Shown: piece by piece, positions 1 to 64,000 of the stretch
Position numbering within the stretch: position 1 is the stretch's first letter
How the letters are laid out: the number at the start of each line of letters is the position of its first letter
Source of the DNA: Bacteroidia bacterium
GTDB lineage: Bacteria > Bacteroidota > Bacteroidia > UKL13-3
Assembly (NCBI GenBank): GCA_049318585.1
Contig: JBMOGB010000001.1
Span: 62,851-126,850, forward strand
Direction: 5' to 3'
Length of the DNA: 64,000 nucleotides
Position numbers and translations under genes: made by a program
The notes under the pieces: generated by a model
The model's database searches: none
What the model saw: the letters and a program-made list of their open reading frames with translations, nothing else
Told to the model about the DNA's origin: nothing

Positions 1-2912
1 TTCCAGAAAAAGAATTAAAAATAGCATATAAACAATGGATCGGTAAACCTTTATGCAAAGACCATCAATCAAGCAGCGTTGATGGAGTTAGAGGCTTTAT
101 CGTTGATACATATTGGGATGATAAACATAAAAGAATTATAGCTTTATGCGCATTGGATAAAGTATCATACCCAGATTTAGCTAGAAAGGTATCTACAGGC
201 TATTTGAATGATGTTAGTATGGGCGTAGCTGTCGGTGCATCAGTATGTTTTGAATGCGGCAATGTAGCGCATACAGAACATGAATATTGTAATCACGTTA
301 AATCAAGAGGAGCTTACGGCGAAATAAATACCGCATTAAGCCCAATTGAATTAAGCTTGGTTGTAAATGGAGCTGATAAAAAAGCAAAAATTCTTGAAGT
401 TTTAGCTTCAGCAAAACAAATCGAATCAGAATTAATAAAGTCTGGTTCCATTGATATAAATAAGATTAAGAGCATAAAACAAGATTTTACAAAATTATCA
501 AACAAGATCGATGAAATAGAAAAAGAAATTTTATCAAATCAAAATGACAATAATTCGACATTAAAGGTAGCAGCAAGTCTGTCTAATTATAGTCATGCAA
601 ACGATATAGATTTGATAAGAAATAAAATGGATAATATCGAAAGTATGATTCAATCAATAGCCACAAAGTTAAACATGGAGGATTTAATGTCAATATCAAA
701 GAAAGCCTATTACCAAGGTACAGAAGAACCCACACCAGGAAAAGCCCAATATCCAAAAGAAGAAGCAGATAAAATTAGAATGCAAGATTCTCATATGAGA
801 AATTCGCTTACGGATCTTGGTCCAGTAGATGGGTTGCCAAAGAAAGACCTAGAAACAAAAAAGATGTTAGCTAGAGCGGCAATAGAGGAACGAAGATACT
901 TACGCGCAGCCGCAGTAGAAAGAGCACAAAATGCAATTAAAAAAGCATATAACGTCGGTGGAGATAGCGGAGAGGAGCTTCCAAAAGGCGGCTACCCAAA
1001 AGATCCAGGTGCTAAAGTAAGAGATACTGAATTTAAATTTAACAACAGCATTGGTAATACAGGTCTAATGTCAAATGATGAAAAAGTAAAAGCACAGTTA
1101 GCTCGCGCTGCTTTAAAAGCAAGATTAGTAAAAGCAGCTTCAGTTGGTGATAATAGATGGGAAATAGTAAATAAAGCTAATAATTCAGTTTTACTATCAG
1201 CCTCATTTAACGAATTAACTGGTAGAAAACCAGCTCTTTTTGCATCAATTGCCTCTGATTCATTTGCAAGAGAAATGATGAAAAATGTAAGAGCTATGGG
1301 TATTCGTGGTGCATCAAAATTCTACAAATCAGCACAAGCAGCCCCTCCGCCTCCTCCTCCAGCAGATGCTGGTGGCGATCCAGGTGATGCAATGCCACCA
1401 GATGATGCTGCAATGCCAGCAGACGCAGGAGCAGCTGGCGGTGGAGCAGCTGGCGGTGGAACAGCTGGCGGTAAAGTTGAAGTAGATGGCGCAGCTATTA
1501 AAGAAGTGGCAAAAACACTAAAAGAAGTTTCTACAAAAATTTCAGATATGGCTGGTGGAACAGAAGCCCTAAAAGAAGAGGGCGGAGAACTACCTGGCGC
1601 TGGTGCAGTAATGGAGAATCCAGAAGCAGCGACAGAACAAGCACTATCAGATTTAACTGGTGGAGGCGGCGGTGCTGCTGGCGGCGTTCCAGCTACAGCT
1701 TCTCTAAACACACTTAGAATTGTACTAAATGCTGGTTTGAATAAGTCATTCGGAAAAAATATTAAAGCTCTAAGAGCAGCAAAAGAAGAACTATCTTTGC
1801 TCGTATCAAGCGCAAGAAATAATTCGATTAGCCCAGAGTTTTGGTCTCAATTATCAAGAGAAGCAGTTGTCGATGCAAATAAAATTCTAAGAAAATCAAG
1901 AATGCTACAAGCCGCATTTGTTAAATATGCAAAAGGGACAATGGCTTTAGAAAAACGAGCACATATGGAATATAGAATGCGCAAAATGGCACAATTAACA
2001 AAAACTCCAGACCAGGTAAAATCTCAATGGGAAACTGGCAAAATGTTAGACCAAGTAGGCGGCACCGACGCAAACGGTGAGTTTATTAGAGCAAATATAG
2101 ACCCTAGAACAAAAGAAAAAACAATAAACGCACGCCCAGCACAACCACCAGCAACACCGCCACCAGCAACACCGCCACCAGCGCCAACAACACCAACAAC
2201 TGCTTCTGAGCGTCGTTGGCGTCGAGAGAAGCTTGCAGCAGCAGTGGAGTCAAAGATGAAATATTCAGATATGACAGGTAAAGCGCATCCAAAATCTGAT
2301 ACTAAACTAGGCGACATTGCATCAACAAGTGAAGGAGTTGTTGAAGGTATTGATTCTATTCATAGTCAGATGATGGACTCAGTATCAAGCGAGCCAAAGG
2401 TAAAGAAAGCAGCTGCACAATTAAACAAACTAATTGTTGCTGGCAAAGTAAATGCTAGTGATATCCCAGAAATGGTCAAAGAAGGTCTTGATAAAGACGT
2501 TGCAAATTACTGGAGAAAATATTATGGTGATGTAGATGGTGGAAATGAATTCGCATCAGCTTTACTAAAAGATTACTCTAGTGCAAAAACAACAAAGAAA
2601 GCCTCTGAAGATCTAGATAATTACAAAGCAAAATATGCAAAAGCATATGAATTAGCATATGAAATGTCAGAAAGCGGAATGATTAACAGAAATAATTCAG
2701 CAATCAAGGCAGAAGCAGATAAAATCGTTGGCTACGATGACAATGCTTATGGTTCAATGAAGAAAGTTGTTGCCCATCATATGGCGACCATGAAAAAAAC
2801 AGCTTCAGTCCAAGTGGGATTGGCTCTCGATAGTAATAGCACAATAACCCAAACAACTGACGGATCATTATATGACGAGTTAGTTTCAGCATTTTCTGGT
2901 CGCAAGTATTAA
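1..2912 (+). CDS. prohead (head-maturation) serine protease, HK97/S78-like, fused to a long scaffold-like C-terminal region (5' partial)
   Basis: The frame is open from the window edge (PEKELKIAYKQWIGKPL...). CKDHQSSSVDGVRG (His), GYLNDVSMGVAVG (Ser) and IELSLVVNGADKKAKI follow the order of HK97-type prohead proteases. The rest is coiled-coil/low complexity (PPPPPP, GGAAGG, 2x PATPP). TAA stop at 2910-2912. Confidence 0.75.
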   Translation, partial: PEKELKIAYKQWIGKPLCKDHQSSSVDGVRGFIVDTYWDDKHKRIIALCALDKVSYPDLARKVSTGYLNDVSMGVAVGASVCFECGNVAHTEHEYCNHVKSRGAYGEINTALSPIELSLVVNGADKKAKILEVLASAKQIESELIKSGSIDINKIKSIKQDFTKLSNKIDEIEKEILSNQNDNNSTLKVAASLSNYSHANDIDLIRNKMDNIESMIQSIATKLNMEDLMSISKKAYYQGTEEPTPGKAQYPKEEADKIRMQDSHMRNSLTDLGPVDGLPKKDLETKKMLARAAIEERRYLRAAAVERAQNAIKKAYNVGGDSGEELPKGGYPKDPGAKVRDTEFKFNNSIGNTGLMSNDEKVKAQLARAALKARLVKAASVGDNRWEIVNKANNSVLLSASFNELTGRKPALFASIASDSFAREMMKNVRAMGIRGASKFYKSAQAAPPPPPPADAGGDPGDAMPPDDAAMPADAGAAGGGAAGGGTAGGKVEVDGAAIKEVAKTLKEVSTKISDMAGGTEALKEEGGELPGAGAVMENPEAATEQALSDLTGGGGGAAGGVPATASLNTLRIVLNAGLNKSFGKNIKALRAAKEELSLLVSSARNNSISPEFWSQLSREAVVDANKILRKSRMLQAAFVKYAKGTMALEKRAHMEYRMRKMAQLTKTPDQVKSQWETGKMLDQVGGTDANGEFIRANIDPRTKEKTINARPAQPPATPPPATPPPAPTTPTTASERRWRREKLAAAVESKMKYSDMTGKAHPKSDTKLGDIASTSEGVVEGIDSIHSQMMDSVSSEPKVKKAAAQLNKLIVAGKVNASDIPEMVKEGLDKDVANYWRKYYGDVDGGNEFASALLKDYSSAKTTKKASEDLDNYKAKYAKAYELAYEMSESGMINRNNSAIKAEADKIVGYDDNAYGSMKKVVAHHMATMKKTASVQVGLALDSNSTITQTTDGSLYDELVSAFSGRKY

Positions 2913-2919
2913 TAACAAT

Positions 2920-2950
2920 TTGAGGGGAAAGTTTGTAAGCTTCCCCTCAA
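2920..2950 (+). other. perfect 10-bp RNA stem-loop between the protease-scaffold gene and the next gene
   Basis: ttgaggggaa (2920-2929) pairs perfectly with ttcccctcaa (2941-2950), with an 11-nt loop. No T-tract follows, so this is a processing, attenuation or stability element rather than a classic terminator. Confidence 0.5.
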
Positions 2951-2968
2951 TATAAATTTAGAGGTAAA

Positions 2969-3727
2969 ATGACTTTTTCAAATAATAAACAATCAGCTAA
3001 TCTGCTAGCGCAGTCTATGACTGATATAATGAATAGCAATGGACATAGAGCAATGTTCAAAAAAATAGCGGCAGATACGACTTTAGATATAACAACCGTA
3101 AAAAGTAAACTTGGTCAATTGTCAACTTTAGATGATAATCAGTGTTATACTTTTGCTGAAAATGCATGTAAAGATAAATGCCCAGATAAAGCGTTTATGG
3201 TCGGTGATTTAGCGAAGAAAATTCTTGATGGTTCAGCTCCTCTTATGAAAGCAAATGATCCAGCCGTAAATGCAATATTACTCCTTCTAGGAGTTCCAGC
3301 TTCTGGACCAGCTTCTAATCCAGCAGTAAGTATACTTAATCAAATTAGAGATAATGCTGGAATTGGTAGCTCGGTAAAAGCCTTAACTCCAACATTCTCT
3401 AGTCCAGATTTTAGCACTGCAGCTAAAAATAGTGGAATGCTGCCTACAACATCGCCGACAATAAAACCAACAGCAGCCTCATTAGTAAATTCCCTAGTCA
3501 AGATGGCAAATTATCTTGGAAGAAGTGGATATACAATGAGCGAGGCAATCACCGATAACCTAATCAAAAGCATTGTTGTTGAGGCAAAAAAGAAAGAAGA
3601 TAAGAAAAAGAAATTGAATAAGCTTCAAGAAAAAATGATGAGAATGAAGGGCAAGAAAAACAAAACGCATGAATGCGAAGAAGGCGACGAAGAATGTGAA
3701 TTTGGGAAAAAAAAAGGGAGTAGTTAA
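2969..3727 (+). CDS. head-module protein, N-terminal part of a gene split at an A9 run
   Basis: ATG follows the SD-like tagaggtaaa. The C-terminal ~75 aa (SLVKMANYLGRSGYTMSEAITDNLIKSIVVEAKKK..CEEGDEECE) align with the N-terminus of the 4566..5660 product. The ORF stops 12 nt after A9 (3707-3715). Confidence 0.7.
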   Translation: MTFSNNKQSANLLAQSMTDIMNSNGHRAMFKKIAADTTLDITTVKSKLGQLSTLDDNQCYTFAENACKDKCPDKAFMVGDLAKKILDGSAPLMKANDPAVNAILLLLGVPASGPASNPAVSILNQIRDNAGIGSSVKALTPTFSSPDFSTAAKNSGMLPTTSPTIKPTAASLVNSLVKMANYLGRSGYTMSEAITDNLIKSIVVEAKKKEDKKKKLNKLQEKMMRMKGKKNKTHECEEGDEECEFGKKKGSS

Positions 3728-4415
3728 AAAAGCTGGTAATGCTAGAGACATTAAAATTGATAATTCAACATCAACAAATAACCTTGAGTACCTCCTGGGA
3801 TATTATAATCTTTTTACAGATAAAGAGTCTCAACAGAGACGTGAAAGCGTGCAAACTATTCTAGATAACAGGTTGACAGCTGCACAATTTTTTACCCCCG
3901 AAGTTGATGCTATGATGGGCAAAGGATCAGAAGCTGCAAAGGCGGAAATTGCAGCAATCCAAAAAAACCAACAAAGACAACAAAGCAAGAACTACACTAA
4001 TTTAAAAGAGTATAATGCTACTGCTACCAAGGCTAATTCCAGGCTTAATTTAGGCAAATATTTTAATGCAATACAAAAAGGGCAGCAATTAGTGCAGCAA
4101 TATAATAACGGATATATTCTACCAAATATAGGGGATACAACGCCAAGAGATATAGCGAAAGGTAATAAAGCACTTACCGATATGAAAACTGTTCTTGGTA
4201 TTTTATCAGATTTTGCAGAGGATACAGGTATTCTAAGCAATCCAAATGACCCTGAAGTTAGTAAATATGTTGGTCTAATTAACAACTTACATAACAGTAA
4301 TAACAGGCAAGCAAAACTAGATATGGCTTATTCTGGCTTGGCAGATGATCTTGTACAAGCACAAGACTATTTATCTCAAAATTCACCTAATGTAAATTCT
4401 ACGACTAGTCCTTAG
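3669..4415 (+). CDS. head-module protein, C-terminal part of the split gene
   Basis: GVVKKAGNARDIKIDNSTS..LEYLLGYY..EIAAIQKNQQRQQSKNYTNLKEYN is colinear with residues ~80-180 of the 4566..5660 product. Its N-terminus is probably supplied by 2969..3727 rather than by ATG 3669. TAG stop. Confidence 0.7.
   Translation: MNAKKATKNVNLGKKKGVVKKAGNARDIKIDNSTSTNNLEYLLGYYNLFTDKESQQRRESVQTILDNRLTAAQFFTPEVDAMMGKGSEAAKAEIAAIQKNQQRQQSKNYTNLKEYNATATKANSRLNLGKYFNAIQKGQQLVQQYNNGYILPNIGDTTPRDIAKGNKALTDMKTVLGILSDFAEDTGILSNPNDPEVSKYVGLINNLHNSNNRQAKLDMAYSGLADDLVQAQDYLSQNSPNVNSTTSP
3707..3715 (+). promoter_or_regulatory. A9 homopolymer; candidate +1 frameshift or transcriptional slippage site (or homopolymer assembly error)
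   Basis: GGG AAA AAA AAA GGG AGT AGT TAA in frame 0. Shifting +1 (or removing one A) gives GKKKGVVKKAGNARD, colinear with the paralogue's EKKGGGGVVKKAAGARD. Confidence 0.55.
3942..4017 (+). repeat. 76-nt block 100% identical to 5022..5097 (copy A)
   Basis: gcggaaattgcagcaatccaaaaaaaccaacaaagacaacaaagcaagaactacactaatttaaaagagtataatg is identical in both paralogues, while the flanking sequence is strongly diverged. Confidence 0.9.
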
Positions 4416-4565
4416 GGAGGCGGAACTTTAGGATAATAATTCCGCAGTTAAATGCATTTGGTAATAACCAAGCCACAATCCAATAAACATAATCAATTAA
4501 CAATTAAATATTCTTACCTAATAATATAACAATATTATAATTGCAGCATATTTTAAAAGGGCAGC

Positions 4566-5660
4566 ATGGTAAAAAATAACATATCATTTACAGCAACAGA
4601 TGTTTTAATGGTTAATTCTCTTGTAAAAATTGCAAACTTATTAGGTAAAAGTGGTTTTACAATGAGCGAAACAATTGCCGATGATTTAATCAAAAGCATT
4701 GTTGTTGAGGCAAAAAGAAAGGATAAGAAAGTAAAGAAACTTAAAAAGAAGATTAAACAGCTTAAGTGCGAAGTTGGTGATGATGAATGCGAAAAAAAAG
4801 GGGGGGGTGGAGTAGTTAAAAAAGCAGCTGGTGCTAGAGACATTATAATTGATGATTCAACATCACCAGAGAAGCTTGAGTACCTCCTGGGATATTATGA
4901 GCCTTTTACAGATGCAGAGTCTAAGCAGAGATTTGCAAAAATACGAGGTATGGTAGATCAACAGGATGTAAATGCTGATTTTTTTAAGGATTTTACTGCA
5001 GCAGGAAGATCAGATGCAAATGCGGAAATTGCAGCAATCCAAAAAAACCAACAAAGACAACAAAGCAAGAACTACACTAATTTAAAAGAGTATAATGATA
5101 CAATTAGAAGGCAGTTATTATCATATAGCAAAGAAACGCTTAGTCCTGCTGTAACTAACGCTAGCTGGAACATTCCTTCTTTTGGGTTTAAGACGAACAT
5201 CTATGAGCAATTTATAAAGCACCAGAATGACTTAACTGACTCATTAAATCAATTTAAATTCGGCACATATTATAGTGCGGCGGAAAAAGATAATCAACAA
5301 TTTAAAGCCTTATTTACAAAAGTAGAAAGTGAAACCTTAGTATATTTAAAAAGCTTTCTAGATTTTTATTATGGATTATACACTGCTGATAACTTAAAAA
5401 TTATGCCTGATGATGCTGGACTCAAAGAAAATAAATTTAATAATTCTAACCAACCTGTAGATACCAGATTGCAAGAACAACATAAGACCATGCTGTCTAT
5501 GCAAAGAACAGTTGATGAGAGAAAGCGTAGCAAGCTTTATGGTCCAGAAGATATAGCAAGACAACAAGCCGCAGCTGATAAAGCTTATAAGGCATGGGAA
5601 GAGAATAAAAATAGACAAAGTTTACCCTTTAAAAGTTTACCCTTTAACAGTTTAGAGTAA
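4566..5660 (+). CDS. head-module protein, unsplit paralogue of 2969..4415
   Basis: SD-like aaaagggcagc precedes the ATG. A single ORF covers both halves of the split upstream copy. An in-frame A8G8 run lies at 4792-4807. A 15-nt tandem repeat (SLPFK/SLPFN) lies at 5619-5648. Confidence 0.8.
   Translation: MVKNNISFTATDVLMVNSLVKIANLLGKSGFTMSETIADDLIKSIVVEAKRKDKKVKKLKKKIKQLKCEVGDDECEKKGGGGVVKKAAGARDIIIDDSTSPEKLEYLLGYYEPFTDAESKQRFAKIRGMVDQQDVNADFFKDFTAAGRSDANAEIAAIQKNQQRQQSKNYTNLKEYNDTIRRQLLSYSKETLSPAVTNASWNIPSFGFKTNIYEQFIKHQNDLTDSLNQFKFGTYYSAAEKDNQQFKALFTKVESETLVYLKSFLDFYYGLYTADNLKIMPDDAGLKENKFNNSNQPVDTRLQEQHKTMLSMQRTVDERKRSKLYGPEDIARQQAAADKAYKAWEENKNRQSLPFKSLPFNSLE
5022..5097 (+). repeat. 76-nt block 100% identical to 3942..4017 (copy B)
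   Basis: Same 76-nt string as copy A, encoding AEIAAIQKNQQRQQSKNYTNLKEYN. Confidence 0.9.
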
Positions 5661-5713
5661 TAAAACAATAACTATAGATATCAAAACAAACTAATAATCT
5701 TATATAATAGTCA

Positions 5714-6193
5714 ATGAATTCAATTCAATCAAACATGCGGAATATTCTCAATAAGATTGCCGCACCAGAAAATAAAGTTATTGAGAATCCAGATCCAAAA
5801 TTAAACAGATATTATACAGCTCTAGATAAAGGAAGGCAATTAATCCTTGAATATAAAGCATTAAAACAAGCCCCTTATAATGATGCAAAAGCAAAAAATT
5901 TGCAGAATAGATTTAATCAAATTGCAACAATTTTTGATGAGTTTTCAAATAATTACCCATATGATTCAAACAATGTTGAAACTTCTCATTTGCTTAAATT
6001 AATGGAACCAACCAGAGATGATATCGATAATTATATAGCTGCTTTAAAATATGAAATGATTATATTCCAGCAAGGGAATAACCCACGAATCAAAATTTAT
6101 GATCAAGTAGACCCTTGGGCAAAAAATAGACCCGAAGAAGAAGGTTACGATTTTCAATATACCCCAGCTTCTAATAATCCTTGGGAAAGCTAA
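5714..6193 (+). CDS. hypothetical protein with N-terminal ..MRNILNKIAAP leader
   Basis: 159-aa ORF in the dominant strand/frame series. Its N-terminus (SIQSNMRNILNKIA) resembles that of the next gene (SIQSSMRNFIKQA). Confidence 0.6.
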   Translation: MNSIQSNMRNILNKIAAPENKVIENPDPKLNRYYTALDKGRQLILEYKALKQAPYNDAKAKNLQNRFNQIATIFDEFSNNYPYDSNNVETSHLLKLMEPTRDDIDNYIAALKYEMIIFQQGNNPRIKIYDQVDPWAKNRPEEEGYDFQYTPASNNPWES

Positions 6194-6224
6194 TTCCTAA
6201 TTACTAATAAATTATCATCATATT

Positions 6225-6740
6225 ATGATAATTTCAATTCAATCAAGCATGCGCAATTTTATAAAGCAAGCGCAAGAAAATAAAGCAACCGCAAAATATA
6301 ATCATGCAATTAAGCCAACGGTTCAAGATATGACATTGGCAGTTAATGAACTTAACGCGGCAAAATCAGAAATATTACCAGATCAATCAGCAGCCCTTGC
6401 TTGTTTAAATAAAATTATAAGTTATTTGAATTGGTTCAAAAATATTGGAAACACAAACACAAATGCGGCTGGTAAAAAAAGTCTAATTCCAAATGATGAA
6501 GAATTTAAAGCGCTTATTAGAACTGGATTATTTGGAACAAGTTTTATAGAATCATTAGCCGCCATATTAACTATTGGGGATAAAATACCTCAATTTAATA
6601 AAGAATTATCAAAAATTAATAAAAAAGCGGATGGAAACGAAAAAACATTTAGGACAGATGACAAAAGTGATTTTGAAGATTTGCGAGTTAGATTTCATCG
6701 GTATATAAAAGAAATAAATGCAGATTTTAAAAAAAACTAA
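6225..6740 (+). CDS. hypothetical protein, N-terminal paralogue of 5714..6193
   Basis: 171-aa ORF that ends in an A8 run (6729-6736) and overlaps the next ORF by 23 nt. Confidence 0.6.
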   Translation: MIISIQSSMRNFIKQAQENKATAKYNHAIKPTVQDMTLAVNELNAAKSEILPDQSAALACLNKIISYLNWFKNIGNTNTNAAGKKSLIPNDEEFKALIRTGLFGTSFIESLAAILTIGDKIPQFNKELSKINKKADGNEKTFRTDDKSDFEDLRVRFHRYIKEINADFKKN

Positions 6741-7206
6741 ATTAGAAGAACTAAAAGATTTAGATATTAAAGATTCTTATGAGGCTAGTCCCCTTTTAAT
6801 TCATTTTGATAGATATTTTATAAAATTTATAGAAATAAGCAAAAATTTACGATCAAAAACAAATATTAAAACAATAACTCTTATAGATCAAAATAAAGCG
6901 GATAAGTTATTTGCTGATAATTTTCAAATAAATTTACTTATAATTTTAGAAGAAGAAAGAAAACGAATGAAAAATGAAGGTTATTATAGTAGACCTTTAT
7001 TTGATCAAAGAAAATCTTTAGTTAGAAGACTTGTGGATTTAAACGTTTATGTTGATACTAAAACAAAATCAGCAACGAAAAAAGCAATAAACGCTTGCTT
7101 AAAACTGCAAGAAATAGCCAACCAATTACAAATTGATGTCGATGAGGCTATAGAAGAACATCATGCATCATTTACAAACCCATATAGACAAGCGAATAAA
7201 AGGTAA
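6718..7206 (+). CDS. hypothetical protein (source of the duplicated fragment at 8900..8990)
   Basis: 162-aa ORF. Nucleotides 7034-7085 (DLNVYVDTKTKSATKKA) recur almost identically at 8900-8951. Confidence 0.55.
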   Translation: MQILKKTKLEELKDLDIKDSYEASPLLIHFDRYFIKFIEISKNLRSKTNIKTITLIDQNKADKLFADNFQINLLIILEEERKRMKNEGYYSRPLFDQRKSLVRRLVDLNVYVDTKTKSATKKAINACLKLQEIANQLQIDVDEAIEEHHASFTNPYRQANKR

Positions 7207-7223
7207 TTAACAAAAGAGGCAAT

Positions 7224-7250
7224 ATGAATAATATGAATAATATGAATAAT
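7224..7250 (+). repeat. (ATGAATAAT)x3 tandem repeat containing the start codon
   Basis: atgaataat is repeated three times and followed by atgaaaaga. This gives four in-frame ATGs (MNNMNNMNNMKRAINKIA). Confidence 0.9.
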
Positions 7251-7649
7251 ATGAAAAGAGCAATAAATAAAATAGCCGATTATGACCCAACAGATAGTGG
7301 CTATAGTCCATCTAGTAGCCCAGTAGATGATTATTATAAACCAGAACCAAGTAGACGTAAGCCAGTTGAAAGCCCCTGGTCGTATGACCCAGTTACAGAT
7401 TCACCATATACTGGTCGTGGCAGTTCATTTCAAAATGAAGTAGATATTAGTTATAATCCATTTGATAGTGAATCCCCAAGAAAATCAAGAAAAACAACAG
7501 AATATCCAGACCCAATAGCTGATGATGATGAAGAATATGGAATTATAGCCAATGATGATGATGATAATGATGATGATGATTTAGATGCTGCTATTAAGCG
7601 AAAAGTTGACGATCTTGAAGGAGATGAAGAAAATGAATTTTACGGCTGA
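7224..7649 (+). CDS. acidic protein with KRAINKIADYD leader
   Basis: SD-like aaaagaggc lies upstream. Pro/Ser-rich middle. C-terminus DDDEEYGIIANDDDDNDDDDLD. Confidence 0.6.
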   Translation: MNNMNNMNNMKRAINKIADYDPTDSGYSPSSSPVDDYYKPEPSRRKPVESPWSYDPVTDSPYTGRGSSFQNEVDISYNPFDSESPRKSRKTTEYPDPIADDDEEYGIIANDDDDNDDDDLDAAIKRKVDDLEGDEENEFYG

Positions 7650-7676
7650 TAATATCAATTATAATTCATTCATTAT

Positions 7677-8015
7677 ATGAAAAGCTTAAACAAAGCAATA
7701 AGAAAAATTGCATCAATTAAAACAATGACCCCAATTTTGGCATTAGAAATATTGGATTTAAATAAAAAATATACATTGCCTGAATTAAAAGAATCATACA
7801 AAAGATTAATATTTAAGCATCATCCAGATAGAAATCAAGGAAATATAATGGCAGAAGAAAAAGCAACAAATATCAATATGGCTTTTGAATTATTAAAAAA
7901 AATGTTGGAAAAAAAATCAAAGCGTAAAAATGAAAGTGTCATTAAAGACATATATGATGAAGCAAGAATAACAAAAGATTATATAAAAGAAATGTGGGAT
8001 TATTTTCTTGCATGA
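7677..8015 (+). CDS. J-domain (DnaJ-like) protein, J-domain only
   Basis: LALEILDLNKKYTLPELKESYKRLIFKHHPDRNQGN..ATNINMAFELLKK is a full J-domain with an intact HPD motif. There is no G/F or zinc-finger region. N-terminal leader is LNKAIRKIASI. Confidence 0.8.
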   Translation: MKSLNKAIRKIASIKTMTPILALEILDLNKKYTLPELKESYKRLIFKHHPDRNQGNIMAEEKATNINMAFELLKKMLEKKSKRKNESVIKDIYDEARITKDYIKEMWDYFLA

Positions 8016-8050
8016 AATATATAATATTAACGAATTAGACTGAGGAAACA

Positions 8051-8634
8051 ATAAGTCTAAAAAACGCAATTAGGAAAATAGCAATTAGAAAAATAGCAGC
8101 ATCAAGGCTTACTACGAAATAGGCTTTGGAAATATTTGGGCTTGATCCCAATAGCACGGATGACCTAGATGAAAAAGATCTTAAAAAGATCTTAAAAAGA
8201 TTTATCATAAATTAATAGCGAAACATCATATTGATGTTATTAAAGGAAAAATTGAAGCAAACGGAAGAAAAATGGCGCAAGAAGAAGAACCAACCAAATA
8301 CTATCAAGATATAATCTTAGCTTATAAAGTATTAATTGGCGAGGAATAAGCAGCAGGACCGCACCAAAGAGCACCTGGAAGCGACTCAAATTTAAGAAGG
8401 TATCATGAAACAAAAGAGGAAGCGGTGAGGGAAGAACATAGACGTTATATGGAGGATTACGAAAGAAGACAAAAAGAAAAAGCACAAAGAGAACACCATG
8501 AAAGGCAATTAAAAGAAGTGGAAGAGGCAAGAAGAAAGCGCCAAGAACAAACTGGAATATATGAACCAGCCCCATCAACAAACCTGCAAGATCTTTTCCC
8601 CCATCTTTCTCAGCCTATAAATCGTAAACCTTAA
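8051..8634 (+). pseudogene. decayed paralogue of the J-domain gene
   Basis: ISLKNAIRKIA.. aligns with MKSLNKAIRKIA. Lesions: ATA replaces ATG (8051); in-frame TAG at 8120-8122; 11-bp tandem duplication gatcttaaaaa (8177-8187/8188-8198) shifts the frame; HPD is mutated to HID; TAA at 8347-8349 interrupts an otherwise open frame that runs to 8634. Confidence 0.7.
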
Positions 8635-8637
8635 TAA

Positions 8638-8737
8638 AGCCTTAAACGATTGGTTTAAAAACCAAAGACAATAATGTAATAAAACAACATATCAATCAAT
8701 ATGGTTTGTTAAAAGGAGAGTTATGTCCATTAAAAAA
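8638..8737 (+). repeat. direct repeat of 8950..9057 (upstream region, SD and first codons of the acidic-protein gene)
   Basis: ..taaacgattg(g/a)tttaaaaa(c/t)caaag...acaataatgtaataaaacaacatatcaat(c/t)aatatggtttgttaaaaggagagttatgt(c/t)cattaaaaaa. Copy B carries a 9-nt insertion. Confidence 0.85.
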
Positions 8738-8908
8738 GCAATTAAAGATGTAGGAAAAACTTGCAACGATGGCGAATGCGTTACAGAAGCCGGATCTTCA
8801 GAAGATCTAGAAGAATCTGCCCAAGATGATATAGATTACCAAACACCCGAATATTCCGATGATAAAGATTCTGATGATGAAGAAAGCGAAGACCTATTAT
8901 GGATTTAA
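8723..8908 (+). CDS. truncated deletion derivative of the 9043..9732 acidic protein
   Basis: Same SD (aaaaggagag) and start as 9043. Relative to that copy, 174 nt (9058-9231) are deleted in frame. The 3' end is cut at 8899/8900 by a fragment of a 6718-like gene. KAIKDVGKTCNDGECVTEAGSSEDLEES matches the full copy. Confidence 0.4.
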   Translation: MSIKKAIKDVGKTCNDGECVTEAGSSEDLEESAQDDIDYQTPEYSDDKDSDDEESEDLLWI

Positions 8909-8990
8909 ACGTTTATGTTGATACTAAAACAAAAGCAGCAACGGAAAAAGCCCTAAACGATTGATTTAAAAATCAAAGAAAATAAAGACA
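8900..8990 (+). pseudogene. remnant of a paralogue of 6718..7206
   Basis: tggatttaaacgtttatgttgatactaaaacaaaa.cagcaacg.aaaaagc matches 7034-7085 with 2 mismatches, then decays (aaagccctaaacgattg versus aaagcaataaacgcttg). There is no start codon and no 5' part. Confidence 0.6.
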
Positions 8991-9042
8991 ATAATGTAAT
9001 AAAACAACATATCAATTAATATGGTTTGTTAAAAGGAGAGTT

Positions 9043-9732
9043 ATGTTCATTAAAAAATCATCAGATTTTGATAAAGGTTTAGTTTCTAATTATGAAAAAA
9101 TATTAACTGGTGGAGATCAGTTAGCAGAAGCTGATAAAGTAAAAAAAGCAGTATCATTACTAAATGAAGCCTGTGAGCTTTTAGAATGCGAAGGAGATAC
9201 CTATGGAAGCGTTTGTAGAAAAATTGAAAAAGCAATTAAAGATGTAGGAAAAACTTGCGACGATGGCGAATGCGTTACAGAAGTCGGATCTTCAGAAGAT
9301 CTAGAAGAATCTGTCCAAGATGATATAGATGACCAATCAGCCGAATATTCCGATGATGAAGATTCTGCTGATGAAGAAAACGAAGGTCTATATACTGGTA
9401 CTATATCAGTTGGCGATGAAGACGAATCTGATGATGAATTTTTTACCGACGAAGATAACACAGAAGACGATGAATCTTTTGCAGAAGATGACAATGAAGA
9501 AGACGACGAGGACGACGAGGACGACGAGGACGACGAGGACGAAGATGACGAAGATGACGAAGACGACGACGAAGACGAAGATGACGAATTAGAAAAAGCA
9601 GCTTATTACAAATATGCAAAGAAAAAAGATAGCAAAGCAAAAAAACCAACAAAAAGCGAAAAAGCCAAAATTTGCGAATTATGCAACGGCAAGCGCAAAG
9701 TTCTCGGCAAAATTTGCGATTGGTGCAAATAA
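9043..9732 (+). CDS. hyper-acidic protein with C-terminal CxxC..CxxC zinc ribbon
   Basis: SD aaaaggagag lies upstream. Contains a long D/E tract with (gacgacgag)x4 and gaagatgac repeats at ~9508-9590. C-terminus is CELCNGKRKVLGKICDWCK. Confidence 0.7.
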   Translation: MFIKKSSDFDKGLVSNYEKILTGGDQLAEADKVKKAVSLLNEACELLECEGDTYGSVCRKIEKAIKDVGKTCDDGECVTEVGSSEDLEESVQDDIDDQSAEYSDDEDSADEENEGLYTGTISVGDEDESDDEFFTDEDNTEDDESFAEDDNEEDDEDDEDDEDDEDEDDEDDEDDDEDEDDELEKAAYYKYAKKKDSKAKKPTKSEKAKICELCNGKRKVLGKICDWCK

Positions 9733-9749
9733 TCGTTATATAATCTCTC

Positions 9750-10913
9750 ATGTTCTTTAATAATATTGAAATTAATATTATCCATACCCACAATAAAGAA
9801 TATCAACTTAACTTAATGAATCAAATAGCAAATGCTTATAATGGCAAATGCTTGTCAGCTGCATACACCAATAATTCAACAAAATTAAATTTCATTTGTG
9901 AAAAGAATCACCAATTCATTATGACACCATTGCATATTAAAAATGCCCACTGGTGCAATATTTGCAGAAATTCAATCTTCTCAATGAATCAAATTATTAA
10001 TAAAGCAATTTCAATGGGCGGAAAATGCTTAACCAATACCAGACCAAAAGCCAGAGAAAAAATGCCATTTGAATGTAAACTTGGTCATAATTTTTTTTAT
10101 CATGCTTTTAGCGTTATGGCAAATCATTGGTGCCCAACTTGCTATATTAATAAAGATCATAGCTATAGCCGCATCTGCAATATAGCTTTCTCTCATAATG
10201 GTAAATGCTTATCATCAGAATATGTCGATAGCATTACCCCCATGAACTTTGAATGCATAAATAAACATGCCTTCTCCGCCCAACCAAGAAGAATAAAAGA
10301 AGGCTCCTGGTGCAAACAATGTAATATAAATAAAACAAAATTAAACTTCGATGAAATTAAACAAAAAATATTCTCCAAAAATGGGAAATGCTTCTCAGAT
10401 AATTATATAAACGCCAATACAAAAATTATAGTACAATGTCATAAAGGTCATATATGGAACGCTAAACCTACCGATATTTTCCATGATTCATGGTGCCCTA
10501 TTTGCTCCAAAAGCGTTGGAGAAAATATCGTTAGAGAAATATTCCAAAAAACATTTAATGATGAATTTATATCCGTTAGACCAGATTGGTTAAAAAACCC
10601 AGATACAAATTATAATATGGAATTAGATGGGTTTTGTGAAAAATTAAAACTCGCTTTTGAATATAATGGAGTGCAACATTACAAACAAAGCTTTTTCCAA
10701 AGCGAAAAAGCATTTAAACGGCAACAAATAAGAGATCAATATAAAATCAATATCACAAAAGAATTGGGAATTAATTTGATTATCATAAAAAGCTTTAAAC
10801 AATTTAATGTTAATAAAATGAAAGCAAAAATCAAAGATGAGCTAATAAAAGCTAATCTTAATGTACCAGATCATTTTGATAATATTGAAATTGATATTTC
10901 AAAATTCTATTAA
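9750..10913 (+). CDS. Zn-ribbon array (4 units) + C-terminal Vsr/DUF559-like PD-(D/E)xK endonuclease
   Basis: Four repeats of GKC(L/F)S..Y.N...K..F.C..GH.......I.....WCP.C, then ..MELDGFCEKLKLAFEYNGVQHY...QIRDQYK...LGINLIII. Confidence 0.8.
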   Translation: MFFNNIEINIIHTHNKEYQLNLMNQIANAYNGKCLSAAYTNNSTKLNFICEKNHQFIMTPLHIKNAHWCNICRNSIFSMNQIINKAISMGGKCLTNTRPKAREKMPFECKLGHNFFYHAFSVMANHWCPTCYINKDHSYSRICNIAFSHNGKCLSSEYVDSITPMNFECINKHAFSAQPRRIKEGSWCKQCNINKTKLNFDEIKQKIFSKNGKCFSDNYINANTKIIVQCHKGHIWNAKPTDIFHDSWCPICSKSVGENIVREIFQKTFNDEFISVRPDWLKNPDTNYNMELDGFCEKLKLAFEYNGVQHYKQSFFQSEKAFKRQQIRDQYKINITKELGINLIIIKSFKQFNVNKMKAKIKDELIKANLNVPDHFDNIEIDISKFY

Positions 10914-10921
10914 AAGGAAAA

Positions 10922-11608
10922 ATGTTTAAGATCACTCATAGCTCAAATACAATGCCCTTCGCCTATACTGTCGATCCTTCAGCTCAGTTTCAGGGAGGTA
11001 TGGTCGGTCAATTATATCTATATGGAAATAATATAGTCTGTGGCGTATCCGATGGGACTGCTCCTCTAGGTATCATAGATGATATAAGAACAAATGCTTT
11101 CTATAAACCTATGGTCGATGAAACTCATCTAGTCCCTGTCGTTGGTGCCATCGCGCCAGATGGTAAAATGCGCTCAGTAGCAGACGCTACAGAATTACTA
11201 TATGAAAGTAATATAATGCCGAATAGCTTCGTTTGCGATATACCTGTATATCTTAAGGAAAAGAATGGCGCGGTTATTATACCAACAGGTACTGAGTTAA
11301 ATTATGACCAGAATGGCACTGGTCCAGATTCTATTAAGTTTATTTGTTCCTATATGCACCAAATACCAGGTGTCCCAGGAGACGATTCGGTAATTGGATC
11401 GAATAGAATCACAATTTGGTATGGCAAGATGATATTCCAAACTGATCAATTTGAGGCTTCGCAAAGGTATGCTTTGAATGCTCCTCTGTTTTGTAATGAG
11501 AGTGGATACTTAACTACGCGACAAGTAACACCAACACATCCAGCTATAGGAATGGTAGTTGGACCCCCATCAGCAAGGCTGCCAAATTTAGAAGTATTAT
11601 TATTCTAA
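10922..11608 (+). CDS. GC-richer putative virion (decoration-like) protein, distant paralogue of 22727..23419
   Basis: 228-aa ORF, 8 nt after the previous stop. It shares ..(I/V)T(I/L)W..(10-30)..PLF....G.LT..(10-20)..(V/I)G with the gene upstream of the capsid gene. G+C is much higher than in the flanking endonuclease genes. Confidence 0.45.
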   Translation: MFKITHSSNTMPFAYTVDPSAQFQGGMVGQLYLYGNNIVCGVSDGTAPLGIIDDIRTNAFYKPMVDETHLVPVVGAIAPDGKMRSVADATELLYESNIMPNSFVCDIPVYLKEKNGAVIIPTGTELNYDQNGTGPDSIKFICSYMHQIPGVPGDDSVIGSNRITIWYGKMIFQTDQFEASQRYALNAPLFCNESGYLTTRQVTPTHPAIGMVVGPPSARLPNLEVLLF

Positions 11609-12396
11609 GAATTCCAAACGGTTCTAAAATCTAATTTAATATTATCAAAATTATCTGGCAATGTTATATTGTTTCTTATTAACTCATTTTTTATTATAGC
11701 AAGTAATTCCTTCTCAGTAACTTTCTTATTAATTTCATTAAAATATATTATTTTGATATTTCTCTTTTCGCATTCTGTTCTTTTAATAAAATCTCTTAAT
11801 TGTTGTTTTTTTAAAATATCATCATTCATTTTATATAAATCTACTATTTGATAATGTTGCCTTCCTTGATGTTCAAAAGCGATATTTAATTCCTTGCAAA
11901 ATCCATCAAGTTCTAATTTTCTATTAGTTTTAGGATTTATTAAAAACTCTGGTTTAATTTTATTAAACTTGTAACCAAAGATTTGTTCTAGAGCACATCT
12001 ACAAACAGTTTCTCCATATGAGCTAGAACAAATAGGGCACCAAGATTTAGAATTATATATGTGCTTCCATTTAGCTTTCCATATATGATTCTTTGAGCAA
12101 GAGAATATTAAATTATGATGAGCATTTATATATTCTGGTGATAAGCATTTGCCATTATATTGATCATTAACATAATTTGAAATGAATTCGATTGTTGGAG
12201 AGATTGGAATATTATTGCAAACTTTGCACCATATATTATTATATCTTATATTAAACCAAGTAGATTCAAATATATGTCCATTGACGCATTTAATAATTAA
12301 TTTTTTAGTTTGATTTATATATATATCATTTAAACATATTGCATTAAATTTATTATTAATATATGATTTTATTTTATTTATAGTTATTTTATTCAT
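11605..12396 (-). CDS. Zn-ribbon array (2 units) + C-terminal Vsr/DUF559-like endonuclease
   Basis: YNGKCLSPEYINAHHNLIFSCSKNHIWKAKWKHIYNSKSWCPICS, then KLELDGFCKELNIAFEHQGRQHY..QLRDFIK. ATGA overlap with the upstream gene. Confidence 0.8.
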   Translation of the reverse strand: MNKITINKIKSYINNKFNAICLNDIYINQTKKLIIKCVNGHIFESTWFNIRYNNIWCKVCNNIPISPTIEFISNYVNDQYNGKCLSPEYINAHHNLIFSCSKNHIWKAKWKHIYNSKSWCPICSSSYGETVCRCALEQIFGYKFNKIKPEFLINPKTNRKLELDGFCKELNIAFEHQGRQHYQIVDLYKMNDDILKKQQLRDFIKRTECEKRNIKIIYFNEINKKVTEKELLAIIKNELIRNNITLPDNFDNIKLDFRTVWNS

Positions 12397-13544
12397 TCTA
12401 CAATATAGTCCATATCTATATTTATATTTGGGACATTTATATTTAGTTCAAAGCATTTTTCGATTATATAATTTTTTAAATGTTCTGGCTTGAAATTCTT
12501 TGTAAATTGGGGGATTTCGATTAATTTTACATTGAATTCTTGGCATTTTTGTTTTTTATAAGCATCTCTTTCTTGTTGTTTTTTTAAGGTTATTTCATTT
12601 CCTCTGAAACCTGGAATAATTTTATAATGTTGTTCTCCTTGATATTCAAATGCAATTTTTAATTCTTCGCAAAATCCGTCCAGTTCCAAGTTTCTTTTTG
12701 TATGTTTTCTTTTTAAGAAATTTGGGCGAACATTTGGAAAATTATTATTGAATAATAATTCAAAAGCTTTTCTGCATAATTTTTCTCCATAACCAACATT
12801 GCATATTTTGCACCAACGCCCATTTTTTAATTTGTCAAATGATGAATTAAATAAATGATTATTCCTGCATTTTATTTTATAATTAAATTTGTCGCTTTTT
12901 TCCAAGCATATGGAACCGGGATGTTTTTCATTTAAAAAATTGCATATATTTCTTATTGTTTTTGTGCATGTCTTCCAACAAACATGGCACCAATGATTAT
13001 CCATAACATATGTTGGCAGCGCCGCAAAGTTATGACCATATTCGCAAATGAAATTTGCTTTGGTTCTGCAATTAATATAATTTAAGCATATGGAGCCTGG
13101 ATGTTTTTCTTTTAAAAGATTTTCAAATTTATTTTTATTTCTGGCGGTTCTTTCTTTTGCCCTGCATATTGGGCACCAATCATTTCTATTCTTTATATTT
13201 TTAAAAGAGTTTTTGAAAATATGATTATTTGCGCATTCCCAATTATATATTGAATGCGATAATTCATAATTATCCAATAATTTGCCGCCGGGATAATTGT
13301 TATTTAGATAATCAATTATATATGCTTGGTTATAATTTCTTCTTTTTATATTGGCGCATGTGGGGCACCATTCGCCAGCAAATATTGCTTTTGCGGTTGT
13401 TTCCCAAATATGTTTATACTGGCATTCCCATAATAATTTGCCCGTATTGTAACTTAATGAAAGGCATTTGCCATTGGGATGTTTTTCATTTAAGAAAATT
13501 TGAATATTTATAAGCTTTGGTTTATAATCTTTTTTTATATACAT
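12393..13544 (-). CDS. Zn-ribbon array (4 units) + C-terminal Vsr/DUF559-like endonuclease
   Basis: Four ..C....H.(W/F)......(I/V).....WC..C units, then NLELDGFCEELKIAFEYQGEQHY..QQERDAYK. The start overlaps the guaC-like stop (TAATG). Confidence 0.8.
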   Translation of the reverse strand: MYIKKDYKPKLINIQIFLNEKHPNGKCLSLSYNTGKLLWECQYKHIWETTAKAIFAGEWCPTCANIKRRNYNQAYIIDYLNNNYPGGKLLDNYELSHSIYNWECANNHIFKNSFKNIKNRNDWCPICRAKERTARNKNKFENLLKEKHPGSICLNYINCRTKANFICEYGHNFAALPTYVMDNHWCHVCWKTCTKTIRNICNFLNEKHPGSICLEKSDKFNYKIKCRNNHLFNSSFDKLKNGRWCKICNVGYGEKLCRKAFELLFNNNFPNVRPNFLKRKHTKRNLELDGFCEELKIAFEYQGEQHYKIIPGFRGNEITLKKQQERDAYKKQKCQEFNVKLIEIPQFTKNFKPEHLKNYIIEKCFELNINVPNINIDMDYIVE

Positions 13545-14554
13545 TACAACATTAATATTTGGTTTTGAACTTTTGATTGAAATTCTTTCAAATTTCTTGC
13601 TCCAATGAAGGAGAATGCTGATTGCAAACCTTCTTTTATTCCTTTTAAGGAAAGGGATAATGGACCTGTAGAATTTACGAGTTTAGTTTCTCCCTCAATA
13701 AATTTAACATGATTAGTTTCATCAGCTACTTGCTTAGTTTTAATGGAAGCATTTCCATATGTTTCTTTATAGCAAACTCCATTTGAAACTATTTTTGTTC
13801 CAAAGGATTCGTCGCAACCGCCGAACATTCCGCCGATCATAACTAAATCGCTCCAAATTAAAGCTTTAACGATATCGGCTGGGGATCTAATTCCACCATC
13901 TGCGCAAAGGTTTACATCCCAATCATTTGTATCTTCTCTATATGTTTTTGCGCAATGGATGGAAGTTACTCCAAAAGAAGTTGCGAGCCTTGTTGAGCAC
14001 GTTGACCCAAAAGAATTGCCTATCTTAATAATATCGGCACCGGAATCTTTTAAGAATTTTATTCCATCCGTTGATGATACATTACCAGCCATAACTAGCA
14101 TATCTGGGTATGTTTCTTTAATCCATTGGGTCATTTCTTTTACAGCTAGATGGTGTCCATGATTAACATCGACTATAACATTTTTGATTCCCAGCTTATA
14201 TAGAGAGTCGATGAAAGTATATTCGGATTGTTTTGTTCCAATGGACATCCAGAACTTTTGAATTAATTGTTTTCTTTGCGGGTCTGGTACATTTAGAATA
14301 GTTTTAATTGCATTAATTTTTGTAGATTCAGATTCAAAGAATCTATGATAAGAAGAAAATGTGCTATGTTTATTTGATAAAACGTCAACCATTTCTGGTG
14401 TGCAAATGGCAAGCATATTTGCGTTTATTATTGGCAATTCCGATTTTGCTCCGCATATGGATATTGAAGTATCAACTTCACTACGGGAGGTAATATCGGA
14501 ATATGATGGGACTAGTGTAAAGGAATCAAATGTTATCATTTTCATAATGACCAA
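13544..14554 (-). CDS. guaC: GMP reductase / IMP dehydrogenase-family enzyme without a CBS insert (GMP reductase-like)
   Basis: FDSFTLVPSYSDITSRSEVDT.., ..GADIIKIGNSFGSTCSTRLATSFGV.. (catalytic Cys loop) and ..CADGGIRSPADIVKAL..SDLVMIGGMFGGCDES. 336 aa, TIM-barrel IMPDH/GMPR signature order. Confidence 0.75.
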   Translation of the reverse strand: MVIMKMITFDSFTLVPSYSDITSRSEVDTSISICGAKSELPIINANMLAICTPEMVDVLSNKHSTFSSYHRFFESESTKINAIKTILNVPDPQRKQLIQKFWMSIGTKQSEYTFIDSLYKLGIKNVIVDVNHGHHLAVKEMTQWIKETYPDMLVMAGNVSSTDGIKFLKDSGADIIKIGNSFGSTCSTRLATSFGVTSIHCAKTYREDTNDWDVNLCADGGIRSPADIVKALIWSDLVMIGGMFGGCDESFGTKIVSNGVCYKETYGNASIKTKQVADETNHVKFIEGETKLVNSTGPLSLSLKGIKEGLQSAFSFIGARNLKEFQSKVQNQILML

Positions 14555-14871
14555 TAAAATTGCGAACTTTCTACTTGTCGAATTTTTTTTGTGAAAATCA
14601 TCAATATTAAAGTATTGTTTCTAAACATATAGAGAGCAGAAAAATATGTGCTAATATTATAATATATAAACATAGCGAGGGCAAGATAATAAAATTATTT
14701 TGCAACTAAAAAGAGTATAATAATACGGCTATAAAAAGCAATCTCTAATATTCCTAGAATAAAGAGATAGAGGCTATGGCAGTTTAGCCGATAAGGAAAT
14801 TTTCTTTATAAAGAATAAAATTCCATACTTTATTTAACTATAATAAAAGAAGAATAATACAAAAGGTAATT

Positions 14872-15420
14872 ATGTCAAAATTAGAATGGAACACAGCATT
14901 ACAAAGAAATGAAGATTGGGACGCCGCTAATAGCAGCGAAGTATTTCGTAATTATATGAAGATAGTTGCATCTGAAAGTTATAAAAATAAAGTAAAGACA
15001 GCAAATGAAAGTATTGAACCAATAAATTTAGACAAAGAAGAAGAAGTAATAAAGGAAGAAGAAGCTACCCTTGATAGTATAGATGATAGTTTAGAAATGG
15101 AAGATGATATTGTTGATGTAGAGGATTTGGATGTAGAGGATGAATTATCTGAAGAGGATACAAGTTCAGACTTTGATGATTATGGCGAGTTATATAATAC
15201 AGGGGCTGGAGAATCTAAATATATAGATATTGGAATGACGGATGAGACTGAATCATTAATGGAAACTGGTATAGACTATGTAGAAGCAGAGGTAGGAGAA
15301 AGCTTTATAGAAGTTGATGAAGCTGAAGAGGATAAAGAAGAAGCAGAGATAATGGAAGCAGAGATAGCTCTTGGCTTAAATAAAAACATAAATTATATTC
15401 TTTCAAAAATGGGAAAATAA
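14872..15420 (+). CDS. acidic (D/E-rich) protein
   Basis: SD-like aaaaggtaatt precedes the ATG. 182 aa with long EEE/DD tracts (EMEDDIVDVEDLDVEDELSEED). First gene after the 317-nt divergent intergenic region. Confidence 0.6.
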   Translation: MSKLEWNTALQRNEDWDAANSSEVFRNYMKIVASESYKNKVKTANESIEPINLDKEEEVIKEEEATLDSIDDSLEMEDDIVDVEDLDVEDELSEEDTSSDFDDYGELYNTGAGESKYIDIGMTDETESLMETGIDYVEAEVGESFIEVDEAEEDKEEAEIMEAEIALGLNKNINYILSKMGK

Positions 15421-15427
15421 AGGTAAT

Positions 15428-18400
15428 ATGACATATCGACATATAGGATTTAGCGATAGCATTGTAATGAGAGAACTAGAAAAGATAGCTAGGGATAAGG
15501 GCTTAATTGAAGAAGAATTATACATTCCTCAATTAAAGAAAAAAGCTAGCAACAGGTTGGTAGAGACCGGCGATGTTTTTGTTGATGCGATAACACTTGC
15601 GGCGGAATTGCGGGAACGTGGTTTTAATAAGCAAGCAGCCGCATTGGAAAATAAAGCGATAATATATAAAAGCGCATATAATAATAATACGCCAGCATCA
15701 ACTATGGAAGAACGACAAGAAAGGGAGAGCGTTCTTTATAATACCAAATTTGGTCAAGGCATATTGAATAATGCGCACTTGCCATTGGAATTGCCAAAAC
15801 TTCCAAGCTCAATTAATGAGGGACATTTTGAAACAATTGAGGAAATTAATAAAATATTGGTTGAAAGCACAAAACATCAACCAATTGGAAAATTGGGGAA
15901 TGTTATTTCTTATCTTAATAAAATTGCAACAGTTGAGACAGGAATTGTTACAGCTAAAGATTTAAATAGTAAAATCAGCCAATATATTTCAAATATAACA
16001 GAACAAAATAACCAATTTGATAGAACTTCGATAGGACATACTCTAGATATATTAAAGTCTATTAAAGCAAGCGAAGGGAGTCTAAAACCGTTTATTGACC
16101 AGGCAAACAGAAATATAGTAGAATTTGGTCTGTTAAGTTTGAATAAAAGTGTTATTGATAATATTAACGAATCAGGACAGCCTGCTCTTGACAAAGTAAA
16201 AACCTTAGTCCCTACTGTTTTAACCATAGATGGTGCTAGTGACTATAATACAGCAATTAATAAGATAAAAGAATTTACAATCATAAAACCCGCAGATATT
16301 ACATATATAAGAACATGCTATTATCCCGCGGAAGACAAATTCTTAGAAATAATTAAAAAAAGCAATGAAGCAATAAATAATACAATTATAATTAAAATTA
16401 TTAATAATGGTGCGTTAATAACTGCCGAATTTAATAAATTTAAAACTAAAATTATAGATGCTGATGATAATTCTATTTCTGGAATAAGAAAAAATCAAAG
16501 AGCTATAGCGAATATTAAAAAAAGCACTTTTATAAAAAATGTAAACGCCGACGCCCTATCATTATTTCAAATAGGGGGACCTTTTAATTTGGAAGATTAT
16601 AATCCAAATTGTAGCCCAATAATAGAAAATTTTATAATTATATTAAACAAAATTAAAACAAATAGTGCAAATTTAAAACTAGTTGTGCTTCCCGCCCTTG
16701 ATACCTGTATAGATGAATTATCTGATATGGAGCAATCATCAGCGTTAGTCGATAAATTAACTATATTTGATAGTTTGAATACAGGTATAGGTGAATATAT
16801 AGATGAAAACTCAAAAGCTGATCGTTTTGATAGAGCAATTATAAAAGTAGCAGGAATATTTACTACCCCAGCTGGAGGCACAACCGCAGTAAAAACACCC
16901 GCAGCAGGTGGTAGTGGTGGTGGTAGTGGTGGTGGTGGTGGTGGTGGTGGTGGTGGTGGTGGTGGTGCGCAAACAAAACAAAGAACTGAGGAAGCAAAAG
17001 CCGGGGTAAGAAGAATGCAGGGATTATGTTCTGCTTTTGGCAAAGTTGTTGCAAAAGCACTACCCAGCGGTACAAGCCCAGAAAAAGCTAGAATACAAAA
17101 AGCTTATTCTAGGATTGATTTAACTTCAAGCACTGAGAATCCTGGAGCAGAAAGCGATGGCACCTGGGGACCCAATACTGAGATAGCATTAAAACAAATA
17201 AACGCATTATTAAATGACGATGCTTTTAGACAAGTTGGTGGGGCAGTATCAACAAACAAGCCAACATCGGCAGAAACTGATGACGCCTTGATAGAGCGGG
17301 CTTCTAAAAATTTCGCGGTAATGTCAAAAGCTCTCGCAATTCTAGATTCAGATATTGCTGCTATTTCTGGAATTGATAATTCATATATGATTATTGATAT
17401 ATTGCCAAGCACAATCACTGCGGAATTATTAGAAAGTAAAGAAGGTATACGTTTATCATTTAGTAATATTATTTCATTAAGAAATCTTAAAGCACATTTA
17501 GTAAAATCTGGCTTTATACCTGCAAGTGCAGATGATGACGTTAAAACCAGACAGCTTTCTAATGCAGGTCCTGATCTTACGCCTCTGCCTAAAGGAAGTC
17601 TGAATGATAAAACAACAGCCGGATCTAAAATTATTAATTTAATTAATAATATATTAAAAACATCAGGTTCAAATGACAACGTTAATGCTTGGACATTTGG
17701 ACAATTTGAAGAATTATTAGGCTGGTTATACAAAAGGGCTGAATTTCAAAAAACTGAAATTTCTGGTCTCTTAACAGCAGAAGAGAGTCCTGAAGCTAGA
17801 AAGAATAAAAAGCTTCTTGATATTAAAACCAATTATTCCGTAACTATTAAACTATTACAAGCTCATTTAAAACGATTAGCAACGGCAGCTAATATAGATC
17901 TTAAGACAGAGGCTTATAAAGGTATTGTTGTTCGAAATGATTGGTTAAATGGGATTCTAGGAGAAGAGCCTGCAAATATTGCCCCTGGTGGTGGTCGTGG
18001 TAGTCGTCGTGGTCGTGGTGGTGGTGGTGGTGGTGGTTATAGTGGAGGATATGGAAACCAAGAATTACCTCAAGCGGTGCTAACATTCAAAATGACACCT
18101 TTCCCAGATAACAGAACATTATATGTCCATGCATTATTGCAAGCTTTTGAAATAACCGACCAAGTTCTTGACGCGGGACCAAGAACTATACTTTATAGTT
18201 CTTTAGACACGTTAGAAACTGCAATGAGCGTTCTTCCAGCAGAAACTCCACAATCATATTATCATCATTTATTAAAAATATTTAAAAAAATACAAGCTGG
18301 ATATAGAACCTTTGCTGAAGACGTACAAATACCAGATAGGGTTAGAGACCAACAAGACCAAAGGTGCATAGAAATACAACATAAAGTCATGGCACTTAAA

Positions 18401-18820
18401 AATCAAACACCGGAACCAGCACCAAGACCAGGAACTGTAACTAGAACCCCAGATTCAAGCCGACCAGAAATTGTTAAAAACAATAATCAAGAAAATGTGG
18501 ACTATACAGATAAATGGACTAAAAATAAACAAGCAATAGCTACTTTATTAAGAAATGCTAATTTTATAGCGATGTACCATAATAATTCGGACACTAGCCC
18601 AAATACTAAGAGCGATTTATATTTTGAAAAAGAAATTAACGGGGCATTTACAGCAGTTTTTTATTCGCCAATGCAAGGTATGCCAGCAGGCACTGTTGCT
18701 TCTTATCAGAAAGATCGTGGTAGCAATCCAATTTATAATCAAGCTGCTATGTATGAAATGTATACACCAGGGGCTATGCAGTTATTAAGAGAAGCTGGCG
18801 TAAATTTAGGCACGCAATAA
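15428..18820 (+). CDS. large (1130 aa) putative virion-associated protein with Gly tracts and a peptidoglycan-binding-like motif
   Basis: SD aaaggtaat lies upstream. Poly-Gly is encoded by a GGT run. GAESDGTWGPNTEIALKQINALL resembles the PG_binding_1 core (DG.(F/W)G..T..A(L/V)K.(F/I)). RGG-like GGGRGSRRGRGGGGGGGYSGGYG lies at ~17986-18054. Confidence 0.55.
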   Translation: MTYRHIGFSDSIVMRELEKIARDKGLIEEELYIPQLKKKASNRLVETGDVFVDAITLAAELRERGFNKQAAALENKAIIYKSAYNNNTPASTMEERQERESVLYNTKFGQGILNNAHLPLELPKLPSSINEGHFETIEEINKILVESTKHQPIGKLGNVISYLNKIATVETGIVTAKDLNSKISQYISNITEQNNQFDRTSIGHTLDILKSIKASEGSLKPFIDQANRNIVEFGLLSLNKSVIDNINESGQPALDKVKTLVPTVLTIDGASDYNTAINKIKEFTIIKPADITYIRTCYYPAEDKFLEIIKKSNEAINNTIIIKIINNGALITAEFNKFKTKIIDADDNSISGIRKNQRAIANIKKSTFIKNVNADALSLFQIGGPFNLEDYNPNCSPIIENFIIILNKIKTNSANLKLVVLPALDTCIDELSDMEQSSALVDKLTIFDSLNTGIGEYIDENSKADRFDRAIIKVAGIFTTPAGGTTAVKTPAAGGSGGGSGGGGGGGGGGGGGAQTKQRTEEAKAGVRRMQGLCSAFGKVVAKALPSGTSPEKARIQKAYSRIDLTSSTENPGAESDGTWGPNTEIALKQINALLNDDAFRQVGGAVSTNKPTSAETDDALIERASKNFAVMSKALAILDSDIAAISGIDNSYMIIDILPSTITAELLESKEGIRLSFSNIISLRNLKAHLVKSGFIPASADDDVKTRQLSNAGPDLTPLPKGSLNDKTTAGSKIINLINNILKTSGSNDNVNAWTFGQFEELLGWLYKRAEFQKTEISGLLTAEESPEARKNKKLLDIKTNYSVTIKLLQAHLKRLATAANIDLKTEAYKGIVVRNDWLNGILGEEPANIAPGGGRGSRRGRGGGGGGGYSGGYGNQELPQAVLTFKMTPFPDNRTLYVHALLQAFEITDQVLDAGPRTILYSSLDTLETAMSVLPAETPQSYYHHLLKIFKKIQAGYRTFAEDVQIPDRVRDQQDQRCIEIQHKVMALKNQTPEPAPRPGTVTRTPDSSRPEIVKNNNQENVDYTDKWTKNKQAIATLLRNANFIAMYHNNSDTSPNTKSDLYFEKEINGAFTAVFYSPMQGMPAGTVASYQKDRGSNPIYNQAAMYEMYTPGAMQLLREAGVNLGTQ
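16928..16966 (+). repeat. (GGT)13 microsatellite (within GGT/AGT tract 16907-16966)
   Basis: 13 uninterrupted ggt codons, preceded by ggtggtagtggtggtggtagt, encode GGSGGGSG(13). Confidence 0.9.
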
Positions 18821-18826
18821 GGCATA

Positions 18827-19870
18827 ATGAACCAAAAAACTAGAGTAAAAGCACTTAAGTCGATACATAAGCAAGCAGAATTTTCTGTAATGAATCTTCT
18901 TGTTGATTCAGTTAAGAACACAATTAAACCGGATGATTTACTTGGAAGTGTTGGGCAATTATTTACAGAAGGGCTTTTATATACTGCATTAGGACCGGCA
19001 TATGGAATTATAGCAACTTTATTAGATACAGTATTTGGAGTTAATATAGGAACACTACTGGGCGCATTGAAAAAATATGTTCTCCCATATTTAATTTCAG
19101 GCTTTAATCATTCAGATATAACAGGAGCAACTGTTTCATTAACTGGCAATGTAATGCAAACATTAGGAATTTCTCAATCTTCATCAAAAGCAAATACTAC
19201 GCTTGGTGATTTAGCAGAAAGTGAAGGCTTATCAGCGCAAGGCAATTTATACTCAAAAGATAATAGAATTATAAAAGAAGCTTCTTTTAGAAGCTTATTT
19301 GCCAGCTTATCATTAAAAACATTAGTCTCTTCAATAATAAAATCAATATTAATTGGGTTTGGGCTTTCGGCGGCTGCAGGCGCAGTAAAATATACTGGCA
19401 GAGAATTGCTTGGTATTGGGGGTGGAAGCACAGGCGGAACTGGAACTGGAGAAGCAGGAGAGGGTACTGATGGTATTGCAACCCCAGGAGCATCAGGAAA
19501 AACAATACTTCAATATATGGGTCCGGTAAATCAAGCTTATAGTGCAGCAACTATAGTTTATAAAAACAATGCAAGTATAGATGAGGCGGGCGGGTCTGCT
19601 TTTTATATCACATTATCTGGATCATTTGAAGATACTATAATTAGTTATATCAAAAATATATATGCAGATGCAAGCGACGCGGTATATGACGTTATAGAAA
19701 ATAATATTGGCAAAGTATTACCATCAATTGAAAAATTCTTTATAAGATGGAATAACAATAATATTGAATATAATTCGATGATTAGAGTCCCTCCAGTAAT
19801 TGAGAATGTGCAATTAAAATCTATAAAAAATATTGCTGACCTTGTATTAAGTAGAATCAAGGTAAAATAA
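18827..19870 (+). CDS. hypothetical protein with hydrophobic/Gly-rich segments
   Basis: 347-aa ORF, 6 nt after the previous stop. Hydrophobic stretches LLYTALGPAYGIIATLLDTVFGV and SIIKSILIGFGLSAAAGAV. Gly-rich GIGGGSTGGTGTGEAGEGTDG. Confidence 0.55.
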   Translation: MNQKTRVKALKSIHKQAEFSVMNLLVDSVKNTIKPDDLLGSVGQLFTEGLLYTALGPAYGIIATLLDTVFGVNIGTLLGALKKYVLPYLISGFNHSDITGATVSLTGNVMQTLGISQSSSKANTTLGDLAESEGLSAQGNLYSKDNRIIKEASFRSLFASLSLKTLVSSIIKSILIGFGLSAAAGAVKYTGRELLGIGGGSTGGTGTGEAGEGTDGIATPGASGKTILQYMGPVNQAYSAATIVYKNNASIDEAGGSAFYITLSGSFEDTIISYIKNIYADASDAVYDVIENNIGKVLPSIEKFFIRWNNNNIEYNSMIRVPPVIENVQLKSIKNIADLVLSRIKVK

Positions 19871-19922
19871 TATACATATCTTTGAATATTTTGTTATATA
19901 ATTGAATTTAGAAAAGGAAAAA

Positions 19923-21200
19923 ATGGTTAAATATTACAATCAAAATAATGGAAGTGAAGTATATTCTGAGTTTTTAAAACTTGCCAATGAAAAAGAGTCA
20001 TTATATGGAGTAACAACCGGTGATGATGAAACTGGGCAAGATCTTATAGAGCAAGCCCATCCAGAAGATGCAAAAACAATAGATTCATATATAGATAGAG
20101 GAGGTATTGTAGAAAATCAATGGCAGCAACAAGAAGCGGATATTTTTGTGGCAAGAAGAATGCCTAATGGAACCATATCAAGAAAAAAAAACGCAACAAA
20201 TGATTTGACAAATGAATTAAATATGATCATTTCTGAAATGGAAATCCGCAGGCAAAATGATCTTGTTAAATTTGCAAAAAGAATAAAGAAAAAAGCAGTA
20301 GGTCCATTAGCAGTAGGTCCATTAGCAGTAGGTCCATTAGCAATAGCTGGAATAGCAGCCGCTGTAATAATCCCAGTAGTTGGAGCTTGGTGGTATATGT
20401 CCCATAGAACCGATCCAAAAAATACAGGTATAGACAAGGCTATTAATGAATTATTAAAAAATATAGCAATATATAAACAAGTTTTATTGGAGAAATTAAC
20501 TGGAGAACAACGCGGCAATATTATTCAAAATATAGATCAATTTATTGTTTTTATTTCAGGCTTAAGCGAATCAAGAAATACTTATATGCAAAGTTCAAGT
20601 TCATTGGCTAATATGTTACAAGCAGAAACTAATATATCTCCAGATAAAGAACCAACAGCTGAAGATATTAATAACAATCTAAAAAAAGATAATGATGATA
20701 AACCAATATTAGATGCTAATCAAAATCAGCAATTAAATGATAAAGCTAAACATATTATTGATTATATCAATAGATTTAATGAAATGTATAAAAAATATAT
20801 TACAACATCAATAAATCCAAGATTGCAAAAAGAATTAAACGATTATTATATGCCTTATTTTGAACAGACTAAAGATATTGAAGGTATTAATCAAGATTGG
20901 ACTGATAAAGTTTCAGACATTGTTAATCCTACATTAAAATCTACTGGAGAAAATTTTATACAAAATTTACAATCGCTTATAAAATCTTTAGACAGTGACT
21001 TAGCAGTTAGAGAAATTGACAGAAAAAAAGCAATAGATAATGTAACATCAAAAGTACAATCTAATATATCATCTCAATTTACAATTGATCCAGCATTATT
21101 AGCTGAAAATGAGCAACCAACACCAAATACAAAACCAAATACAGCACCAAATGCAGCACCAAATGCAGCAGCAACTCCAAACACAGCACCAATAAAGTAA
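19923..21200 (+). CDS. single-pass membrane or virion protein
   Basis: ATG 19923 follows aaaaggaaaaa (the ORF track starts at TTG 19902). 3x AVGPL is followed by a TM-like AIAGIAAAVIIPVVGAWWYM. C-terminal PNT/APNA repeats. Confidence 0.6.
   Translation: MVKYYNQNNGSEVYSEFLKLANEKESLYGVTTGDDETGQDLIEQAHPEDAKTIDSYIDRGGIVENQWQQQEADIFVARRMPNGTISRKKNATNDLTNELNMIISEMEIRRQNDLVKFAKRIKKKAVGPLAVGPLAVGPLAIAGIAAAVIIPVVGAWWYMSHRTDPKNTGIDKAINELLKNIAIYKQVLLEKLTGEQRGNIIQNIDQFIVFISGLSESRNTYMQSSSSLANMLQAETNISPDKEPTAEDINNNLKKDNDDKPILDANQNQQLNDKAKHIIDYINRFNEMYKKYITTSINPRLQKELNDYYMPYFEQTKDIEGINQDWTDKVSDIVNPTLKSTGENFIQNLQSLIKSLDSDLAVREIDRKKAIDNVTSKVQSNISSQFTIDPALLAENEQPTPNTKPNTAPNAAPNAAATPNTAPIK
20295..20339 (+). 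repeat. 15-nt tandem repeat x3 (gcagtaggtccatta; AVGPL)
   Basis: Three perfect copies directly before the predicted TM helix. Confidence 0.9.
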
Positions 21201-21203
21201 TAA

Positions 21204-21773
21204 ATGGATGCAACAGTAAAAGCGTTTCAAGATTACTTAAAATCATCACCTCTGGGAGTTTCATATGGTGGACCTTGCGATGGGGAAATTTCCGCCCCTG
21301 GATTAAAAGCTGCCCTTATAGCTTTGCAAAATGCCGTCAGAAAAGCTTTATCAGAAAAAACAGATGAGAAGTATAAAGAATTATCAAAAACTTTTACAGT
21401 GCTATCTGGTGATAAAATATCCGCTTCCGTTGAAAATATTAAACAAATATTGGCAGTTCCATCAAATCCAGCAACAACTCCAACACAAGAAGCTAAACCA
21501 GGAGAAGATAAGAATATAAAAGCCATTCAAGAAATGTTTAATTCAAATCCATTTGGCTTAAGTTATTCAGGTCCAAAAGATGGGATAATGAATGACCAAC
21601 TTGCAGTTGCTTTAAAACAACTCGAAGAAAAAATAACAGCAACAACCGGCGCAAGCGTGGCTGGTCAAATAGTATCTGGAAATAAAGTGCTTACAGATTC
21701 TGGAGACCTTTCTAAAACTTTCTCTTTAGTAAAATCTTATCTGAAGTTTGAAGCAGATAAATCTAAGAAATAA
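21204..21773 (+). CDS. protein with two peptidoglycan-binding-like repeats
   Basis: VKAFQDYLKSSPLGVSYGGPCDGEISAPGLKAALIALQ and IKAIQEMFNSNPFGLSYSGPKDGIMNDQLAVALKQLE both fit the V..(F/I)Q..L......DG......(T/L)..A(L/V)..(L/F)Q pattern of PG_binding_1. Confidence 0.55.
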   Translation: MDATVKAFQDYLKSSPLGVSYGGPCDGEISAPGLKAALIALQNAVRKALSEKTDEKYKELSKTFTVLSGDKISASVENIKQILAVPSNPATTPTQEAKPGEDKNIKAIQEMFNSNPFGLSYSGPKDGIMNDQLAVALKQLEEKITATTGASVAGQIVSGNKVLTDSGDLSKTFSLVKSYLKFEADKSKK

Positions 21774-22572
21774 CTAATTGCTTTTCCTTTTCTTTTTCTT
21801 TTTTCCTTTTCCAATATTCCCTTCTCTGCTTTATAATCTCTGGCTTCTTTCTATATTCTTTTCTCCATAATTTGTCCCTTTCTATTACTTTTGGATCCTT
21901 CATATATTCTCTTCTAGATTCCATTATCTTTTCTTTATCTCTTTCATATTGCAGCTTCCTTCTTAAGATATTCTTATCACTCTCACCATAAGATTTATTT
22001 GTTTCTTTACATCTGTCACATTTCTTTGTCTTACTAAAACAGCTTGCTAATTTATTGTTCCTACAACCAACGCAATATTTAATATCATTATTTTTTACAG
22101 TTTCTATTATATTTCTATCAAGATTATATTTCTCATTTAAATTATTTCCATTATCATTTTTAATAGCTTCAATTATTTCTTTTTTCATCTTCTTTATTGC
22201 AAACCATATCTTATCTTCCTCAGTTATAATTTTGTTAGATAAATGAGAATTGCTCATATTAAGCCTTGCATTTAAAGTTGGCTTTCCGTGAGCCCCGCCT
22301 TCTTTCATGTTATATCCATATTTGCTATTTGTACTTTTATATGCTTCTATAAATGATATCTCTAAATAATCAGCAGCCTCTTGTCCATAACAATTGCCAA
22401 GCAATTCAATAGAAAAGCTATCAAGCCCATATTTATTAAATGCACTTTCTAAATGCTTATTAGGAGCATGCCTTTTATGGCAGTTAAATCTTTTTTTAAT
22501 TGTTTGCCATGTTTGTCCTATATATACTTTGTTATTGACCTTGTTTCTTATAACATAAATGGAGCATATCAT
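21763..22572 (-). mobile_element. free-standing GIY-YIG homing endonuclease gene
   Basis: IYVIRNKVNNKVYIGQT (GIY..YIG), RFNCHKRH, NKHLESAFNKYG and YNMKEGG (catalytic E region). Basic C-terminal DNA-binding-like tail with CxxC..CxxC. Convergently overlaps 21204..21773 by 11 nt. Confidence 0.85.
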
Positions 22573-22726
22573 ATCCCATTATATATCTTTTATTTAATTT
22601 TTAATATTTTAAAATCTATTAATTATATCAATTATTGTATATTATAATTAGTGAAGAAAATGTTTGTTTTCTTACACAATATTAAGATCAAGAAGAAAGA
22701 CAAAAACAAACTATAAAAAGGCAAAA

Positions 22727-23419
22727 ATGGCATTAAAACTAAAACAAGCAGGGATTCAACCTCTAGGGCAGTTTGACGGGTACGACGAAAATTATTTAAC
22801 AATCAAAGGCGGCGAAGTAGGTCGTTGGGTAGCAGTGCCTTACACTTACCCAGGATCACTTGATAAAGCAGCTTCTGATGTTTTTGATGGTTATTCTGGC
22901 ACACCCGTTCATTACCGTCCAGCAGTATCCCGTGCTCTAGAATCAACAGGTGGCTCATCAACATACCGTCCATTATTCCTACTTGATGAAGGAACAGTTG
23001 GCTATGGCACCATGTTCGGAACAGTCGTTGGTGGCGTTGTTGGTCAAGTTGTACCAAATCCATCAAATTTATCAAACGTAACTGTACTTGGTCCTCATAC
23101 CGCAGCAGGAAGCGGCAAAGTAACGCTTTGGGACAAACCAGGTCTATATGGCGTTACACTAGACGCAGTAGCTCCTTCAGTTGATGTTGTCGTATCAAAT
23201 CCAATGCCAGGTGATCCATTATTCGCAGACACATTAGGCAGACTAACACTAACAGCCGGAGAGTCGTTTGATACTGGTGCCGGTGGTGAAACAATCGTAG
23301 GTCGTTTTGCTGAGTTCACCACAAACGGTTCTCTAGTAACCACCCCATCATATGTAGCATTGCCAACAGTAGTTCGACAATTCACTGAAATGCTATTCCA
23401 CTTCAGAATCGAGAACTAA
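22727..23419 (+). CDS. GC-rich putative capsid decoration/auxiliary head protein directly upstream of the capsid gene
   Basis: ATG 22727 follows aaaaaggcaaaa (the ORF track starts at 22664). Gly/Val/Thr-rich, beta-type composition. Followed by a strong terminator. The role is inferred from position and composition only. Confidence 0.5.
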   Translation: MALKLKQAGIQPLGQFDGYDENYLTIKGGEVGRWVAVPYTYPGSLDKAASDVFDGYSGTPVHYRPAVSRALESTGGSSTYRPLFLLDEGTVGYGTMFGTVVGGVVGQVVPNPSNLSNVTVLGPHTAAGSGKVTLWDKPGLYGVTLDAVAPSVDVVVSNPMPGDPLFADTLGRLTLTAGESFDTGAGGETIVGRFAEFTTNGSLVTTPSYVALPTVVRQFTEMLFHFRIEN

Positions 23420-23456
23420 TAACTACTAGGTAATAAGCAAACAAGTTGTTAATGTA

Positions 23457-23490
23457 AGGGGGAGATATTAGTCTCCCTCTTTTTTTATTT
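23457..23490 (+). terminator. rho-independent terminator
   Basis: Stem agggggaga/tctccctct (up to 9 bp, one G-U) with loop tattag, followed by tttttttatttt. Confidence 0.7.
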
Positions 23491-23689
23491 TGAAATAGCG
23501 AATTTTTTTAATAATTTTTTATATATAAAAAAAATCTACGCATAAGATAATATATCTGTATGTAAATTGTCTGGTTCTGGAATAGAGTACGGACATTAAA
23601 CAAAAACTTGTAGAGGCGCTGAGTAGCAAATCAGGTCGTTGAAACAAGACGCTTCTAGCCTTGTGCTAGCAGTAATTCACAGGAGTAAA

Positions 23690-24703
23690 ATGAATATTTT
23701 TAATACACAAGGACAATTAAATGCATCTTCAGTAAAAGATGCATTTCAAACAATTATGAAATTCGCCTCAATTCTTGAGGATAACGTCCCATCAAATGCC
23801 TCGCTAGCTGGTAGACCAGACTTAAGCGATACCGGCAGAGATGACCTAATCACCAGAGCCATCATGACAATGGACGGTAAAATTGCTTTAGCCCAGGCTA
23901 TGGCAAATCCAATCCGCAGAAATTTAGACTATCAGGGAATTGCCCGTAGAACACTAGTGTTAGATCCTCTACCACAAGGCGCTCTACCAGTTTATGACCG
24001 CGATATCGACGTTGCTGCAGTTATCGTATCAAGTAACGGTACAGCACCAGAGAGCCGCGTATTTGCAGAGAGAATTACGGTTCCAGAATTTGAAATTATT
24101 TGCAATCCAACAGTTCGTATTCACGAAGTTCGCAGACGACGATTCAATGTAATTGACCGTGCCGTTCAAAAGGCTCGTCAAGAAATCATGGCTCAAGAAG
24201 ATGCAAACATCTTTGCAGCCCTAGACACAGCTTCTCAAGTAGAGAACACTCTTACCGACATCGCTGATGGTGGTTTAACAAAGAGAGACCTATCAGAAAT
24301 CAAAGTTTCAATTGATCGTTGGGACCTAGTAACTACCAAGTTCTTCCTAAACATTAATGAGTTCAATGACATTCTAAATTGGGGCTCAGGCGGTGGACAA
24401 GGACCTCAAGGTGGCGAAGTAGATCCAGTAACTCAACGCGAGATTCTACAAACTGGTCTATATGCACATCTTTGGGGAGCAGACATTCATGTAAGCAAGA
24501 TCGTTCCTCCAGGCACAGTATATGGTTGTGCAGATCCAGAGTTCGTAGGCGTTATGCCAGTACGTCAGGACATCGAAGTCCTTCCTGCTGATGAACCTCG
24601 CCAATTAAAATTGGGCTGGGTAGTAAATGAAATAATCGGTATCGGCATTGTAAATCCAAGAGCAGTGGCCGCTGGACGCAAATCAGTACAAATAAACCCC
24701 TAA
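23690..24703 (+). CDS. major capsid protein, HK97 fold
   Basis: AGGAG (23681-23685) lies 4 nt before ATG 23690 (the ORF track starts at TTG 23639). RRNLDYQGIARRTLVLDPLPQGALPVYDRD.., ITVPEFEI.., RRRRFNVIDRAVQKARQEIMAQEDANIFAAL.., GADIHVSKIVPPGTVYGCADPEFVGVMPVRQD.. follow the typical HK97/encapsulin-type capsid pattern. GC-rich, with terminators on both sides. Confidence 0.85.
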   Translation: MNIFNTQGQLNASSVKDAFQTIMKFASILEDNVPSNASLAGRPDLSDTGRDDLITRAIMTMDGKIALAQAMANPIRRNLDYQGIARRTLVLDPLPQGALPVYDRDIDVAAVIVSSNGTAPESRVFAERITVPEFEIICNPTVRIHEVRRRRFNVIDRAVQKARQEIMAQEDANIFAALDTASQVENTLTDIADGGLTKRDLSEIKVSIDRWDLVTTKFFLNINEFNDILNWGSGGGQGPQGGEVDPVTQREILQTGLYAHLWGADIHVSKIVPPGTVYGCADPEFVGVMPVRQDIEVLPADEPRQLKLGWVVNEIIGIGIVNPRAVAAGRKSVQINP

Positions 24704-24738
24704 TATATCAAACTACATTAAAATATAATTAGCTATAA

Positions 24739-24773
24739 AAGCCGGATAGATAACTATTCGGCTTCGTTATTTT
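24739..24773 (+). terminator. rho-independent terminator after the capsid gene
   Basis: aagccggatag-ataa-ctattcggctt forms an 11-bp stem (one G-U) with a tetraloop, followed by cgttatttt. Confidence 0.75.
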
Positions 24774-24805
24774 AAGACAAGTTATACGCATATTATAACA
24801 TTCAT

Positions 24806-24821
24806 TGCAGGAGTACCTGCA
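24806..24821 (+). promoter_or_regulatory. hairpin partly sequestering the SD of the LAGLIDADG gene
   Basis: tgcagg-agta-cctgca (6-bp stem). The GGAG of the SD occupies 24810-24813, inside the stem and loop. ATG at 24824. Confidence 0.4.
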
Positions 24822-24823
24822 TA

Positions 24824-25636
24824 ATGAAAGTTGATAAAAATATAGAACAAGAGATAATAAAAAGATATTCTGATGGCGAATCATCTGAAAAATTAGCTAA
24901 AGAATTTAATGTTAATGGGACTACAATATGTAGAAAATTAAAAAAACACAGTATAAAAATTAGAAGCTCACAAGAAAACAAACAATTATATAAAAAAGAC
25001 GAGAATTGGTTATTAGATATAAACACTGAAGAAAAAGCATATTTTTTAGGGCTAATGATTTCTGATGGAACTGTGCATTCAAAAAGAGAAGCCTCTAGCA
25101 TTTCTTTATTAAAAGATGATGCTGATGTCTTATCTAAAATATCTATACTAGTATATGGATTTGATAATACTAAAATTTATAGTATAAAGAACTCGTTATT
25201 GAAAATAAAAAAATTAGATTTTTATGGCAAATGTTTTAAAAATAATTTAATAAAACATAGCTGTATGCCGAATAAAACATTTATTGTAACATATCCAAAT
25301 ACAATACCAGAAAATCTACAATCACATTTTATAAGAGGATTATTAGATGGCGATGGCTGTATTTATGTATCTAAAAATAGATTTATTGTTGATTTTGTTG
25401 GAACTCATATGCTTTTGAATGGAGTTAAAAATATAATCAATGACATATTTAGAATGAATATTTTATTTTCATTTTATAAAGGGAAAAAACATAAAGATAC
25501 AATTTGCAGTATGAGAATAAATAAAAAAAATGATGTTAAAAAATTTCTTGACTTTATATACAAAGATTCTACAATATATTTTAATCGTAAAAAAGATAAA
25601 TATATAGAGATAAAAGAGCAGGCATTGGCAAGTTAA
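24824..25636 (+). mobile_element. free-standing LAGLIDADG homing endonuclease gene (double-motif) with N-terminal HTH
   Basis: YFLGLMISDGTV and FIRGLLDGDGCIY are two LAGLIDADG motifs ~100 aa apart. N-terminal YSDGESSEKLAKEFNVNGTTICRKLKK is HTH-like. Confidence 0.85.
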
Positions 25637-25652
25637 TATGATTAACTTTTTT
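25631..25652 (+). terminator. weak AT-rich hairpin + T6
   Basis: agttaat-atg-attaact (7-bp stem) runs into tttttt. It overlaps the LAGLIDADG stop codon. Confidence 0.3.
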
Positions 25653-25668
25653 AAAAGGTAATGATAAA

Positions 25669-26607
25669 ATGTCAAACAAAATTTTAGATAAAGATTTGCT
25701 AGATGAAATTATTAGGATAAAAGAATTATTAGGAAAAAATCCTAAGCAAGAAGATATAGCTATTCATAGCAAATTTAGTTTAAATAGTTATAAAAGAGCA
25801 TTTGGAGGCTTAGGCGGGGCTTTAATAAAGATAGGGGAAAATCCAACTTATATTACAGGACAAAATAAAGAAGATGTTATATCTGAAATTAAACGGCTAT
25901 ATAAAGAATTAAATAGAATTCCAAAAACATCTGAATTTACTAGATTATCATCAATGTCATTTCAAACTCTTAGAAAAATTTGTAATAAGCAATCATGGCA
26001 TTCATTATTATCAGAATGCGGAGCTACTGATGCTGAAATATCAAAATTAAAAAAGCATCATGTAACAAGTAAAGAGCTTAAAGAAGAGATTTTAAGATTA
26101 AAAAGTTTTCTTGGGAGATATCCTACATATATAGAGATGGCAAAGGAAGGTAAATTTTCTTGTAATACATATGAAGAAAAATTTGGGTCATGGGCAAAAG
26201 CATTTAAAGCTCTTGGATTTGATGATTATGTTTCGCAAAGTATATATAAAAATCAAATTCATGCAAAAGGAAATGATGGAAATATATATAGATCAAATTT
26301 TGAATCAAGAGCAGCCAATTTCTTATATACTTTAAAAAATAAAAATGAAATTTTAACATACGAATATGAGAGAAGGGTTTGTATTGGTAAAATTTGGACA
26401 TGTGATTTTGTAATAACGAAAAATAGCAATGAAGAAATTTGGTTAGAGCTTGATGGAATGTTAGATAAGCGAAAAGAACCATATGACAAGAGTAAAAAGA
26501 TTGATTTTTACAAGCATAGCAATATAAACTATTATATTTACAAATATGCATCAAGCAAAGAAAAGATAGAAACAGACATTTACAATATAATTTTTGAAGA
26601 AAAATAA
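25669..26607 (+). mobile_element. endonuclease-like protein: 3 homing-endonuclease-associated (HNH_repeat-type) repeats + C-terminal PD-(D/E)xK-like domain
   Basis: Three ~50-aa repeats (..EIKRLYKELNRIPKTSEF.....F.TLRK....SW..LL.ECG). C-terminus FESRAANFLY..YEYERRV...WTCDFVI....EIWLELDGM. Confidence 0.6.
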
Positions 26608-27378
26608 ATGGGATTTATTAATAAATATTCAAGCAAGAGTTTTTTGGGAAGATTATCAAAAAATATAATTGAGAATGATAATTTTATATCCTGGGAAGTT
26701 CGCGGGAAGAGAAAAGTAATTATCATAAAATATGATAGTAATATAATTGATGAATTATATAAGTTAATGCCATTTACATTTTTATATTTTGATAAGGATA
26801 TTGTAGACATATTAAAAAATGATAATAGATTTAATGTAAGAGCTTCTAAAGGAGAAGCAATTGAAACCGACATAAGCAAATGGAATGGGGTAAGCGGAAA
26901 AGAATGGAAAGATATTAGGTATACATTAAATAAAGCTAAAGAATATAATATTGAAGCAAGAGATACATTTGATATATTAGAGGTTGAAGAATTTGTAAAG
27001 AAATGGAGATATAGTTATGGAACAAAATATTTCAGGGATCATTCTTCTCAAAATACATTTTTTTTCAGAAGCGGAAATCATAATGAATGTATAAGTAGAT
27101 TTTATTATATAGACGGAAAGTTAGTTAGTTATGCTGTATTATCGCCTCCAGATTTGGAAGGTAATGCTCCATACATAATAAGAAAAACATTATATCAAGA
27201 ATATTATGGATTGACAGAGTATGTTGATTGTGATATTCTTAATATTGGTAAAGATGCTGGGATAAAAATAATAAATTGGGGAGGTGGATCCAATAAATTA
27301 TTAAAGTATAAAGCGAAATATCCACATTCAAAAACGGTATATCATTACGAAGGAAATTGCGAGGTAAAAAATGGGTGA
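26608..27378 (+). CDS. possible DUF2156/MprF-C-terminal-like (aminoacyl-tRNA-dependent transferase fold) protein
   Basis: WNGVSGKEWKDIRYTLNKAKEYNIEARD..VEEFVKKWRYSYG resembles the G.K.K.(I/L)R...N...K.G.....W core of DUF2156. Weak, by eye. ATG abuts the previous stop. Confidence 0.3.
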   Translation: MGFINKYSSKSFLGRLSKNIIENDNFISWEVRGKRKVIIIKYDSNIIDELYKLMPFTFLYFDKDIVDILKNDNRFNVRASKGEAIETDISKWNGVSGKEWKDIRYTLNKAKEYNIEARDTFDILEVEEFVKKWRYSYGTKYFRDHSSQNTFFFRSGNHNECISRFYYIDGKLVSYAVLSPPDLEGNAPYIIRKTLYQEYYGLTEYVDCDILNIGKDAGIKIINWGGGSNKLLKYKAKYPHSKTVYHYEGNCEVKNG

Positions 27379-28480
27379 TACGACTCCTATAAACATAGAT
27401 GGAACAGCCATAACAAAACAATATTTATTAACATTAACAATAGATGAGAGGAAAGAACAGTTAATTAAAGTAATGAAGTATTATCGGGATTATGGATTTC
27501 CATATCCAAAGTATGATGATAATACGATATTAAGAGATTTTAGTGCATTAAAGGACTTTGATACAAATACAATTATTGATGGGGACAGGCTTAGAGATTC
27601 TACGGCGGCTGGGTTAAAGGTATTTAAGCATTTTTGTCCTCAAATATATGATGTATATAGGGGGAATAAGCCATCGATGGTTCAAGCATTTAATAATGAT
27701 TCTATATTAAAAAAATGTTTAGAGAACAGGATGGGAATATCGTATATGGGAATCAACAGATATGGGCAAGATTTTATTGCGATATTTAATATAACGAATG
27801 GGATGATAAGGCAAGGATTGAGGAACGGGTATTTTTCTTCGCAAGTAAGCATATTTAAACCAGCTATTGCAAAAGCGATATATGATAAATATACAAAAGA
27901 GAATGATATTGTATATGATTTTTCTATTGGATTTGGGCAACGATTGGCTGGAGCTTTAAGTTGCAAGAACAATTTGAAATATATTGGATGTGATCCATGG
28001 GATAAATGTGTTAATGAAGCAAGGGAAATTGGAAGGTTCTTTGGGCGAGAAAATGATGTGGTTGTTGAGCAAGCTGGGTCTGAAGTATATTGTCCAGAAG
28101 AATTTATTGGAAAGGTAAGTTTGGCATTTTCATCTCCTCCATATTTTAATATGGAAGTTTATGATAATAATAATTCGACGCAAGCGTATAGTGGTGGAAT
28201 GGATTATTTTGTAAATGTATGGTTTGATAAGACGCTTGAAAACATGTCTAAATTATTAAAAGAAGATGGCATAATTGCATTGAATATTCCTCAAAATATA
28301 TTTGCTATTTTAAATGGTAAGTTAAAGAATTATAATTTTGAAGTAAAGACAGTATTATATGTTCAATTAACTAGGAATGCAAAATTTCATGTAAAAGAAA
28401 GTAAGACCAAATTGGAACCAATTTATATAATTGGAAAGTCTGAGCCGCTTATACCCCCTCCAGTATTTTCTTCAAAATAA
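27371..28480 (+). CDS. SAM-dependent methyltransferase with SPPY motif (N6-A/N4-C DNA or RNA MTase)
   Basis: VYDFSIGFGQRLAGAL (motif I-like) and LAFSSPPYFNMEVY (motif IV, (S/D)PPY). 8-nt overlap with the upstream gene. Confidence 0.6.
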   Translation: MGDTTPINIDGTAITKQYLLTLTIDERKEQLIKVMKYYRDYGFPYPKYDDNTILRDFSALKDFDTNTIIDGDRLRDSTAAGLKVFKHFCPQIYDVYRGNKPSMVQAFNNDSILKKCLENRMGISYMGINRYGQDFIAIFNITNGMIRQGLRNGYFSSQVSIFKPAIAKAIYDKYTKENDIVYDFSIGFGQRLAGALSCKNNLKYIGCDPWDKCVNEAREIGRFFGRENDVVVEQAGSEVYCPEEFIGKVSLAFSSPPYFNMEVYDNNNSTQAYSGGMDYFVNVWFDKTLENMSKLLKEDGIIALNIPQNIFAILNGKLKNYNFEVKTVLYVQLTRNAKFHVKESKTKLEPIYIIGKSEPLIPPPVFSSK

Positions 28481-28510
28481 ACAATATTGCTAATTTTAAT
28501 ATATATTTAT

Positions 28511-29416
28511 ATGAAGCTTAATGGGCTATTAAATATGTTTTGCAAATATGCTGCTTTAGATTTATTATCAATGGATATAAATCCAGATAATATTGATGAA
28601 GTTTTAAAGCAAATAGACTCTGAAATTGAGACTATAACTGGCAAAAAAGAAGATTTGCTTCAAAAAATGAATGACATAATACATAGTGCTGACGATTATC
28701 ATAAAGGAGAAAGTATTTTAGAACATACTAAGGAAGTATTACAAAACATAGAAAATATGGCTGATGAAATAACTGGGATTAATGATAATGCTTTAAAGTT
28801 ATTAAGATTAGTTGCATTATTTCATGATATTGGGAAAGTATATACCTTTGCAATTACCAAAAAGAATGATAAGACAAAGCACACATTTTATAGTCATGCG
28901 GCTAAAAGTGTTGAGGTCTTAAAATTATTAATTTCTAAAGATCTAGCTGAAGATTCCAATTTCCATCATGATTTAACTGAGCTTGTAAAGGCACATAATA
29001 GTATGATGGATTTGTTAGCTAGCAAGAAAGGTGATGATCCAGCTTATGTTAAAAGGTTAGTAGAAAGTACAATAGGCAAAAGAGACCTTATAAAGCAATT
29101 AAATATATTTATGAAAGCGGATTCTATGACTGAACACGCTATGAAAGAAACATTAAAAACTATTAATTCAATCACGGAAGATGTCCCAAGATATCACACG
29201 CAATTAAAAGAAAAAGAAAATAGAGCGGCAGCTATAGACCAAATGATAGTAGATAAAAAAGATGAAGTTGAAGAATTGTTAAATATAGAGCTTCCAAATG
29301 ATACTAATAGATTAATGGCATTATATCCAAACATTGGGCAAATACGTGGAGAAATAATGAAAGCAAAAAGAAAAGATATATTAGGTAAATTAAATATTAT
29401 AATTCCAGTAAGGTAA
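28511..29416 (+). CDS. HD-domain phosphohydrolase
   Basis: ILEHTKEV.., LLRLVALFHDIGKVYT (HD), FYSHAAKS, FMKADSM. ATG 28511 (the track starts at TTG 28487). Leader is LLNMFCKYAALD. Confidence 0.7.
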   Translation: MKLNGLLNMFCKYAALDLLSMDINPDNIDEVLKQIDSEIETITGKKEDLLQKMNDIIHSADDYHKGESILEHTKEVLQNIENMADEITGINDNALKLLRLVALFHDIGKVYTFAITKKNDKTKHTFYSHAAKSVEVLKLLISKDLAEDSNFHHDLTELVKAHNSMMDLLASKKGDDPAYVKRLVESTIGKRDLIKQLNIFMKADSMTEHAMKETLKTINSITEDVPRYHTQLKEKENRAAAIDQMIVDKKDEVEELLNIELPNDTNRLMALYPNIGQIRGEIMKAKRKDILGKLNIIIPVR

Positions 29417-29417
29417 T

Positions 29418-30059
29418 ATGCTCATAATAAAAGCAATACATATATTTTATAAATTGGCGATAGACGAAAGAAATGAATATCTTGGATTTAAAAGCGATTT
29501 AAAGCAAGTGAGGGATCCAAGACAACTTTCAATTAAATATATAGATAAACATGATATTGAAATTAAAGATTATAATGTTAAAACAATGCCAAGTGGATTA
29601 TTGAATTTTTTAATAAACAATAGGTTCGCTAATGGTTCTTTGGCAGATGACTATGAAAATATTTTATCTTTAAAAGAAGAAATTAATAAAGGAGATTTAG
29701 AATCAGTTGATGACTATTATATATTAGTAGCTACATATAAAAAGAAAACTGTAGGAGTATGTATTTTTTTAACTGAATCTAATGATCATATAAACACTTT
29801 TGTTAAATTAGAATTTAGGCAGCAAGGAGTTGGTAGATTATTAATAAATAAATTAAGAGAAAAATATCCAAATGCAAAATCTTATGGTGGAAGTCCAATA
29901 GGAGGATATTTTTATGGTAGTACTACTGGCAGCAAATCAGAAGAAAAAATAGCCTTAGATTATATTGATAATTTAGCTGAAGAACGGCTATTACAAGAAG
30001 AAAATCAAGAAAATCAAGAAAATCAACATAATGAAAATCAATTAGAATTATTCAATTAG
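29418..30059 (+). CDS. GNAT-family N-acetyltransferase, copy 1
   Basis: ILVATYKKKTVGVCIF...FVKLEFRQQGVGRLLINKL (motif A, R/Q-x-x-G-x-G). Leader MLIIKAIHIFYKLAIDE. TAG stop where copy 2 has TAT. Confidence 0.7.
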   Translation: MLIIKAIHIFYKLAIDERNEYLGFKSDLKQVRDPRQLSIKYIDKHDIEIKDYNVKTMPSGLLNFLINNRFANGSLADDYENILSLKEEINKGDLESVDDYYILVATYKKKTVGVCIFLTESNDHINTFVKLEFRQQGVGRLLINKLREKYPNAKSYGGSPIGGYFYGSTTGSKSEEKIALDYIDNLAEERLLQEENQENQENQHNENQLELFN

Positions 30060-30072
30060 GATAAAAGGTAAC

Positions 30073-30732
30073 ATGTTCATAATAAAAGCAATAGACATAT
30101 TTTATAAATTGGCAACAGACGAAAGAAATGAATATCTTGGATTTAAAAGCGATGTAAAGCAAGTGAGGGATCCAAGACAGCTTTCGATTAAATATATAGA
30201 TAAACATGATATTGAAATTAAAGATTATAATGTTAAAACAATGCCAAGTGGATTATTGAATTTTTTAATAAACAATAGGTTCGCTAATGGTTCTTTGGCA
30301 GATGACTATGAAAATATTTTATCTTTAAAAGAAGAAATTAATAAAGGAGATTTAGAATCAGTTGATGACTATTATATATTAGTAGCTACATATAAAAAGA
30401 AAACTGTAGGAGCATGTGTTTTTTTTGCTGAAGATGATCATATAAACACTTTTGTTAAATTAGAATTTAGGCAGCAAGGAGTTGGCAGATTATTAATAAA
30501 TAAATTAAGAGAAAAATATCCAAATGCAGAAAATACAGGATCTTATGAGGATACTCCAATAGGAGGATATTTTTATGGTAGTACTACTGGCAACAAATCA
30601 AAAGAAAAAATGGACTTAGATTATATTAATAATTTAGCTGAAGAACGGCTATTACAAGAAGAAAATCAAGAAAATCAAAAAAATCAACATAATAAAAATC
30701 AATTAGAATTATTCAATTATGATAAAAAGTAA
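30073..30732 (+). CDS. GNAT-family N-acetyltransferase, copy 2
   Basis: ~90% identical to copy 1, with the same FRQQGVGRLLINKL motif. Leader MFIIKAIDIFYKLATDE. Confidence 0.7.
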   Translation: MFIIKAIDIFYKLATDERNEYLGFKSDVKQVRDPRQLSIKYIDKHDIEIKDYNVKTMPSGLLNFLINNRFANGSLADDYENILSLKEEINKGDLESVDDYYILVATYKKKTVGACVFFAEDDHINTFVKLEFRQQGVGRLLINKLREKYPNAENTGSYEDTPIGGYFYGSTTGNKSKEKMDLDYINNLAEERLLQEENQENQKNQHNKNQLELFNYDKK

Positions 30733-30733
30733 C

Positions 30734-31954
30734 ATGTTCATAATAAAAGCAATAGACATATTTTATAGATTAACAAAAATAGCTGATCATGAATCAGAAG
30801 TGGTAAAAGCATTAATCAAATTTATAGCAGATACTGCAAGAGAAGCTGGAGTAGCAAATCATAGTTATATAGTTGGAGGATCAGTTAGAGATTTCGTTAT
30901 GGGAGTTGATCCAAAAGATATTGATATTGTTGTTGAAACAAAAATTGATGATGACGGTAATGTAAAGAATGCTACTACTCTTGGCACAGCAATAGCTGAT
31001 AAGCTTGGTTTAAAAGTTCAAGCTGATCAATATGGAGTTGTTCATATTGGACCAGTAGCTAAAGATTTTATTTTTGAAGGGCAAAATCTTATTGGGCAAA
31101 AAATAGAAATAGTAACAGCAAGAAAAGAGCAATATAATAGAGGCGGCAAAAGTTCGCACAAGCCATCAGAGGTTGCTCCTGGAACAATTGAAGATGATTT
31201 ACAAAGGAGAGACTTTACTTTCAATACATTGACTTGGAGGTTATCAGATATTGATAAAGGAGTGGAAGGAGCACCTGTAATTGATTTGTTAGGTACTGGC
31301 AGAAGAGATTTAGATGAAAGAACAGTAATGACTCCAATTGATCCAGAACAAACATTTTTAGATGATCCAAGCAGAATGTTAAGAGCTGTAAGATTTGCTA
31401 TTAAATATAATTTTACAATGAAACCAGAAGTTGCAGAAGCAATAAAAAGAAATGCAGAAGAAATAAAAAGAATGCCATATGAGCCAATAGCAGATGTATT
31501 TACCGGCAAGATACTATCTTTAGGTAAAGAAAAAGCAATGAAAGCAATTGAGCTTATGGATGATTTAAATTTATTAAAGCCTACATTAGAAATGATCAAT
31601 AAGAGTTTTCTAAAAAACAAATTAAAAGATATGCCAGTTGGTAATGACCCAGACTTCTTAATGTTTTTATTATCATATTTGAAAGAATATAATATTGAAA
31701 ATTTCATATTTAAATTTCCACTTGAATTTGAATCAGATCTTATGACATTACATAAATTATTATCGCACGAAGAATTTGCTTCATTATACAAAAAGCTTCA
31801 AGGGAATTTGATAAATGTAAATAAGTTTATGAAAGAATTTAAAGTATCAGGGTCTGCAATTGGAAAGCTTGTATTAAAAGCTAAAAAATTACTCGTTGAT
31901 AATCCAAATATGTCAATTGAAGCTATTGAAGATATTTTAGCAAGCGAATTATAA
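30734..31954 (+). CDS. class-II nucleotidyltransferase (tRNA CCA-adding enzyme / poly(A) polymerase family), head+neck, no HD domain
   Basis: YIVGGSVRDFVMGVDPKDIDIVVET (GG.VRD...D.D), IEDDLQRRDFTFNTL, FLDDPSRMLRAVRFAIKYNF. ATG 30734 avoids overlap (the track starts at 30719). Leader MFIIKAIDIFYRL. Confidence 0.85.
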   Translation: MFIIKAIDIFYRLTKIADHESEVVKALIKFIADTAREAGVANHSYIVGGSVRDFVMGVDPKDIDIVVETKIDDDGNVKNATTLGTAIADKLGLKVQADQYGVVHIGPVAKDFIFEGQNLIGQKIEIVTARKEQYNRGGKSSHKPSEVAPGTIEDDLQRRDFTFNTLTWRLSDIDKGVEGAPVIDLLGTGRRDLDERTVMTPIDPEQTFLDDPSRMLRAVRFAIKYNFTMKPEVAEAIKRNAEEIKRMPYEPIADVFTGKILSLGKEKAMKAIELMDDLNLLKPTLEMINKSFLKNKLKDMPVGNDPDFLMFLLSYLKEYNIENFIFKFPLEFESDLMTLHKLLSHEEFASLYKKLQGNLINVNKFMKEFKVSGSAIGKLVLKAKKLLVDNPNMSIEAIEDILASEL

Positions 31955-31971
31955 TTGATATATAGTTTTAT

Positions 31972-33075
31972 ATGCGATATTTTCTAGATGCAAATGCACA
32001 TGTTCCATTAAAATTAACATTTGATGAAATAAAAGAAGCAGAAGATAAACTATCAACGTTTGGTAATCCATTATCTCCAAGTTTTATTGGGCAAAAAACA
32101 AAAAAATTTGTTGAACAAACAAGAGAAGAAATTGCTTTGCTTCTTGGCATTGAAGATGCTTTCTCAATATCATTTACAAGTTCATGTTCAGAGGCTAACT
32201 ATTGGGCTTCTTTAATTATTTCTAATAACTTCTTATCTAAAGTTGGTAATGAAGATTTGCCAAATATAAATATATCACCATACGAGCATAGAAGTATTAA
32301 TGATTGTTTGTCTGTACTTCCATTTAATAAAAATTTTATAAAATTAGATAATAGTGGGGCTATAGATAATATATCAAATGCAGATTATTCAATTTTTATT
32401 GGGGCACAGAACGAGACTGGGACAATAGCTGATTTCAATCTAATAAGACAGAATACTAACAAATTATTTATGAGTGATCTTGCTCAAGTAATTGGTAAAA
32501 CCCCAATTAATTTAAATGATTCAGGAATTGATATTGCTACATTTGGGGCGCATAAATTTGGTGGACCTACCGGTATTGGCTTTTTATATTTAAAAGATCC
32601 AGAAAATTGGTGCCCCTTAAATAATATAAAGTCATATTATCATGACGCTCCAGGGTCATTAAATGTTAGAGGGGTTTATTTGGCATATCTAGCTTTAAAA
32701 AAATCCATTAATAATATAAAAGAAAATATGGAAAAGGCAAAGTCTTTTCAAATAGAAGTTGAAAATAATTTATCAAATATTGGATTTGAAGTTATTGGCG
32801 GTAATAATAGAATATCAACAACAACATTAGTAAAAGTTCCAGATAATAAAGGATTAGATTTATTACTAGAGTTATCTGATAATAATGTATATGTTGGATT
32901 AGGGTCAGCTTGTGGATCATCAGAAGAGCAGCCTTTATTATCAGCTATTGCCCTTGGCTATAAAGATGCTGTAAATACGCAATTTATTAGAATTAGCCAG
33001 ACTGGGCAATATGATTATAATGATGCTAAAGTAGTGTCAGATATAATATACAAATCATTTAAATCTTTGGAGTAG
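31972..33075 (+). CDS. class-V aminotransferase / NifS-IscS-like cysteine desulfurase
   Basis: ATFGAHKFGGPTGIGFLYLK (PLP-lysine HK motif) and VGLGSACGSSEEQP (active-site Cys loop, compare SSGSAC). Confidence 0.75.
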   Translation: MRYFLDANAHVPLKLTFDEIKEAEDKLSTFGNPLSPSFIGQKTKKFVEQTREEIALLLGIEDAFSISFTSSCSEANYWASLIISNNFLSKVGNEDLPNINISPYEHRSINDCLSVLPFNKNFIKLDNSGAIDNISNADYSIFIGAQNETGTIADFNLIRQNTNKLFMSDLAQVIGKTPINLNDSGIDIATFGAHKFGGPTGIGFLYLKDPENWCPLNNIKSYYHDAPGSLNVRGVYLAYLALKKSINNIKENMEKAKSFQIEVENNLSNIGFEVIGGNNRISTTTLVKVPDNKGLDLLLELSDNNVYVGLGSACGSSEEQPLLSAIALGYKDAVNTQFIRISQTGQYDYNDAKVVSDIIYKSFKSLE

Positions 33076-33076
33076 C

Positions 33077-33385
33077 ATGAGTGTAGTTATAAATACAAAA
33101 GTAAAAATTCCTTCAGAAAAAGAAACTAAAATAAAAATTTTAGGTTTAGCTCAAATATATGGGTGTTATCCAGAAGCTAAAAAAGCGTTCTATAAATTTG
33201 AGCAATATAGTTCTGCATATAGACCAGACGATGTTAATGCTAAATTTCAAATAGCAGCAGGATTTATAAAAACATTATCAGAAATTAGCATACATTTAGT
33301 AGCTTGGCTAGCAGATGAAAATGGCAATATAATGATAAATAATGTTGTTGTTTTTACAGTTGAAGACGTGCCGAATAAAGAATAA
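33077..33385 (+). CDS. hypothetical 102-aa protein coupled to the desulfurase gene
   Basis: ATG lies 1 nt after the previous stop. No recognisable motif. Confidence 0.5.
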   Translation: MSVVINTKVKIPSEKETKIKILGLAQIYGCYPEAKKAFYKFEQYSSAYRPDDVNAKFQIAAGFIKTLSEISIHLVAWLADENGNIMINNVVVFTVEDVPNKE

Positions 33386-33444
33386 TTTTTTATCTGTCAT
33401 TTTTTATATATTATTTTTGGATATATTTACCTAAAAGAGGAATA

Positions 33445-33666
33445 ATGAATAGTTTTAAAGGAACTGTAGTTTGGTTCAATGTGAGTAGAGGATATGGATT
33501 CATTAAAAGAGATGATAATAAAGCCGATATATTTGTGCATTATAGTGATATAAATGCTGCTGGGTATAAAGTATTAAGAGCGAATGATGTTATTACATTT
33601 GAAGAAGGGTTCACTTTTAAAGAGAAATTAAAAGCAACAAATGTAACTGTTGTTGAAAGAAAATAA
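33445..33666 (+). CDS. csp: cold-shock domain protein (CspA family)
   Basis: SD aaaagagg lies upstream. GTVVWFNVSRGYGFI (RNP1) and DIFVHYSDI (RNP2). 73 aa. Confidence 0.9.
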   Translation: MNSFKGTVVWFNVSRGYGFIKRDDNKADIFVHYSDINAAGYKVLRANDVITFEEGFTFKEKLKATNVTVVERK

Positions 33667-33678
33667 TATTTGGAAGAT

Positions 33679-35994
33679 ATGTTTAAAATATATAAACTAG
33701 CAGATCTATACGAAAATATATGTTTTAATTTGTTTAAAATAGCTGGGCTAAAAGAAGTTAAAGAAAAATATCCAAATATATCTAAAGAAATTGACGAATT
33801 AAATAATCAAGTAAAACCTAAATATTTGGGTTGGGGGGCTAAACAACTAAATGATGGGTTTGTTCTTCAAGATATAGCAGAAGCTTTAAAAACATTTGAT
33901 AGATTATCACAAAATTTAGAGACTATAGATAGAGATATTAATAAGTATGATTCTTTAGAAACTCTAAAGACTAAATTAGAAACTTTACAGAGCAGGCAAA
34001 GAAGAACAGTAGATACTAAAGGATTAGACGCTGAAGTCTTATATGAAGATGCTAGATATACCATGGTTAGACCAAACACTAAAATGGCAAGTATCAAATT
34101 AGGTTCTGGTACTAAATGGTGTATAACTGAACAAAAAAGAGAACATTTTAATCGATATCAATCAGATAATGTAGTATTTTATATCTTAATTGATAAAACA
34201 TTGAAAAGTTCTAATACAAATTATAAAATTGCTTTTTCAGTTGAAAGAGATTTAGAATGTAATATAATTAAAATTACAGGGTGGGACGCTACTAATAAAG
34301 ATAGAAAACCAGAAGAATATCCAGGATATTCTCTTGTAGAAGATATTATAAAAAAAGATGCAGAAGCATTGCCCCCAAATATGATTGTTTATTTTAATGA
34401 AGAGATGTTAAGCGAGGAAGAAGCTAATTATTTCATATCATTGCAAGATGCTGAATTTTTAGAAAAATTTGAAATCCCACGAAAATATAGGCACCTTGTA
34501 AATCCGGTTGAAAATATTGAGACGGAGACAAAAGAACAAAAATATCAATATCTTAGAAATCCCAATATAAGCATAACAAAAAAAATTATTATGATAAAGG
34601 AAGAAAAGGACCCTAATACTTTATTATATTTAAGCACAAAAAATGATTTGCCTAATGAAATAATTGAACCTATAATTAAAAACAATAATACTCCAATTAA
34701 TGTTTTAGGACTTCTTTATAAAAAATATAAAGATAAAGATAAAGATGCATTTATACAAAATCCTAATTGTCCCTCTAATATTTTATTTGATATTTTAGTC
34801 GAAACACATAAATCAAATGAACGACCTGATCATCTTGTTACTAGTTTATTTTTACGTAGAGATATAACTCCTCAAATGATAGATTTTATGTTAAAACATT
34901 GCAAATTTAGTGATTACTTTAACTGCTATCTAAATATTATAAATAATAGTTATGTGTCTATAAAAGAAAAAATAAAAGTTTTAAATAGTAATAACATAGA
35001 CATGCTTAGGATAGTAAATTATTTATATTATAACGATATGCCTTCTGATGTATTATATATTATATTAAATATAATAAAAGAGAGAGCAATACCAATGGAA
35101 TTACATAAGCTAGAATCTATGATGTGGTGTTGCAATTTAGATTTAAAATGTTTTAAAATTTTATTAGAATTAAATCCAGATATAACTACTTATGTATTTA
35201 AGCTACCTACTATACCTTATGAAATTTTAAATTTTCTTGCTGAAAGTGAAGATGGAGATATGGATATATTATTCGAAATATTAGCTAGTGAAAAATTAGA
35301 TGATAATTTATATTTAAAAATAAAAGATAAAATTAGTGAGTATAGTAAAATAAGGATGGCAAAAAGTAAGCGTAATATATTGCCATTAATTATAAAGCAT
35401 GAAGGTAATGCTACTATAGTTGATGCAGTTGAGATCCTGCTAGATAATGCCCAAGATAGCAAGCTATTTGAAATTTTATCAAATCATAATTCTGCAAAAG
35501 TAAGACTTGCTTTAATCAAAAATTATAATATCCCTTCATTAATTCTTGAAAAATTAACGAAGGATAAAGACCAATACGTTAGAGAAGCAGCTGTTGAAAC
35601 TTATAAATTTTCACCTAGAAAAGATACAGATGATTATTCCTCTGGAAATCAGCATGTTAATACAGAACAGAAACCAGAAGAAGAATCTTCACATGATAAA
35701 TTATTAAAAAGAAAACCAATTTTTGAAACAAGGAAATATTCTGATGAATATATTTCTTTACATGGAACAGAAGACCAAATGATGGAATTATTAGACAAAA
35801 ATCCTCCACAGAAAATATTAGAAAATATGGCTTATAACACAAAAATTCCTTATAATGTTCAATTTGAATTAGCCTTATTAAACAATGATAAAGTTAATAA
35901 AATATTATATGACAATCCTACAGTTGATGAAGATATAAAACGAGATCTCCATGCTTATTTTCATGCAGAATACGAGGAAGAATTAGACGAATAA
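33679..35994 (+). CDS. leader-tagged protein: conserved N-terminal ..TKWCITEQ.. domain + HEAT/LRV-like repeats, copy 1
   Basis: ATG 33679 (the track starts at TTG 33670). MFKIYKLADLYENICFNLFKIAGLKE leader. GSGTKWCITEQ..VVFYILID..KIAFSVERD. Repeats such as NHNSAKVRLALIKNYNIPSLILEKLTKDKDQYVREAAVETY. Confidence 0.65.
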   Translation: MFKIYKLADLYENICFNLFKIAGLKEVKEKYPNISKEIDELNNQVKPKYLGWGAKQLNDGFVLQDIAEALKTFDRLSQNLETIDRDINKYDSLETLKTKLETLQSRQRRTVDTKGLDAEVLYEDARYTMVRPNTKMASIKLGSGTKWCITEQKREHFNRYQSDNVVFYILIDKTLKSSNTNYKIAFSVERDLECNIIKITGWDATNKDRKPEEYPGYSLVEDIIKKDAEALPPNMIVYFNEEMLSEEEANYFISLQDAEFLEKFEIPRKYRHLVNPVENIETETKEQKYQYLRNPNISITKKIIMIKEEKDPNTLLYLSTKNDLPNEIIEPIIKNNNTPINVLGLLYKKYKDKDKDAFIQNPNCPSNILFDILVETHKSNERPDHLVTSLFLRRDITPQMIDFMLKHCKFSDYFNCYLNIINNSYVSIKEKIKVLNSNNIDMLRIVNYLYYNDMPSDVLYIILNIIKERAIPMELHKLESMMWCCNLDLKCFKILLELNPDITTYVFKLPTIPYEILNFLAESEDGDMDILFEILASEKLDDNLYLKIKDKISEYSKIRMAKSKRNILPLIIKHEGNATIVDAVEILLDNAQDSKLFEILSNHNSAKVRLALIKNYNIPSLILEKLTKDKDQYVREAAVETYKFSPRKDTDDYSSGNQHVNTEQKPEEESSHDKLLKRKPIFETRKYSDEYISLHGTEDQMMELLDKNPPQKILENMAYNTKIPYNVQFELALLNNDKVNKILYDNPTVDEDIKRDLHAYFHAEYEEELDE
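33970..34470 (+). repeat. 501-nt block 100% identical to 36312..36812
   Basis: Checked line by line. The first mismatches lie at 33969/36311 and 34471/36813. Confidence 0.9.
35782..35965 (+). repeat. 184-nt block 100% identical to 38112..38295
   Basis: atggaattattagacaaaaatcctccacag...ccatgcttattttcatg is identical in both tandem copies. Confidence 0.9.
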
Positions 35995-36020
35995 AGCTGC
36001 ATTAGAAAAGAGATAATAAT

Positions 36021-38324
36021 ATGCATAAAATATATAAACTAGCAGCTCTATACGAAAATATATGTTTTAATTTGTTTAAAATAGCTGGATTAAAAGAAGT
36101 TAAAGAAAAATACCCAAATATATCTAAAGAAATTGAGAAATTAAATAATCAAGTAAAACCTAAATATTTAGATTGGGGAGCTACACAACTAAATGATGGA
36201 TTTGTTCTTCAAGATATAATCGAAGCTTTAAAAACATTTGATAGATTATCACGAAATTTAGAGACTGCAGATAGAGATATTAATAAGTATGATTCTTTAG
36301 AAACTCTAAATACTAAATTAGAAACTTTACAGAGCAGGCAAAGAAGAACAGTAGATACTAAAGGATTAGACGCTGAAGTCTTATATGAAGATGCTAGATA
36401 TACCATGGTTAGACCAAACACTAAAATGGCAAGTATCAAATTAGGTTCTGGTACTAAATGGTGTATAACTGAACAAAAAAGAGAACATTTTAATCGATAT
36501 CAATCAGATAATGTAGTATTTTATATCTTAATTGATAAAACATTGAAAAGTTCTAATACAAATTATAAAATTGCTTTTTCAGTTGAAAGAGATTTAGAAT
36601 GTAATATAATTAAAATTACAGGGTGGGACGCTACTAATAAAGATAGAAAACCAGAAGAATATCCAGGATATTCTCTTGTAGAAGATATTATAAAAAAAGA
36701 TGCAGAAGCATTGCCCCCAAATATGATTGTTTATTTTAATGAAGAGATGTTAAGCGAGGAAGAAGCTAATTATTTCATATCATTGCAAGATGCTGAATTT
36801 TTAGAAAAATTTAAAATCCCGCCAAAATATATGCGCCTTGCAAATCCGGTTGAAGATATTGAGATAGAGACAAAAGAACAAAAATATCAATATCTTAGAA
36901 ACCCAAATATAAGCATAACAAAAAAAAATCATATGATAGATAAAGAAAGGGACCCTAATACTTTATTATATTTAAGCACAAAAAATGATTTACATCTTGA
37001 AATAATTAAATCTATAATTACAAACATTAATACTCCAACTAATGCTTTAGTCCTTCTTTATAAAAAATATAAAGATAAAGATACATTTATACAAAATCCT
37101 AATTGCCCATCTAATATTTTATATAATTTTTTAATCGAAGCATATAAAACAAATAAAATAGGACTAAAGTATTTTACTCCTATAAGTTTCCAAAGAAATA
37201 TAACTCCTCAAATAATAGATTTTATTATAAAAAATTGCAACTTTATTGATTACGAGGATTTCTATGTTAATATTATAAATAATAGTTATGTGCCTATAAA
37301 AGAAAAAATAAAAGTTTTAAATAGTAATAACATAGACAAGTGTAGGATAGTAAATAGTTTAAATTATAGACGTATATCTTCTGATTTATTATATATTATA
37401 TTAAATATAATAAAAGAACAAGCAATACCAATGAGCTCATTTGCACTAATAGACATGAAAAACTGTAAAGATTTAGATTTAAAATGTTTTAAAATTTTAT
37501 TAGAATTAAAGCCAGATATAACTCCTTATGTACTTAAGCTATATACTCTATCTTATGAAATTTTAAATTTTCTTGCTGAAAGTAAAGATGAAGATATATT
37601 ATGCCAAATATTAGTTAATCAAAATTTAGACGATAATTTATATTTAAAAATAAAAGATAAAATTAACGTATCTAATAAAATAAATTCAGCAAAAAGTAAT
37701 CATAAAATATTGACATTAATTATAAAGCATGAAGATAATGATACTATAGCTAAAGCAGTTGATCTTCTGATAGATAATGACCAAGATAGAGAGATATTTG
37801 AAATTTTATCAAATCATAATTCTGCAAAAGTAAGACTTGTTTTAAGCAAAAATCATAATACTCCAAAATTAATTCTTAAAAAATTAATAAAAGATAAAGA
37901 CCAACAAGTTAGAGAATCAGCTACTAAAACTTATGAATTTTTAACTAGAAAAGACACAGGAGAAAAGGAACCAGAAAATCATCATGTTAATACAGAACAG
38001 GAACCAGAAGAAGAGTCTTCACACGATAAATTATTAAAAAGAAAACCAATTTTTGAAACAATGGGATATTCTGATGGATACATTTCTTTACATGGGACCG
38101 AAGAACAAATAATGGAATTATTAGACAAAAATCCTCCACAGAAAATATTAGAAAATATGGCTTATAACACAAAAATTCCTTATAATGTTCAATTTGAATT
38201 AGCCTTATTAAACAATGATAAAGTTAATAAAATATTATATGACAATCCTACAGTTGATGAAGATATAAAACGAGATCTCCATGCTTATTTTCATGAAGAA
38301 TATGAGGAAGAATTAGATGAATAA
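36021..38324 (+). CDS. leader-tagged TKWCITEQ-domain + HEAT/LRV-like repeat protein, copy 2
   Basis: Tandem paralogue of 33679..35994. The ends are identical or near-identical, and the central ~1.3 kb is diverged with indels. Confidence 0.65.
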   Translation: MHKIYKLAALYENICFNLFKIAGLKEVKEKYPNISKEIEKLNNQVKPKYLDWGATQLNDGFVLQDIIEALKTFDRLSRNLETADRDINKYDSLETLNTKLETLQSRQRRTVDTKGLDAEVLYEDARYTMVRPNTKMASIKLGSGTKWCITEQKREHFNRYQSDNVVFYILIDKTLKSSNTNYKIAFSVERDLECNIIKITGWDATNKDRKPEEYPGYSLVEDIIKKDAEALPPNMIVYFNEEMLSEEEANYFISLQDAEFLEKFKIPPKYMRLANPVEDIEIETKEQKYQYLRNPNISITKKNHMIDKERDPNTLLYLSTKNDLHLEIIKSIITNINTPTNALVLLYKKYKDKDTFIQNPNCPSNILYNFLIEAYKTNKIGLKYFTPISFQRNITPQIIDFIIKNCNFIDYEDFYVNIINNSYVPIKEKIKVLNSNNIDKCRIVNSLNYRRISSDLLYIILNIIKEQAIPMSSFALIDMKNCKDLDLKCFKILLELKPDITPYVLKLYTLSYEILNFLAESKDEDILCQILVNQNLDDNLYLKIKDKINVSNKINSAKSNHKILTLIIKHEDNDTIAKAVDLLIDNDQDREIFEILSNHNSAKVRLVLSKNHNTPKLILKKLIKDKDQQVRESATKTYEFLTRKDTGEKEPENHHVNTEQEPEEESSHDKLLKRKPIFETMGYSDGYISLHGTEEQIMELLDKNPPQKILENMAYNTKIPYNVQFELALLNNDKVNKILYDNPTVDEDIKRDLHAYFHEEYEEELDE

Positions 38325-38769
38325 AGAATTAATAGGATATCATTGCTGGTTAACAAATAAAACTAATCGTAAAATAGTAGTTGGAGATTTGCGCGTTACA
38401 TTACAGCCATATGCTATATTAGATATTCTAGATTATAAACATTCAGTTTTAACAGTTAACCAAGTTGAAAATTCAATAAATGTTGGGTCTATTTCTAAAA
38501 TAATAAAATTAAATAAAATATTAATTAGAAAATCTGAGCCTAAAGAAAAAGCAACAAATACAACAATAGAAGTGTCTAAAACATCTATACAAACTAGAAA
38601 TAGAACTAGCATTAAGTCACAAGAAAAAGTATTTAAAGAATTAGAATTAAATTTAGATGAAGATGATATTGCAGATAAAAATGCTGATATGACTGAAGAT
38701 GAACACAAACCTAAAATTAATATGAGACAACTTTACAATAATTCGGAATATAAGATAGAAGAAGATTAA
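38317..38769 (+). CDS. hypothetical protein
   Basis: 150-aa ORF overlapping the upstream stop (ATGAATAA). Its ATG is created by GAT where copy 1 has GAC. Confidence 0.5.
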   Translation: MNKELIGYHCWLTNKTNRKIVVGDLRVTLQPYAILDILDYKHSVLTVNQVENSINVGSISKIIKLNKILIRKSEPKEKATNTTIEVSKTSIQTRNRTSIKSQEKVFKELELNLDEDDIADKNADMTEDEHKPKINMRQLYNNSEYKIEED

Positions 38770-38783
38770 TAAAAAGAGGTATT

Positions 38784-38948
38784 ATGGACCAAGCTCTTCC
38801 TAAGATAAATACAGACTCAGATTACAATATAATTTATGACCCCGATGATGTTAATCTATATAAATTATATGAAAAATATCAACAGTTATCAAAGAAAGTA
38901 GAAGAAAGATTAGAAAAAATAAAAACAAAAAAACGAGATAGCAGATAA
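38784..38948 (+). CDS. small 54-aa ORF not in the supplied track
   Basis: aaaaagaggtatt precedes ATG 38784. MDQALPKINTDSDYNIIYDPDDVNLYKLYEKYQQLSKKVEERLEKIKTKKRDSR, TAA at 38946-38948. It fills the gap between neighbouring genes. Confidence 0.45.
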   Translation: MDQALPKINTDSDYNIIYDPDDVNLYKLYEKYQQLSKKVEERLEKIKTKKRDSR

Positions 38949-38953
38949 ATACT

Positions 38954-39310
38954 ATGGCATCATTATTACCTAATCAATTGCAACAAATTTTGGATATTAA
39001 CTCCAAGTCAGTTGAGATATATCTAGAGGTTAATAATCAATATGAAGATATAATAAAACTTTTAGAAGATATAAAAGAAAAAGAAAATTATAATATTTTG
39101 CATATTGAAAGAATAAATGAAAAAATTAAAATAATTGAAGAAAAGGTAAAAGAACAACATACTGCTCTCTTAGATAAAAGTCAAGAAACTATAACTTTAA
39201 TAACTGCCATTGATAAGTCTATGCATAAACAAAATTGGATTTTATCAAGCTCATTAGTAGCATTAGCATTAGCAATCGTAGCAAAAATGTTTGGTGTTAG
39301 TATGCCATAA
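38954..39310 (+). CDS. coiled-coil protein with C-terminal transmembrane anchor
   Basis: 118 aa with a heptad-like charged N-terminus. C-terminal WILSSSLVALALAIVAKMFGV. Confidence 0.5.
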   Translation: MASLLPNQLQQILDINSKSVEIYLEVNNQYEDIIKLLEDIKEKENYNILHIERINEKIKIIEEKVKEQHTALLDKSQETITLITAIDKSMHKQNWILSSSLVALALAIVAKMFGVSMP

Positions 39311-39324
39311 TAAGGAAGTAAGAT

Positions 39325-39663
39325 ATGCCTTGTGGTCCAATATTATATTATGATCAAGGACAATTAGCAACAATAGTCCTTCATACAAATAAAAATTCAG
39401 AAAATCCAATAATTCAAAAAATAATTGCTCCAAATATGAATGCGTTGCAAGGGTTCCCAGCCCCTATGCATAAATTGGACAAAGATGATAATGAAATATT
39501 TGTGGCAAGATTTAAATTGCCAACTGGGTCTTCTAATTGTGGTACCTATCTTTGTTTTATAAAATGGGAAGAAATTTCAGGGGATAATAAAATCGAATGT
39601 AAAGATGTATATACAGTAATAGTTAGACAACAAAGCTCAAGCATTTCAGTTTCTGGTATTTAA
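39325..39663 (+). CDS. hypothetical protein
   Basis: 112-aa ORF with SD-like aaggaagt upstream. Its stop overlaps the convergent fcl stop (TTAA). Confidence 0.5.
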   Translation: MPCGPILYYDQGQLATIVLHTNKNSENPIIQKIIAPNMNALQGFPAPMHKLDKDDNEIFVARFKLPTGSSNCGTYLCFIKWEEISGDNKIECKDVYTVIVRQQSSSISVSGI

Positions 39664-40592
39664 AATTTTGTTTTGTACCAGTCATATGTTTTCTTTATCC
39701 CATCAAGTAATTTAATTTTAGGTTGCCATCCAAGTTCATTTATCTTGGAACTGTTTAATAATTTCTTTGGCATTCCATTCATTGTATTATCCCAAATTAT
39801 ATCGCCATTATATTCAACAATTGCTCTTATTATATTTGCCAATTCTTTTATAGTTATATCATATCCATACCCAACATTTATCAAATTATCGTCCAAACTT
39901 GCATTATAATTATTTAATAAAAATATGGCAGCTTCCGCCATATCATCAATATATAAGAATTCTCTCATAGCATTCCCATCACCCCATAACTTTACATATT
40001 TATCATTATTTACTTTTGCATCATGAAACTTTCTGATAAGAGCCGGTAATACATGAGAATTATTCAAGTCATAATTATCAAAAGGTCCATACATATTCGT
40101 AGGCATTGCACATATATAGTTTGTATTATATTGCTTATTATATGATTTACACATTTCTATGCCAGCTATCTTTGCCATCGAATAAGCTGAATTCGTTGGC
40201 TCCAATTTGCCACTCATTAAATATTCCTCTCTTATAGGTTGCTCACTATCTCTAGGGTATATACAAGAACTACCCAAAAATAATAACTTCTTTACCCCAT
40301 ATTCATAACTATACTTGATAATATTATATTCAATAGCAAGATTGTCCATAATAAAATCAACCGGATATGAATTGTTTGCCTTTATACCACCAACCTTAGC
40401 CGCCGATAATATAACATACTCAGGTTTGTTATGTTTAAAAAATTTTCTTACTTCCTTCTCTTTCGTTAAATCTAATTTTTTTCTTGTTGCTGTAATTATA
40501 TTCCCATAATTTTTCTCATTTAAATATCTTAAAATACTACTCCCAACTAATCCAGTATGCCCAGCTATATAAATTTTACTATTTTCATCCAT
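39660..40592 (-). CDS. fcl: GDP-L-fucose synthase (GDP-4-keto-6-deoxy-D-mannose 3,5-epimerase/4-reductase)
   Basis: KIYIAGHTGLVGSSILRYL (Rossmann G.TG..G), ILSAAKVGGIKANNSYPVDFIMDNL, NSAYSMAKIAG (YxxxK). 310 aa. Confidence 0.85.
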   Translation of the reverse strand: MDENSKIYIAGHTGLVGSSILRYLNEKNYGNIITATRKKLDLTKEKEVRKFFKHNKPEYVILSAAKVGGIKANNSYPVDFIMDNLAIEYNIIKYSYEYGVKKLLFLGSSCIYPRDSEQPIREEYLMSGKLEPTNSAYSMAKIAGIEMCKSYNKQYNTNYICAMPTNMYGPFDNYDLNNSHVLPALIRKFHDAKVNNDKYVKLWGDGNAMREFLYIDDMAEAAIFLLNNYNASLDDNLINVGYGYDITIKELANIIRAIVEYNGDIIWDNTMNGMPKKLLNSSKINELGWQPKIKLLDGIKKTYDWYKTKF

Positions 40593-40640
40593 AATATGTC
40601 TATATATCTCGTAATCTTAACACATTAAAATAGGAGATAT

Positions 40641-41546
40641 ATGGTTATAAAAAATAGAGGAGAAACAATCGGACAAGGACAAGTAGTTCAACTTCGATCT
40701 TTATTCAAAGTAAATGGCGTCCCAACTGATCTAAATGATTTTCCAAGCGTTCAACTTATCGAACCAAGCACATCGCTTTATATGAACTATACTACAGCTG
40801 GTGTGTATAAAATTGATACTGGTATCTACGGTTTCAATTTTGAGGTTCCTGTTAATGCTCAACAAGGTACATGGCAAGATAATTGGCAAGGTGCCATGGG
40901 GCTTTCTAATGAATTAGTGTCGGCTTCTTTCTCTTTTACTGTCCTAAATATAACAATCCCAAGCGCCCTTATTGAGGATGGATATGAACAATTAGGAGAT
41001 GAACCTGTCGTTGTCCTAACCCAAGCGGCTATCCATAATATAAATCAATTAGTTCATATATTGCGCAGAAGATTGCAAAGCTCAGGCTGGCATCTCTCTA
41101 CAGATTCATTCGGCAATCAAACTAGAGAAAATTGCGATATCTTTAGTATAGATGAATTGTTTTCTTTTCTCTGTTCCTCTCTATCAGAATTTAATAGTAC
41201 CCCTCATTTTACTGGTTTTAGCTGGGAAAACGAAGTGGTTATAGAGTTTAAAGATATTATTATTGAAGGCGCTTATATTATGTCAGTATCTAGCAAAGGT
41301 CTTATCGAAAAAGGTAGAGAATTTACTGTTACTGACAATGGACTCTCATTCCAACCACCAGCAGTTGCCGATTTTCTTAATTCTCAAATGAGCAGTATGT
41401 TAAGCCCTTATAGAGAGAAATTAAAATATATTAAGGCGAACTTCAAACCGTCACCTCTGGGCTTGGGGACGATTCGCATAGCTGCAGTCTCACCGCAAAT
41501 AATGAGACTCCGCCACAGACGCCAAATGCAATTTCCAATTCAATAA
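40641..41546 (+). CDS. GC-richer putative virion structural protein
   Basis: SD taggagat lies upstream. 301 aa with beta-rich composition. Its G+C resembles the capsid genes. No specific family recognised. Confidence 0.45.
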   Translation: MVIKNRGETIGQGQVVQLRSLFKVNGVPTDLNDFPSVQLIEPSTSLYMNYTTAGVYKIDTGIYGFNFEVPVNAQQGTWQDNWQGAMGLSNELVSASFSFTVLNITIPSALIEDGYEQLGDEPVVVLTQAAIHNINQLVHILRRRLQSSGWHLSTDSFGNQTRENCDIFSIDELFSFLCSSLSEFNSTPHFTGFSWENEVVIEFKDIIIEGAYIMSVSSKGLIEKGREFTVTDNGLSFQPPAVADFLNSQMSSMLSPYREKLKYIKANFKPSPLGLGTIRIAAVSPQIMRLRHRRQMQFPIQ

Positions 41547-41617
41547 TATTTATATTTTGTTATTTATACAATATATAATTATGCGCAACGTTATAGCATA
41601 ATCAAATAGGTAATATT

Positions 41618-42790
41618 ATGGCAAAATATAAAATAGAATATTTACAAGAAGTGGCAAAAAAAAGAGGTGGAAGTTGTTTATCAACAAAATATATTAATAA
41701 TAAACAAAAAATATTATGGGAATGTTATTTCGGGCATAAATGGGAAACATCATTTGATCTTATTAACAATAGAGGTTCTTGGTGCCCATATTGTTCTGCT
41801 GGATTATATGAAAGAATATGTAGAATTTATTTTGAGCAAATATTTGGATATCAATTTAAAAAAATAAAACCTTTTTGGTTAGTAAATTCTCGAAATAATA
41901 TAATGGAACTTGATGGATATTGTGAAGAATTAAAACTTGCCTTTGAACATAATGGGCAGCAACATTATAATGAAATTAATATATTTAAAACAAATCTTGA
42001 AATTCGGAAAGAAGATGATAATATTAAAATTAAATTATGTAAAGAATATAGCATTACTTTAATTATAATACCAGAATTATATAGATATACGAAATTACAT
42101 GAATTAAAAGATTTTATAAAAAAAGAATTAATTGATAATAATTTTATGATTCCAGGAAATTATGATGATGTAAAAATTGATTTATCAAAAGCTTATGTAA
42201 AAGAAGATTTAAAAAGATTAGAAACAATGCACAAATATGCTATAAGCAAAAATGGTATGCTTTTGTCTGATGAATATTATGGCTGGCATACTCATCATAA
42301 ATGGGAATGTAATAGTTGTAATTATATTTGGAGTATGTCACCACATGGTTTAATTAATGGCAAACGTTGGTGCCCTAAATGTTCTAAAAAAGCAAAATCA
42401 ACTATAGAAGAAATGCATGAAATAGCAAAAAATCGTAATGGAAAATGCTTATCACAAAAATATATTAATCATCATACAAAATTAGAATGGGAATGTAATA
42501 AATGTAATTATATATGGACAGCAGTACCATTTTCAATTAAGAATAACAATACTTGGTGCCCAAAATGCGCAAAACAAATTAAACCGACAATAACAGAAAT
42601 TGAAAATTTAGCTAATGAAAAAAATGGTAAATGTTTAAATCCACAAGAATATAAAAATGCACATAGTAAATTAACTTGGGAATGTAATTCTTGTAGCAAA
42701 ATATGGAAATCTTCTTATTCTAATATAAAGAGAGGTAGATGGTGCCCTAACATATTACATAGAAAGCGCAACAAGCTAAAAAGATTATAA
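41618..42790 (+). CDS. Zn-ribbon / Vsr-DUF559-like endonuclease family, order 1 ZnR - nuclease - 3 ZnR
   Basis: RGGSCLSTKYINNKQKILWECYFGHKWE...WCPYCS, then IMELDGYCEELKLAFEHNGQQHY, then three C..C...WCPKC units. The last unit lacks its second CxxC. Confidence 0.8.
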   Translation: MAKYKIEYLQEVAKKRGGSCLSTKYINNKQKILWECYFGHKWETSFDLINNRGSWCPYCSAGLYERICRIYFEQIFGYQFKKIKPFWLVNSRNNIMELDGYCEELKLAFEHNGQQHYNEINIFKTNLEIRKEDDNIKIKLCKEYSITLIIIPELYRYTKLHELKDFIKKELIDNNFMIPGNYDDVKIDLSKAYVKEDLKRLETMHKYAISKNGMLLSDEYYGWHTHHKWECNSCNYIWSMSPHGLINGKRWCPKCSKKAKSTIEEMHEIAKNRNGKCLSQKYINHHTKLEWECNKCNYIWTAVPFSIKNNNTWCPKCAKQIKPTITEIENLANEKNGKCLNPQEYKNAHSKLTWECNSCSKIWKSSYSNIKRGRWCPNILHRKRNKLKRL

Positions 42791-42793
42791 CAA

Positions 42794-44131
42794 TTATTTT
42801 TTACATTCTCTACAATAAGGGAATCTTTTCAATTGTTTATATTCTCTTAAGAATTCATGTCCAAGGTTGCAACAAAACTTTAATTTTTCATGTTGATTGA
42901 TATAATCTTTTGACAAGCAGGCTAACCCAATTTTATTGGCAAATAATTTAATATCATCTATATTTTTTTTGTTTGTAGAACAGCATTGTTTGCACCAATA
43001 TCCACTTTTAATATAAGTGGGTTTTGATTTGAATACATGTTGATTTTTACATTTGCAGATAATAATATCATTTGAAGAAACTATATCTTCAGATATAATC
43101 TCACCGCCTTTTTCTTTTGCAATATTTTGTAATTTTATAAAATATTCTTTATTTTTATTATTAATATATGCTTTATTATAGTCGATAATAATTTCATCAA
43201 AATTATTTGGAAGTTCTATATTTTGTTTAACGCATTCTAATTTTATAATATTTTTCAAATCTTGTATTTTTGTTTTTTCAAATAGCTGATTAATCGTTAT
43301 TAATTTCACATTATGTTTTTTGCATAATATATTTTTTGTTTTATCATCATTTAATCTTTTTATAAAAGAATCATTTGACATTTTAAATTTCTTAACTATA
43401 GAATAATGTTGTTTACCATTATGTTCAAAAGCAATATTTAGTTCATTGCAAAATCCATCAAGTTCCATTATAAACCCATCTGAATTGACAAGCCATGGCG
43501 GTTTAATTTTTGGAAATTTGTTATTAAATATTGTTTCAAAATATATTCTTGTTATTTCTTCTGATATGGAAGTTTTGCAATAAGGGCACCATTGTCCTTT
43601 CTTTATTTTATTAGGAGCCATTATAAAATTATGATTATTAAAACATTTAAATTTTAGTTTATCGTGATTATTATTACATATGATGGATAATAATTCTCCG
43701 CCTCTATTTGTTGCAATGGATTTTATGTCTTCAATTTTAGTTTTGCCTAAATTAGAGCAATAAGGGCACCAATGATTTGATAATATTACGTCAATAGAAG
43801 TTTCCCATTTGTGGTTATTTTTGCATTCAAATTGATATTTGCTTTTTTTTGTGGAATATTTTATTGATAATAACTTGCCTTTTTTATTTTCTGCAATGCT
43901 ATTTATGTAAGATAATATATATTTTTCTCTGCATTTTTCGCATTTTATTTTATTTGATGTTTTTTCTATGTTTCCTTTCGCGGTTGTTTTGTAAATTATT
44001 GTTTTGATTGGTTTATCAAATATATAATTGCAAGATTTGCATTTCCATTTTGCGATGGCATTAAGATTTAAAAATAATGGGATTAAATTATTTTCATTGG
44101 CAATATCCGCAATATTATATTGAATGCCCAT
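42794..44131 (-). CDS. Zn-ribbon / Vsr-DUF559-like endonuclease family, order 3 ZnR - nuclease - 2 ZnR
   Basis: IMELDGFCNELNIAFEHNGKQHY core flanked by units such as KKGKLLSIKYSTKKSKYQFECKNNHKWE..HWCPYCS and KGGEIISED..CKCKNQHVF..YWCKQCC. Confidence 0.8.
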   Translation of the reverse strand: MGIQYNIADIANENNLIPLFLNLNAIAKWKCKSCNYIFDKPIKTIIYKTTAKGNIEKTSNKIKCEKCREKYILSYINSIAENKKGKLLSIKYSTKKSKYQFECKNNHKWETSIDVILSNHWCPYCSNLGKTKIEDIKSIATNRGGELLSIICNNNHDKLKFKCFNNHNFIMAPNKIKKGQWCPYCKTSISEEITRIYFETIFNNKFPKIKPPWLVNSDGFIMELDGFCNELNIAFEHNGKQHYSIVKKFKMSNDSFIKRLNDDKTKNILCKKHNVKLITINQLFEKTKIQDLKNIIKLECVKQNIELPNNFDEIIIDYNKAYINNKNKEYFIKLQNIAKEKGGEIISEDIVSSNDIIICKCKNQHVFKSKPTYIKSGYWCKQCCSTNKKNIDDIKLFANKIGLACLSKDYINQHEKLKFCCNLGHEFLREYKQLKRFPYCRECKK

Positions 44132-44333
44132 TATTGGATATATAACTTTTATTAAAACTACATATAAGTTTGAGGGTCACAATTATAACAAATAAGATTA
44201 TCATTTTCAACCATTTTTTTATTTTTGGCTTTTCTAGTTCTGATTTGTCTACTTTGTAAAGCAGTTTGCAGTTATCATTCTGTAAGTAAAAGGGCATGTG
44301 CATAAAAGCAGGGCGGACAAACATATTTAACAA
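44115..44333 (-). CDS. possible small membrane protein
   Basis: 72-aa ORF filling the gap between two minus-strand genes. Hydrophobic MIILFVIIVTLKLI. No clear SD. Confidence 0.25.
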   Translation of the reverse strand: MLNMFVRPAFMHMPFYLQNDNCKLLYKVDKSELEKPKIKKWLKMIILFVIIVTLKLICSFNKSYISNNGHSI

Positions 44334-44335
44334 TG

Positions 44336-45127
44336 CTAAATATTATGACGCAATTCCATACATTTAGGGCACATATCACGCCCTTTATTATCTTTTACTG
44401 CTTTAGTGGGTTTAACATACTCTGAGCAATATTCGCACATTATAAATATTTTCTTTTTACAAGAATGGCAATAGTCTTCTCCATTTATAGCTGCACTTTT
44501 ATAAGATTCATCGCCACAATTTATACAAGATGTAAATGTTGAATCATAACAAAAAGAGCAAAAATTATCGCCATCATTAGAGATTTTAGAATCTTTTATT
44601 AATATTTGAGATGAGCATCCAGTACAATTTCTATATTTGTCATAATAGCATCTTGAACAATAAATTATACCTTCGATTGATAATATAGTATCATCTTCAT
44701 TTATTAGTTTTTTACAATTTGAGCATTTATCACTGCCTTCTGTTGGCAATTTTGCATCATCATATGCTTTATGACTATAATCTTCATAATATTTTATTAA
44801 ATTTGTCCCGGTTATTACCACCTTCACGCCTAATTTTTCACTCAATATATTTTTAAATCCTTCCAAAACTACAGCAGAATTATCTGGATAGACTTGTTGA
44901 ACAAATAAAACATCTTCTTCTGTTTCAACATTTTTAACAATCCAAACAGCGCTTCTATAAATCATTTTGTCGCCACGACCTTGGAAATCTGATCCATCTG
45001 TAATATAAATAACTCCTATGTTTTTAGAAATACAAGACCCAAGTGTTCCTAAATTATGGGCTTGTCCAAGCCAAGCTGATCCAGGGCGCATATCTTGACA
45101 ACTATCCCATTCGCTTCTAGATGACAT
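44336..45127 (-). CDS. C-terminal part (W-x-SC domain + CxxC zinc-ribbon array) of a gene split at an A8 run
   Basis: MSSRSEWDSCQDMRPGS..GTLGSCISKNIGVIYITDG..MIYRSAVWIV is colinear with residues ~215-560 of the 45746..47431 product. Contains 8 CxxC pairs. Confidence 0.7.
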   Translation of the reverse strand: MSSRSEWDSCQDMRPGSAWLGQAHNLGTLGSCISKNIGVIYITDGSDFQGRGDKMIYRSAVWIVKNVETEEDVLFVQQVYPDNSAVVLEGFKNILSEKLGVKVVITGTNLIKYYEDYSHKAYDDAKLPTEGSDKCSNCKKLINEDDTILSIEGIIYCSRCYYDKYRNCTGCSSQILIKDSKISNDGDNFCSFCYDSTFTSCINCGDESYKSAAINGEDYCHSCKKKIFIMCEYCSEYVKPTKAVKDNKGRDMCPKCMELRHNI

Positions 45128-45129
45128 TC

Positions 45130-45735
45130 CTAATATATCAAAATGTTTTGTGCTAAATACAATATGTAATCCACTATCAATTTTTTTTCTTTTACTCTAT
45201 TCATCCATTCTTTATGACCAGACAGTTCTTCGAATTTAAGAATATTATTAATATCACCATCAAATAATGATTTATAATTTCCTACTAATATTTTATATTT
45301 TGAAATAGTATTATTATAAAATCTACTAAATTTTGGTTTGCCATGCCCAATTTGTATTTCATTATTTCTTAATACTTTCATAAAATAATTTTGGTTATCA
45401 ACTTTAAATTTAAATTCTTTAACTAAAGATAATAATTTATCTAATTCTTGTGCTGTTTTATCATTTTTATCAACCCTTATTATTTCATGTCTTAAATAAA
45501 CAGGGCTAAGTTGATTATAAATCATATCAAATTGATATTTAATTTCATGCATAAATTCTTTTTCATTAGTTGTTGGACTATCTAGTCTATCTTCAACTGG
45601 AACTTTAAAATCAACAAGCCTTGGATCTTTTTGGATAAAGTCTATTCCATCAAGCTTTCTTTTATGTTTTTCTGGAATCCAATCTGGATAATCAATCGCA
45701 AATTTATAAAAGAAATTTATTGCTTTTTTTAACAT
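45130..45735 (-). CDS. N-terminal part (leader + helical domain) of the split gene
   Basis: MLKKAINFFYKFAIDYPDWIPEKHKRKLD.. is colinear with residues 1-200 of the 45746..47431 product. It leaves register exactly at the A8 run and stops 17 codons later (TAG). Confidence 0.7.
   Translation of the reverse strand: MLKKAINFFYKFAIDYPDWIPEKHKRKLDGIDFIQKDPRLVDFKVPVEDRLDSPTTNEKEFMHEIKYQFDMIYNQLSPVYLRHEIIRVDKNDKTAQELDKLLSLVKEFKFKVDNQNYFMKVLRNNEIQIGHGKPKFSRFYNNTISKYKILVGNYKSLFDGDINNILKFEELSGHKEWMNRVKEKKLIVDYILYLAQNILIY
45181..45188 (-). promoter_or_regulatory. A AAA AAA slippery heptamer: candidate -1 frameshift or transcriptional slippage site
   Basis: Coding strand reads GTA AAA GAA AAA AAA TTG. A -1 slip on A_AAA_AAA continues ATT GAT AGT GGA.. 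= KKIDSGLHIVFSTKHFDILGMSSRSEW, matching the paralogue's KKIDDGLQFVFTTKHFDILGMSSRSEW. Confidence 0.6.
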
Positions 45736-45745
45736 ATGACCTTAC

Positions 45746-47431
45746 TTATATAGCTGTAGTTTGATATAGTTCTGGGTTACAGGCATAACAAATATTATTA
45801 CTACTTTTCCATTTTTCTATATCTGGTTCTTCTATTTTATATAATAAGCCGCATTCATTACATTGATCAATTGAGTCCTCAGTTTCTGTACATTCATCAC
45901 AAACATATTTAAAAATAATATTATTATCGCGCAATAAATGTACTTTATTAGCATCTTCTTCGTCAAGATATTTGTTGCATAAACATTCTTCATAATCATC
46001 TATACAGCCTTTGCATACTTGTTTTATAGTATCTCCGCTCTTATCAATTACAGGACAAACATCCTTCTTCAAAAAAGGTTCTTCGCAATCTTTGCACACA
46101 AAACAATCATTTTCAAAACAATTTGGACAATAATTTTCACAATCAACTGTCATTTCATCTTTTATAAATTTATCACACTTATCACATTTAGAATATCCTT
46201 TGCGTTTTGCGCAATCTATACAATAATAATATTCATCGTACTCATAATCGCGAACTAGTACTATTTCATCATTTTCCCGTGCTCCGTTACAATTTTCGCA
46301 ATAACTATATGATGCAGCAAAGCAACTCTCACAATATAAATCATTAGCATATTCCACTATATTTTGATCATTTAATGCGCCATTACAAATGCAACAGTTT
46401 TCGCCTCCTTTTACTGATAAATCAGCATCATCATATGCTTTATGTTCATAATCCTCATAATATTTTATTAAATCTGCCCCGTTTATTACAATCTCCATAC
46501 CCAATTTTTCTTTTAATATATTTTTAAAACCTTCTTTAACTACAGCAGAATAATCTGGGTAAACTCTTTGAACGAATAAAACGTCTTCATCTGTATCCAT
46601 ATCTTTTACAATCCAGACGGAGCTTCTATAAATCATTTTTTCGCCGCGTCCTTCATAATCTGATCCATCTGTAATATATATAATTCCTATATTTTTAGAG
46701 ACACAAGAGCCAAGCGTTCCTAAATTAAAATCTGATGTTAGCCAAGTTGACCCTGGACGCAAATCTTGGCAGCTTTTCCATTCGCTTCTTGATGACATTC
46801 CTAATATATCGAAATGTTTAGTTGTAAATACGAATTGTAAACCATCATCAATTTTCTTTTCATTTATTCTATTCATCCAGTCTTTATAGCCAGGTATATC
46901 TTCAAACATTTTTGGGGCTAAAACGTGACGAAATATGTCCTTATATTTTTCTATATTTTTATATCTTTCTAAAATTTTGATATATTTTGAAATAGTTTTA
47001 TTATAAAATTTAGAAAAAGTTAAATCGGCAGTACCAATTTTAATGTTATTATCTCTTAATACTTTTATAAAATAACTTTCAATACACACTTTATCAGAAA
47101 AATCTATTGCTAATGACGTTAATTTTTTTAATTCTTCAACTGTTTTGTCGTTTTTATCAATTTCTTTTATAATATCTGTATATTCACTTGAATTAAGAGT
47201 TTTAATTAAACTAAAATTATATCTAATTGCTGGCATTAATTCTTTTTCATTAGATGTTGGAATATTTAGTCTATGTTCAACTGGAACTTTAAAATCAACA
47301 AGCCTTGGATCTTTTTGGATAGAGTCTATTTTATCAAGCTTTCTTTTATGTTTTTCTGGAATCCAATCTGGATAATCAATCGCAAATTTGTAAAAGAAAT
47401 TTGCTGCTTTAAATATATTCATTATGTTCAT
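45746..47431 (-). CDS. leader-tagged protein: helical N-domain + W-x-SC domain + CxxC zinc-ribbon array (unsplit paralogue)
   Basis: 561 aa. IFKAANFFYKFAIDYPDWIPEKHK leader. SRSEWKSCQDLRPGS..GSCVSKNIGIIYITDG. C-terminus has >10 CxxC pairs with LIM-like spacing. Confidence 0.7.
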   Translation of the reverse strand: MNIMNIFKAANFFYKFAIDYPDWIPEKHKRKLDKIDSIQKDPRLVDFKVPVEHRLNIPTSNEKELMPAIRYNFSLIKTLNSSEYTDIIKEIDKNDKTVEELKKLTSLAIDFSDKVCIESYFIKVLRDNNIKIGTADLTFSKFYNKTISKYIKILERYKNIEKYKDIFRHVLAPKMFEDIPGYKDWMNRINEKKIDDGLQFVFTTKHFDILGMSSRSEWKSCQDLRPGSTWLTSDFNLGTLGSCVSKNIGIIYITDGSDYEGRGEKMIYRSSVWIVKDMDTDEDVLFVQRVYPDYSAVVKEGFKNILKEKLGMEIVINGADLIKYYEDYEHKAYDDADLSVKGGENCCICNGALNDQNIVEYANDLYCESCFAASYSYCENCNGARENDEIVLVRDYEYDEYYYCIDCAKRKGYSKCDKCDKFIKDEMTVDCENYCPNCFENDCFVCKDCEEPFLKKDVCPVIDKSGDTIKQVCKGCIDDYEECLCNKYLDEEDANKVHLLRDNNIIFKYVCDECTETEDSIDQCNECGLLYKIEEPDIEKWKSSNNICYACNPELYQTTAI

Positions 47432-47565
47432 GTAAATATATGCAACTATTATTATATTATTAATATGAAAATATATTAAGACTATTTTATTAATTGCTAT
47501 AAAAGCGACAACCTAAACTATTTGAATTACAACATATAATTAATTATATATGAAGGAAATTATTA

Positions 47566-48111
47566 ATGAGTTCAACTAACCGAGGGGCTGTAAGAAATAA
47601 TAACGATTACTATGCAACTCCTGATTGGGTAACAAACCTTATATTGCCTATTTTAAAATGGAACGCCCAAGATATAGTTATGGATCCAAGCGCTGGTGAC
47701 GGGGCTATTTTGCGCGCTGTAGAGGCATATGGGAAACAATCTAAGCTTTGTGGATTTGAAATTGATCCAATCTTAGCAAAACAAAGTAATGTTATATGTG
47801 CAAATGCATTAACTATTGAAACTTGGGGAAAACCAAATAAAATTATCATGAATCCTCCTTTTTCTTTGGCTCAAGAATTTTGTGAACGCGCAATATCTGA
47901 AGTTTCTAAAGGTGGAGAAGTAGCCTCTCTTATGCGTTTGGCAATGTTAGAAAGTAGAAAGCGAGAACAATTTTGGAATAATAATCCGTGCGACATATAT
48001 GTTTTAGGTAAACGACCATCATTTACTGGTGGCAAAACTGATTCGACAGCTTATGCTTGGTTTGTTTGGGGGTCAGAAAGAGGAAACCATTGGTGGAGAT
48101 TGGACAAATAA
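47566..48111 (+). CDS. small N6-adenine-type DNA methyltransferase (orphan)
   Basis: SD gaaggaaat lies upstream. VMDPSAGDGAIL (motif I) and IIMNPPFSLAQEF (motif IV, NPPF). 181 aa. Confidence 0.7.
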   Translation: MSSTNRGAVRNNNDYYATPDWVTNLILPILKWNAQDIVMDPSAGDGAILRAVEAYGKQSKLCGFEIDPILAKQSNVICANALTIETWGKPNKIIMNPPFSLAQEFCERAISEVSKGGEVASLMRLAMLESRKREQFWNNNPCDIYVLGKRPSFTGGKTDSTAYAWFVWGSERGNHWWRLDK

Positions 48112-48112
48112 G

Positions 48113-49249
48113 TCACAATGCTGCGAAATTAATATTAATTGAATCTATATTTAATTTTGGAAATTTTAGTTTCATAAAATCAATTAAATTATTTGGTTTA
48201 AAATTATTATCAAAATATGGAATAACGACTAATTTAATATTATTTTCTTTGCATTTTTGGAATTTAAATTCGTCTCTTTCTTTTTGTTCCTTTAGTTTTT
48301 GTTCAGTTATTCTAAATTCTTTTACAACTTCATAATGCTGCCTTCCTTGATATTCAAAAGCAATATCTAACTCATTGCAAAATCCATCAAGTTCTAAATT
48401 CACTTTATGTTTATATTTTAGAAAATTTGGGCGACATTTTATAAAAGGTTTATTAAAAACTGTTTCAAAAAATAATTTGCAACATCGCTCTCCATATCCT
48501 CGCCTGCAATCTGGGCACCATCTATTATTTTTTACATTATTAAAATTTGAAGTAAAAATATGATTCTTTTCGCATTGCCAGTTCATAATGGTTCTATTAT
48601 TAATATAGTTTTCTGATAGGCATTTTGCGCCTGGGTGATTATCTTGCATCCACGACTTAATATTATCTAAAGATAATCTCATTGATTCATTATAACATTT
48701 TTTGCACCAATTTTTATTCACTATATGACTGAAAGAATTTTCCCAAATATGATTATTTTTACATTGCCATTTCATTTTTTCATTAACATTTTTGTAACTT
48801 TCCGATAAGCATTTAGCCCCTGCATGATTATTATTAATCCAATCAATTATTTTTGTTATAGAATAATTATTATTTTCTTTATGGCAAGTGGGGCACCATG
48901 TTCCATATTTTATGTGGTTAAAAGTAGCTTTCCAAGAATGTTGTTTTTCACATTGCCAAATCATTTGTTCATGTGGACCAATATATTCTTTTGATAAGCA
49001 AGTAGCTTCTGGATGATTAATCTGTAACCATTTATTAATTTTACCAAGCGAATTATTTCTTTTTTGTTTGTAGCAAATTGGGCAGTTTTTGTTTTTCTTA
49101 ATGCAAGAAAATTTTGTGGTGAAAATATGATTATTGTTACATTGCCAAGTCGCTTCAGCTCTTATATTTCTATATTTTGATATTATTATTATATTTGGGT
49201 TATTAATTATTAACCAATTTTTTACGTCTTCTATATCATTTTTTTTCAT
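48113..49249 (-). CDS. Zn-ribbon array (4 units) + C-terminal Vsr/DUF559-like endonuclease
   Basis: HPGAKCLSENYINNRTIMNWQCEKNHIF...RWCPDCR and similar units, then NLELDGFCNELDIAFEYQGRQHY..KERDEFK. Confidence 0.8.
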   Translation of the reverse strand: MKKNDIEDVKNWLIINNPNIIIISKYRNIRAEATWQCNNNHIFTTKFSCIKKNKNCPICYKQKRNNSLGKINKWLQINHPEATCLSKEYIGPHEQMIWQCEKQHSWKATFNHIKYGTWCPTCHKENNNYSITKIIDWINNNHAGAKCLSESYKNVNEKMKWQCKNNHIWENSFSHIVNKNWCKKCYNESMRLSLDNIKSWMQDNHPGAKCLSENYINNRTIMNWQCEKNHIFTSNFNNVKNNRWCPDCRRGYGERCCKLFFETVFNKPFIKCRPNFLKYKHKVNLELDGFCNELDIAFEYQGRQHYEVVKEFRITEQKLKEQKERDEFKFQKCKENNIKLVVIPYFDNNFKPNNLIDFMKLKFPKLNIDSININFAAL

Positions 49250-49289
49250 AATTATGATGTTGTCCTATTATTATATTCGTATTTTTTGT

Positions 49290-51029
49290 ATGAAAAAGTT
49301 TTCAATTGAAGATTTAAAATCTTTTGCAAGTGATGAAACGGATAAAACAGAAGTTCCTCAATGGCCAATAAGTAGTTTCAAATCTTTGGGTGAGTTTGGA
49401 GCTGGCGATAAACGGCATAAAGGAAAACACGACGGTATAGATTTAGCAGCCCCAGCTAGCACCCCAGTATACCCAATGCTTAGTGGTAAAGTAACAAAAG
49501 TAAGTTCGGAATCTAGACTTTGGGTAGAAGGAGATCCAAAGCAAGGCAATGCACTAACGATAGTTCATGATAATGGCATGAATACATTTTATGCCCATCT
49601 TGAAAAAGTAACAGTTAGTGATGGGACATTGGTAACTCAAACCACGCAAATTGGTACGAATGGAATGTCTGGTAATGCAAGAAATACAAGTCCGCATGTA
49701 CATTTTGAAGTAAGGAATAAAGGCAATCCAGTAAATCCAAGGAGCGTGATTGGCAAAGCTGATTCTGAAATTAAACCAAAAGCAAAGGCGCCAAAAACTA
49801 AAGTAGAACCAACAACTACAACTGCTCCTATAACTACAGATGTGCTTGAAACTACAACTGTGCCTGAAACTACAGTTACTTTAACCGCCCCTATAAAACC
49901 AGAAGCTAGATTAAAAATATTAAGAGAGCTTAACAAGTTTGGTTCTCCATATAGAGAGCCAGCTATTATTGAAGGAGATAGCAGTCCATTGGATATTTCA
50001 GATAATAATAAAAAAATTCTTATTAATGAAATATTAGCAAGATATAACAAAAGAGAAATATGGAATTATGTTATAGTTTTAGAAAAAGAACTTGGCACAT
50101 TAAATTCTGCAAATAAAAAAGAAAAGCAGAAAATAATTATAGAAATCTTTGAAAAAATTGATAATAAATTAAAATCATTAAAGTCATTATATCAAGAGTT
50201 ATCAAGAATAGTGCCTGAACATCATTTGATTTTTGAATTACATACTATAGTAAATAAATTAAATGAAAAATTTGAAATGTTGAGTTCTATTTGCCACAAA
50301 AAAATTATACTTGGGATTGGTTTTGATAAAAAAATTGAAGAATTCAATAATATAGTTTTAGAATATATTCACATCGTAAAAACTGAAATAAAATCAATAA
50401 TTTCAAAATTTGGAACATTAACCAGAGCATTATCAACTAAAGATATTATTAATAGAAGGAAACAATTAGCTGAAGATTATACTCCAAAACAATCTATTAT
50501 AGATGTTTATATTAATAATTATCAGGGTTTATTTCATGGATCATACCTTTATGTATATGTTGATTTTAAATATATAAAAGAAAAAATTATTAAATTAAAA
50601 GAAGATATTGAATACTATATGAAAAATAAAGATTGGAATGAATCATATAATCGTAGTAATTTTGTCCCATATATACATTCATTTAAGAATTCATTAAATG
50701 AAAAATTAGAACTTATAGATAAACGCGCTAATAAAATCATACAAATTACTGAAGGTAAAGGCTCTTTAATTGAATATTTTAATCGCACATATAATGAGGC
50801 AAAAATATTAATAGAGGATATATTAAAAGAAACAGCTAATTTTGATAATGATCGTGATTCTTGGTTTGTTTATAGCTTTGGTAATATATTAAAAAGATAT
50901 ATTATTTTATTAAAAAAATTAGAAGAAAAAATGGAAGAATTAGAAAATTGCAGTAATGCTATATACCAAAAAGTATATAAAGAATATTATGATAATTACG
51001 GCAAACATAAACATCATAAATTGCATTAA
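49290..51029 (+). CDS. M23-family (LytM-type) peptidoglycan metallopeptidase with long helical C-terminal extension
   Basis: HKGKHDGIDLAAP (HxxxD), NTFYAHL and SPHVHFEV (HxH). ATG 49290 (or 49254) avoids overlap with the divergent gene (the track starts at 49134). Has a Thr/Pro linker and a ~380-aa K/E/I-rich tail. Confidence 0.75.
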   Translation: MKKFSIEDLKSFASDETDKTEVPQWPISSFKSLGEFGAGDKRHKGKHDGIDLAAPASTPVYPMLSGKVTKVSSESRLWVEGDPKQGNALTIVHDNGMNTFYAHLEKVTVSDGTLVTQTTQIGTNGMSGNARNTSPHVHFEVRNKGNPVNPRSVIGKADSEIKPKAKAPKTKVEPTTTTAPITTDVLETTTVPETTVTLTAPIKPEARLKILRELNKFGSPYREPAIIEGDSSPLDISDNNKKILINEILARYNKREIWNYVIVLEKELGTLNSANKKEKQKIIIEIFEKIDNKLKSLKSLYQELSRIVPEHHLIFELHTIVNKLNEKFEMLSSICHKKIILGIGFDKKIEEFNNIVLEYIHIVKTEIKSIISKFGTLTRALSTKDIINRRKQLAEDYTPKQSIIDVYINNYQGLFHGSYLYVYVDFKYIKEKIIKLKEDIEYYMKNKDWNESYNRSNFVPYIHSFKNSLNEKLELIDKRANKIIQITEGKGSLIEYFNRTYNEAKILIEDILKETANFDNDRDSWFVYSFGNILKRYIILLKKLEEKMEELENCSNAIYQKVYKEYYDNYGKHKHHKLH

Positions 51030-51041
51030 AATATTTCACAT

Positions 51042-51353
51042 TCAATTTTCTTCAAAAATATCAAAATTAAATATATAATCTTCATTATTATTGTCATTAA
51101 TAAAATCTAAAATATTTTCACCTTTAACCGTTTGCAATATATAATTATTTAAATTCCCTTCATCTTCTTCTTTAAACAGAGTTGCTTTAAACATTGTTTG
51201 TTTTAATATTTCATTTTTTATGATGCTTTTTACAAGACTGCATTGAAAGTTAGCATCTTCTGTTTCATTAATTGAATTATATATCTTTTTATATTCTTGA
51301 TATTTTTGATTGTAACTATAAGTTTTCATAACATTATTTTTCGTATTCTTCAT
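51042..51353 (-). CDS. hypothetical acidic protein
   Basis: 103-aa ORF immediately downstream of, and overlapping by 20 nt, the HEAT-family gene on the same strand. Confidence 0.45.
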   Translation of the reverse strand: MKNTKNNVMKTYSYNQKYQEYKKIYNSINETEDANFQCSLVKSIIKNEILKQTMFKATLFKEEDEGNLNNYILQTVKGENILDFINDNNNEDYIFNFDIFEEN

Positions 51354-53718
51354 GAAAATAAGCGTGGAGGTCTCGTTTTATATCTTCATCAACTGTAGGA
51401 TTATCGTATAATATTTTATTAACTTTATTATTGTTTAATAAGGCTAATTCAAATTGAACATTATAAGGAATTTTTGTGTTATAAGCCATATTTTCTAATA
51501 TTTCCTGCGGAAGATTTTTGTCTAATAATTCCATCATTTGCTCTTCGGTTCCATGCAAAGAAATATATTCATCAGAAAGTTCTGATGTTGGAAAACTTTG
51601 TTTTCTTTGTTTTAATTTTACATCTTCTAAAGTCTCTACTTCTCGTTCTCTTTTTTGCTCTCGTTCTTGTTCTTGTTCTTGTTCTTGCGGAGGTTGCCAT
51701 TGTGTGGACTGCCAAAATGCCGCCTGATCTGGTGGTATCTGTGTTGTATTAACGTTTTGGTGTCCAGAAATATAATCATCTGGTTCTTTTTCGGATAAAA
51801 ATTTATAAGTTTCAGCAGCGGCTTCTCTAACTTGTTGATCTTTATCTTCCATTAGTTGTTTAGCAATTAATTCTGGGATAAAATCATTTTTACTTAAAGC
51901 AAGCCTTACTTCTACAGCTTTATGGTTTATTAAAATTTCATATACTTTTTTATACTCAATTTCATCTCGTATTTCTTTAGCTATTCCAGCTATAACAGAG
52001 TCATTTTCATACTTTAAAAATAATGAAAATAAATCAAGATAGTCACTTACATATGGAGTTACTGCTTTTATTTTTTTTACGTCACTAATTTTATCCTTTA
52101 TTTTTAAATATAAGTCTTCATCTAATCTTTCATTAGTTAATATCTTATATAATAGATTTTCATCTTTACTTTCTGATAAATAATTTAAAAATTTATATGA
52201 TTGAATTGTAGAAGCAATTTTTATTACATTCAAATCTGGGCATAATTCTAATATAACTTTAATACATTTTTCATCTATATTATTACAATTTAGCATTTCA
52301 TATATATTAGAACTATGTAATCTGCCAATATCTTTTTTTATTTCAATTAATATAGCGTATAATAAATCAGAAGGCATAGGACTATACCTTAGTTTATCTA
52401 TGAAGTCCGAAACATTACTATTATTAACAATTTTTATTTTTTCTTCTAAAGGTATAAAATTATTATTTATAACATTTACGCAACACGCTGAATAATTCAA
52501 CATTTTTTTATTTCGAAGGCTTATTAAGAAATCTATCATTTTAGTATTTACGTGCTTATTTCTAAATATATCATGGATATATTTAGGGTCACTTTTAACT
52601 AAAAAACCAAATAAAATATGAGCTGGACAATTATTGTTATACATAAACTCCTCTATATCTTTATATTTTTTATAAAGAAAGTCTAAAGCATTAGTTGGAG
52701 TATTATTGTTTGTAATTATAGACATAATTACTTCATGAGGCAAATCATTTTTTGTGCTTAAATATAATAAAGTATTAGGGTCCGTTTCTTTATATACCAT
52801 ATGATTTTTTTTTGTTATGCTTATATTTAGGCTTCTAAGATATTGATATTTTTGTTCTTTTGTCTCTGCTTCAATATTTGCAGCTGGATTTATAAGTTTT
52901 TTATATCTATTTGGAATTCTTATAGTTTTCAAATGTTCTTTAGGCTGCACTAACAAAAAATAATTAGCTTCTTCATCGCTTAACATTTCTTTATTAAAAT
53001 AAACAATCATATTTGGAGGCATTATTTCTGCGTCTTTTTTTATAATATCTTTTATAAGAGAATACCCAGGGCAATCTTCTGGGTTTTTCTTTTTATCAGG
53101 AGCATCCCATCCTAAAATTCTAGTTACCTTACAGTCTAAATCTCTTTCAACTGAAAAAGCAATTTTATAATTTGGGTCTGAACTTCTCAACGTCTTATCA
53201 ATTAAGAAATATAATACTACATTATTTGTTTGATAATATTCATAATGAGTCGCTGCTTGTTCAGTTATACACCATTTGGTTCCAGAACCAAATTTAATAC
53301 TTGCCATTTTAGTATCTGGTCTAACCATGGTATATCTTTCATCTTCATATAAGACCTTCGCATCTAAATCTTTAGTATCTACTACTCTTCTTTGTTTAAG
53401 CTGTAAAGTTTCTAATTTAGCATTTAGAGTTTCTAAAGAATCATAATTATTAATATCTCTATCTATAATCTCTAAATTTTTGGATAATCTATCAAATGTT
53501 TTTAAAGCTTCGATTATATCTTGAAGGACAAATCCATCATTTATTTGTTTAGCTCCCCAATCCAAATATTTAGGTTTTACTTGCTTATTTAATTCATCAA
53601 TTTCTTTAGATATGTTTGGGTATTTTTCTTTAGTTTCTCTTAATCCAGCTATTTTAAACAAATTAAAGCATATATTTTCGTATAGAACTGCTAGTTTTGT
53701 AATGGTTAATGAATGCAT
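51334..53718 (-). CDS. leader-tagged TKWCITEQ-domain + HEAT/LRV-like repeat protein, copy 3 (inverted)
   Basis: Start is probably ATG 53718 (MHSLTITKLAVLYENICFNLFKIAGLRE; the track extends to 53838). GSGTKWCITEQ. C-terminal YISLHGTEEQMMELLDKN..MAYNTKIPYNVQFELALLNN..DEDIKRDLHAYFHEEYE is nearly identical to copies 1 and 2. Confidence 0.65.
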   Translation of the reverse strand: MHSLTITKLAVLYENICFNLFKIAGLRETKEKYPNISKEIDELNKQVKPKYLDWGAKQINDGFVLQDIIEALKTFDRLSKNLEIIDRDINNYDSLETLNAKLETLQLKQRRVVDTKDLDAKVLYEDERYTMVRPDTKMASIKFGSGTKWCITEQAATHYEYYQTNNVVLYFLIDKTLRSSDPNYKIAFSVERDLDCKVTRILGWDAPDKKKNPEDCPGYSLIKDIIKKDAEIMPPNMIVYFNKEMLSDEEANYFLLVQPKEHLKTIRIPNRYKKLINPAANIEAETKEQKYQYLRSLNISITKKNHMVYKETDPNTLLYLSTKNDLPHEVIMSIITNNNTPTNALDFLYKKYKDIEEFMYNNNCPAHILFGFLVKSDPKYIHDIFRNKHVNTKMIDFLISLRNKKMLNYSACCVNVINNNFIPLEEKIKIVNNSNVSDFIDKLRYSPMPSDLLYAILIEIKKDIGRLHSSNIYEMLNCNNIDEKCIKVILELCPDLNVIKIASTIQSYKFLNYLSESKDENLLYKILTNERLDEDLYLKIKDKISDVKKIKAVTPYVSDYLDLFSLFLKYENDSVIAGIAKEIRDEIEYKKVYEILINHKAVEVRLALSKNDFIPELIAKQLMEDKDQQVREAAAETYKFLSEKEPDDYISGHQNVNTTQIPPDQAAFWQSTQWQPPQEQEQEQEREQKREREVETLEDVKLKQRKQSFPTSELSDEYISLHGTEEQMMELLDKNLPQEILENMAYNTKIPYNVQFELALLNNNKVNKILYDNPTVDEDIKRDLHAYFHEEYEK

Positions 53719-53772
53719 ATATAAATATAATATTATTATTAGGAACTCATCATTCAATATAACATTATTTAA

Positions 53773-55356
53773 ATGAGTAACATGAGTTGCATTTTTCCTA
53801 AACCAATATTCCCTTCTGTATTTTGGATTGGACTCCAAAAAGTTCTTCCTTTAAAAGATGGTTACTCAGTGTATCTATCTTGGAAGTACGCTATACCAAG
53901 TATTCAATCAAATACCATTGGTTATAATATATATTTTTCAACAAATATAAATGATGTTTTTACAGAAGGGTCAAAGTATTTTACACAAGAGTTATTTTTA
54001 ACAATAAATAGATTTGCTCCAGGAGATGTTCAATATTTTGCAGTACGCAGTATGGAATACGACCCTATAATTTTAAATTATACTGCATTACCAATTGCGT
54101 CGCAAGCAGAGAATGCATACACTTATCCAGAAACATTATTGACTTCTGATATTGATTCTATACAACTTAATATTCCAGTTATAGATGCCTCTGAATTTCC
54201 TTCTTTTGGTATAATAAAATTGGGTATAGAACTAATGAAGTATTCTAGTATTGACTATGCAAATAATATATTTCAAATTGATACTGATTGTAGAGGCTAT
54301 TATAATTCAGTTGCAACTTCGCATAATGCAGATGGCTATGATGGGTACAAATATCAAGATCCATTTATAAAATATTTTGCTGGATTTGAAGACCAAAACA
54401 ATATAATATGCGAAGCTGAACCTAAAATAGAATATCCTGAATATCCTTATGTTGAAAGCGATGGTTATAAACAAGTTATAAAAGATTTATTAACTACAGA
54501 TTTAGCAGCGTCTGATGAAACAAATGCTGGATTTCCGCCTTATGATTATAGCGGATTTCATCAAACAAATATTATGGATTATTTTTCTGGACATTGTATC
54601 GGTAGCTATGCAGGAGGTGAATATGGATGTTCAGACGGGTATAAAACTCGTGGATTAAATTTGCAACTTATAAACAGTCAAAGACTTGAAATTTTATTAC
54701 AAGTAACTGGAGAACCTGTAATTTTACTAAGAAGAAAATGGGCTGGTATTAGATGTAATTGTTTTAGAATGAATTTAGAAAATGCAGAAGGAAGATGCAA
54801 AAATTGTTTTAGCGTTGGATTTGTAGGCGGATATGATCAATATTATTACCAAAAAAGAAAAGATGGTAGAATATTAATGCGATTTGAGCCTACAGCGGAT
54901 GATCTTGCTGTAAAGTCTCATGGATTGCAGCAAACATTTGTTCCAAATTGTTGGACTCTTGTAGAACCAGCAATAAAAGATAGAGATATTATAATAAGAT
55001 TTAATGAAGATGGAACTGAAGAATTTAGATATGAAGTAATTAATGTTACAAGGAATAGACTTTTATTCTCATTGTCTGGTTCTCAAAAAATGCAAATATA
55101 TCGAGTTGATAAAACTGATATTATTTATCAATGGAGAGCTATAAGAAGTACAGCTGATAATCCAGTTAAATTAAACACAACGATGGGAGAGTTAAGAGGA
55201 TACGGTCCTCATTTCCATATAGTAACAATTACTGATGGGATAATCAATCTATCTCAAATTAATTCAACTACATCAACTATGGCTTCACATAATCACCCAA
55301 TAATTAATGGAATAGTACAAGAAGTATTAGGGCATAGTCACGAAATTACTTTTTAG
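53773..55356 (+). CDS. putative tail/baseplate fibre-type structural protein with internal zinc knuckle and C-terminal HxH triplet
   Basis: GIRCNCF..(11)..CKNCFSVGFVGGYD. C-terminal GPHFHIV, ASHNHPI and LGHSHEI (3x HxH). Divergent from the HEAT-family gene and upstream of the tailspike block. Confidence 0.5.
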   Translation: MSNMSCIFPKPIFPSVFWIGLQKVLPLKDGYSVYLSWKYAIPSIQSNTIGYNIYFSTNINDVFTEGSKYFTQELFLTINRFAPGDVQYFAVRSMEYDPIILNYTALPIASQAENAYTYPETLLTSDIDSIQLNIPVIDASEFPSFGIIKLGIELMKYSSIDYANNIFQIDTDCRGYYNSVATSHNADGYDGYKYQDPFIKYFAGFEDQNNIICEAEPKIEYPEYPYVESDGYKQVIKDLLTTDLAASDETNAGFPPYDYSGFHQTNIMDYFSGHCIGSYAGGEYGCSDGYKTRGLNLQLINSQRLEILLQVTGEPVILLRRKWAGIRCNCFRMNLENAEGRCKNCFSVGFVGGYDQYYYQKRKDGRILMRFEPTADDLAVKSHGLQQTFVPNCWTLVEPAIKDRDIIIRFNEDGTEEFRYEVINVTRNRLLFSLSGSQKMQIYRVDKTDIIYQWRAIRSTADNPVKLNTTMGELRGYGPHFHIVTITDGIINLSQINSTTSTMASHNHPIINGIVQEVLGHSHEITF

Positions 55357-56505
55357 CTTTTTAGCTTTAGCACAACTTGGGCACCAAGTATGCCTGTGCA
55401 TTATAGTCCCTGGTTTAGCTTCCCATTTTGTATTGCAAACATTACATTTCCATAATAATTTTATATGCCTGCTATAATAAACATCAGATAAACATTCTCC
55501 ATTTTTATTTTTTGCTAAAATATTCATTTCTTCGATTGTACCTTTTTTTGATCCATTACAATTTGGGCACCAACTTTTTCTTGATATTACAGAATTAATA
55601 CTAGCTTCCCATATTTGTTTGCAAGTATTACATTTCCATTTATATTTTTCATGAGATCCTACATAATATTCAGATAAGAATTCTCCATTGTTATTAATTG
55701 CATAATTTTTTAATTCATCTATCTTATCATTATTTTTACTATATGCAAATGAAAGATCTATATTTATAGAATCATAATTTTCTGGGATATTATAATTAAC
55801 TTTTGATAGTTCATTTTTTATTAATTTTTTTAGTTGTGATATTTTTGTAATTGATATTAGCTCAGGGATTACAACTAAAGTAACATTATGTTGTTTGCAT
55901 AATTCAATTTTTTTCAAATCATCTAACTTTCTTTGTTCCAAATCAATTTGATATTTCCAATTGTTTGAATAATGTTGTTCTCCATTATGTTCAAATGCTA
56001 GTTTCAATTCTTCGCAATAACCATCCAATTCCATTATATTATTTTTATCATTTCTTAACCAAGATGGTTTTATCTTTGGAAATTTGTTATTAAATAATTG
56101 TTCAAAATATATTTTGCATATTCTTTCATATAATCCAGAAGAGCATTGTGGACAAGTTGAATTTTTATATACTAATCTGTTTAATGTGCTTTTCCAAATA
56201 TTATTGCATATATTACATTGCCAAAATAGATTATCTAAACAATTTGTATAATCAGAAATTAATTTGATATTCCTTTCATTTGAAAAATTATCAATAAATT
56301 CTTTGGAATATTTTTTAGATTGTATTTTGCAATTTGGGCACCAAGTCCCTTTAATAATATTTGAAAAGCAAGTTTTCCATATGAAATTGCAAATATTACA
56401 TTTCCAGACTAATTGTTGTTTATTATCTATATAATTATCTATTAAGCATTCTCCATTTTTATTTTTTGCGGTTTCTTTAATAAAATCGAGGCTGTATTTT
56501 TTCAT
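55327..56505 (-). CDS. Zn-ribbon / Vsr-DUF559-like endonuclease family, order 2 ZnR - nuclease - 2 ZnR
   Basis: KNGECLIDNYIDNKQQLVWKCNICNFIW..TWCPNCK.., IMELDGYCEELKLAFEHNGEQHY, ..KWKCNTCKQIW..SWCPNCN... Convergently overlaps the previous gene by 30 nt. Confidence 0.8.
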   Translation of the reverse strand: MKKYSLDFIKETAKNKNGECLIDNYIDNKQQLVWKCNICNFIWKTCFSNIIKGTWCPNCKIQSKKYSKEFIDNFSNERNIKLISDYTNCLDNLFWQCNICNNIWKSTLNRLVYKNSTCPQCSSGLYERICKIYFEQLFNNKFPKIKPSWLRNDKNNIMELDGYCEELKLAFEHNGEQHYSNNWKYQIDLEQRKLDDLKKIELCKQHNVTLVVIPELISITKISQLKKLIKNELSKVNYNIPENYDSINIDLSFAYSKNNDKIDELKNYAINNNGEFLSEYYVGSHEKYKWKCNTCKQIWEASINSVISRKSWCPNCNGSKKGTIEEMNILAKNKNGECLSDVYYSRHIKLLWKCNVCNTKWEAKPGTIMHRHTWCPSCAKAKKLKSNFVTMP

Positions 56506-56507
56506 TA

Positions 56508-57293
56508 TTACATAGTTCCATCACTTTGCCTAGCATTCATCCTTTCATCATTTGCGCCAGCTCTTTCTTTTTCTTGCTGAATTATTTTAGCTCTATTTTG
56601 TGGGTCTAATGAAGATAACATTTGAGCAAAATAAGTTTTAATAGTATCATAACTACTAGTAGCCAACCCATAACCTGTAAGTGCGCCTAAACTATCATAA
56701 ATAATTTTACCAGGTGTATCTTTCTCACTTATTTGCGAATATATATCATCTATTGTTTTTAAAAATGAAGATATGTTGCCTTTAAGGCTATTTATTTTAT
56801 TATCATTAAAATTAGTTGGAGTTAAACATTGATTAATTGTTGTTCTAAGTCCATAATATTCACTTCTGACTTTTGCTGTTATATCCAATAATTTTAAGTT
56901 TGCAGCCACTCCAATTAATACATTAATATGTTGATCTATAGTTAAAATTGCAGCCGTTACATGTTCTACTATTATTGGAAGGAATTCTATTATGCTAGAC
57001 ATTAAAGAATTGTTGGGTACTGCTGGCATCTCTAAATTAACTTCAAGTGGATTTTTAGATAATTGCTGCCATTTTGGTTGTGGCTGTTCTGCATCATTTG
57101 GGGCAACAGTTTGTTGCTTTCGTGGTTGTGGTTGTTTTGCATCATTTGGGGCAACAGTTTGTTGATTTTGTGGTTGATTAAACCATGTTTGTTGCTTTGT
57201 TTGCTTTGTTTGCTTAGAAGGACTGTTGGCTGTTGCCTTAGCTATTTTATAAAAAGCATCAACTAATTTAAATAAATTATATCTTTGATTCAT
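56508..57293 (-). CDS. leader-tagged Gln/Pro-rich protein
   Basis: MNQRYNLFKLVDAFYKIAKA leader. A 48-nt tandem duplication (57076-57116 / 57124-57164) encodes QQTVAPNDA(K/E)QPQP. The start lies 13 nt downstream of the (AAT)13 tract. Confidence 0.6.
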   Translation of the reverse strand: MNQRYNLFKLVDAFYKIAKATANSPSKQTKQTKQQTWFNQPQNQQTVAPNDAKQPQPRKQQTVAPNDAEQPQPKWQQLSKNPLEVNLEMPAVPNNSLMSSIIEFLPIIVEHVTAAILTIDQHINVLIGVAANLKLLDITAKVRSEYYGLRTTINQCLTPTNFNDNKINSLKGNISSFLKTIDDIYSQISEKDTPGKIIYDSLGALTGYGLATSSYDTIKTYFAQMLSSLDPQNRAKIIQQEKERAGANDERMNARQSDGTM

Positions 57294-57305
57294 AATATAA
57301 TATTA

Positions 57306-57347
<42 letters not shown>

Positions 57348-57380
57348 GATGTGATATTTAATGTAACTATAGTATATTTT

Positions 57381-58757
57381 TCATATTTTTTTTAATTTAT
57401 TTGCTTTTTCAAATTCATTTTCCCAAATAGTTATTATCTTATAACCAGCTTTAGTTATTTCATTTTCTCTTTTAATTGTTTTATAATATAATTCTTTAAA
57501 TTTTTTCTTATTTTTATAGTTATTTTTTTCTGGATTATAAATTTTTGGATTTCCATGCCAAAAATCGCCATAAAATTCATATATTGTATTTGTTTCTTCA
57601 ACATAAGCATCCACTTGATATTTTTTATTATTAATTATTAATGTTTTATGCCTATGTTTTAATTCTATATTTATAGAATCTAACCACAAAATTTCTTTTT
57701 TAGATATTATATGGCTATGAAATGGGCAATTGTATTTTCGTTTCGTTCTTGCTGCAACAACCGTTTGCCATTCATGTAAATTATTTTTATTGCATCTCCA
57801 CCAAACTTTTGATTTATGAGCATAATAAGTATTTTCTGGCGTTTTATTTCCATTTTTTTCTGGATGCCATTCATTTGCTATATCTGGAAACATAGTCGCC
57901 AAACAATTTGTTTCATTAACTTTATGCCCAGAACAATAAGGACAGCCTTTACATTTCCTATTTGAAACTGAAGCTAACCATGTATGTTTATTATTTTTTA
58001 AACATATCCACCAATATTTTTTACTGTTATATGCATTAACCTCATCTGGCAATAATATATTCTTATTATAATTCCATTCTTTTGCAAGTTTTGGGTATAA
58101 TAATTTAAGATTATTTGTCTCGTTTGTTTTTAAATTTGCGCAATATGGACATCCAAAATTAGATGTTCGTTGATTTATAGAAGAATACCATTCATGTTTA
58201 TCGTTTTTGTCACATATCCACCAAATTTTTTCATGGCTTCCAAAAGTATAATTTTCTGGTAATTTATTTCCATTTTTTGTTGAATGCCATTGTTTTGCTA
58301 TTTGTGGAAATTTTACTGCTAAATTATTAAAATCGTCAGCTTTATGCCCAACGCAATATGGGCATCCATTACCAAGCGCAGTTCTACTACATATTATCGC
58401 TTCCCAATTATGTTTTATATTTTTGCTACAAATCCACCAAGATTTATAATTACTTCCTGGAGTTACTTCATTAGGATTTAATATATTTTTACTGAAATCC
58501 CATTCTTTCATTAGATCTGGGTTTAATGTTAGTAAAGAATTATCATTATTTACTTTTTTATTAGCACAAAATGGGCACCCAGTTTTACTTAAAGCTCTAT
58601 TTCCAATACTAGCAAGCCAATTATGTTTTATATCTTTTTGACATTGCCATAATATTTTTTTGTGGCTTCCGTGAGTTACTTGATTTGGCAATATAATATT
58701 ATCTTTATGCCATTCTTCGCATAATTTTGGATGAGTAATATTTAATGTTTCTTTCAT
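57381..58757 (-). CDS. 6x treble-clef zinc-ribbon (DUF4379-like) repeats + C-terminal Vsr-like endonuclease
   Basis: Repeats of the form L..EW.......P.......S..K.WW.C.KN.KH.W.......R.....GCPYC.G.K. C-terminus YQVDAYVEETNTIYEFYGDFWHGNP. Confidence 0.8.
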   Translation of the reverse strand: MKETLNITHPKLCEEWHKDNIILPNQVTHGSHKKILWQCQKDIKHNWLASIGNRALSKTGCPFCANKKVNNDNSLLTLNPDLMKEWDFSKNILNPNEVTPGSNYKSWWICSKNIKHNWEAIICSRTALGNGCPYCVGHKADDFNNLAVKFPQIAKQWHSTKNGNKLPENYTFGSHEKIWWICDKNDKHEWYSSINQRTSNFGCPYCANLKTNETNNLKLLYPKLAKEWNYNKNILLPDEVNAYNSKKYWWICLKNNKHTWLASVSNRKCKGCPYCSGHKVNETNCLATMFPDIANEWHPEKNGNKTPENTYYAHKSKVWWRCNKNNLHEWQTVVAARTKRKYNCPFHSHIISKKEILWLDSINIELKHRHKTLIINNKKYQVDAYVEETNTIYEFYGDFWHGNPKIYNPEKNNYKNKKKFKELYYKTIKRENEITKAGYKIITIWENEFEKANKLKKI

Positions 58758-58846
58758 GCTAAATATATAATTAAACTCTAATAATGTTGTCTTAAAATAT
58801 TATTCGTTCAATATTATTATATTATTATTGAATAATATGAGGCAAA

Positions 58847-61800
58847 ATGGTAAACAATAGAAGAATAGAAAATCCTGGGCGTTTAGTAACTTATCGCTCA
58901 GATTTTGAAGGGCATTGGCAGGGAGATAATTTCCGGCATACAGCTGATGATATTGATATGAATCCAGCGCTTGTTTATGCCCCTCCAGTCCCACCAGCAA
59001 CAACAGTTCAAGGAACTTTAGAAAATTTATTAGGACTAATAAATAATGGCAACGATTTTGTAAGCATTGGGGACGGGAATATTTCTAACGGCTCATACAC
59101 TGTAAATGCTGGGTACACAACAATAGAAACTGCTTTTGATGCTGCTATTGCTGCTCTTAGATTTTCAGCTTCTGGTGGAATAATCTTATTAAAGAGCGGG
59201 CATTATAATTTTACAAATACAGTTGTTTTGCCAGCTGGAATATCAGTAATTGGAGAGATTGGCGGCACGATGATAAATGCAGTTGCAGATAACCCAATTT
59301 TCCAAGTAGAAGAATCTCCAAATTTTCCAATAAATTTAACACCAACTGTTATTTGTGCGGACGGATATAGAATTTCTAAGTTTCAAAATTTAACCTTTTT
59401 TGATAATTATGGACAAAATAGTGCTGTATTAACAGCTACAAATTCTTGTTTCTTATTGCTTAATCAAGGATCTAATGTAGAAATAGATAAATGTTCATTT
59501 TTTGGTAAATTTTCTGGACCTGGAAGTAGTACTACTATAACAAGACAAGTATTAAGATTAAATGTAGCAGTTACAAATTATAATACCATTCTTTCTTTTA
59601 AAAATTCTACTGTATTTTCTACACAACAAATTTTAAAATTTAATCCAGATTTAACTAAAGACAATCGTTTAACATTTTCTAATAATAGAGTTTGGTGCTC
59701 TGGTGTTATTGACGGTGTTTTATTAACTGATACTTCCTTAATACCTCTCTATGGGTGCAATAGCGAGTTCTGCAATAATGACATTACATTTGGGCTTTCA
59801 TCAACTGCTCAGGCTGTAAAAGTATTTGCTTATTGCTATTCAAATCCACAAACTTTATGTACAATGATTATTACTGGAAATAAAATAAAAGCAGCAGATA
59901 ATACATTGATTGACCAAAATAGTTTATTTTCAACTATTGGAGGCGTAGATGCTGGAAAAAATATAAGATCAGTTATAACTGGAAATACTTGTCCTAGTTC
60001 TAATGATTCTAATAGCTGGTATTTAGTTGTTGGCGATGGCACAAATTCAATAGGAGATATAAATGGTCCAAAAGCATTATCTTACATATATGAATATTAT
60101 AAACAAGAAAATGATTCTGGCAATAAATTTCATGGGCAAATAACAATATTTGTAAGATATGGAGAGTATACAGTAGTCGATGGCTCATTTACAACTGAGG
60201 CTACAAATTTTAATTTTAAATTAATTGGGTTGCCAGAAAACGGAAATTTACCAGTAATAACTTTTAATTTTACGGCTCCAACAATAAATGGACAAAATAT
60301 ATTTTTAGGAAGCCATATAGAAAATATATCATTTAGAGCTAATAATAAATTTTACAATATTTGCCCAACAGATTATTTTACAGACCCAAACCCTGGTGCT
60401 CCATTTGCGAAATATATTACAGTTAAGAATTGCTCATTTAAAAATTGTGGAATTTTGTTGCAAAGCAATGCAAATATTATTAATTCAGATTGTAAAGGTT
60501 TAGTCAATTTTGAAAATTGTAGATTTGATATAGGTGAAACATTATTAAATATATCAAATACAAATAAAACAGCAATTAGTTGTTTATTATCAAATTATAA
60601 ATTAATTATAAATTCTTGTTATACACAAATAGATACTTCATTTGGATCATTTTTAAAAGTCATACCTTTATATTCACCATTCACCTTTAATAATGATATA
60701 GAAATAAAGAATTGTATAATTTATTCTAAAGGGCAAGGGAGTGATGCTTTGCTTTTGTTATACGGTATAAGATCAATAATAGTTGAAAATAATATATTTG
60801 ATATATCTAAAGCAACAACATCTGCTTTAGCTTCAATAATACAAGCAACAGCATTTATAAATAATTTTAATGAACCGTTATTTGCAGCTCATAATAATAA
60901 ATTTATTCAAGCTGCAGCAGGAACAACATCTTTATTTGCATTGAATTTAAAGGGATTTTCAAAAATTGATATTTCAAACAATATATATAAAAATTGCGCT
61001 TTGGCTAATTTTATTGATATGAATATTTCTGCTATAGGTTTCCCACCATCTTCAATTATATATCCATATAATATAAACGTAAGTGATAATTTATATGTGT
61101 CTTTTGTTAATAGTTATGGCTTCTTATCTATAAGAGGAGGAGATTCAACTGATGTTGCTGGAACAATAAATGTATGTAATAATACAATTGATATGAGTTT
61201 AAAAGCAGAGGCTTGTAATAGATATAATGATTTATTAAATTATTATAACGGAAACATTACTGGAGTAATTGGAATAGATTTAACTGATTCAGATATAAAT
61301 ATAAGTGGAAATACAATATCAAAATTTAAAACAAATCAAACAGATGTAATGGAATCTTTAATTTATTGTCTAAAATATAAAAATGCAAATATACATGATA
61401 ATAAAATTGCTTTAAATAATTTAGCCTTGTCTAGAAAAATTTATTCTATATATGTTTCTAAAACTGATCCTTTAACCCCATATACTAGTAATAATGACTC
61501 TATTTCTATTACAAATAATATCATTACACATTATGATGCTATACTGTCTGACTATGGCATTTATGCCCAATATACAAAATTTGTAAATATAAAAGGCAAT
61601 AACATAAAAGGACTTGGCGGTTCATTAAAAAATTTTATAACGGCTTTTGGAGATAATACTGACAATGGTGCTAATATTGGAGAAATAACTGGCAATATAA
61701 TATATTCAGATAGTGGAACTCATGAAAATAATTCTGCTATAGTTTATACTAATCCAGACTGGACTGTTCCTTTTAATTTTATTAAACTTACAGTAAATAA

Positions 61801-62569
61801 AAATAAAGGGCAAATATGTTATAAGGATATTGAGTGTTATGAATTCGTAAAATATGGAGCTGATGGGGCATTAATTACTGGTCAACAATATGACGGATAT
61901 CCAGAAATTCATGCTGGTATATTTGTAAACAATAAAGCTGTTATATTTAATTCATCAGACGCTAATAATTTAAATAAAAGTAAACAAATGGATATTTTTT
62001 CAATAAAAGAAGATTGGTCAGATTTATTAAATACACAACCTTTACCAAATGGCATATATTACTCAAATATAAATGAAAACGCTTTGGATGCTCGTTTGCC
62101 ATACGGAACTGATTTTGGAAGAAAACACCAGCTAGTAATTCCAATAAATATTGATGACTTTGTTAGATTAGTTGGAATTCAAATACCAATATATTTATAT
62201 AATAACTCTACTAGTATGTCAGCATTTGAAGCATCTTGTTCTTTAGTTATATCAAATACCGTTGATGAGCCAGCAAGAATAGAATGTGCTGAAGGGTCTT
62301 CAGCTCCATTATTTTTGGATAAATGGGAATATTATTTTAAATCTTTTGCATCAACAGGACAAACAGGCTTGCACACATTTGACCATCCAACTTTATCATC
62401 CAAGAATATATGGCTTACTCCAAAAAGAAATACATCAATTAACGATTATACCACTCCATCATCTAAAGCATATATTGTTTTAGCAATGACAGCTGCTGGA
62501 GTAGCTTCATATCCAGACACAAGCGTATATTTCGCCATTCCTTATGCCCGGATCGCTTTTACTTATTAA
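58847..62569 (+). CDS. tailspike/tail fibre with right-handed parallel beta-helix (PbH1-type) repeats
   Basis: SD-like atgaggcaaa lies upstream. 1240 aa with many I.(G/N)N.I-type coils (ITGNKIKAADN, ISGNTISKF, IHDNKIALNN, ITNNIITHYD, IKGNNIKGLG, ITGNIIYSDSG). Confidence 0.7.
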   Translation: MVNNRRIENPGRLVTYRSDFEGHWQGDNFRHTADDIDMNPALVYAPPVPPATTVQGTLENLLGLINNGNDFVSIGDGNISNGSYTVNAGYTTIETAFDAAIAALRFSASGGIILLKSGHYNFTNTVVLPAGISVIGEIGGTMINAVADNPIFQVEESPNFPINLTPTVICADGYRISKFQNLTFFDNYGQNSAVLTATNSCFLLLNQGSNVEIDKCSFFGKFSGPGSSTTITRQVLRLNVAVTNYNTILSFKNSTVFSTQQILKFNPDLTKDNRLTFSNNRVWCSGVIDGVLLTDTSLIPLYGCNSEFCNNDITFGLSSTAQAVKVFAYCYSNPQTLCTMIITGNKIKAADNTLIDQNSLFSTIGGVDAGKNIRSVITGNTCPSSNDSNSWYLVVGDGTNSIGDINGPKALSYIYEYYKQENDSGNKFHGQITIFVRYGEYTVVDGSFTTEATNFNFKLIGLPENGNLPVITFNFTAPTINGQNIFLGSHIENISFRANNKFYNICPTDYFTDPNPGAPFAKYITVKNCSFKNCGILLQSNANIINSDCKGLVNFENCRFDIGETLLNISNTNKTAISCLLSNYKLIINSCYTQIDTSFGSFLKVIPLYSPFTFNNDIEIKNCIIYSKGQGSDALLLLYGIRSIIVENNIFDISKATTSALASIIQATAFINNFNEPLFAAHNNKFIQAAAGTTSLFALNLKGFSKIDISNNIYKNCALANFIDMNISAIGFPPSSIIYPYNINVSDNLYVSFVNSYGFLSIRGGDSTDVAGTINVCNNTIDMSLKAEACNRYNDLLNYYNGNITGVIGIDLTDSDINISGNTISKFKTNQTDVMESLIYCLKYKNANIHDNKIALNNLALSRKIYSIYVSKTDPLTPYTSNNDSISITNNIITHYDAILSDYGIYAQYTKFVNIKGNNIKGLGGSLKNFITAFGDNTDNGANIGEITGNIIYSDSGTHENNSAIVYTNPDWTVPFNFIKLTVNKNKGQICYKDIECYEFVKYGADGALITGQQYDGYPEIHAGIFVNNKAVIFNSSDANNLNKSKQMDIFSIKEDWSDLLNTQPLPNGIYYSNINENALDARLPYGTDFGRKHQLVIPINIDDFVRLVGIQIPIYLYNNSTSMSAFEASCSLVISNTVDEPARIECAEGSSAPLFLDKWEYYFKSFASTGQTGLHTFDHPTLSSKNIWLTPKRNTSINDYTTPSSKAYIVLAMTAAGVASYPDTSVYFAIPYARIAFTY

Positions 62570-62576
62570 GGATTAG

Positions 62577-63566
62577 ATGACATCATATCCAACAGAAAAA
62601 GATGCAACAAGTTATTTTTCAGTTATCGATGGCAGCACCAGCGTAAATGCTGCATTGTTTGGAAAGTTTTCTAGTGCAATCTTAGCAATCGAAAATGAAC
62701 TTGGTATTAAACCATCTAATCAATATTCAGATGTAAGGCAAAGACTTGATAGAATGGAGCTTGGTCTTGGTACATTAAATAATTATAGTGGGTCACATTC
62801 TATAACAGTCGCAACTCATTATTTATTAAATTGGATTAGTCCTGAAATTACTTTGCCAGATTCTTCTATTGAAGTATTGCTAAAAATAATTGGACAAGTT
62901 CCAATGAACTTACGAAATGAAGCTGGATTTCCAGATGGATATGGTGCTTTATATTTTGTAAATAGATTTTATGTAGATAATGATATTGATAATTTTAAAA
63001 TATCATTATGGGAAGTAACTCATGCGCCAATAGAACTAAATTCATATACCTTTACAACTCCTGGCGAACATACCTATTCTGTTTTATTAGGTTTATCATT
63101 AGTAAATTCAGATAGAATTTATGAAATAAGAGCTAGCCAAACATCTTCTGCTATAATTCCAACTGAAATAAATTCTGTTTTTTGGCATTCTAGACTGCTA
63201 TTCCTTGCAAGTGGAATATTTGATGGGGGATTACCAGCTACAGAACTTAAATATATTACAACTACATTTGCATTTACGGATGTATATAATCTTTATAAAA
63301 ATATAGGAACTATTGAAACACAAAGCATGGTACAATCAGTAGCCATTATTATAGATACCCCATTCAATGGACCAACAGAAATAACAATTGGAGACGCTAC
63401 AAATAATGACATTCTAATGAATGCAACTGAAAATATTCCTTCAGCAACTGATACTTACAGAAACAATAGTGATTATGAATATACAGTATCAACACCAATT
63501 AATATTTATTTTCCAGTTGGAACTCCAACAGTTGGAAGCGGTACAGTAATAGTTTATTATCACTAA
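62577..63566 (+). CDS. putative tail fibre/structural protein
   Basis: 329-aa ORF, 7 nt after the tailspike stop. Beta-rich Thr/Ser/Asn composition. Confidence 0.5.
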   Translation: MTSYPTEKDATSYFSVIDGSTSVNAALFGKFSSAILAIENELGIKPSNQYSDVRQRLDRMELGLGTLNNYSGSHSITVATHYLLNWISPEITLPDSSIEVLLKIIGQVPMNLRNEAGFPDGYGALYFVNRFYVDNDIDNFKISLWEVTHAPIELNSYTFTTPGEHTYSVLLGLSLVNSDRIYEIRASQTSSAIIPTEINSVFWHSRLLFLASGIFDGGLPATELKYITTTFAFTDVYNLYKNIGTIETQSMVQSVAIIIDTPFNGPTEITIGDATNNDILMNATENIPSATDTYRNNSDYEYTVSTPINIYFPVGTPTVGSGTVIVYYH

Positions 63567-63578
63567 TAGGGAGATATT

Positions 63579-64000
63579 ATGATAAATGTTGGAACAATGA
63601 GAGCTTGGTATGCGTCTGGTTCATATTATGTTTATTGGCCAGTTACACAAATATTAGATCCAATATCAGAATATCCTGGCGGGTCATATCCTTCAATATT
63701 AGGACTTTCTGATTTTACATTACTTAATTATTTTATATCAATTGCTAATTCAAATGATTGTGCTGCTGGTGTTGTAACTGTTGGTAAAACTGGATTATTA
63801 AGTGCTGGTATTGACGGATATTTGCTAACTAATCTATCAGAATCAAGCAATGAAGATTTCTTAGCATTCCTTCCAACTTCAGATGGTCGTTTGGCAAATA
63901 TGAGAGTTAGTATGTCATCACCTCCATCTTCTGGTAAAAGTATAACTTTTATTATTAGGAAAAATAATGTTGATACTTCTTTATCTGCTACTATTAGTGG
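63579..64000 (+). CDS. putative structural protein (3' partial)
   Basis: SD tagggagat precedes ATG 63579. The frame is open to the window end (MINVGTMRAWYASGSYYVYWPVTQ...). Not in the supplied track because no stop is reached. Confidence 0.5.
   Translation, partial: MINVGTMRAWYASGSYYVYWPVTQILDPISEYPGGSYPSILGLSDFTLLNYFISIANSNDCAAGVVTVGKTGLLSAGIDGYLLTNLSESSNEDFLAFLPTSDGRLANMRVSMSSPPSSGKSITFIIRKNNVDTSLSATIS

Follow-up and report, generated by a model that had tools for sequence, protein, structure and literature searches.

Our analysis revealed a short amphipathic helix near the N-terminus of many proteins of a giant phage, which probably functions in capsid targeting or as a propeptide, comparable to the capsid-targeting sequence (CTS) of phage T4, with a different motif and in a different phage lineage. 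We place the probability of this reading at about 0.58. The window, i.e. the whole stretch of 64,000 nt that was analysed, is deposited under Bacteroidia bacterium (GCA_049318585.1 JBMOGB010000001.1:62851-126850), and its DNA stems from a jumbo phage related to Bacillus phage G with a genomic G+C content of approximately 30%. The motif was found on proteins that are bound to enter the procapsid, namely the capsid protein, a protease-scaffold fusion and several head-module proteins. It was absent from external and non-virion proteins, specifically the external decoration protein, tail-like proteins, GMP reductase, an epimerase, CspA, an aminotransferase, methylases and homing endonucleases.

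The leader core has the form phi-x-K-phi-A, with hydrophobic residues at positions -6, -5, -2 and +1, an invariant Lys at 0 and an equally invariant Ala at +2. The shared element is a predicted helix of 11-22 aa with a hydrophobic moment of 0.52 (0.28 +/- 0.14 for internal 12-mers), and the enzyme domains begin at aa 24-93. An initial annotation had described leaders of the pattern KAI-x(1-4)-K-[ILF]-A on 14 otherwise unrelated proteins. All 14 N-termini translate exactly as given there, with start codons that are ambiguous by a few codons at 7224/7251, 28487/28511, 30719/30734, 33670/33679 and 53838/53718. The pattern fits just 4-5 of the 14 leaders and is better replaced by the general core. 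Calling the proteins unrelated was an overstatement, as eight of them are paralogues and about nine independent families are left. The listed leaders are real, and the list had missed the most telling carriers, which are the major capsid protein (23690), the prohead protease-scaffold fusion and head-module proteins 2969, 4566, 15428 and 19923, together with a variant leader on protein 6225. About 14 independent families of the window carry the motif within the first 35 aa.

The N-terminal enrichment of the core holds against both internal and shuffled controls. The first 30 aa of the 62 window proteins contain 21 matches vs 12 in the remaining 18,466 residues, which corresponds to a 17-fold enrichment (Fisher p=1.7e-14), and seven of these 12 internal matches also lie in head-module proteins. 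Shuffling of the first 40 residues (2000 times) gave an expectation of 1.5 +/- 1.2 proteins with a match at aa 1-30 and a maximum of 7; 18 were observed. None of 47 shadow ORFs had an N-terminal match. At the family level, with 192 clusters formed from the window and 80 related loci, 19 clusters were positive at aa 1-30 vs 1-2 per internal 30-aa bin (p=3e-8).

These counts bear on the idea that the motif has no function and was produced by paralogy, by recent duplications and by a bias towards AT-rich codons at gene starts. The paralogues among the original examples, a leader segment that was copied by tandem duplication, and the low G+C content all fit this idea. However, the enrichment persists after family collapse and N-terminal shuffling, and the near-miss control patterns phi-x-E-x-A, phi-x-K-x-L, phi-x-K-x-G and phi-x-R-x-A showed no N-terminal enrichment. 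Moreover, the invariant Ala is drawn from all four G+C-rich codons (GCA, GCC, GCT and GCG), which argues for selection on the peptide rather than on the DNA, and the motif is retained in orthologues at just 27-36% identity. We therefore disfavour a functionless motif and consider it highly improbable.

The motif is low in information content, and single matches are therefore not diagnostic. A PSSM trained on leaders of other genomes ranked orthologous head proteins at the top, but enzyme leaders reached only 7-9 bits and were interspersed with false positives from internal positions. With the capsid-protein leader as the sole input, the PSSM did not retrieve the cargo leaders. In phage G the strict motif is not enriched (1.4-fold), and it was not seen in the capsid regions of Yoloswag or Rctr197k. 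A generalised form, phi-x-K-x-A-[SA], is N-terminally enriched 9-fold in related loci and 5-fold in phage G (p=1e-3).

As initially annotated, the window opens inside a prohead protease gene (3..2912, plus strand), which the left window edge truncates; a long scaffold-like tail of coiled-coil with Pro/Ala/Gly-rich stretches is fused to the protease. Positions 3-650 match phrog_18299 ('head maturation protease', E=4.5e-15), and the protease also matches phrog_3244 and phrog_4523 and aligns with phage G gp19; neither the window protease nor gp19 gave a Pfam protease match. In L086 the full-length protease-scaffold protein is 1083 aa long. The N-terminus lies immediately outside the left window edge and bears a double motif, HDRFVKIAANWKKIAPKAEDFLY; a double motif is retained there in five relatives and in gp19. 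The part within the window contains further internal copies, e.g. FVKYAKG and RMRKMAQ.

The head-module proteins follow on the same strand. Protein 2969-3727 carries the leader NGHRAMFKKIA (3038..3070), and both the family and the motif position are kept beside the protease in relatives. Protein 4566-5660 carries VLMVNSLVKIA (4602..4634), and its leader segment recurs inside 2969, a partial paralogue. The 1130-aa protein 15428-18820 has the leader SIVMRELEKIA (15458..15490); its N-terminal family, MRSLEKVAKEKGLVK, is kept in relatives, most of which retain the motif, often with a second K-x-A-[SA] copy ~14 aa downstream. In protein 19923-21200 the leader SEVYSEFLKLA (19953..19985) is retained in 56 of 58 relatives (SEIFxSFVKIAQEKG), and a hydrophobic Gly/Ala-rich segment of this protein resembles the kind found in ejection proteins. 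In the major capsid protein (23690-24703), KDAFQTIMKFA (23735..23767) lies within a 45-aa N-terminal extension and the motif is retained in 77 of 78 relatives. This extension is absent from phage G gp27.

Further leaders occur on small proteins and enzymes. A variable region that separates the scaffold from the 10922 family encodes the small protein 5714-6193 with the leader SNMRNILNKIA (5729..5761, plus strand). The N-terminus of protein 6225-6740 is paralogous to it, with K-Q-A in place of K-I-A in the variant leader QSSMRNFIKQA (6240..6272, plus strand). The leader MKRAINKIA (7245..7277, plus strand) belongs to a very acidic (pI 4.1), Pro/Ser/Asp-rich protein at 7224/7251-7649 and is reminiscent of MKRLIKKASVYD-type N-termini in phage G. 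A J-domain protein (7677-8015) with a DnaJ domain from aa 24 bears KSLNKAIRKIA (7680..7712, plus strand), and its decayed paralogue, which lacks an ATG and contains an in-frame stop as well as a frameshift, still shows the duplicated leader AIRKIAIRKIAA (8051..8120, plus strand). The leaders of an HD-domain protein (28511-29416) and of two GNATs, 29418-30059 and its tandem duplicate 30073-30732 (89% identity over the full length), are NGLLNMFCKYA (28520..28552), IKAIHIFYKLA (29427..29459) and IKAIDIFYKLA (30082..30114), respectively, all on the plus strand. They are followed by a CCA/poly(A)-type nucleotidyltransferase with the leader MFIIKAIDIFYRLTKIA (30734..30784, plus strand) and a conserved domain that starts at ~aa 48 of ORF 30719. 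Genes 30734 and 30073 have their first 13 codons and ~80 nt of upstream sequence in common, because the junction of the tandem GNAT duplication falls inside the leader. RNA-acting cargo, as the initial annotation had put it, is solid for the nucleotidyltransferase only, the HD and GNAT domains being generic.

Three paralogues with 59-80% mutual identity over the full length carry double leaders, namely the 771-aa protein 33679-35994 (MFKIYKLADLYENICFNLFKIA, 33679..33744, plus strand), protein 36021-38324 (36021..36086, plus strand) and protein 51334-53718 (53647..53718, minus strand). Also on the minus strand, proteins 45130-45735 and 45746-47431, which share 58% identity across 190 aa, have the leaders KKAINFFYKFA (45697..45729) and FKAANFFYKFA (47381..47413), and protein 56508-57293 has FKLVDAFYKIA (57240..57272) followed by a Gln/Pro-rich low-complexity stretch.

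Comparison with relatives shows that the leader is a modular element. L097, a relative with 72% capsid-protein identity, keeps the motif in the orthologues of the HD protein (36% identity, NFFHKMAMD), the GNAT (~30%, LFVKFADDD), the 45746 family (27%, VFYKQAVDMPEWVP) and the nucleotidyltransferase (59%), and eleven neighbouring leaderless families are leaderless in both phages alike. One subclade of nucleotidyltransferase relatives keeps the leader, minimally as MTLL[RK]LADA, and a sister subclade and cellular CCA enzymes start exactly where the leader ends. Similarly, a homologue of protein 33679 (P0004, 37% identity) has kept the leader, and a remoter family of 538 aa is without it.

The initial annotation had further placed the leaders in an (I/L/T)-x-E cleavage context. 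Among 64 non-redundant leaders, 27% had [LIT]-x-E within 15 aa past the motif vs 18% of control segments, which does not support such a context. For [SAG]-x-E the share was 31% vs 14% of controls, with 20% in the window's own leaders. Overall, the motif is followed by no consistent cleavage context. The capsid-targeting or propeptide interpretation itself is backed by the carrier context and by the logic of the T4 CTS, while its T4-like cleavage context is not. In an AlphaFold2 model of the nucleotidyltransferase (helix 2-38, pLDDT about 85-95) the leader runs on into the first helix of the enzyme and is not a detachable peptide on a linker, and removal of this leader is therefore not obvious.

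This structure is relevant to the possibility that the motif serves only for recognition or cleavage by the prohead protease (e.g. as K-x-A plus a small residue) and would mark maturation substrates with no role in targeting; tagged enzymes would then enter by other means or be processed outside the capsid. An invariant small residue such as Ala together with Lys would be expected from protease subsite specificity, and herpesvirus assemblins, which have the fold of HK97-type prohead proteases, offer a parallel since they cut after the Ala in V/L-x-A-S. The N-terminal enrichment of phi-x-K-x-A-[SA], the several copies in the scaffold-like tail and internal head proteins, and the often tandem motifs at N-termini point in the same direction, and the copies resemble the redundant cleavage sites of phiKZ propeptides (PMC9026906). 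However, the hydrophobic periodicity and the predicted helix suit a docking helix better than an extended substrate, the residue following the Ala is unconstrained among cargo leaders (A, D, S, I, T, G or K), and a cut directly past the motif of the nucleotidyltransferase would fall inside a confidently modelled helix. We regard a pure protease site as unlikely.

If the leader is a capsid address, it would direct its carriers into the interior of the procapsid in this phage-G-like jumbo phage. Among the core head-assembly proteins it is found on the N-terminal extension of the capsid protein, on the protease-scaffold fusion and on internal or ejection-like head proteins, and the same signal has been acquired by a lineage-conserved accessory set consisting of the HD phosphohydrolase, the GNATs, the nucleotidyltransferase, the J-domain protein and several function-unassigned proteins. 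During core assembly the leader helix would dock onto one shared partner. The most plausible candidate is the scaffold portion of the protease-scaffold protein; alternatively, the helix might bundle with the N-terminal helices of the capsid protein. Tagged proteins would become trapped within the shell, some perhaps trimmed by the prohead protease, and the cargo might exit with the DNA at infection. It speaks against targeting that a protease fused to its own scaffold is not obviously in need of a separate tag.

The helix could also direct its carriers to a target other than the capsid, such as a phage or host chaperone (a J-domain protein acting with Hsp70) or a membrane, or serve as an N-terminal tag for degradation or regulation. 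Short amphipathic N-terminal helices have many uses, and the low information content of the motif and the J-domain protein encoded in the window are compatible with such a role, as is the presence of ClpX and ClpP in phage G, given that ClpX reads N-terminal motifs. These alternatives, however, leave unexplained why the best-conserved carriers are the capsid protein, the prohead protease and head-module proteins and why metabolic enzymes, homing endonucleases and external virion proteins are without the motif. Moreover, the J-domain protein is itself tagged. A non-capsid target appears improbable, even more so than a pure protease site.

A capsid address of this kind would have several counterparts. 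The T4 CTS was reportedly described by Mullaney and Black in 1996. On IPI-III and Alt it is the sole conserved element of otherwise diverse internal proteins (PMC3012670, PMC9026906), and the T4 protease itself is suspected of a CTS-like propeptide (PMC9026906). Both phages combine a short N-terminal peptide common to diverse proteins with a prohead protease and with cargo genes in variable loci. In contrast to the T4 peptide, which ends in (L/I)-x-E, the leader described here has phi-x-K-phi-A with no consistent Glu site past it, occurs in a phage-G-like lineage whose scaffold-fused protease is of the phrog_18299 type, is also borne by the major capsid protein, and is found on housekeeping-type enzymes, the targeting of which we infer from sequence. 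In phage P1 the N-terminal 30 aa of DarB carry a reporter into the capsid (PMC9024508). There, too, a stretch of at most 30 aa takes a large enzyme into the capsid, in P1 as cargo for the next host, although the P1 signal belongs to one protein with no family-wide consensus, whereas the single leader consensus described here extends over many families, the capsid protein and the protease among them. Head propeptides of the jumbo phages phiKZ, 201phi2-1 and SPN3US are cleaved at S/A/G-x-E (PMC5694885, PMC9026906). These phages are similar in that many head and ejection proteins are processed and propeptide sites are redundant; phiKZ-type propeptides, however, are mostly >100 aa with only a 3-residue cleavage motif in common, compared with a helix within the first ~35 aa here.

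Capsid and scaffolding proteins of the staphylococcal phage 80alpha have a common N-terminal extension (...LQFFA) that is removed by the host cysteine protease Prp, which also trims ribosomal protein L27. As in our case, capsid and assembly proteins share a short N-terminal motif ending in a small residue, although the motif differs, the protease is a cysteine protease of the host and, to our knowledge, no enzyme cargo carries the 80alpha motif. The short cargo-loading peptides of encapsulins likewise bring unrelated enzymes into a shell of the HK97 fold. They usually sit at the C-terminus and make direct contact with the shell protein, with an untagged shell and neither scaffold nor protease, in contrast to the N-terminal tag described here, which is also on the shell protein and occurs together with scaffold and protease.

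If the leader is indeed a capsid address, a sequence rule would predict the packed or injected proteins of a large uncultured group of giant phages, which are otherwise knowable only via virion proteomics of cultured phages. The T4 capsid-targeting principle would extend to an unrelated jumbo-phage lineage with one signal common to capsid protein, protease and cargo, the RNA/tRNA-acting enzymes and the co-chaperone would be early injected effectors, and a tag of minimally ~9 aa (MTLL[RK]LADA) might load foreign proteins into very large capsids. More tentatively, and with less than even odds, the address might be readable from genomes across a widespread uncultured clade of phage-G-like megaphages, so that the injected proteome would be predictable from sequence. 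In the phage studied here the cargo would then amount to an RNA- and proteostasis-directed takeover kit delivered with the DNA (nucleotidyltransferase, HD hydrolase, GNATs and J-domain co-chaperone), and cargo genes might be duplicated and shuffled through leader homology, of which the GNAT/nucleotidyltransferase junction would be an example. In IMG/VR we found 363 related capsid genes.

A short N-terminal leader with the core phi-x-K-phi-A (phi, hydrophobic; the Lys is counted as position 0) marks 18 proteins of the window, compared with 1.5 ± 1.2 after shuffling of the first 40 residues. The core, a regular expression picked post hoc after inspection of the data, gave 21 hits within residues 1-30 of the 62 proteins versus 12 in the other 18,466 residues (17-fold, p=1.7e-14), and the N-terminal enrichment against shuffled and internal controls was borne out. 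The initial annotation had proposed a T4-like capsid-targeting leader on 14 unrelated proteins. All 14 N-termini translate as given; owing to paralogy they represent about nine independent families. Specifically, the two GNATs (29418 and 30073) are 89% identical, three proteins of ~770 aa (33679, 36021 and 53718) are 59-80% identical, 45130 and 45746 have a 190-aa domain in common (58% identity), and the J-domain gene has a decayed duplicate at 8051. The literal pattern first suggested, KAI-x(1-4)-K-[ILF]-A, fits few cases, and it is phi-x-K-phi-A that is shared. None of 47 shadow ORFs had an N-terminal match to the core, and N-terminal enrichment was absent for variants changed in one class (K to E, K to R, A to L, A to G). 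When the window and 80 related loci were pooled and collapsed to 192 families, 19 of these were positive in residues 1-30, versus one or two per internal 30-residue bin (p=3e-8). Because other genomes replicate the signal and the near-miss controls show no rise, chance or composition is an unlikely cause; that the motif is an artefact is contradicted by the controls and can be considered highly improbable. A cause at the DNA or mRNA level, such as a regulatory site or codon bias, was rejected as well, since the Ala of the core is encoded by all four codons, the distance to the start varies (Lys at residues 6-32, with two copies of the core in several proteins) and the near-miss variants show no signal.

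The window is AT-rich (G+C ~24-38%), and near-identical DNA was not found in the phage collection searched. Its major capsid protein (ORF 23690-24703) matches phrog_2522 (E=1e-76) and is, over residues 45-327, 52% identical to gp27 of Bacillus phage G. In IMG/VR we identified 363 relatives of this protein with ~80% identity, some of whose contigs reach 480 kb. Judged by the match to gp27 and by these relatives, the window belongs to a clade of uncultured phage-G-like jumbo phages that is widespread and abundant in metagenomes. The 171,750-bp source contig (locus tags ACOYMA_00540, ACOYMA_00545) was deposited as a 'Bacteroidia bacterium' MAG, yet is a phage-G-like jumbo phage; the label reflects either mis-binning or else a hint at the host.

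The most informative carriers of the leader, which the initial annotation had omitted, are the capsid protein, the protease-scaffold protein and proteins of the head module. Frame 3 is open over bases 3-2912, and since its first ~100 residues are similar to families of 'head maturation protease' (phrog_18299, E=4.5e-15) and also align with phage G gp19, a prohead protease gene had correctly been recognized at the start of the window. The rest of this ORF is a long scaffold-like tail with coiled-coil and Pro/Ala/Gly-rich stretches. The full protease-scaffold protein (1083 aa, locus L086) was found on a Logan contig that prolongs the window leftwards; its N-terminal region, …HDRFVKIAANWKKIAPKAEDFLY, carries a double motif that is kept in five IMG/VR relatives, the version in gp19 being GLVKTAAKVVKIAPKEDDFLY. 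At the N-terminus of the capsid protein lies an extension of 45 aa, missing from phage G gp27, which contains LKDALQTLVKYAAVLEEN; this motif is kept in 77 of 78 relatives. Leaders were further found in the head-module families of 19923 (SEIFxSFVKIAQEKG, 56/58) and 15428 (MRSLEKVAKEKGLVK), and 2969, 4566 and more head-module proteins in relatives also bear them. Seven of the 12 internal core hits in the window fall within these head-assembly proteins. Pfam and PDB sequence searches with 15428, 18827, 19923, 2969, 4566, the protease and phage G gp19 returned nothing, or low-complexity matches only.

Several further observations concern the head module and its surroundings. In relatives, two or three individual genes, each with a leader, take the place of the 1130-aa ORF at 15428-18820 (+) (e.g. 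445, 383 and 547 aa in L021), and either a fusion in the window phage or a split in the relatives would explain this. The ORFs 2969-3727 and 3669-4415 (+) jointly resemble another copy of 4566-5660 (+) that has been split or has decayed, with segments of 53-59% identity, and the leader-like segment of 4566 is present again inside 2969. Hydrophobic Gly/Ala-rich segments, e.g. AVGPLAVGPLAVGPLAIAGIAAAVIIPVVGAWWY, occur in 18827-19870 and 19923-21200 (+); such segments are a trait of membrane-inserting ejection proteins. Shortly upstream of the protease-scaffold gene lies a leaderless protein-tyrosine-phosphatase-like gene (L086:3501-4862, Pfam Y_phosphatase2), with an equivalent of similar N-terminus at the same position in L089-L092. 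The capsid gene is surrounded, inside the head module and immediately behind it, by genes of homing-endonuclease type (GIY-YIG, LAGLIDADG, HNH-associated repeats) and by a DNA methylase (21763-22572 (-), 24824-25636 (+), 25669-26607 (+) and 27371-28480 (+)). Adjoining the scaffold gene are extremely acidic low-complexity proteins (7224-7649, 8723-8908 and 9043-9732, all (+)) with a pI of ~4.1 and poly-Asp/Glu tracts, of which 8723 matches aa 61-116 of 9043 with 80% identity. This region is a variable island, since the closest relative, L089, is without equivalents there.

The 64 non-redundant leaders are hydrophobic at positions -6, -5, -2 and +1, have Ala at +2 and commonly show acidic residues at -7, -4 and +4; beyond +3 they diverge, frequently to Pro/Gly/Ser-rich linkers. 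Their helical hydrophobic moment is 0.52, compared with 0.28 ± 0.14 for internal 12-mers, and AlphaFold2, given an alignment of 40 sequences, predicts a single helix (pLDDT ~85-95) for residues 2-38 of the nucleotidyltransferase. Leaders can be as short as the 9-aa MTLLKLADA, a 17-aa example being MFIIKAIDIFYKLATDE. The main alternative, that K-x-A is nothing but a recognition site of the protease, is in line with its repetition along the scaffold tail and its tandem occurrence at N-termini; the periodicity of the helix and the lack of constraint on the residue after the Ala argue against it, and we consider it unlikely overall. The (I/L/T)-x-E context noted earlier behind several leaders was rejected as a general feature (27% versus 18% in controls overall, 6/15 in the window). 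A PSSM built from the leaders of other genomes ranked orthologous head proteins at the top and gave enzyme leaders only 7-9 bits, amid internal false positives. That the cargo mimics the entire leader of the capsid protein was not supported, as an over-fitted PSSM from capsid leaders only gave all negative scores and missed the cargo leaders. Since the motif is short and both matrices are weak on enzymes, single motif matches are not diagnostic, and what cargo leaders have in common with those of head proteins is limited to the core and the periodicity.

One of the accessory enzymes with a leader is the CCA/poly(A)-type nucleotidyltransferase (30734). Its nearest homologues (43-63% identical, many on contigs of 200-440 kb) have leaders such as KKAINIFTKLIKIADAE or LLKIANIFYSLTKKADADAE, the minimal leader MTLL[RK]LADA is typical of a large subclade, and a sister subclade as well as cellular CCA enzymes begin exactly past the leader segment. 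On JAEMOL010000002.1 (L097; 202,668 bp), whose capsid protein is 72% identical, the same gene set is found close to the capsid gene. Despite strong divergence of the orthologues the motif is kept, the leaders there being NFFHKMAMD on the HD-domain protein (36% identity; NMFCKYAALD in the window, 28511), LFVKFADDD on the GNAT (~30%; IFYKLAIDE) and VFYKQAVDMPEWVP in the 45746 family (27%; FFYKFAIDYPDWIP), and eleven leaderless families are without a leader in both phages. The 771-aa family has a 37%-identical homologue with a leader and a remoter family, sharing one domain, without it. Peptide patterns retrieved no close relatives of HD and 45130 in IMG/VR; orthologues were later located via the nucleotidyltransferase neighbourhood. 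These sequence comparisons speak for a functional, modular role of the leader in accessory enzymes. The nucleotidyltransferase and the second GNAT (30073) have their first 13 codons and ~80 nt upstream in common, and the junction of the tandem GNAT duplication lies inside the leader-coding segment (29340-30816 (+)); such short leader homology may lead to duplication and shuffling of tagged genes.

The motif was absent from the decoration protein, tail-like proteins, GMP reductase, epimerase, CspA, aminotransferase, methylases, homing endonucleases and a Zn-ribbon-like repeat family. The latter, with motifs such as 'W.C..GH.W', has seven or eight paralogues (9750-10913 (+), 11605-12396 (-), 12393-13544 (-), 41618-42790 (+), 42794-44131 (-), 48113-49249 (-), 55327-56505 (-) and, weakly, 57381-58757 (-)); none of those scanned had a Pfam match, and a homologue in L097 showed a faint match to DUF4379. 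The gene 45746-47431 (-) combines a 45130-like with a 44336-like Zn-finger domain, so that either 45746 arose by fusion or 45130-45735 and 44336-45127 (-) together represent a split copy.

Since the carriers are proteins that co-assemble in the procapsid plus a stable, selective set of enzymes, and external virion and metabolic proteins are without the motif, the leader is more likely than not a helix that docks onto a partner shared by all carriers in the core as it assembles, a reading to which we assign a probability of roughly 0.6. The partner could be the scaffold tail, or the helix could bundle with the capsid protein's own N-terminal helices, and docking would trap tagged proteins inside the head. 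Docking or degradation outside the capsid would leave the choice of carrier proteins unexplained and appears more doubtful still than a protease site. On the procapsid-docking reading the tagged proteins would be packaged, and they may further be trimmed by the protease and injected along with the DNA.

Capsid-addressing N-termini are known from T4 and P1, and head propeptides from phiKZ-like phages. In T4 the CTS is the sole conserved element across diverse internal proteins and loads these into the scaffolding core (PMC3012670, PMC9026906), and the 30 N-terminal residues of P1 DarB likewise target a reporter (PMC9024508). The proposed capsid address is analogous to this established principle and finds good support in comparative evidence. 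The closest functional analogue would be the T4 CTS, but as a family the leader is distinct from it: it has another motif, a Glu cleavage context is not enriched behind it, and the protease is of the phage G type and fused to the scaffold. A description of the leader motif was not found in the literature searched. Here, one consensus spans capsid protein, protease, internal proteins and enzymes, and the predicted cargo comprises the nucleotidyltransferase, the HD hydrolase, the GNATs and the J-domain protein (7677).

The strict motif is clade-specific, since the initial 200 kb of phage G show no enrichment (1.4-fold) and a clear motif was not seen by eye in the remoter capsid relatives Yoloswag and Rctr197k. 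In the same part of phage G, ~13 of 253 proteins have the recurrent start MKRLIKK[AS], and the looser phi-x-K-x-A-[SA] is enriched 5-fold at N-termini of this phage. Proteins of the MKRLIKK type are unlisted in the phage G tail paper. Three phage G (NC_023719) paralogues with an HGTS/HTTS motif, gp53 (L001:31884-33017), gp251 (L085:28671-29204 (-)) and gp233 (L085:13172-13849 (-)), have N-termini of the type MKRL… or RLLKLKKLAS. Two of them show weak, sub-threshold matches to PARP or diphtheria-toxin-C domains (gp53, E=2.5e-4; gp251, E=0.027); the three are possibly leader-tagged ADP-ribosyltransferases, recalling T4 Alt.

Follow-up and report, generated by a model that had tools for sequence, protein, structure and literature searches.

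The segment from position 26608 to 33666 of the 64,000-nucleotide stretch of DNA analysed here (the window) appears to be a composite accessory-gene island of at least three parts and not one pathway, a reading to which we assign a probability of roughly 0.6. One part would consist of a stand-alone HD phosphohydrolase of the CCA-enzyme type and a complete, HD-less class II tRNA nucleotidyltransferase (NTase), near which a cold-shock RNA chaperone (Csp) is conserved. A second would pair a transferase of the DUF2156 fold with a permuted SPPY methylase of the N6/N4 type through translational coupling; it has ties to DNA-binding domains of homing endonucleases, and its target is most likely DNA. 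Variable passengers, namely a GNAT that was duplicated recently and a NifS-like desulfurase, would complete the island. The original prediction had read the whole span as a toolkit for RNA 3'-end repair and modification. What stands of it is the tRNA-type character of the HD protein and the NTase, the nearby Csp and the DUF2156 fold, but the methylase is of DNA type, the GNATs and the desulfurase are passengers and the 102-aa ORF p102 is a backbone gene.

The window belongs to a phage G-like jumbo phage, its major capsid protein (MCP; gene at 23639/23690-24703) being 52% identical to phage G gp27. Directly after the MCP gene a terminator-like hairpin (24739..24764, + strand; an 11-bp stem and then a T-rich tail) forms the upstream boundary of a variable slot. 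The island fills this hypervariable, homing-endonuclease-rich slot between the MCP gene and the conserved backbone p102, p150, p118 and p112. In the related locus L010 the MCP gene and p102-p150-p118-p112 lie close together with none of the enzymes between them, and the inserts of loci L008, L007 and L001 differ, including thioredoxin, a SpoU methylase, NADAR, a deaminase, DUF1003 and a 508-aa protein. Two genes precede the island on the + strand. The first, of LAGLIDADG/HTH_7 homing-endonuclease type by Pfam (24824..25636), is not present at the equivalent site in the relatives compared, which have other genes there. The second (25669..26607) encodes an HNH_repeat (homing-endonuclease-associated DNA-binding) protein with a weak DUF559/Vsr-like C-terminus (DUF559 E = 0.033) and abuts the DUF2156-like gene; its L007 homologue is fused to the methylase. 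The GC content of the island (0.28) is below that of the flanking structural genes, and its GC skew is above theirs.

All of the ORFs listed originally are real and lie on the + strand at the coordinates given, and each of the motifs quoted for them was found (SPPY, LFHDIGK, RQQGVGRLL, GGSVRD..DID, RRDFTFNTL, DDPSRMLRAVRF, HK and GSAC). We count nine genes in the span, not ten, and place the likely starts of the HD and NTase genes at ATG 28511 and ATG 30734. Successive junctions in the island measure 0, -8 (an overlap), 6-30, 1, 13, 1, 17, 1 and 59 nt, with 3 nt to the following gene. This tight same-strand packing had been taken as notable, but the + strand holds nearly everything from 14.9 to 39.7 kb. 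Nor does the gene set behave as a conserved operon, since the NTase gene is inverted in L001, stands without the island neighbours in distant relatives and, in a near-identical strain, carries an IS element that disrupts it.

The NTase (30719/30734-31954, +) combines a PolyA_pol head with an RNA-binding domain (E = 2e-17) and matches the phrog_2244 tRNA nucleotidyltransferases (3e-34). Its assignment as a class II nucleotidyltransferase can be extended to that of a full-length tRNA-nucleotidyltransferase-type protein, as the top 16 PDB fold matches of its AF2 model (pLDDT 94.7) are CCA- or A-adding enzymes. Foldseek aligned ∼400-450 columns to 6qy6, 1miv, 3h37/5hc9 and 4wc2 (E down to 5e-14), which corresponds to the full head-neck-body-tail architecture. 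With the head motifs defined as GGxVRD...DxD (A), RRDFTxN (B) and (E/D)DxxR..RxxRF (D), the catalytic head carries GGSVRD and DID, RRDFTFNTL and DDPSRMLRAVRF, respectively, and these columns are invariant in 48 relatives. CCA-adding enzymes are already on record among the RNA-repair genes of jumbo phages (Iyer et al. 2021, PMC7824862). The island enzyme, a Pol-beta NTase of class II, shares with these phrog_2244 proteins motifs A, B and D, the four-part architecture and an origin in a large phage, and a distant member of its family lies two genes from an RNA ligase. It differs from them in its N-terminal leader, in its separately encoded HD partner and in belonging to a distinct metagenomic clade, with no isolate's enzyme more than 38% identical to it.

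A domain search and a motif scan detected neither an HD domain nor an HD motif within the NTase; the HD protein is encoded by a separate gene two genes upstream (28487/28511-29416, +; HD/HDIG E = 4e-11) and retains an intact H...HD...D catalytic motif, with HDIGK present. Specific similarities were found only to the HD portion of enzymes of the CCA type, namely TIGR02692 (E = 7e-7), PDB 3wfo (E = 0.006) and the Bacteroidota NTase-HD fusion P0085 (32% identity over the catalytic core, E = 1e-5). The two island proteins match complementary parts of TIGR02692, positions 15-235 for the NTase and 233-430 for the HD protein. The HD catalytic core (HT..VL, HDIGK, F..H) is shared with the E. coli Cca type and with P0085, whereas in the island the two activities reside on separate polypeptides, whose genes are divergently oriented in L001. 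The earlier description of a split enzyme is correct as to the separate polypeptides but inexact, because the body and tail domains, which lack HD, are still part of the NTase, so that this is no simple gene fission. The HD and NTase genes are adjacent in L001 and in L007, where they overlap; in the window and in ERZ1426853 they lie two genes apart. This proximity is limited to the closest clade: it is missing from L004, L011 and L012, and searches of L006 and L008 detected no HD-like protein. In relatives we also observed RelA_SpoT-like domains fused to the HD protein or to the NTase, and an added SpoU RNA methylase. Together the HD protein and the NTase resemble the kits for mending tRNA ends that large phages are already known to carry. 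We propose that the HD enzyme would take a blocking 2',3'-cyclic phosphate or 3'-phosphate off a damaged tRNA 3' end, that the NTase would then rebuild CCA, and that the purpose may be repair, maturation of phage tRNAs or both.

Between the HD and NTase genes lie the two GNAT genes (29418..30059 and 30073..30732, both +). Each encodes a GNAT domain, and the 89% identity of their products indicates a recent tandem duplication, in line with the original prediction, as is the presence of a common N-terminal leader on four island proteins. The leader is found on the HD protein (MKLNGLLNMFCKYAALD), on both GNATs (copy 1, MLIIKAIHIFYKLAID) and on the NTase (MFIIKAIDIFYRL), with the first 14 NTase codons belonging to the GNAT repeat unit. 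It recurs on at least five other unrelated window proteins, and its core KIYKLA is present in p774 and p767, two tandem large paralogues that are 80% identical and lie outside the reported span (33679..38324, +). In total nine proteins of six families carry it, the families having only these N-terminal 14-16 residues in common, and the core motif has nine N-terminal and two internal occurrences in 57 genes (binomial p = 2e-9). The leader is conserved in orthologues, and its codon usage differs between families, which places the conservation at the peptide level. Judging from these sequences, the short amphipathic leader probably directs its proteins to a common partner, and our leading guess for this partner is the procapsid.

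In its fullest form this guess, which we hold only tentatively, would make the leader a capsid-targeting sequence (CTS) that loads the HD, GNAT and NTase proteins into the procapsid for injection with the DNA, the role of a packaging signal being putative in the original prediction as well. It is consistent with the sharing of so short a segment by six unrelated families, with the location of the leader genes in or beside the head module, with the occurrence in four related phages of a similar motif within the N-terminal extension of their own MCP, and with the lengthening of helix 1 of the NTase model by the leader (helix 2-38). A precedent comes from the internal proteins of T4, whose only common feature is a short CTS (PMC3012670). 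As in T4, diverse unrelated proteins have just a short N-terminal peptide in common; the T4 sequences themselves are unrelated to those found here, and the putative cargo here would comprise large repeat proteins as well as the HD, GNAT and NTase enzymes. On the other hand, a prohead protease and a cleavage consensus were not identified, and L007 and L008 have their counterpart of the leader inside the protein, after a fused RelA_SpoT-like domain. It is equally possible that the leader serves as a degron, as a regulatory element or as a helix that docks to a membrane or a partner.

A rather unlikely alternative to repair is that the NTase is a housekeeping enzyme that adds CCA to phage tRNAs whose genes do not encode it, or a poly(A) polymerase that tags host RNA for degradation. 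Against the NCBIfam equivalogs the protein scores ∼102-106 bits, where the cut-offs are 306-439, and the PcnB poly(A) polymerase model scores like the CCA models. Moreover, tRNA NTases are widespread in tRNA-rich phages (PMC7824862), and the IS insertion in the near-identical strain indicates that the gene is dispensable there. These points are countered by the Foldseek ranking of the NTase model, in which CCA- and A-adding enzymes stand above E. coli PAP, by the CCA-type HD partner nearby, and by the lack of tRNA genes or other Rfam matches in the window and in six related loci, although this covers the sequence at hand and most of the phage genome lies outside the window. The missing tRNA genes and Rfam matches, like the low equivalog scores, also count against our own preferred reading.

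The second part of the island begins with a soluble 256-aa protein of the DUF2156/MprF-C type (26608..27378, +). It matches LPG_synthase_C weakly (E = 0.003), and its 17 bits fall below the Pfam PF09924 gathering threshold of 27.5. Among its family members, however, 18 of 30 match LPG_synthase_C at E<=0.01 (best E = 1.9e-10). In a Foldseek search with its AF2 model (pLDDT 95) the top 18 matches were MprF/aaPGS C-terminal domains, followed by Sbb17/Sba18 and FemX, and ranks 1-26 consisted entirely of these proteins except for the uncharacterised Bacteroides protein 2hqy (TMq up to 0.71). The original weak call can thus be raised to a confident aminoacyl-tRNA-transferase fold. The protein has in common with MprF/aaPGS, FemX and Sbb17/Sba18 the tandem-GNAT fold (TM 0.65-0.71 to 5vrv, 4v36 and 4v34). 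Unlike MprF/aaPGS, it is small, coupled to a methylase and devoid of a membrane (flippase) domain, the model being a wholly soluble alpha/beta fold, and its relatives bear N-terminally fused HNH_repeat, HTH_7 or LAGLIDADG domains, not membrane domains.

Overlapping this gene by 8 nt is that of a circularly permuted N6/N4-type methyltransferase (27371..28480, +; N6_N4_Mtase, PF01555, E = 1e-7, 32.3 bits against a cut-off of 26.7). Motif I (DFSIGFG, ∼residue 185) precedes motif IV (SPPY, 255), and PDB 8s9m, an N4C methylase, aligns both motifs in permuted order. The protein agrees with beta-class N6/N4 DNA methyltransferases in its Pfam score, its SPPY motif IV and a typical motif I context, and differs from them in the permutation, in an extra 150-aa N-terminal region without a family and in its obligate-looking DUF2156-like partner. 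N4-cytosine DNA methylases are its best PDB and phage matches, one of them a Vibrio phage homologue annotated as such; a homologue with this annotation lies inside a nucleotide-metabolism block. It had been counted as RNA-directed, yet by profile it falls in the N6/N4 DNA-methylase family, the kind of non-RNA assignment of a neighbour that the original prediction had itself named as evidence against a toolkit. The overlapping pair is kept in the window, ERZ1426853, L008 and L013 even where identity falls to 27%. Because the two genes travel together in these four contexts and are repeatedly fused to homing-endonuclease DNA-binding domains, their sequences suggest that the pair probably acts on DNA.

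Such a pair could carry out an aminoacyl-tRNA-dependent DNA hypermodification analogous to that of phage Mu Mom, a GNAT that moves glycine from Gly-tRNA onto DNA adenine (PMC13219725), though with a tandem-GNAT enzyme of the MprF/FemX type. We consider this unlikely. The confident transferase fold, the conserved overlapping operon with a DNA-methylase-type enzyme and the repeated N-terminal fusions would fit it. However, the fold does not set the acceptor, the known acceptors being lipids, peptides and natural products; no homologue was found in cultured phages; and the fusions may be accidents of homing-endonuclease insertion and not functional links. Both Mom and the island protein are phage GNAT-superfamily enzymes that could use charged tRNA and have links to DNA, but Mom is a dimer of a single-GNAT protein and shows no detectable sequence relationship to the tandem-GNAT, methylase-partnered protein described here, for which DNA modification is purely hypothetical.

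The remaining genes complete the composite picture. The NifS/IscS-type cysteine desulfurase (31972..33075, +; Aminotran_5/NifS/IscS E = 7e-27) has the PLP lysine (AHKFGG) and the catalytic cysteine (GSAC) expected of Group I enzymes, both kept in its 39%-identical L001 orthologue; of the loci compared, only the window and L001 have this gene. No sulfur acceptor or user (IscU, TusA, ThiI, MnmA, DndC) or thiolase was detected among the ∼46 window proteins scanned. The GNAT is located elsewhere in L001. The GNATs and the desulfurase, previously assigned to an RNA-directed toolkit, are variable passengers. The 102-aa ORF (p102; 33077..33385, +), which matches no family, abuts the desulfurase gene and had been regarded as coupled to it; synteny marks it as a backbone gene instead, directly following the NTase in L007 and L008 and lying near the MCP gene in L010 without any of the island enzymes. 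The CspA-family protein called originally as an RNA chaperone (33445..33666, +; CSD E = 4e-20) is conserved at the locus in L001, L007 and L008.

It is quite improbable that all nine genes form a single tRNA and RNA 3'-end toolkit against tRNA-targeting defences, in which an RNA methylase, tRNA-acetylating GNATs, a tRNA-thiolating desulfurase and an aminoacyl-tRNA-using DUF2156 protein would join the HD protein, the NTase and Csp: the RNA-type character of the last three, the DUF2156 fold, the SpoU and RelA_SpoT-like additions in relatives and the RNA ligase near a distant NTase homologue speak for it, but the methylase is of DNA type and tied to DNA-binding domains, the desulfurase is rare and without a sulfur acceptor, the GNAT is displaced in L001, p102 is backbone, and the NTase is inverted in one locus and disrupted in one strain. 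Within the composite island, the aminoacyl-tRNA use suggested by the DUF2156 fold means that a looser tRNA theme may span the HD-NTase and DUF2156-methylase parts. If the shared leader does target its proteins to the capsid, tRNA-end repair would be on hand from the first moment of infection.

The 26608-33666 gene island lies in what is, judging from sequence, a portion of an uncultured phage G-like jumbo phage. We make this assignment because the major capsid protein (MCP; ORF 23639/23690-24703, phrog_2522) shows 52% identity to gp27 of Bacillus phage G, the island DNA gave no similarity match among 50,697 phage records, and relatives of the island nucleotidyltransferase (NTase) are located on metagenomic contigs of 200-475 kb. 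An NTase-based scan of viral contigs returned no confirmed match, and the exact NTase protein is absent from the records. The listed start of the capsid ORF is TTG 23639, but relatives begin at the equivalent of ATG 23690 (MNIF...); MCPs of this clade carry an N-terminal extension of ~45-60 aa that is missing in annotated phage G gp27. A terminator-like hairpin lies 3' of the capsid gene. Homing-endonuclease-type genes are unusually dense across the structural region (9750-10913; 21763-22572, -; 24824-25636; 25669-26607; 41618-42790; 42794-44131, -; 48113-49249, -; 55327-56505, -; 57381-58757, -) and comprise HNH, GIY-YIG, LAGLIDADG and HNH_repeat proteins and five DUF4379/CapR treble-clef zinc-finger proteins. 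Metabolic and lysis-type genes encode an IMPDH/GMP-reductase family protein (13544-14554, -), an NAD-dependent sugar epimerase (39660-40592, -) that is conserved beside the island in the related locus L001, and an M23 peptidase protein (49134-51029). No tRNA or other structured RNA was found in the window or the related loci.

ORF listing recovered the reported genes on the + strand, nine rather than the claimed ten between 26608 and 33666, with junctions that vary between an overlap of 8 nt and a gap of 59 nt. The tight same-strand run is thus real, but it says little by itself because almost all genes from 14.9 to 39.7 kb are on the + strand. In Pfam, PHROG and NCBIfam scans, the DUF2156-like protein (26608-27378) matched LPG_synthase_C weakly (E 0.003), the methylase (27371-28480) matched N6_N4_Mtase over the cut-off (32.3 bits), and the HD phosphohydrolase (28511-29416, likely start ATG 28511) matched HD/HDIG. 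Two proteins have a GNAT domain. The NTase (30734-31954, likely start ATG 30734) has a PolyA_pol head and an RNA-binding domain and matches phrog_2244 'tRNA nucleotidyltransferase' (E 3e-34). These are followed by a desulfurase (Aminotran_5/NifS/IscS), a 102-aa ORF of no family (p102, 33077-33385) and a cold-shock gene with a CspA-type CSD, all on the + strand. Each domain call of the original prediction was reproduced by these scans, and every motif it quoted is found in the island proteins.

The unified 'tRNA toolkit' that had been read into these genes has partial support: it fits the HD and NTase proteins, but the DUF2156-like protein and methylase point to DNA, and the remaining genes have no such assignment. 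The island is not a pathway but a mosaic located at a hot spot of insertion. When six related loci were compared gene by gene, a conserved backbone order of decoration protein, MCP, p102, p150, p118 and p112 was observed, and PHROG scans of the backbone proteins returned no function. In L010 the backbone genes sit close together near MCP, and no island enzyme is interspersed. The slot between MCP and p102 holds differing accessory gene sets in the window, L001, L007 and L008. The DUF2156-like and methylase pair is present in the window, in L008 and in ERZ1426853, an ENA contig of a near-identical strain, and HD plus NTase in L001 and L007 as well as in the window and ERZ1426853. Only the window and L001 have the desulfurase. 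A GNAT sits between HD and NTase in the window and ERZ1426853 alone and is found at another place in L001. In L001 the NTase is on the strand opposite to HD and the capsid gene, and in three more distant clades (L004, L011, L012) the NTase occurs without any of these island neighbours. Extra genes in the relatives encode thioredoxin, a SpoU methylase, NADAR, a cytidine/dCMP deaminase, DUF1003 and a dual-specificity phosphatase. For the deaminase, a dCMP deaminase is more likely than a tRNA deaminase, as the nucleotide-metabolism block of a Vibrio phage has a homologous arrangement of methylase, thioredoxin and deaminase genes.

In the near-identical strain (98% identity in the DUF2156-like protein, 99% in the truncated NTase, protein P0001), the NTase is shortened to about 265-270 aa, and the genes that come next encode a resolvase and TnpB (Cas12f1-like_TNB). 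This looks like an IS607-like insertion inside the gene, and the NTase therefore appears dispensable. A role for p102 as coupled partner or sulfur acceptor of the desulfurase was rejected, because p102 lies immediately 3' of the NTase in L007 and L008, where the desulfurase is absent, and is present in L010 without any of these enzymes; by synteny it is a backbone gene. A word-indexed homologue search with p102 gave 2 matches only.

GNAT1 and GNAT2 are 89% identical and belong to a repeat unit of ~655-661 nt (89-97% identical, within 29410-30776), of which a third, partial copy extends 14 codons into the NTase gene. This layout points to unequal crossing-over in which the leader-coding parts of the NTase gene and of an ancestral GNAT gene recombined. 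A PDB sequence search with the GNAT found nothing. In the desulfurase, the PLP lysine and the catalytic cysteine are intact in the window and L001 orthologues alike. A scan of window proteins identified neither a sulfur acceptor nor a thiolase, and the enzyme may serve tRNA, DNA phosphorothioation or Fe-S clusters. The homologues of the desulfurase in phage records resemble unannotated or host-like fragments, from which no context was gained.

The AlphaFold2 model of the NTase (48 relatives in the alignment, pLDDT 94.7) aligns full-length to tRNA nucleotidyltransferases that add CCA or A; E. coli poly(A) polymerase ranks below them. Its catalytic motifs are invariant throughout the family, and NCBIfam models do not separate CCA-adding enzymes from PcnB for this protein. 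The only specific similarities of the HD protein are to the HD portion of CCA-type enzymes: it matches positions 233-430 of TIGR02692 (E 7e-7), of which the NTase covers positions 15-235, it matches PDB 3wfo/3wfp, and it is 32% identical to a Bacteroidales NTase-HD protein across the catalytic core. The pair thus resembles the bifunctional bacterial CCA/HD enzyme divided over two genes, but the earlier description of it as 'split' is only approximately right because the NTase retains its own HD-less body and tail. The HD domain of E. coli Cca has phosphodiesterase and phosphatase activity on 3' ends. By analogy, the phage HD protein would first clean the RNA 3' end and the NTase would then rebuild CCA. 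CCA-adding enzymes are already among listed jumbo-phage RNA-repair genes (PMC7824862), so the pair is a variation on a known type. An RNA ligase (PF09414) is encoded two genes upstream of a distant NTase relative (43% identity) in L012 (6663-9149), a proximity that independently links the NTase family to RNA repair.

We also considered whether the HD protein is a SpoT-type alarmone hydrolase. It has no HD_4 match and its best matches are CCA-type HD domains, although a RelA_SpoT-like (RSH) domain fused to HD in L007 (8096-9574) leaves some room for this role. In L008 (8382-10115) the RSH domain is fused to the NTase; both are sub-threshold Pfam matches (E 7e-4 and 2e-5). These fusions may reflect a connection with alarmone chemistry or tRNA 3'-pyrophosphorylation. 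A leader-region junction comparable to that of the GNAT repeat distinguishes the RSH-HD plus NTase arrangement of L007 from the RSH-NTase fusion of L008.

The main value of the island lies in the DUF2156-like/methylase pairing and in a shared leader rather than in the CCA enzyme. A word-indexed search with the 256-aa DUF2156-like protein gave 1 match only, and an exhaustive HMMER search of representatives was needed to obtain 48 relatives; LPG_synthase_C was matched by 18 of 30 relatives (best E 1.9e-10). Its AF2 model (pLDDT 95) most resembles MprF/aaPGS C-terminal domains (TM 0.65-0.71); next in rank come Sbb17/Sba18, which are aminoacyl-tRNA-dependent peptide synthases, and FemX. The weak original call was therefore right at the level of fold. 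The genomic context of this protein points to DNA as a likely substrate. Relatives carry N-terminal HNH_repeat, HTH_7 or HTH_7 plus LAGLIDADG domains, and in the window the gene abuts that of an HNH_repeat protein. Its overlap with the methylase gene is seen in the window, in L008 and in L013, the L013 methylase being only 27% identical. In the methylase, motif I precedes SPPY, a circular permutation of the beta-class order, and its profile aligned both motifs to a DNA N4-cytosine methylase structure. A Vibrio phage homologue inside the nucleotide-metabolism block is annotated as an N4-cytosine DNA methylase, and in L007 the methylase is fused to an HNH_repeat protein. These matches and this fusion argue for a DNA methylase, against the RNA enzyme first proposed; a DNA methylase among the neighbours is an outcome that the original prediction had itself named as counting against its reading. 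The endonuclease-domain fusions could instead be by-products of homing-endonuclease insertion. PDB sequence searches with the methylase as a single sequence and with the small DUF2156-like alignment found nothing. Mu Mom was recently shown to move glycine from Gly-tRNA onto DNA adenine (PMC13219725), and tRNA-dependent DNA modification is therefore a legitimate hypothesis for this pair.

The leader is an amphipathic N-terminal peptide, consensus about M-x-[KR]-A-[IA]-x-x-F-Y-K-[LF]-A-x-D, on at least nine proteins. Across 57 genes, its core motif, [FIY][YFC][KR][LIFY][AT], falls within the first 25 residues nine times and at other positions only twice (binomial p = 2e-9). The carriers (HD, both GNATs, NTase, p774/p767, p561/p201 and p261) represent six unrelated families, with the full form at 28511, 29418, 30073, 30734, 33679 and 36021 (+) and at 45735, 47422 and 57293 (-). 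Looser forms occur at 5714, 6225, 7224, 7677 and 18827 and in MCP at ~23735-23770; weaker KAIxKIA-type versions are present on small proteins, several of them at 5.7-8 kb, and in the capsid N-terminal extension of four related phages. The leader is retained in the L001 and L006 orthologues. We rejected a nucleotide-level regulatory repeat because codons and upstream regions differ from family to family; only GNAT1, GNAT2 and NTase share DNA, via recent duplication. In the NTase model the leader lengthens helix 1. PHROG scans of the other leader-bearing proteins returned no function. The leader-bearing tandem paralogues p774 and p767 (33679-35994 and 36021-38324; ~770 aa, 80% identical) are located where GC content in the window is lowest (0.24-0.26) and have no family match except a faint HEAT hit.

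Among known systems, the logic comes closest to that of the T4 capsid targeting sequence, the sole feature common to diverse internal proteins (PMC3012670). By this analogy, encapsidation of the leader-bearing proteins is a reasonable hypothesis that we would put at about one chance in three; in L007 and L008, however, the equivalent of the leader has an internal position, which counts against a strict N-terminal signal. A joint reading, to which we give a probability of roughly 0.15, is that the DUF2156-fold protein and permuted-SPPY methylase form a two-enzyme DNA hypermodification system using an amino acid from charged tRNA, with HD, GNAT and NTase leader-tagged for the capsid and delivered with the DNA. 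Under this reading the pair would be a second, structurally different case of Mom chemistry, and tRNA would be both a co-substrate and a protected resource for the phage.

The island also cautions against taking tight same-strand runs of phage genes as pathways. If the HD and NTase proteins work as proposed, the phage RNA-repair repertoire gains the bacterial CCA/HD repair enzyme in a form divided over two proteins, possibly brought ready-made in the virion, which is relevant to phage survival of tRNA-damaging defences. An aminoacyl-tRNA-transferase fold whose association with a DNA-methylase-type enzyme and DNA-binding domains is conserved offers a candidate for a new, tRNA-dependent modification of nucleic acids. 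The leader, on at least nine proteins of unrelated families, would amount to a portable tag for targeting in a so far unstudied clade of jumbo phages.

What the first reader, a model, noticed from the sequence alone, without database searches (positions are those of the whole stretch)
44336..45735. Canonical A AAA AAA -1 frameshift heptamer joins two ORFs into the exact counterpart of the neighbouring 561-aa paralogue
Seen (minus strand):
- ..AGA GTA AAA GAA AAA AAA TTG ATA.. stops at TAG 17 codons later.
- Slipping -1 on A_AAA_AAA (45181-45188) reads ATT GAT AGT GGA TTA CAT.. = KKIDSGLHIVFSTKHFDILGMSSRSEW. This runs into ORF 44336..45127.
- The product is residue-for-residue colinear with KKIDDGLQFVFTTKHFDILGMSSRSEW of 45746..47431.

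Established: X XXY YYZ heptamers such as A AAA AAG (dnaX) drive programmed -1 frameshifting. A-runs also support transcriptional slippage and sequencing error.

Inference: the site could yield two products. One would be a leader + N-domain-only protein and the other the full-length fusion. Alternatively it is a fresh frameshift mutation or an artefact.
Basis: partly seen in the sequence, partly recalled or inferred. Interest (0 to 1): 0.6.

Follow-up and report, generated by a model that had tools for sequence, protein, structure and literature searches.

The report
Fresh poly-A frameshift splitting a phage gene
One of two side-by-side copies of an uncharacterised jumbo-phage gene is split by the loss of a single A from a run of nine, a recent strain-specific mutation and not a built-in frameshift signal, because a 98%-identical strain from other lake samples still has all nine As and an unbroken gene.

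Summary
On the minus strand an A8 run (45181-45188) separates ORF 45130..45735 (201 aa) from ORF 44336..45127 (263 aa). A -1 slip on A_AAA_AAA gives a 466-aa protein that runs parallel to the 561-aa neighbour through the N-domain and core.

It is not a conserved recoding site.
- Contigs from two runs of another lake study (about 2% nucleotide divergence) carry A9, so the gene is in frame there.
- A more distant orthologue reads GAA AAA AAG ATA in frame.
- The family has about 218 representative proteins. The 11 aligned here are single unbroken chains through this position; the rest were judged only from match spans.

A8 appears in two runs of the source study. The contig keeps nine A9/T9 runs and is 95% ORF. 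Over 20 kb the two strains differ by only three indels, and this is the only one that breaks a frame. An assembly artefact is therefore unlikely.

There is no downstream RNA structure (z = +0.2 to +1.6). In-frame A_AAA_AAA occurs 98 times in the contig's long ORFs. dN/dS downstream of the site is 0.23 and no second defect exists, so the lesion is young.

Verdict: an ordinary homopolymer deletion in a redundant paralogue. Leaky rescue by slippage is possible but unshown. Low interest.

The parts
45181..45188 (-). A8 homopolymer. Its last seven bases (45187..45181) form an in-frame A_AAA_AAA heptamer. This is the site of the 1-nt deficit compared with A9 in the sister strain.
   Evidence: sequence and frame. 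X3 and X4 contigs carry one extra T behind 45180 on the + strand, while X1 and X2 contigs show no gap.
45130..45735 (-). Upstream ORF of 201 aa. It encodes the helical N-terminal domain (185 residues in the correct frame), then a 16-residue out-of-frame tail and a TAG stop (45130-45132).
   Evidence: Domain boundary from the AlphaFold model of the paralogue (helix 179-188, then strand 196-200).
44336..45127 (-). Downstream ORF of 263 aa counted from ATG 45127. It encodes most of the conserved alpha/beta core (MSSRSEW.SCQD... onward) and a CxxC zinc-ribbon (LIM-like) tail. The frame is open upstream as far as the A-run.
   Evidence: Weak LIM hit. dN/dS of 0.23 against the X3 strain.
45125..45132 (-). 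Stop and start lie side by side: TAG-GA-ATG. The upstream frame's stop is 2 nt before the Met codon of the conserved GMSSRSEW motif, so termination-reinitiation could yield a separate C-terminal fragment.
   Evidence: Sequence. That reinitiation occurs is inference only.
45746..47431 (-). Intact tandem paralogue of 561 aa. It reads GAA AAG AAA ATT in frame at the equivalent position.

Best explanation
This is a real, recent, lineage-specific loss of one A from an A9 tract, the kind of error that replication slippage produces. It lies in one of two tandem paralogues of an uncharacterised jumbo-phage protein made of a helical N-domain, a conserved alpha/beta core and a variable zinc-ribbon tail. 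In this strain normal decoding yields a 201-aa N-domain fragment. The remainder can be made only by chance events: spontaneous -1 ribosome slippage on A_AAA_AAA, RNA polymerase adding an extra A, or reinitiation at the ATG 2 nt after the stop. No dedicated recoding signal is present. The phage probably tolerates the lesion because the neighbouring 561-aa paralogue is intact. Shown: the A8 state, the A9 state in the sister strain, in-frame relatives, the absence of a downstream structure, and past purifying selection on the downstream part. Inferred: replication slippage as the cause, redundancy as the reason for tolerance, and any leaky rescue.
For: 1. Strain comparison. Per-run contigs of X1 (depth 23) and X2 (depth 5.5), both from study P1, show A8. 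X3 and X4, from study P2 and about 2% divergent, show one extra T behind 45180, which is A9 on the minus strand and in frame.
2. Direction of change. The tandem paralogue, the orthologue P0003 in contig L004 (GAA AAA AAG ATA, in frame) and all 11 aligned homologues read straight through. In a library search with about 218 representatives, match spans mostly cross the site within a single protein. In-frame is therefore the ancestral state.
3. Not a general artefact. Contig C1 has 63 homopolymers of 8 or more bases, including nine A9/T9 runs, and 95% of it lies in ORFs of 100 aa or more. Over window 33000-52999 the two strains differ by only three indels: +G at 44173 between long ORFs, a 6-nt in-frame deletion at 51663, and this one.
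4. No recoding signal. The MFE of the 46, 81 and 121 nt downstream is no better than that of shuffles (z = +0.22, +0.59, +1.64). By eye there is no GGAGG-like motif in the 20 nt upstream. The heptamer is abundant in the contig, with 98 in-frame copies.
5. Recency. The window strain and the X3 strain differ by 15 synonymous and 17 non-synonymous changes. dN/dS is 0.25 overall and 0.23 downstream of the site (p = 0.002 against neutrality), and there is no second stop or indel.
6. Bacterial setting. A major head protein (phrog_2522, E = 1e-76) lies at 23639-24703, which places the gene in a tailed phage.
Against: Only assembled contigs could be examined, not raw reads, and contigs hide minority variants. 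An A8/A9 mixture within the X1/X2 population therefore cannot be excluded. The downstream ORF is perfectly intact and under purifying selection, which is also what continued expression through slippage would produce. The site falls exactly at the boundary between the N-domain and the core, so a dnaX-like pair of short and long products would be structurally sensible. In E. coli, C-AAA-AAA without an obvious stimulator gave 25-60% -1 frameshifting in over-expression (PMC1851650), so the lesion may be far from null. The sequencing platform of X1 and X2 is not on record.
Confidence: 0.75

Rival explanations
1. Selected recoding. This strain uses -1 ribosomal frameshifting on A_AAA_AAA, or RNA polymerase slippage on A8, to make a fixed ratio of an N-domain-only protein and the full-length 466-aa protein, as dnaX does with tau and gamma.
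For: The heptamer is in the correct frame, and the -1 frame restores a conserved protein. The site sits at a domain boundary. The downstream ORF is intact with dN/dS of 0.23. A-rich heptamers can shift efficiently in E. coli without obvious stimulators (PMC1851650). The A8 allele is the assembled form in two samples.
Against: The arrangement is not conserved even at 98% nucleotide identity, because X3 and X4 carry A9 in frame. The orthologue and the aligned family members are single ORFs, and wider match spans agree. No downstream structure exists and no upstream SD-like element was seen. A_AAA_AAA is much less shift-prone than A_AAA_AAG in E. coli (review PMC5009743). Efficient bacterial transcriptional slippage is described for runs of 9 or more A/T (PMC5009743), and this run has 8. 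The motif occurs 98 times in frame in this contig.
Confidence: 0.08
2. Assembly or sequencing artefact. The true sequence in the source sample is A9 and one A was lost in base-calling or assembly.
For: Homopolymers are the classic site of such errors. The library type of X1 and X2 is not on record. The window is identical to X1's contigs, so X1 is probably the source and is not independent.
Against: A second run filed under a different sample (X2) was assembled separately and also gives A8. The same contig-building pipeline resolves A9 at this very site in X3 and X4. The contig keeps nine A9/T9 runs and 52 of its 63 long homopolymers lie well inside long ORFs. Only one frame-breaking indel separates the strains in 20 kb. 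The only libraries of the same study whose platform is on record are Illumina.
Confidence: 0.08
3. Contingency (phase-variable) tract. The A8/A9 run is a hypermutable switch that turns this paralogue off and on within phage populations, comparable to the poly-G tracts reported in Campylobacter phage receptor-binding genes (the Campylobacter example is from my own knowledge and was not checked here).
For: Tract length differs between very close strains. A G-to-A change relative to the paralogue created the long run. The gene belongs to a duplicated accessory family with highly variable C-terminal modules.
Against: In the four informative runs A8 and A9 follow the strain background (about 2% substitutions), and there is no sign of mixtures within a run. 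A8-A9 tracts mutate far more slowly than the long poly-G or poly-C tracts of known contingency loci (established knowledge). The contig's 49 other A8/T8 runs sit quietly inside or between genes.
Confidence: 0.07

Closest known systems
Poly(A)-tract frameshift mutations in AT-rich genomes that are partly rescued by polymerase or ribosome slippage (Buchnera/Blochmannia cases and 'compensatory' frameshifting, reviewed in PMC5009743)
   Same: A 1-nt indel lies inside a long A-run of an AT-rich genome (29% GC). The downstream frame is still intact. The run itself is slippery, so some full-length product is plausible.
   Different: This run is A8, shorter than the 9 or more A/T reported for efficient bacterial transcriptional slippage. 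No RNA or protein data exist. An intact paralogue may make any rescue irrelevant.
E. coli dnaX programmed -1 frameshift (A_AAA_AAG with an upstream SD-like element and a downstream stem-loop)
   Same: A lysine-codon heptamer lies in frame, and a short and a long product are conceivable.
   Different: The polarity is reversed: here the shift restores the long form. There is no stimulatory stem-loop and no SD-like element. The arrangement is not conserved in relatives. The last base is A rather than G, which is much less shifty in E. coli (PMC5009743).
Adventitious -1 frameshifting at C-AAA-AAA in the pDEST17 attB1 site (PMC1851650)
   Same: An unselected AAA-AAA sequence allows single-base-deletion mutants to yield correct-sized, active protein. 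This is the best precedent for leaky rescue at this site.
   Different: That case is a high-level expression vector in E. coli. Nothing is known about efficiency in this phage's unknown host.

Membership tests
Programmed -1 ribosomal frameshift site | X_XXY_YYZ slippery heptamer in the zero frame | tested here: met
   The zero frame reads GA[A AAA AAA] TTG. However, 98 such in-frame heptamers exist in the contig's long ORFs.
Programmed -1 ribosomal frameshift site | The -1 frame encodes a meaningful extension | tested here: met
   The -1 frame restores the conserved core and the Zn-ribbon tail, matching 11 homologues in parallel.
Programmed -1 ribosomal frameshift site | A stimulatory element: a downstream stem-loop or pseudoknot 5-9 nt away, or an upstream SD-like sequence | tested here: not met
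   Downstream stretches of 46, 81 and 121 nt fold no better than shuffles (z = +0.22, +0.59, +1.64). No GGAGG-like motif was seen in the 20 nt upstream (by eye).
Programmed -1 ribosomal frameshift site | The two-ORF arrangement is conserved in relatives | tested here: not met
   The sister strain has A9 in frame. The orthologue in L004 is in frame. The 11 aligned homologues are continuous through the site, and the match spans of about 218 representatives mostly cross it within one protein.
Programmed -1 ribosomal frameshift site | Both products are made at a set ratio | not testable with these tools
   No proteomic or reporter data are available.
Programmed transcriptional slippage (Thermus dnaX, IS elements) | A run of 9 or more A/T, or a shorter run with a context element | tested here: not met
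   The run is A8. The threshold comes from PMC5009743.
Programmed transcriptional slippage (Thermus dnaX, IS elements) | mRNA length heterogeneity at the run | not testable with these tools
   The two metatranscriptome runs of the same study hold nothing from this locus.
Homopolymer frameshift mutation (young split gene or pseudogene) | A 1-nt length difference in a homopolymer compared with close relatives that are in frame | tested here: met
   A8 in X1 and X2 against A9 in X3 and X4.
Homopolymer frameshift mutation (young split gene or pseudogene) | The in-frame state is ancestral, judged by outgroups | tested here: met
   The paralogue, the L004 orthologue and the aligned family members are all in frame, and the wider library match spans agree.
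Homopolymer frameshift mutation (young split gene or pseudogene) | Relaxed selection or further lesions downstream | tested here: inconclusive
   No further lesion exists and dN/dS is 0.23. This fits a very recent lesion, but it also fits continued expression.
Phase-variable contingency tract | Tract-length heterogeneity within a population | not testable with these tools
   Only contigs are held for X1-X9, and contigs drop minority variants.

The most novel reading that the evidence does not exclude
The A8/A9 tract might be a functional switch or dosage device. In the A8 strain the phage would deliberately make mostly the free N-terminal domain, plus a small slippage-derived fraction of full-length protein. 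DNA-level slippage would toggle strains between this state and the all-full-length A9 state. That would be a poly-A contingency or recoding locus in a freshwater jumbo phage, acting on one copy of a duplicated accessory gene.
Probability: 0.07. Interest if true: 0.5.

Novelty: already known. Interest (0 to 1): 0.15.

Why it matters
It matters little in itself. A one-base deletion in a poly-A run of an AT-rich phage genome is an everyday event, and the 'canonical heptamer' follows automatically from where the deletion fell. The useful outcomes are practical. The two ORFs should be annotated as one disrupted gene, not as a recoding site or as two genes. The case also shows that cross-sample strain comparison can separate a programmed frameshift from a fresh mutation when no raw reads are available. 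The gene family remains functionally unknown and could be worth a separate look. It has a conserved N-domain and a W-x-SC core, with swappable Zn-ribbon, DUF4116 or M23-peptidase tails, and about 218 representative clusters.

Tried and rejected
- Phage GenBank collection, blastn in distant mode with both genes: no match.
- IMG/VR scan with the paralogue protein: no relative found.
- Exact-pattern scans for the site with a variable A-run length in viral contigs and metagenome contigs: no match. No further strains could be added that way.
- RNA evidence: the only RNA runs are two metatranscriptomes of the same study, and they have no coverage of the locus.
- Runs X5-X9 do not cover the A-run, so only four runs are informative.
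- Function of the protein: Pfam, PHROGs and a PDB sequence profile gave nothing beyond weak LIM-type zinc-ribbon hits. Foldseek with a pLDDT-67 model gave only weak LIM and GNAT-like matches, none at E of 0.001 or below. I therefore do not assign a function.
- Homology between this family and the neighbouring 834-aa repeat protein: rejected (best E = 0.31).
- A second A8 run in the overlap of ORFs 6225..6740 and 6718..7206 was considered as another frameshift. It would need a +1 shift and looks like an ordinary start-in-stop overlap, so it was not pursued.

Full report
**What is there.** On the minus strand the sequence reads AGA GTA AAA GAA AAA AAA TTG ATA GTG. The A8 run lies at window 45181-45188. 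ORF 45130..45735 (201 aa) runs through it and stops at TAG 16 codons later. ORF 44336..45127 (263 aa) lies in the -1 frame. Re-reading one A on A_AAA_AAA joins them into a 466-aa protein. The junction peptide KKIDSGLHIVFSTKHFDILGMSSRSEW matches the neighbouring 561-aa paralogue (45746..47431) at 23 of 27 positions. The paralogue's DNA has GAA AAG AAA ATT where the target has GAA AAA AAA TT, one base fewer. One claim is overstated: the fusion is about 55% identical to the paralogue and runs parallel only over the N-domain and core, and its zinc-ribbon tail is about 95 residues shorter.

**Setting.** The window is part of a 171,750-nt contig of 29% GC (C1 of a 4.9-Mb, 649-contig metagenome bin). 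The contig carries a tailed-phage major head protein (phrog_2522, E = 1e-76, window 23639-24703), an M23 peptidase and several HNH or zinc-ribbon endonuclease-like genes. Decoding is therefore bacterial.

**Is the site conserved?** It is not.
- Per-run contigs were laid on the locus. X1 (depth 23) and X2 (depth 5.5), filed under two samples of study P1, reproduce A8 with no gap.
- X3 and X4, filed under two samples of a different lake study, carry a strain about 2% divergent. It has one extra T behind 45180 on the + strand, which is A9 on the coding strand and an uninterrupted gene.
- After applying the listed X3 differences, the gene translates as one 466-aa ORF. The stretch 45306-45337 is not covered by X3 contigs, and a few differences near contig ends are not listed.
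- A more distant relative (contig L004) has the same tandem pair, of 563 aa and 439 aa. Its orthologue P0003 reads GAA AAA AAG ATA in frame.
- All 11 homologues that were aligned are continuous across the site.
- A full-library search finds about 218 representative clusters. Their listed match spans mostly cross this position within a single protein. These were not aligned individually.
- The in-frame state is therefore ancestral, and the A8 state is a derived 1-nt deletion in the X1/X2 lineage.

**Is it an artefact?** This is unlikely.
- A8 is found in two separately assembled runs, and the same pipeline resolves A9 at this very site in X3 and X4.
- The contig keeps nine A9/T9 runs among 63 homopolymers of 8 or more bases. 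Of these, 52 lie well inside ORFs of 100 aa or more. ORFs of that size cover 95% of the contig.
- Over 20 kb (33000-52999) the two strains differ by hundreds of substitutions but by only three indels. These are +G at 44173 between long ORFs, a 6-nt in-frame deletion at 51663, and the one at 45180.
- Raw reads were not available, so a minority A9 population cannot be excluded.

**Are there recoding signals?** None was found beyond the run itself.
- The 46, 81 and 121 nt downstream fold no better than dinucleotide shuffles (z = +0.22, +0.59, +1.64). The equivalent stretch of the intact paralogue behaves the same way.
- No SD-like element was seen in the 20 nt upstream (by eye).
- In-frame A_AAA_AAA occurs 98 times, and A_AAA_AAG 15 times, in the contig's ORFs of 150 aa or more. 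Any A8 left by a deletion in an A9 run contains the heptamer in two of the three frames. The 'canonical heptamer' therefore follows from where the deletion fell and is not a signal.
- According to the review PMC5009743, A_AAA_AAA is much less shift-prone than A_AAA_AAG in E. coli. The same review describes efficient bacterial transcriptional slippage for runs of 9 A/T.

**Age and consequence.**
- The window strain and the X3 strain differ at 15 synonymous and 17 non-synonymous positions in the gene. dN/dS is 0.25 overall and 0.23 downstream of the site (p = 0.002 against neutrality), and there is no second lesion.
- The deletion is therefore young compared with the roughly 6% synonymous divergence. 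The alternative, which is less likely given the lack of conservation, is that the downstream part is still expressed.
- The AlphaFold model of the paralogue has a mean pLDDT of 67, with the core at 80-95. It places the site between the helical N-domain (helix 179-188) and the first strand of the alpha/beta core (196-200).
- The zero-frame product is thus an N-domain with a 16-residue junk tail.
- The stop TAG (45130-45132) is followed 2 nt later by ATG 45127, so reinitiation could give a C-terminal fragment. That fragment would lack the invariant VF...D strand-helix.
- Some full-length protein may arise by spontaneous slippage. C-AAA-AAA gave 25-60% -1 frameshifting in E. coli over-expression (PMC1851650). 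This is inference only, because the two metatranscriptomes of the source study hold nothing from the locus.

**Protein family.** The function is unknown.
- Pfam and PHROGs give only weak LIM or zinc-ribbon hits to the tail.
- A PDB sequence profile finds nothing.
- Foldseek gives no match at E of 0.001 or below, only weak LIM and GNAT-like similarities.
- Relatives join the same N-domain and core to DUF4116 repeats, and in one 1744-aa protein also to a C-terminal M23 peptidase.

**Verdict.** This is a genuine but ordinary strain-specific homopolymer frameshift in a redundant tandem paralogue of a freshwater jumbo phage. The programmed -1 frameshift reading fails the two tests that could be run, namely conservation and stimulatory elements. 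Confidence is 0.75 for the mutation reading. About 0.08 each goes to selected recoding and to artefact, and 0.07 to a contingency tract.

Noticed in passing
window 6718-6740 (+): An A8 run (6729-6736) lies in the 23-nt overlap of ORFs 6225..6740 and 6718..7206. Joining them would need a +1 shift, and it looks like an ordinary overlap of a start codon with the preceding gene's end.
   Followed up: partly
window 44173 and 51663: These are the only other indels between the window strain and the X3/X4 strain in 20 kb. One is an extra G at 44173, between the long ORFs 42794..44131 and 44336..45127. The other is a 6-nt in-frame deletion in the Gln/Glu-repeat stretch of the 834-aa gene 51334..53838.
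   Followed up: no
protein P0019: This is a 171-aa database protein. Its first ~111 residues match the X3-strain version of this gene's N-terminus. It then continues as a sequence that looks to me (from memory, untested) like a pterin-4a-carbinolamine dehydratase (..EEGHHP..). It is either a chimeric short contig or a recombinant strain.
   Followed up: no
protein P0028; window 49290-51029: A 1744-aa relative joins this family's N-terminal module to DUF4116 repeats and a C-terminal M23 peptidase. In the window a separate M23 peptidase gene with a long helical tail lies about 2 kb away. This may hint at a shared, possibly virion-associated, role.
   Followed up: no
window 41618-42790 (+), 42794-44131 (-), 48113-49249 (-), 57381-58757 (-): Four genes with repeated DUF4379 treble-clef zinc fingers (one also with CapR-homology repeats) surround the paralogue pair. 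The region looks like an accessory, mobile-gene-rich part of the phage genome.
   Followed up: partly
window 33670-38324 and 34742-38912: Contigs in X1 and X3 show joints that skip about 3.9-4.2 kb between the two tandem 770-aa repeat genes.
   Followed up: no
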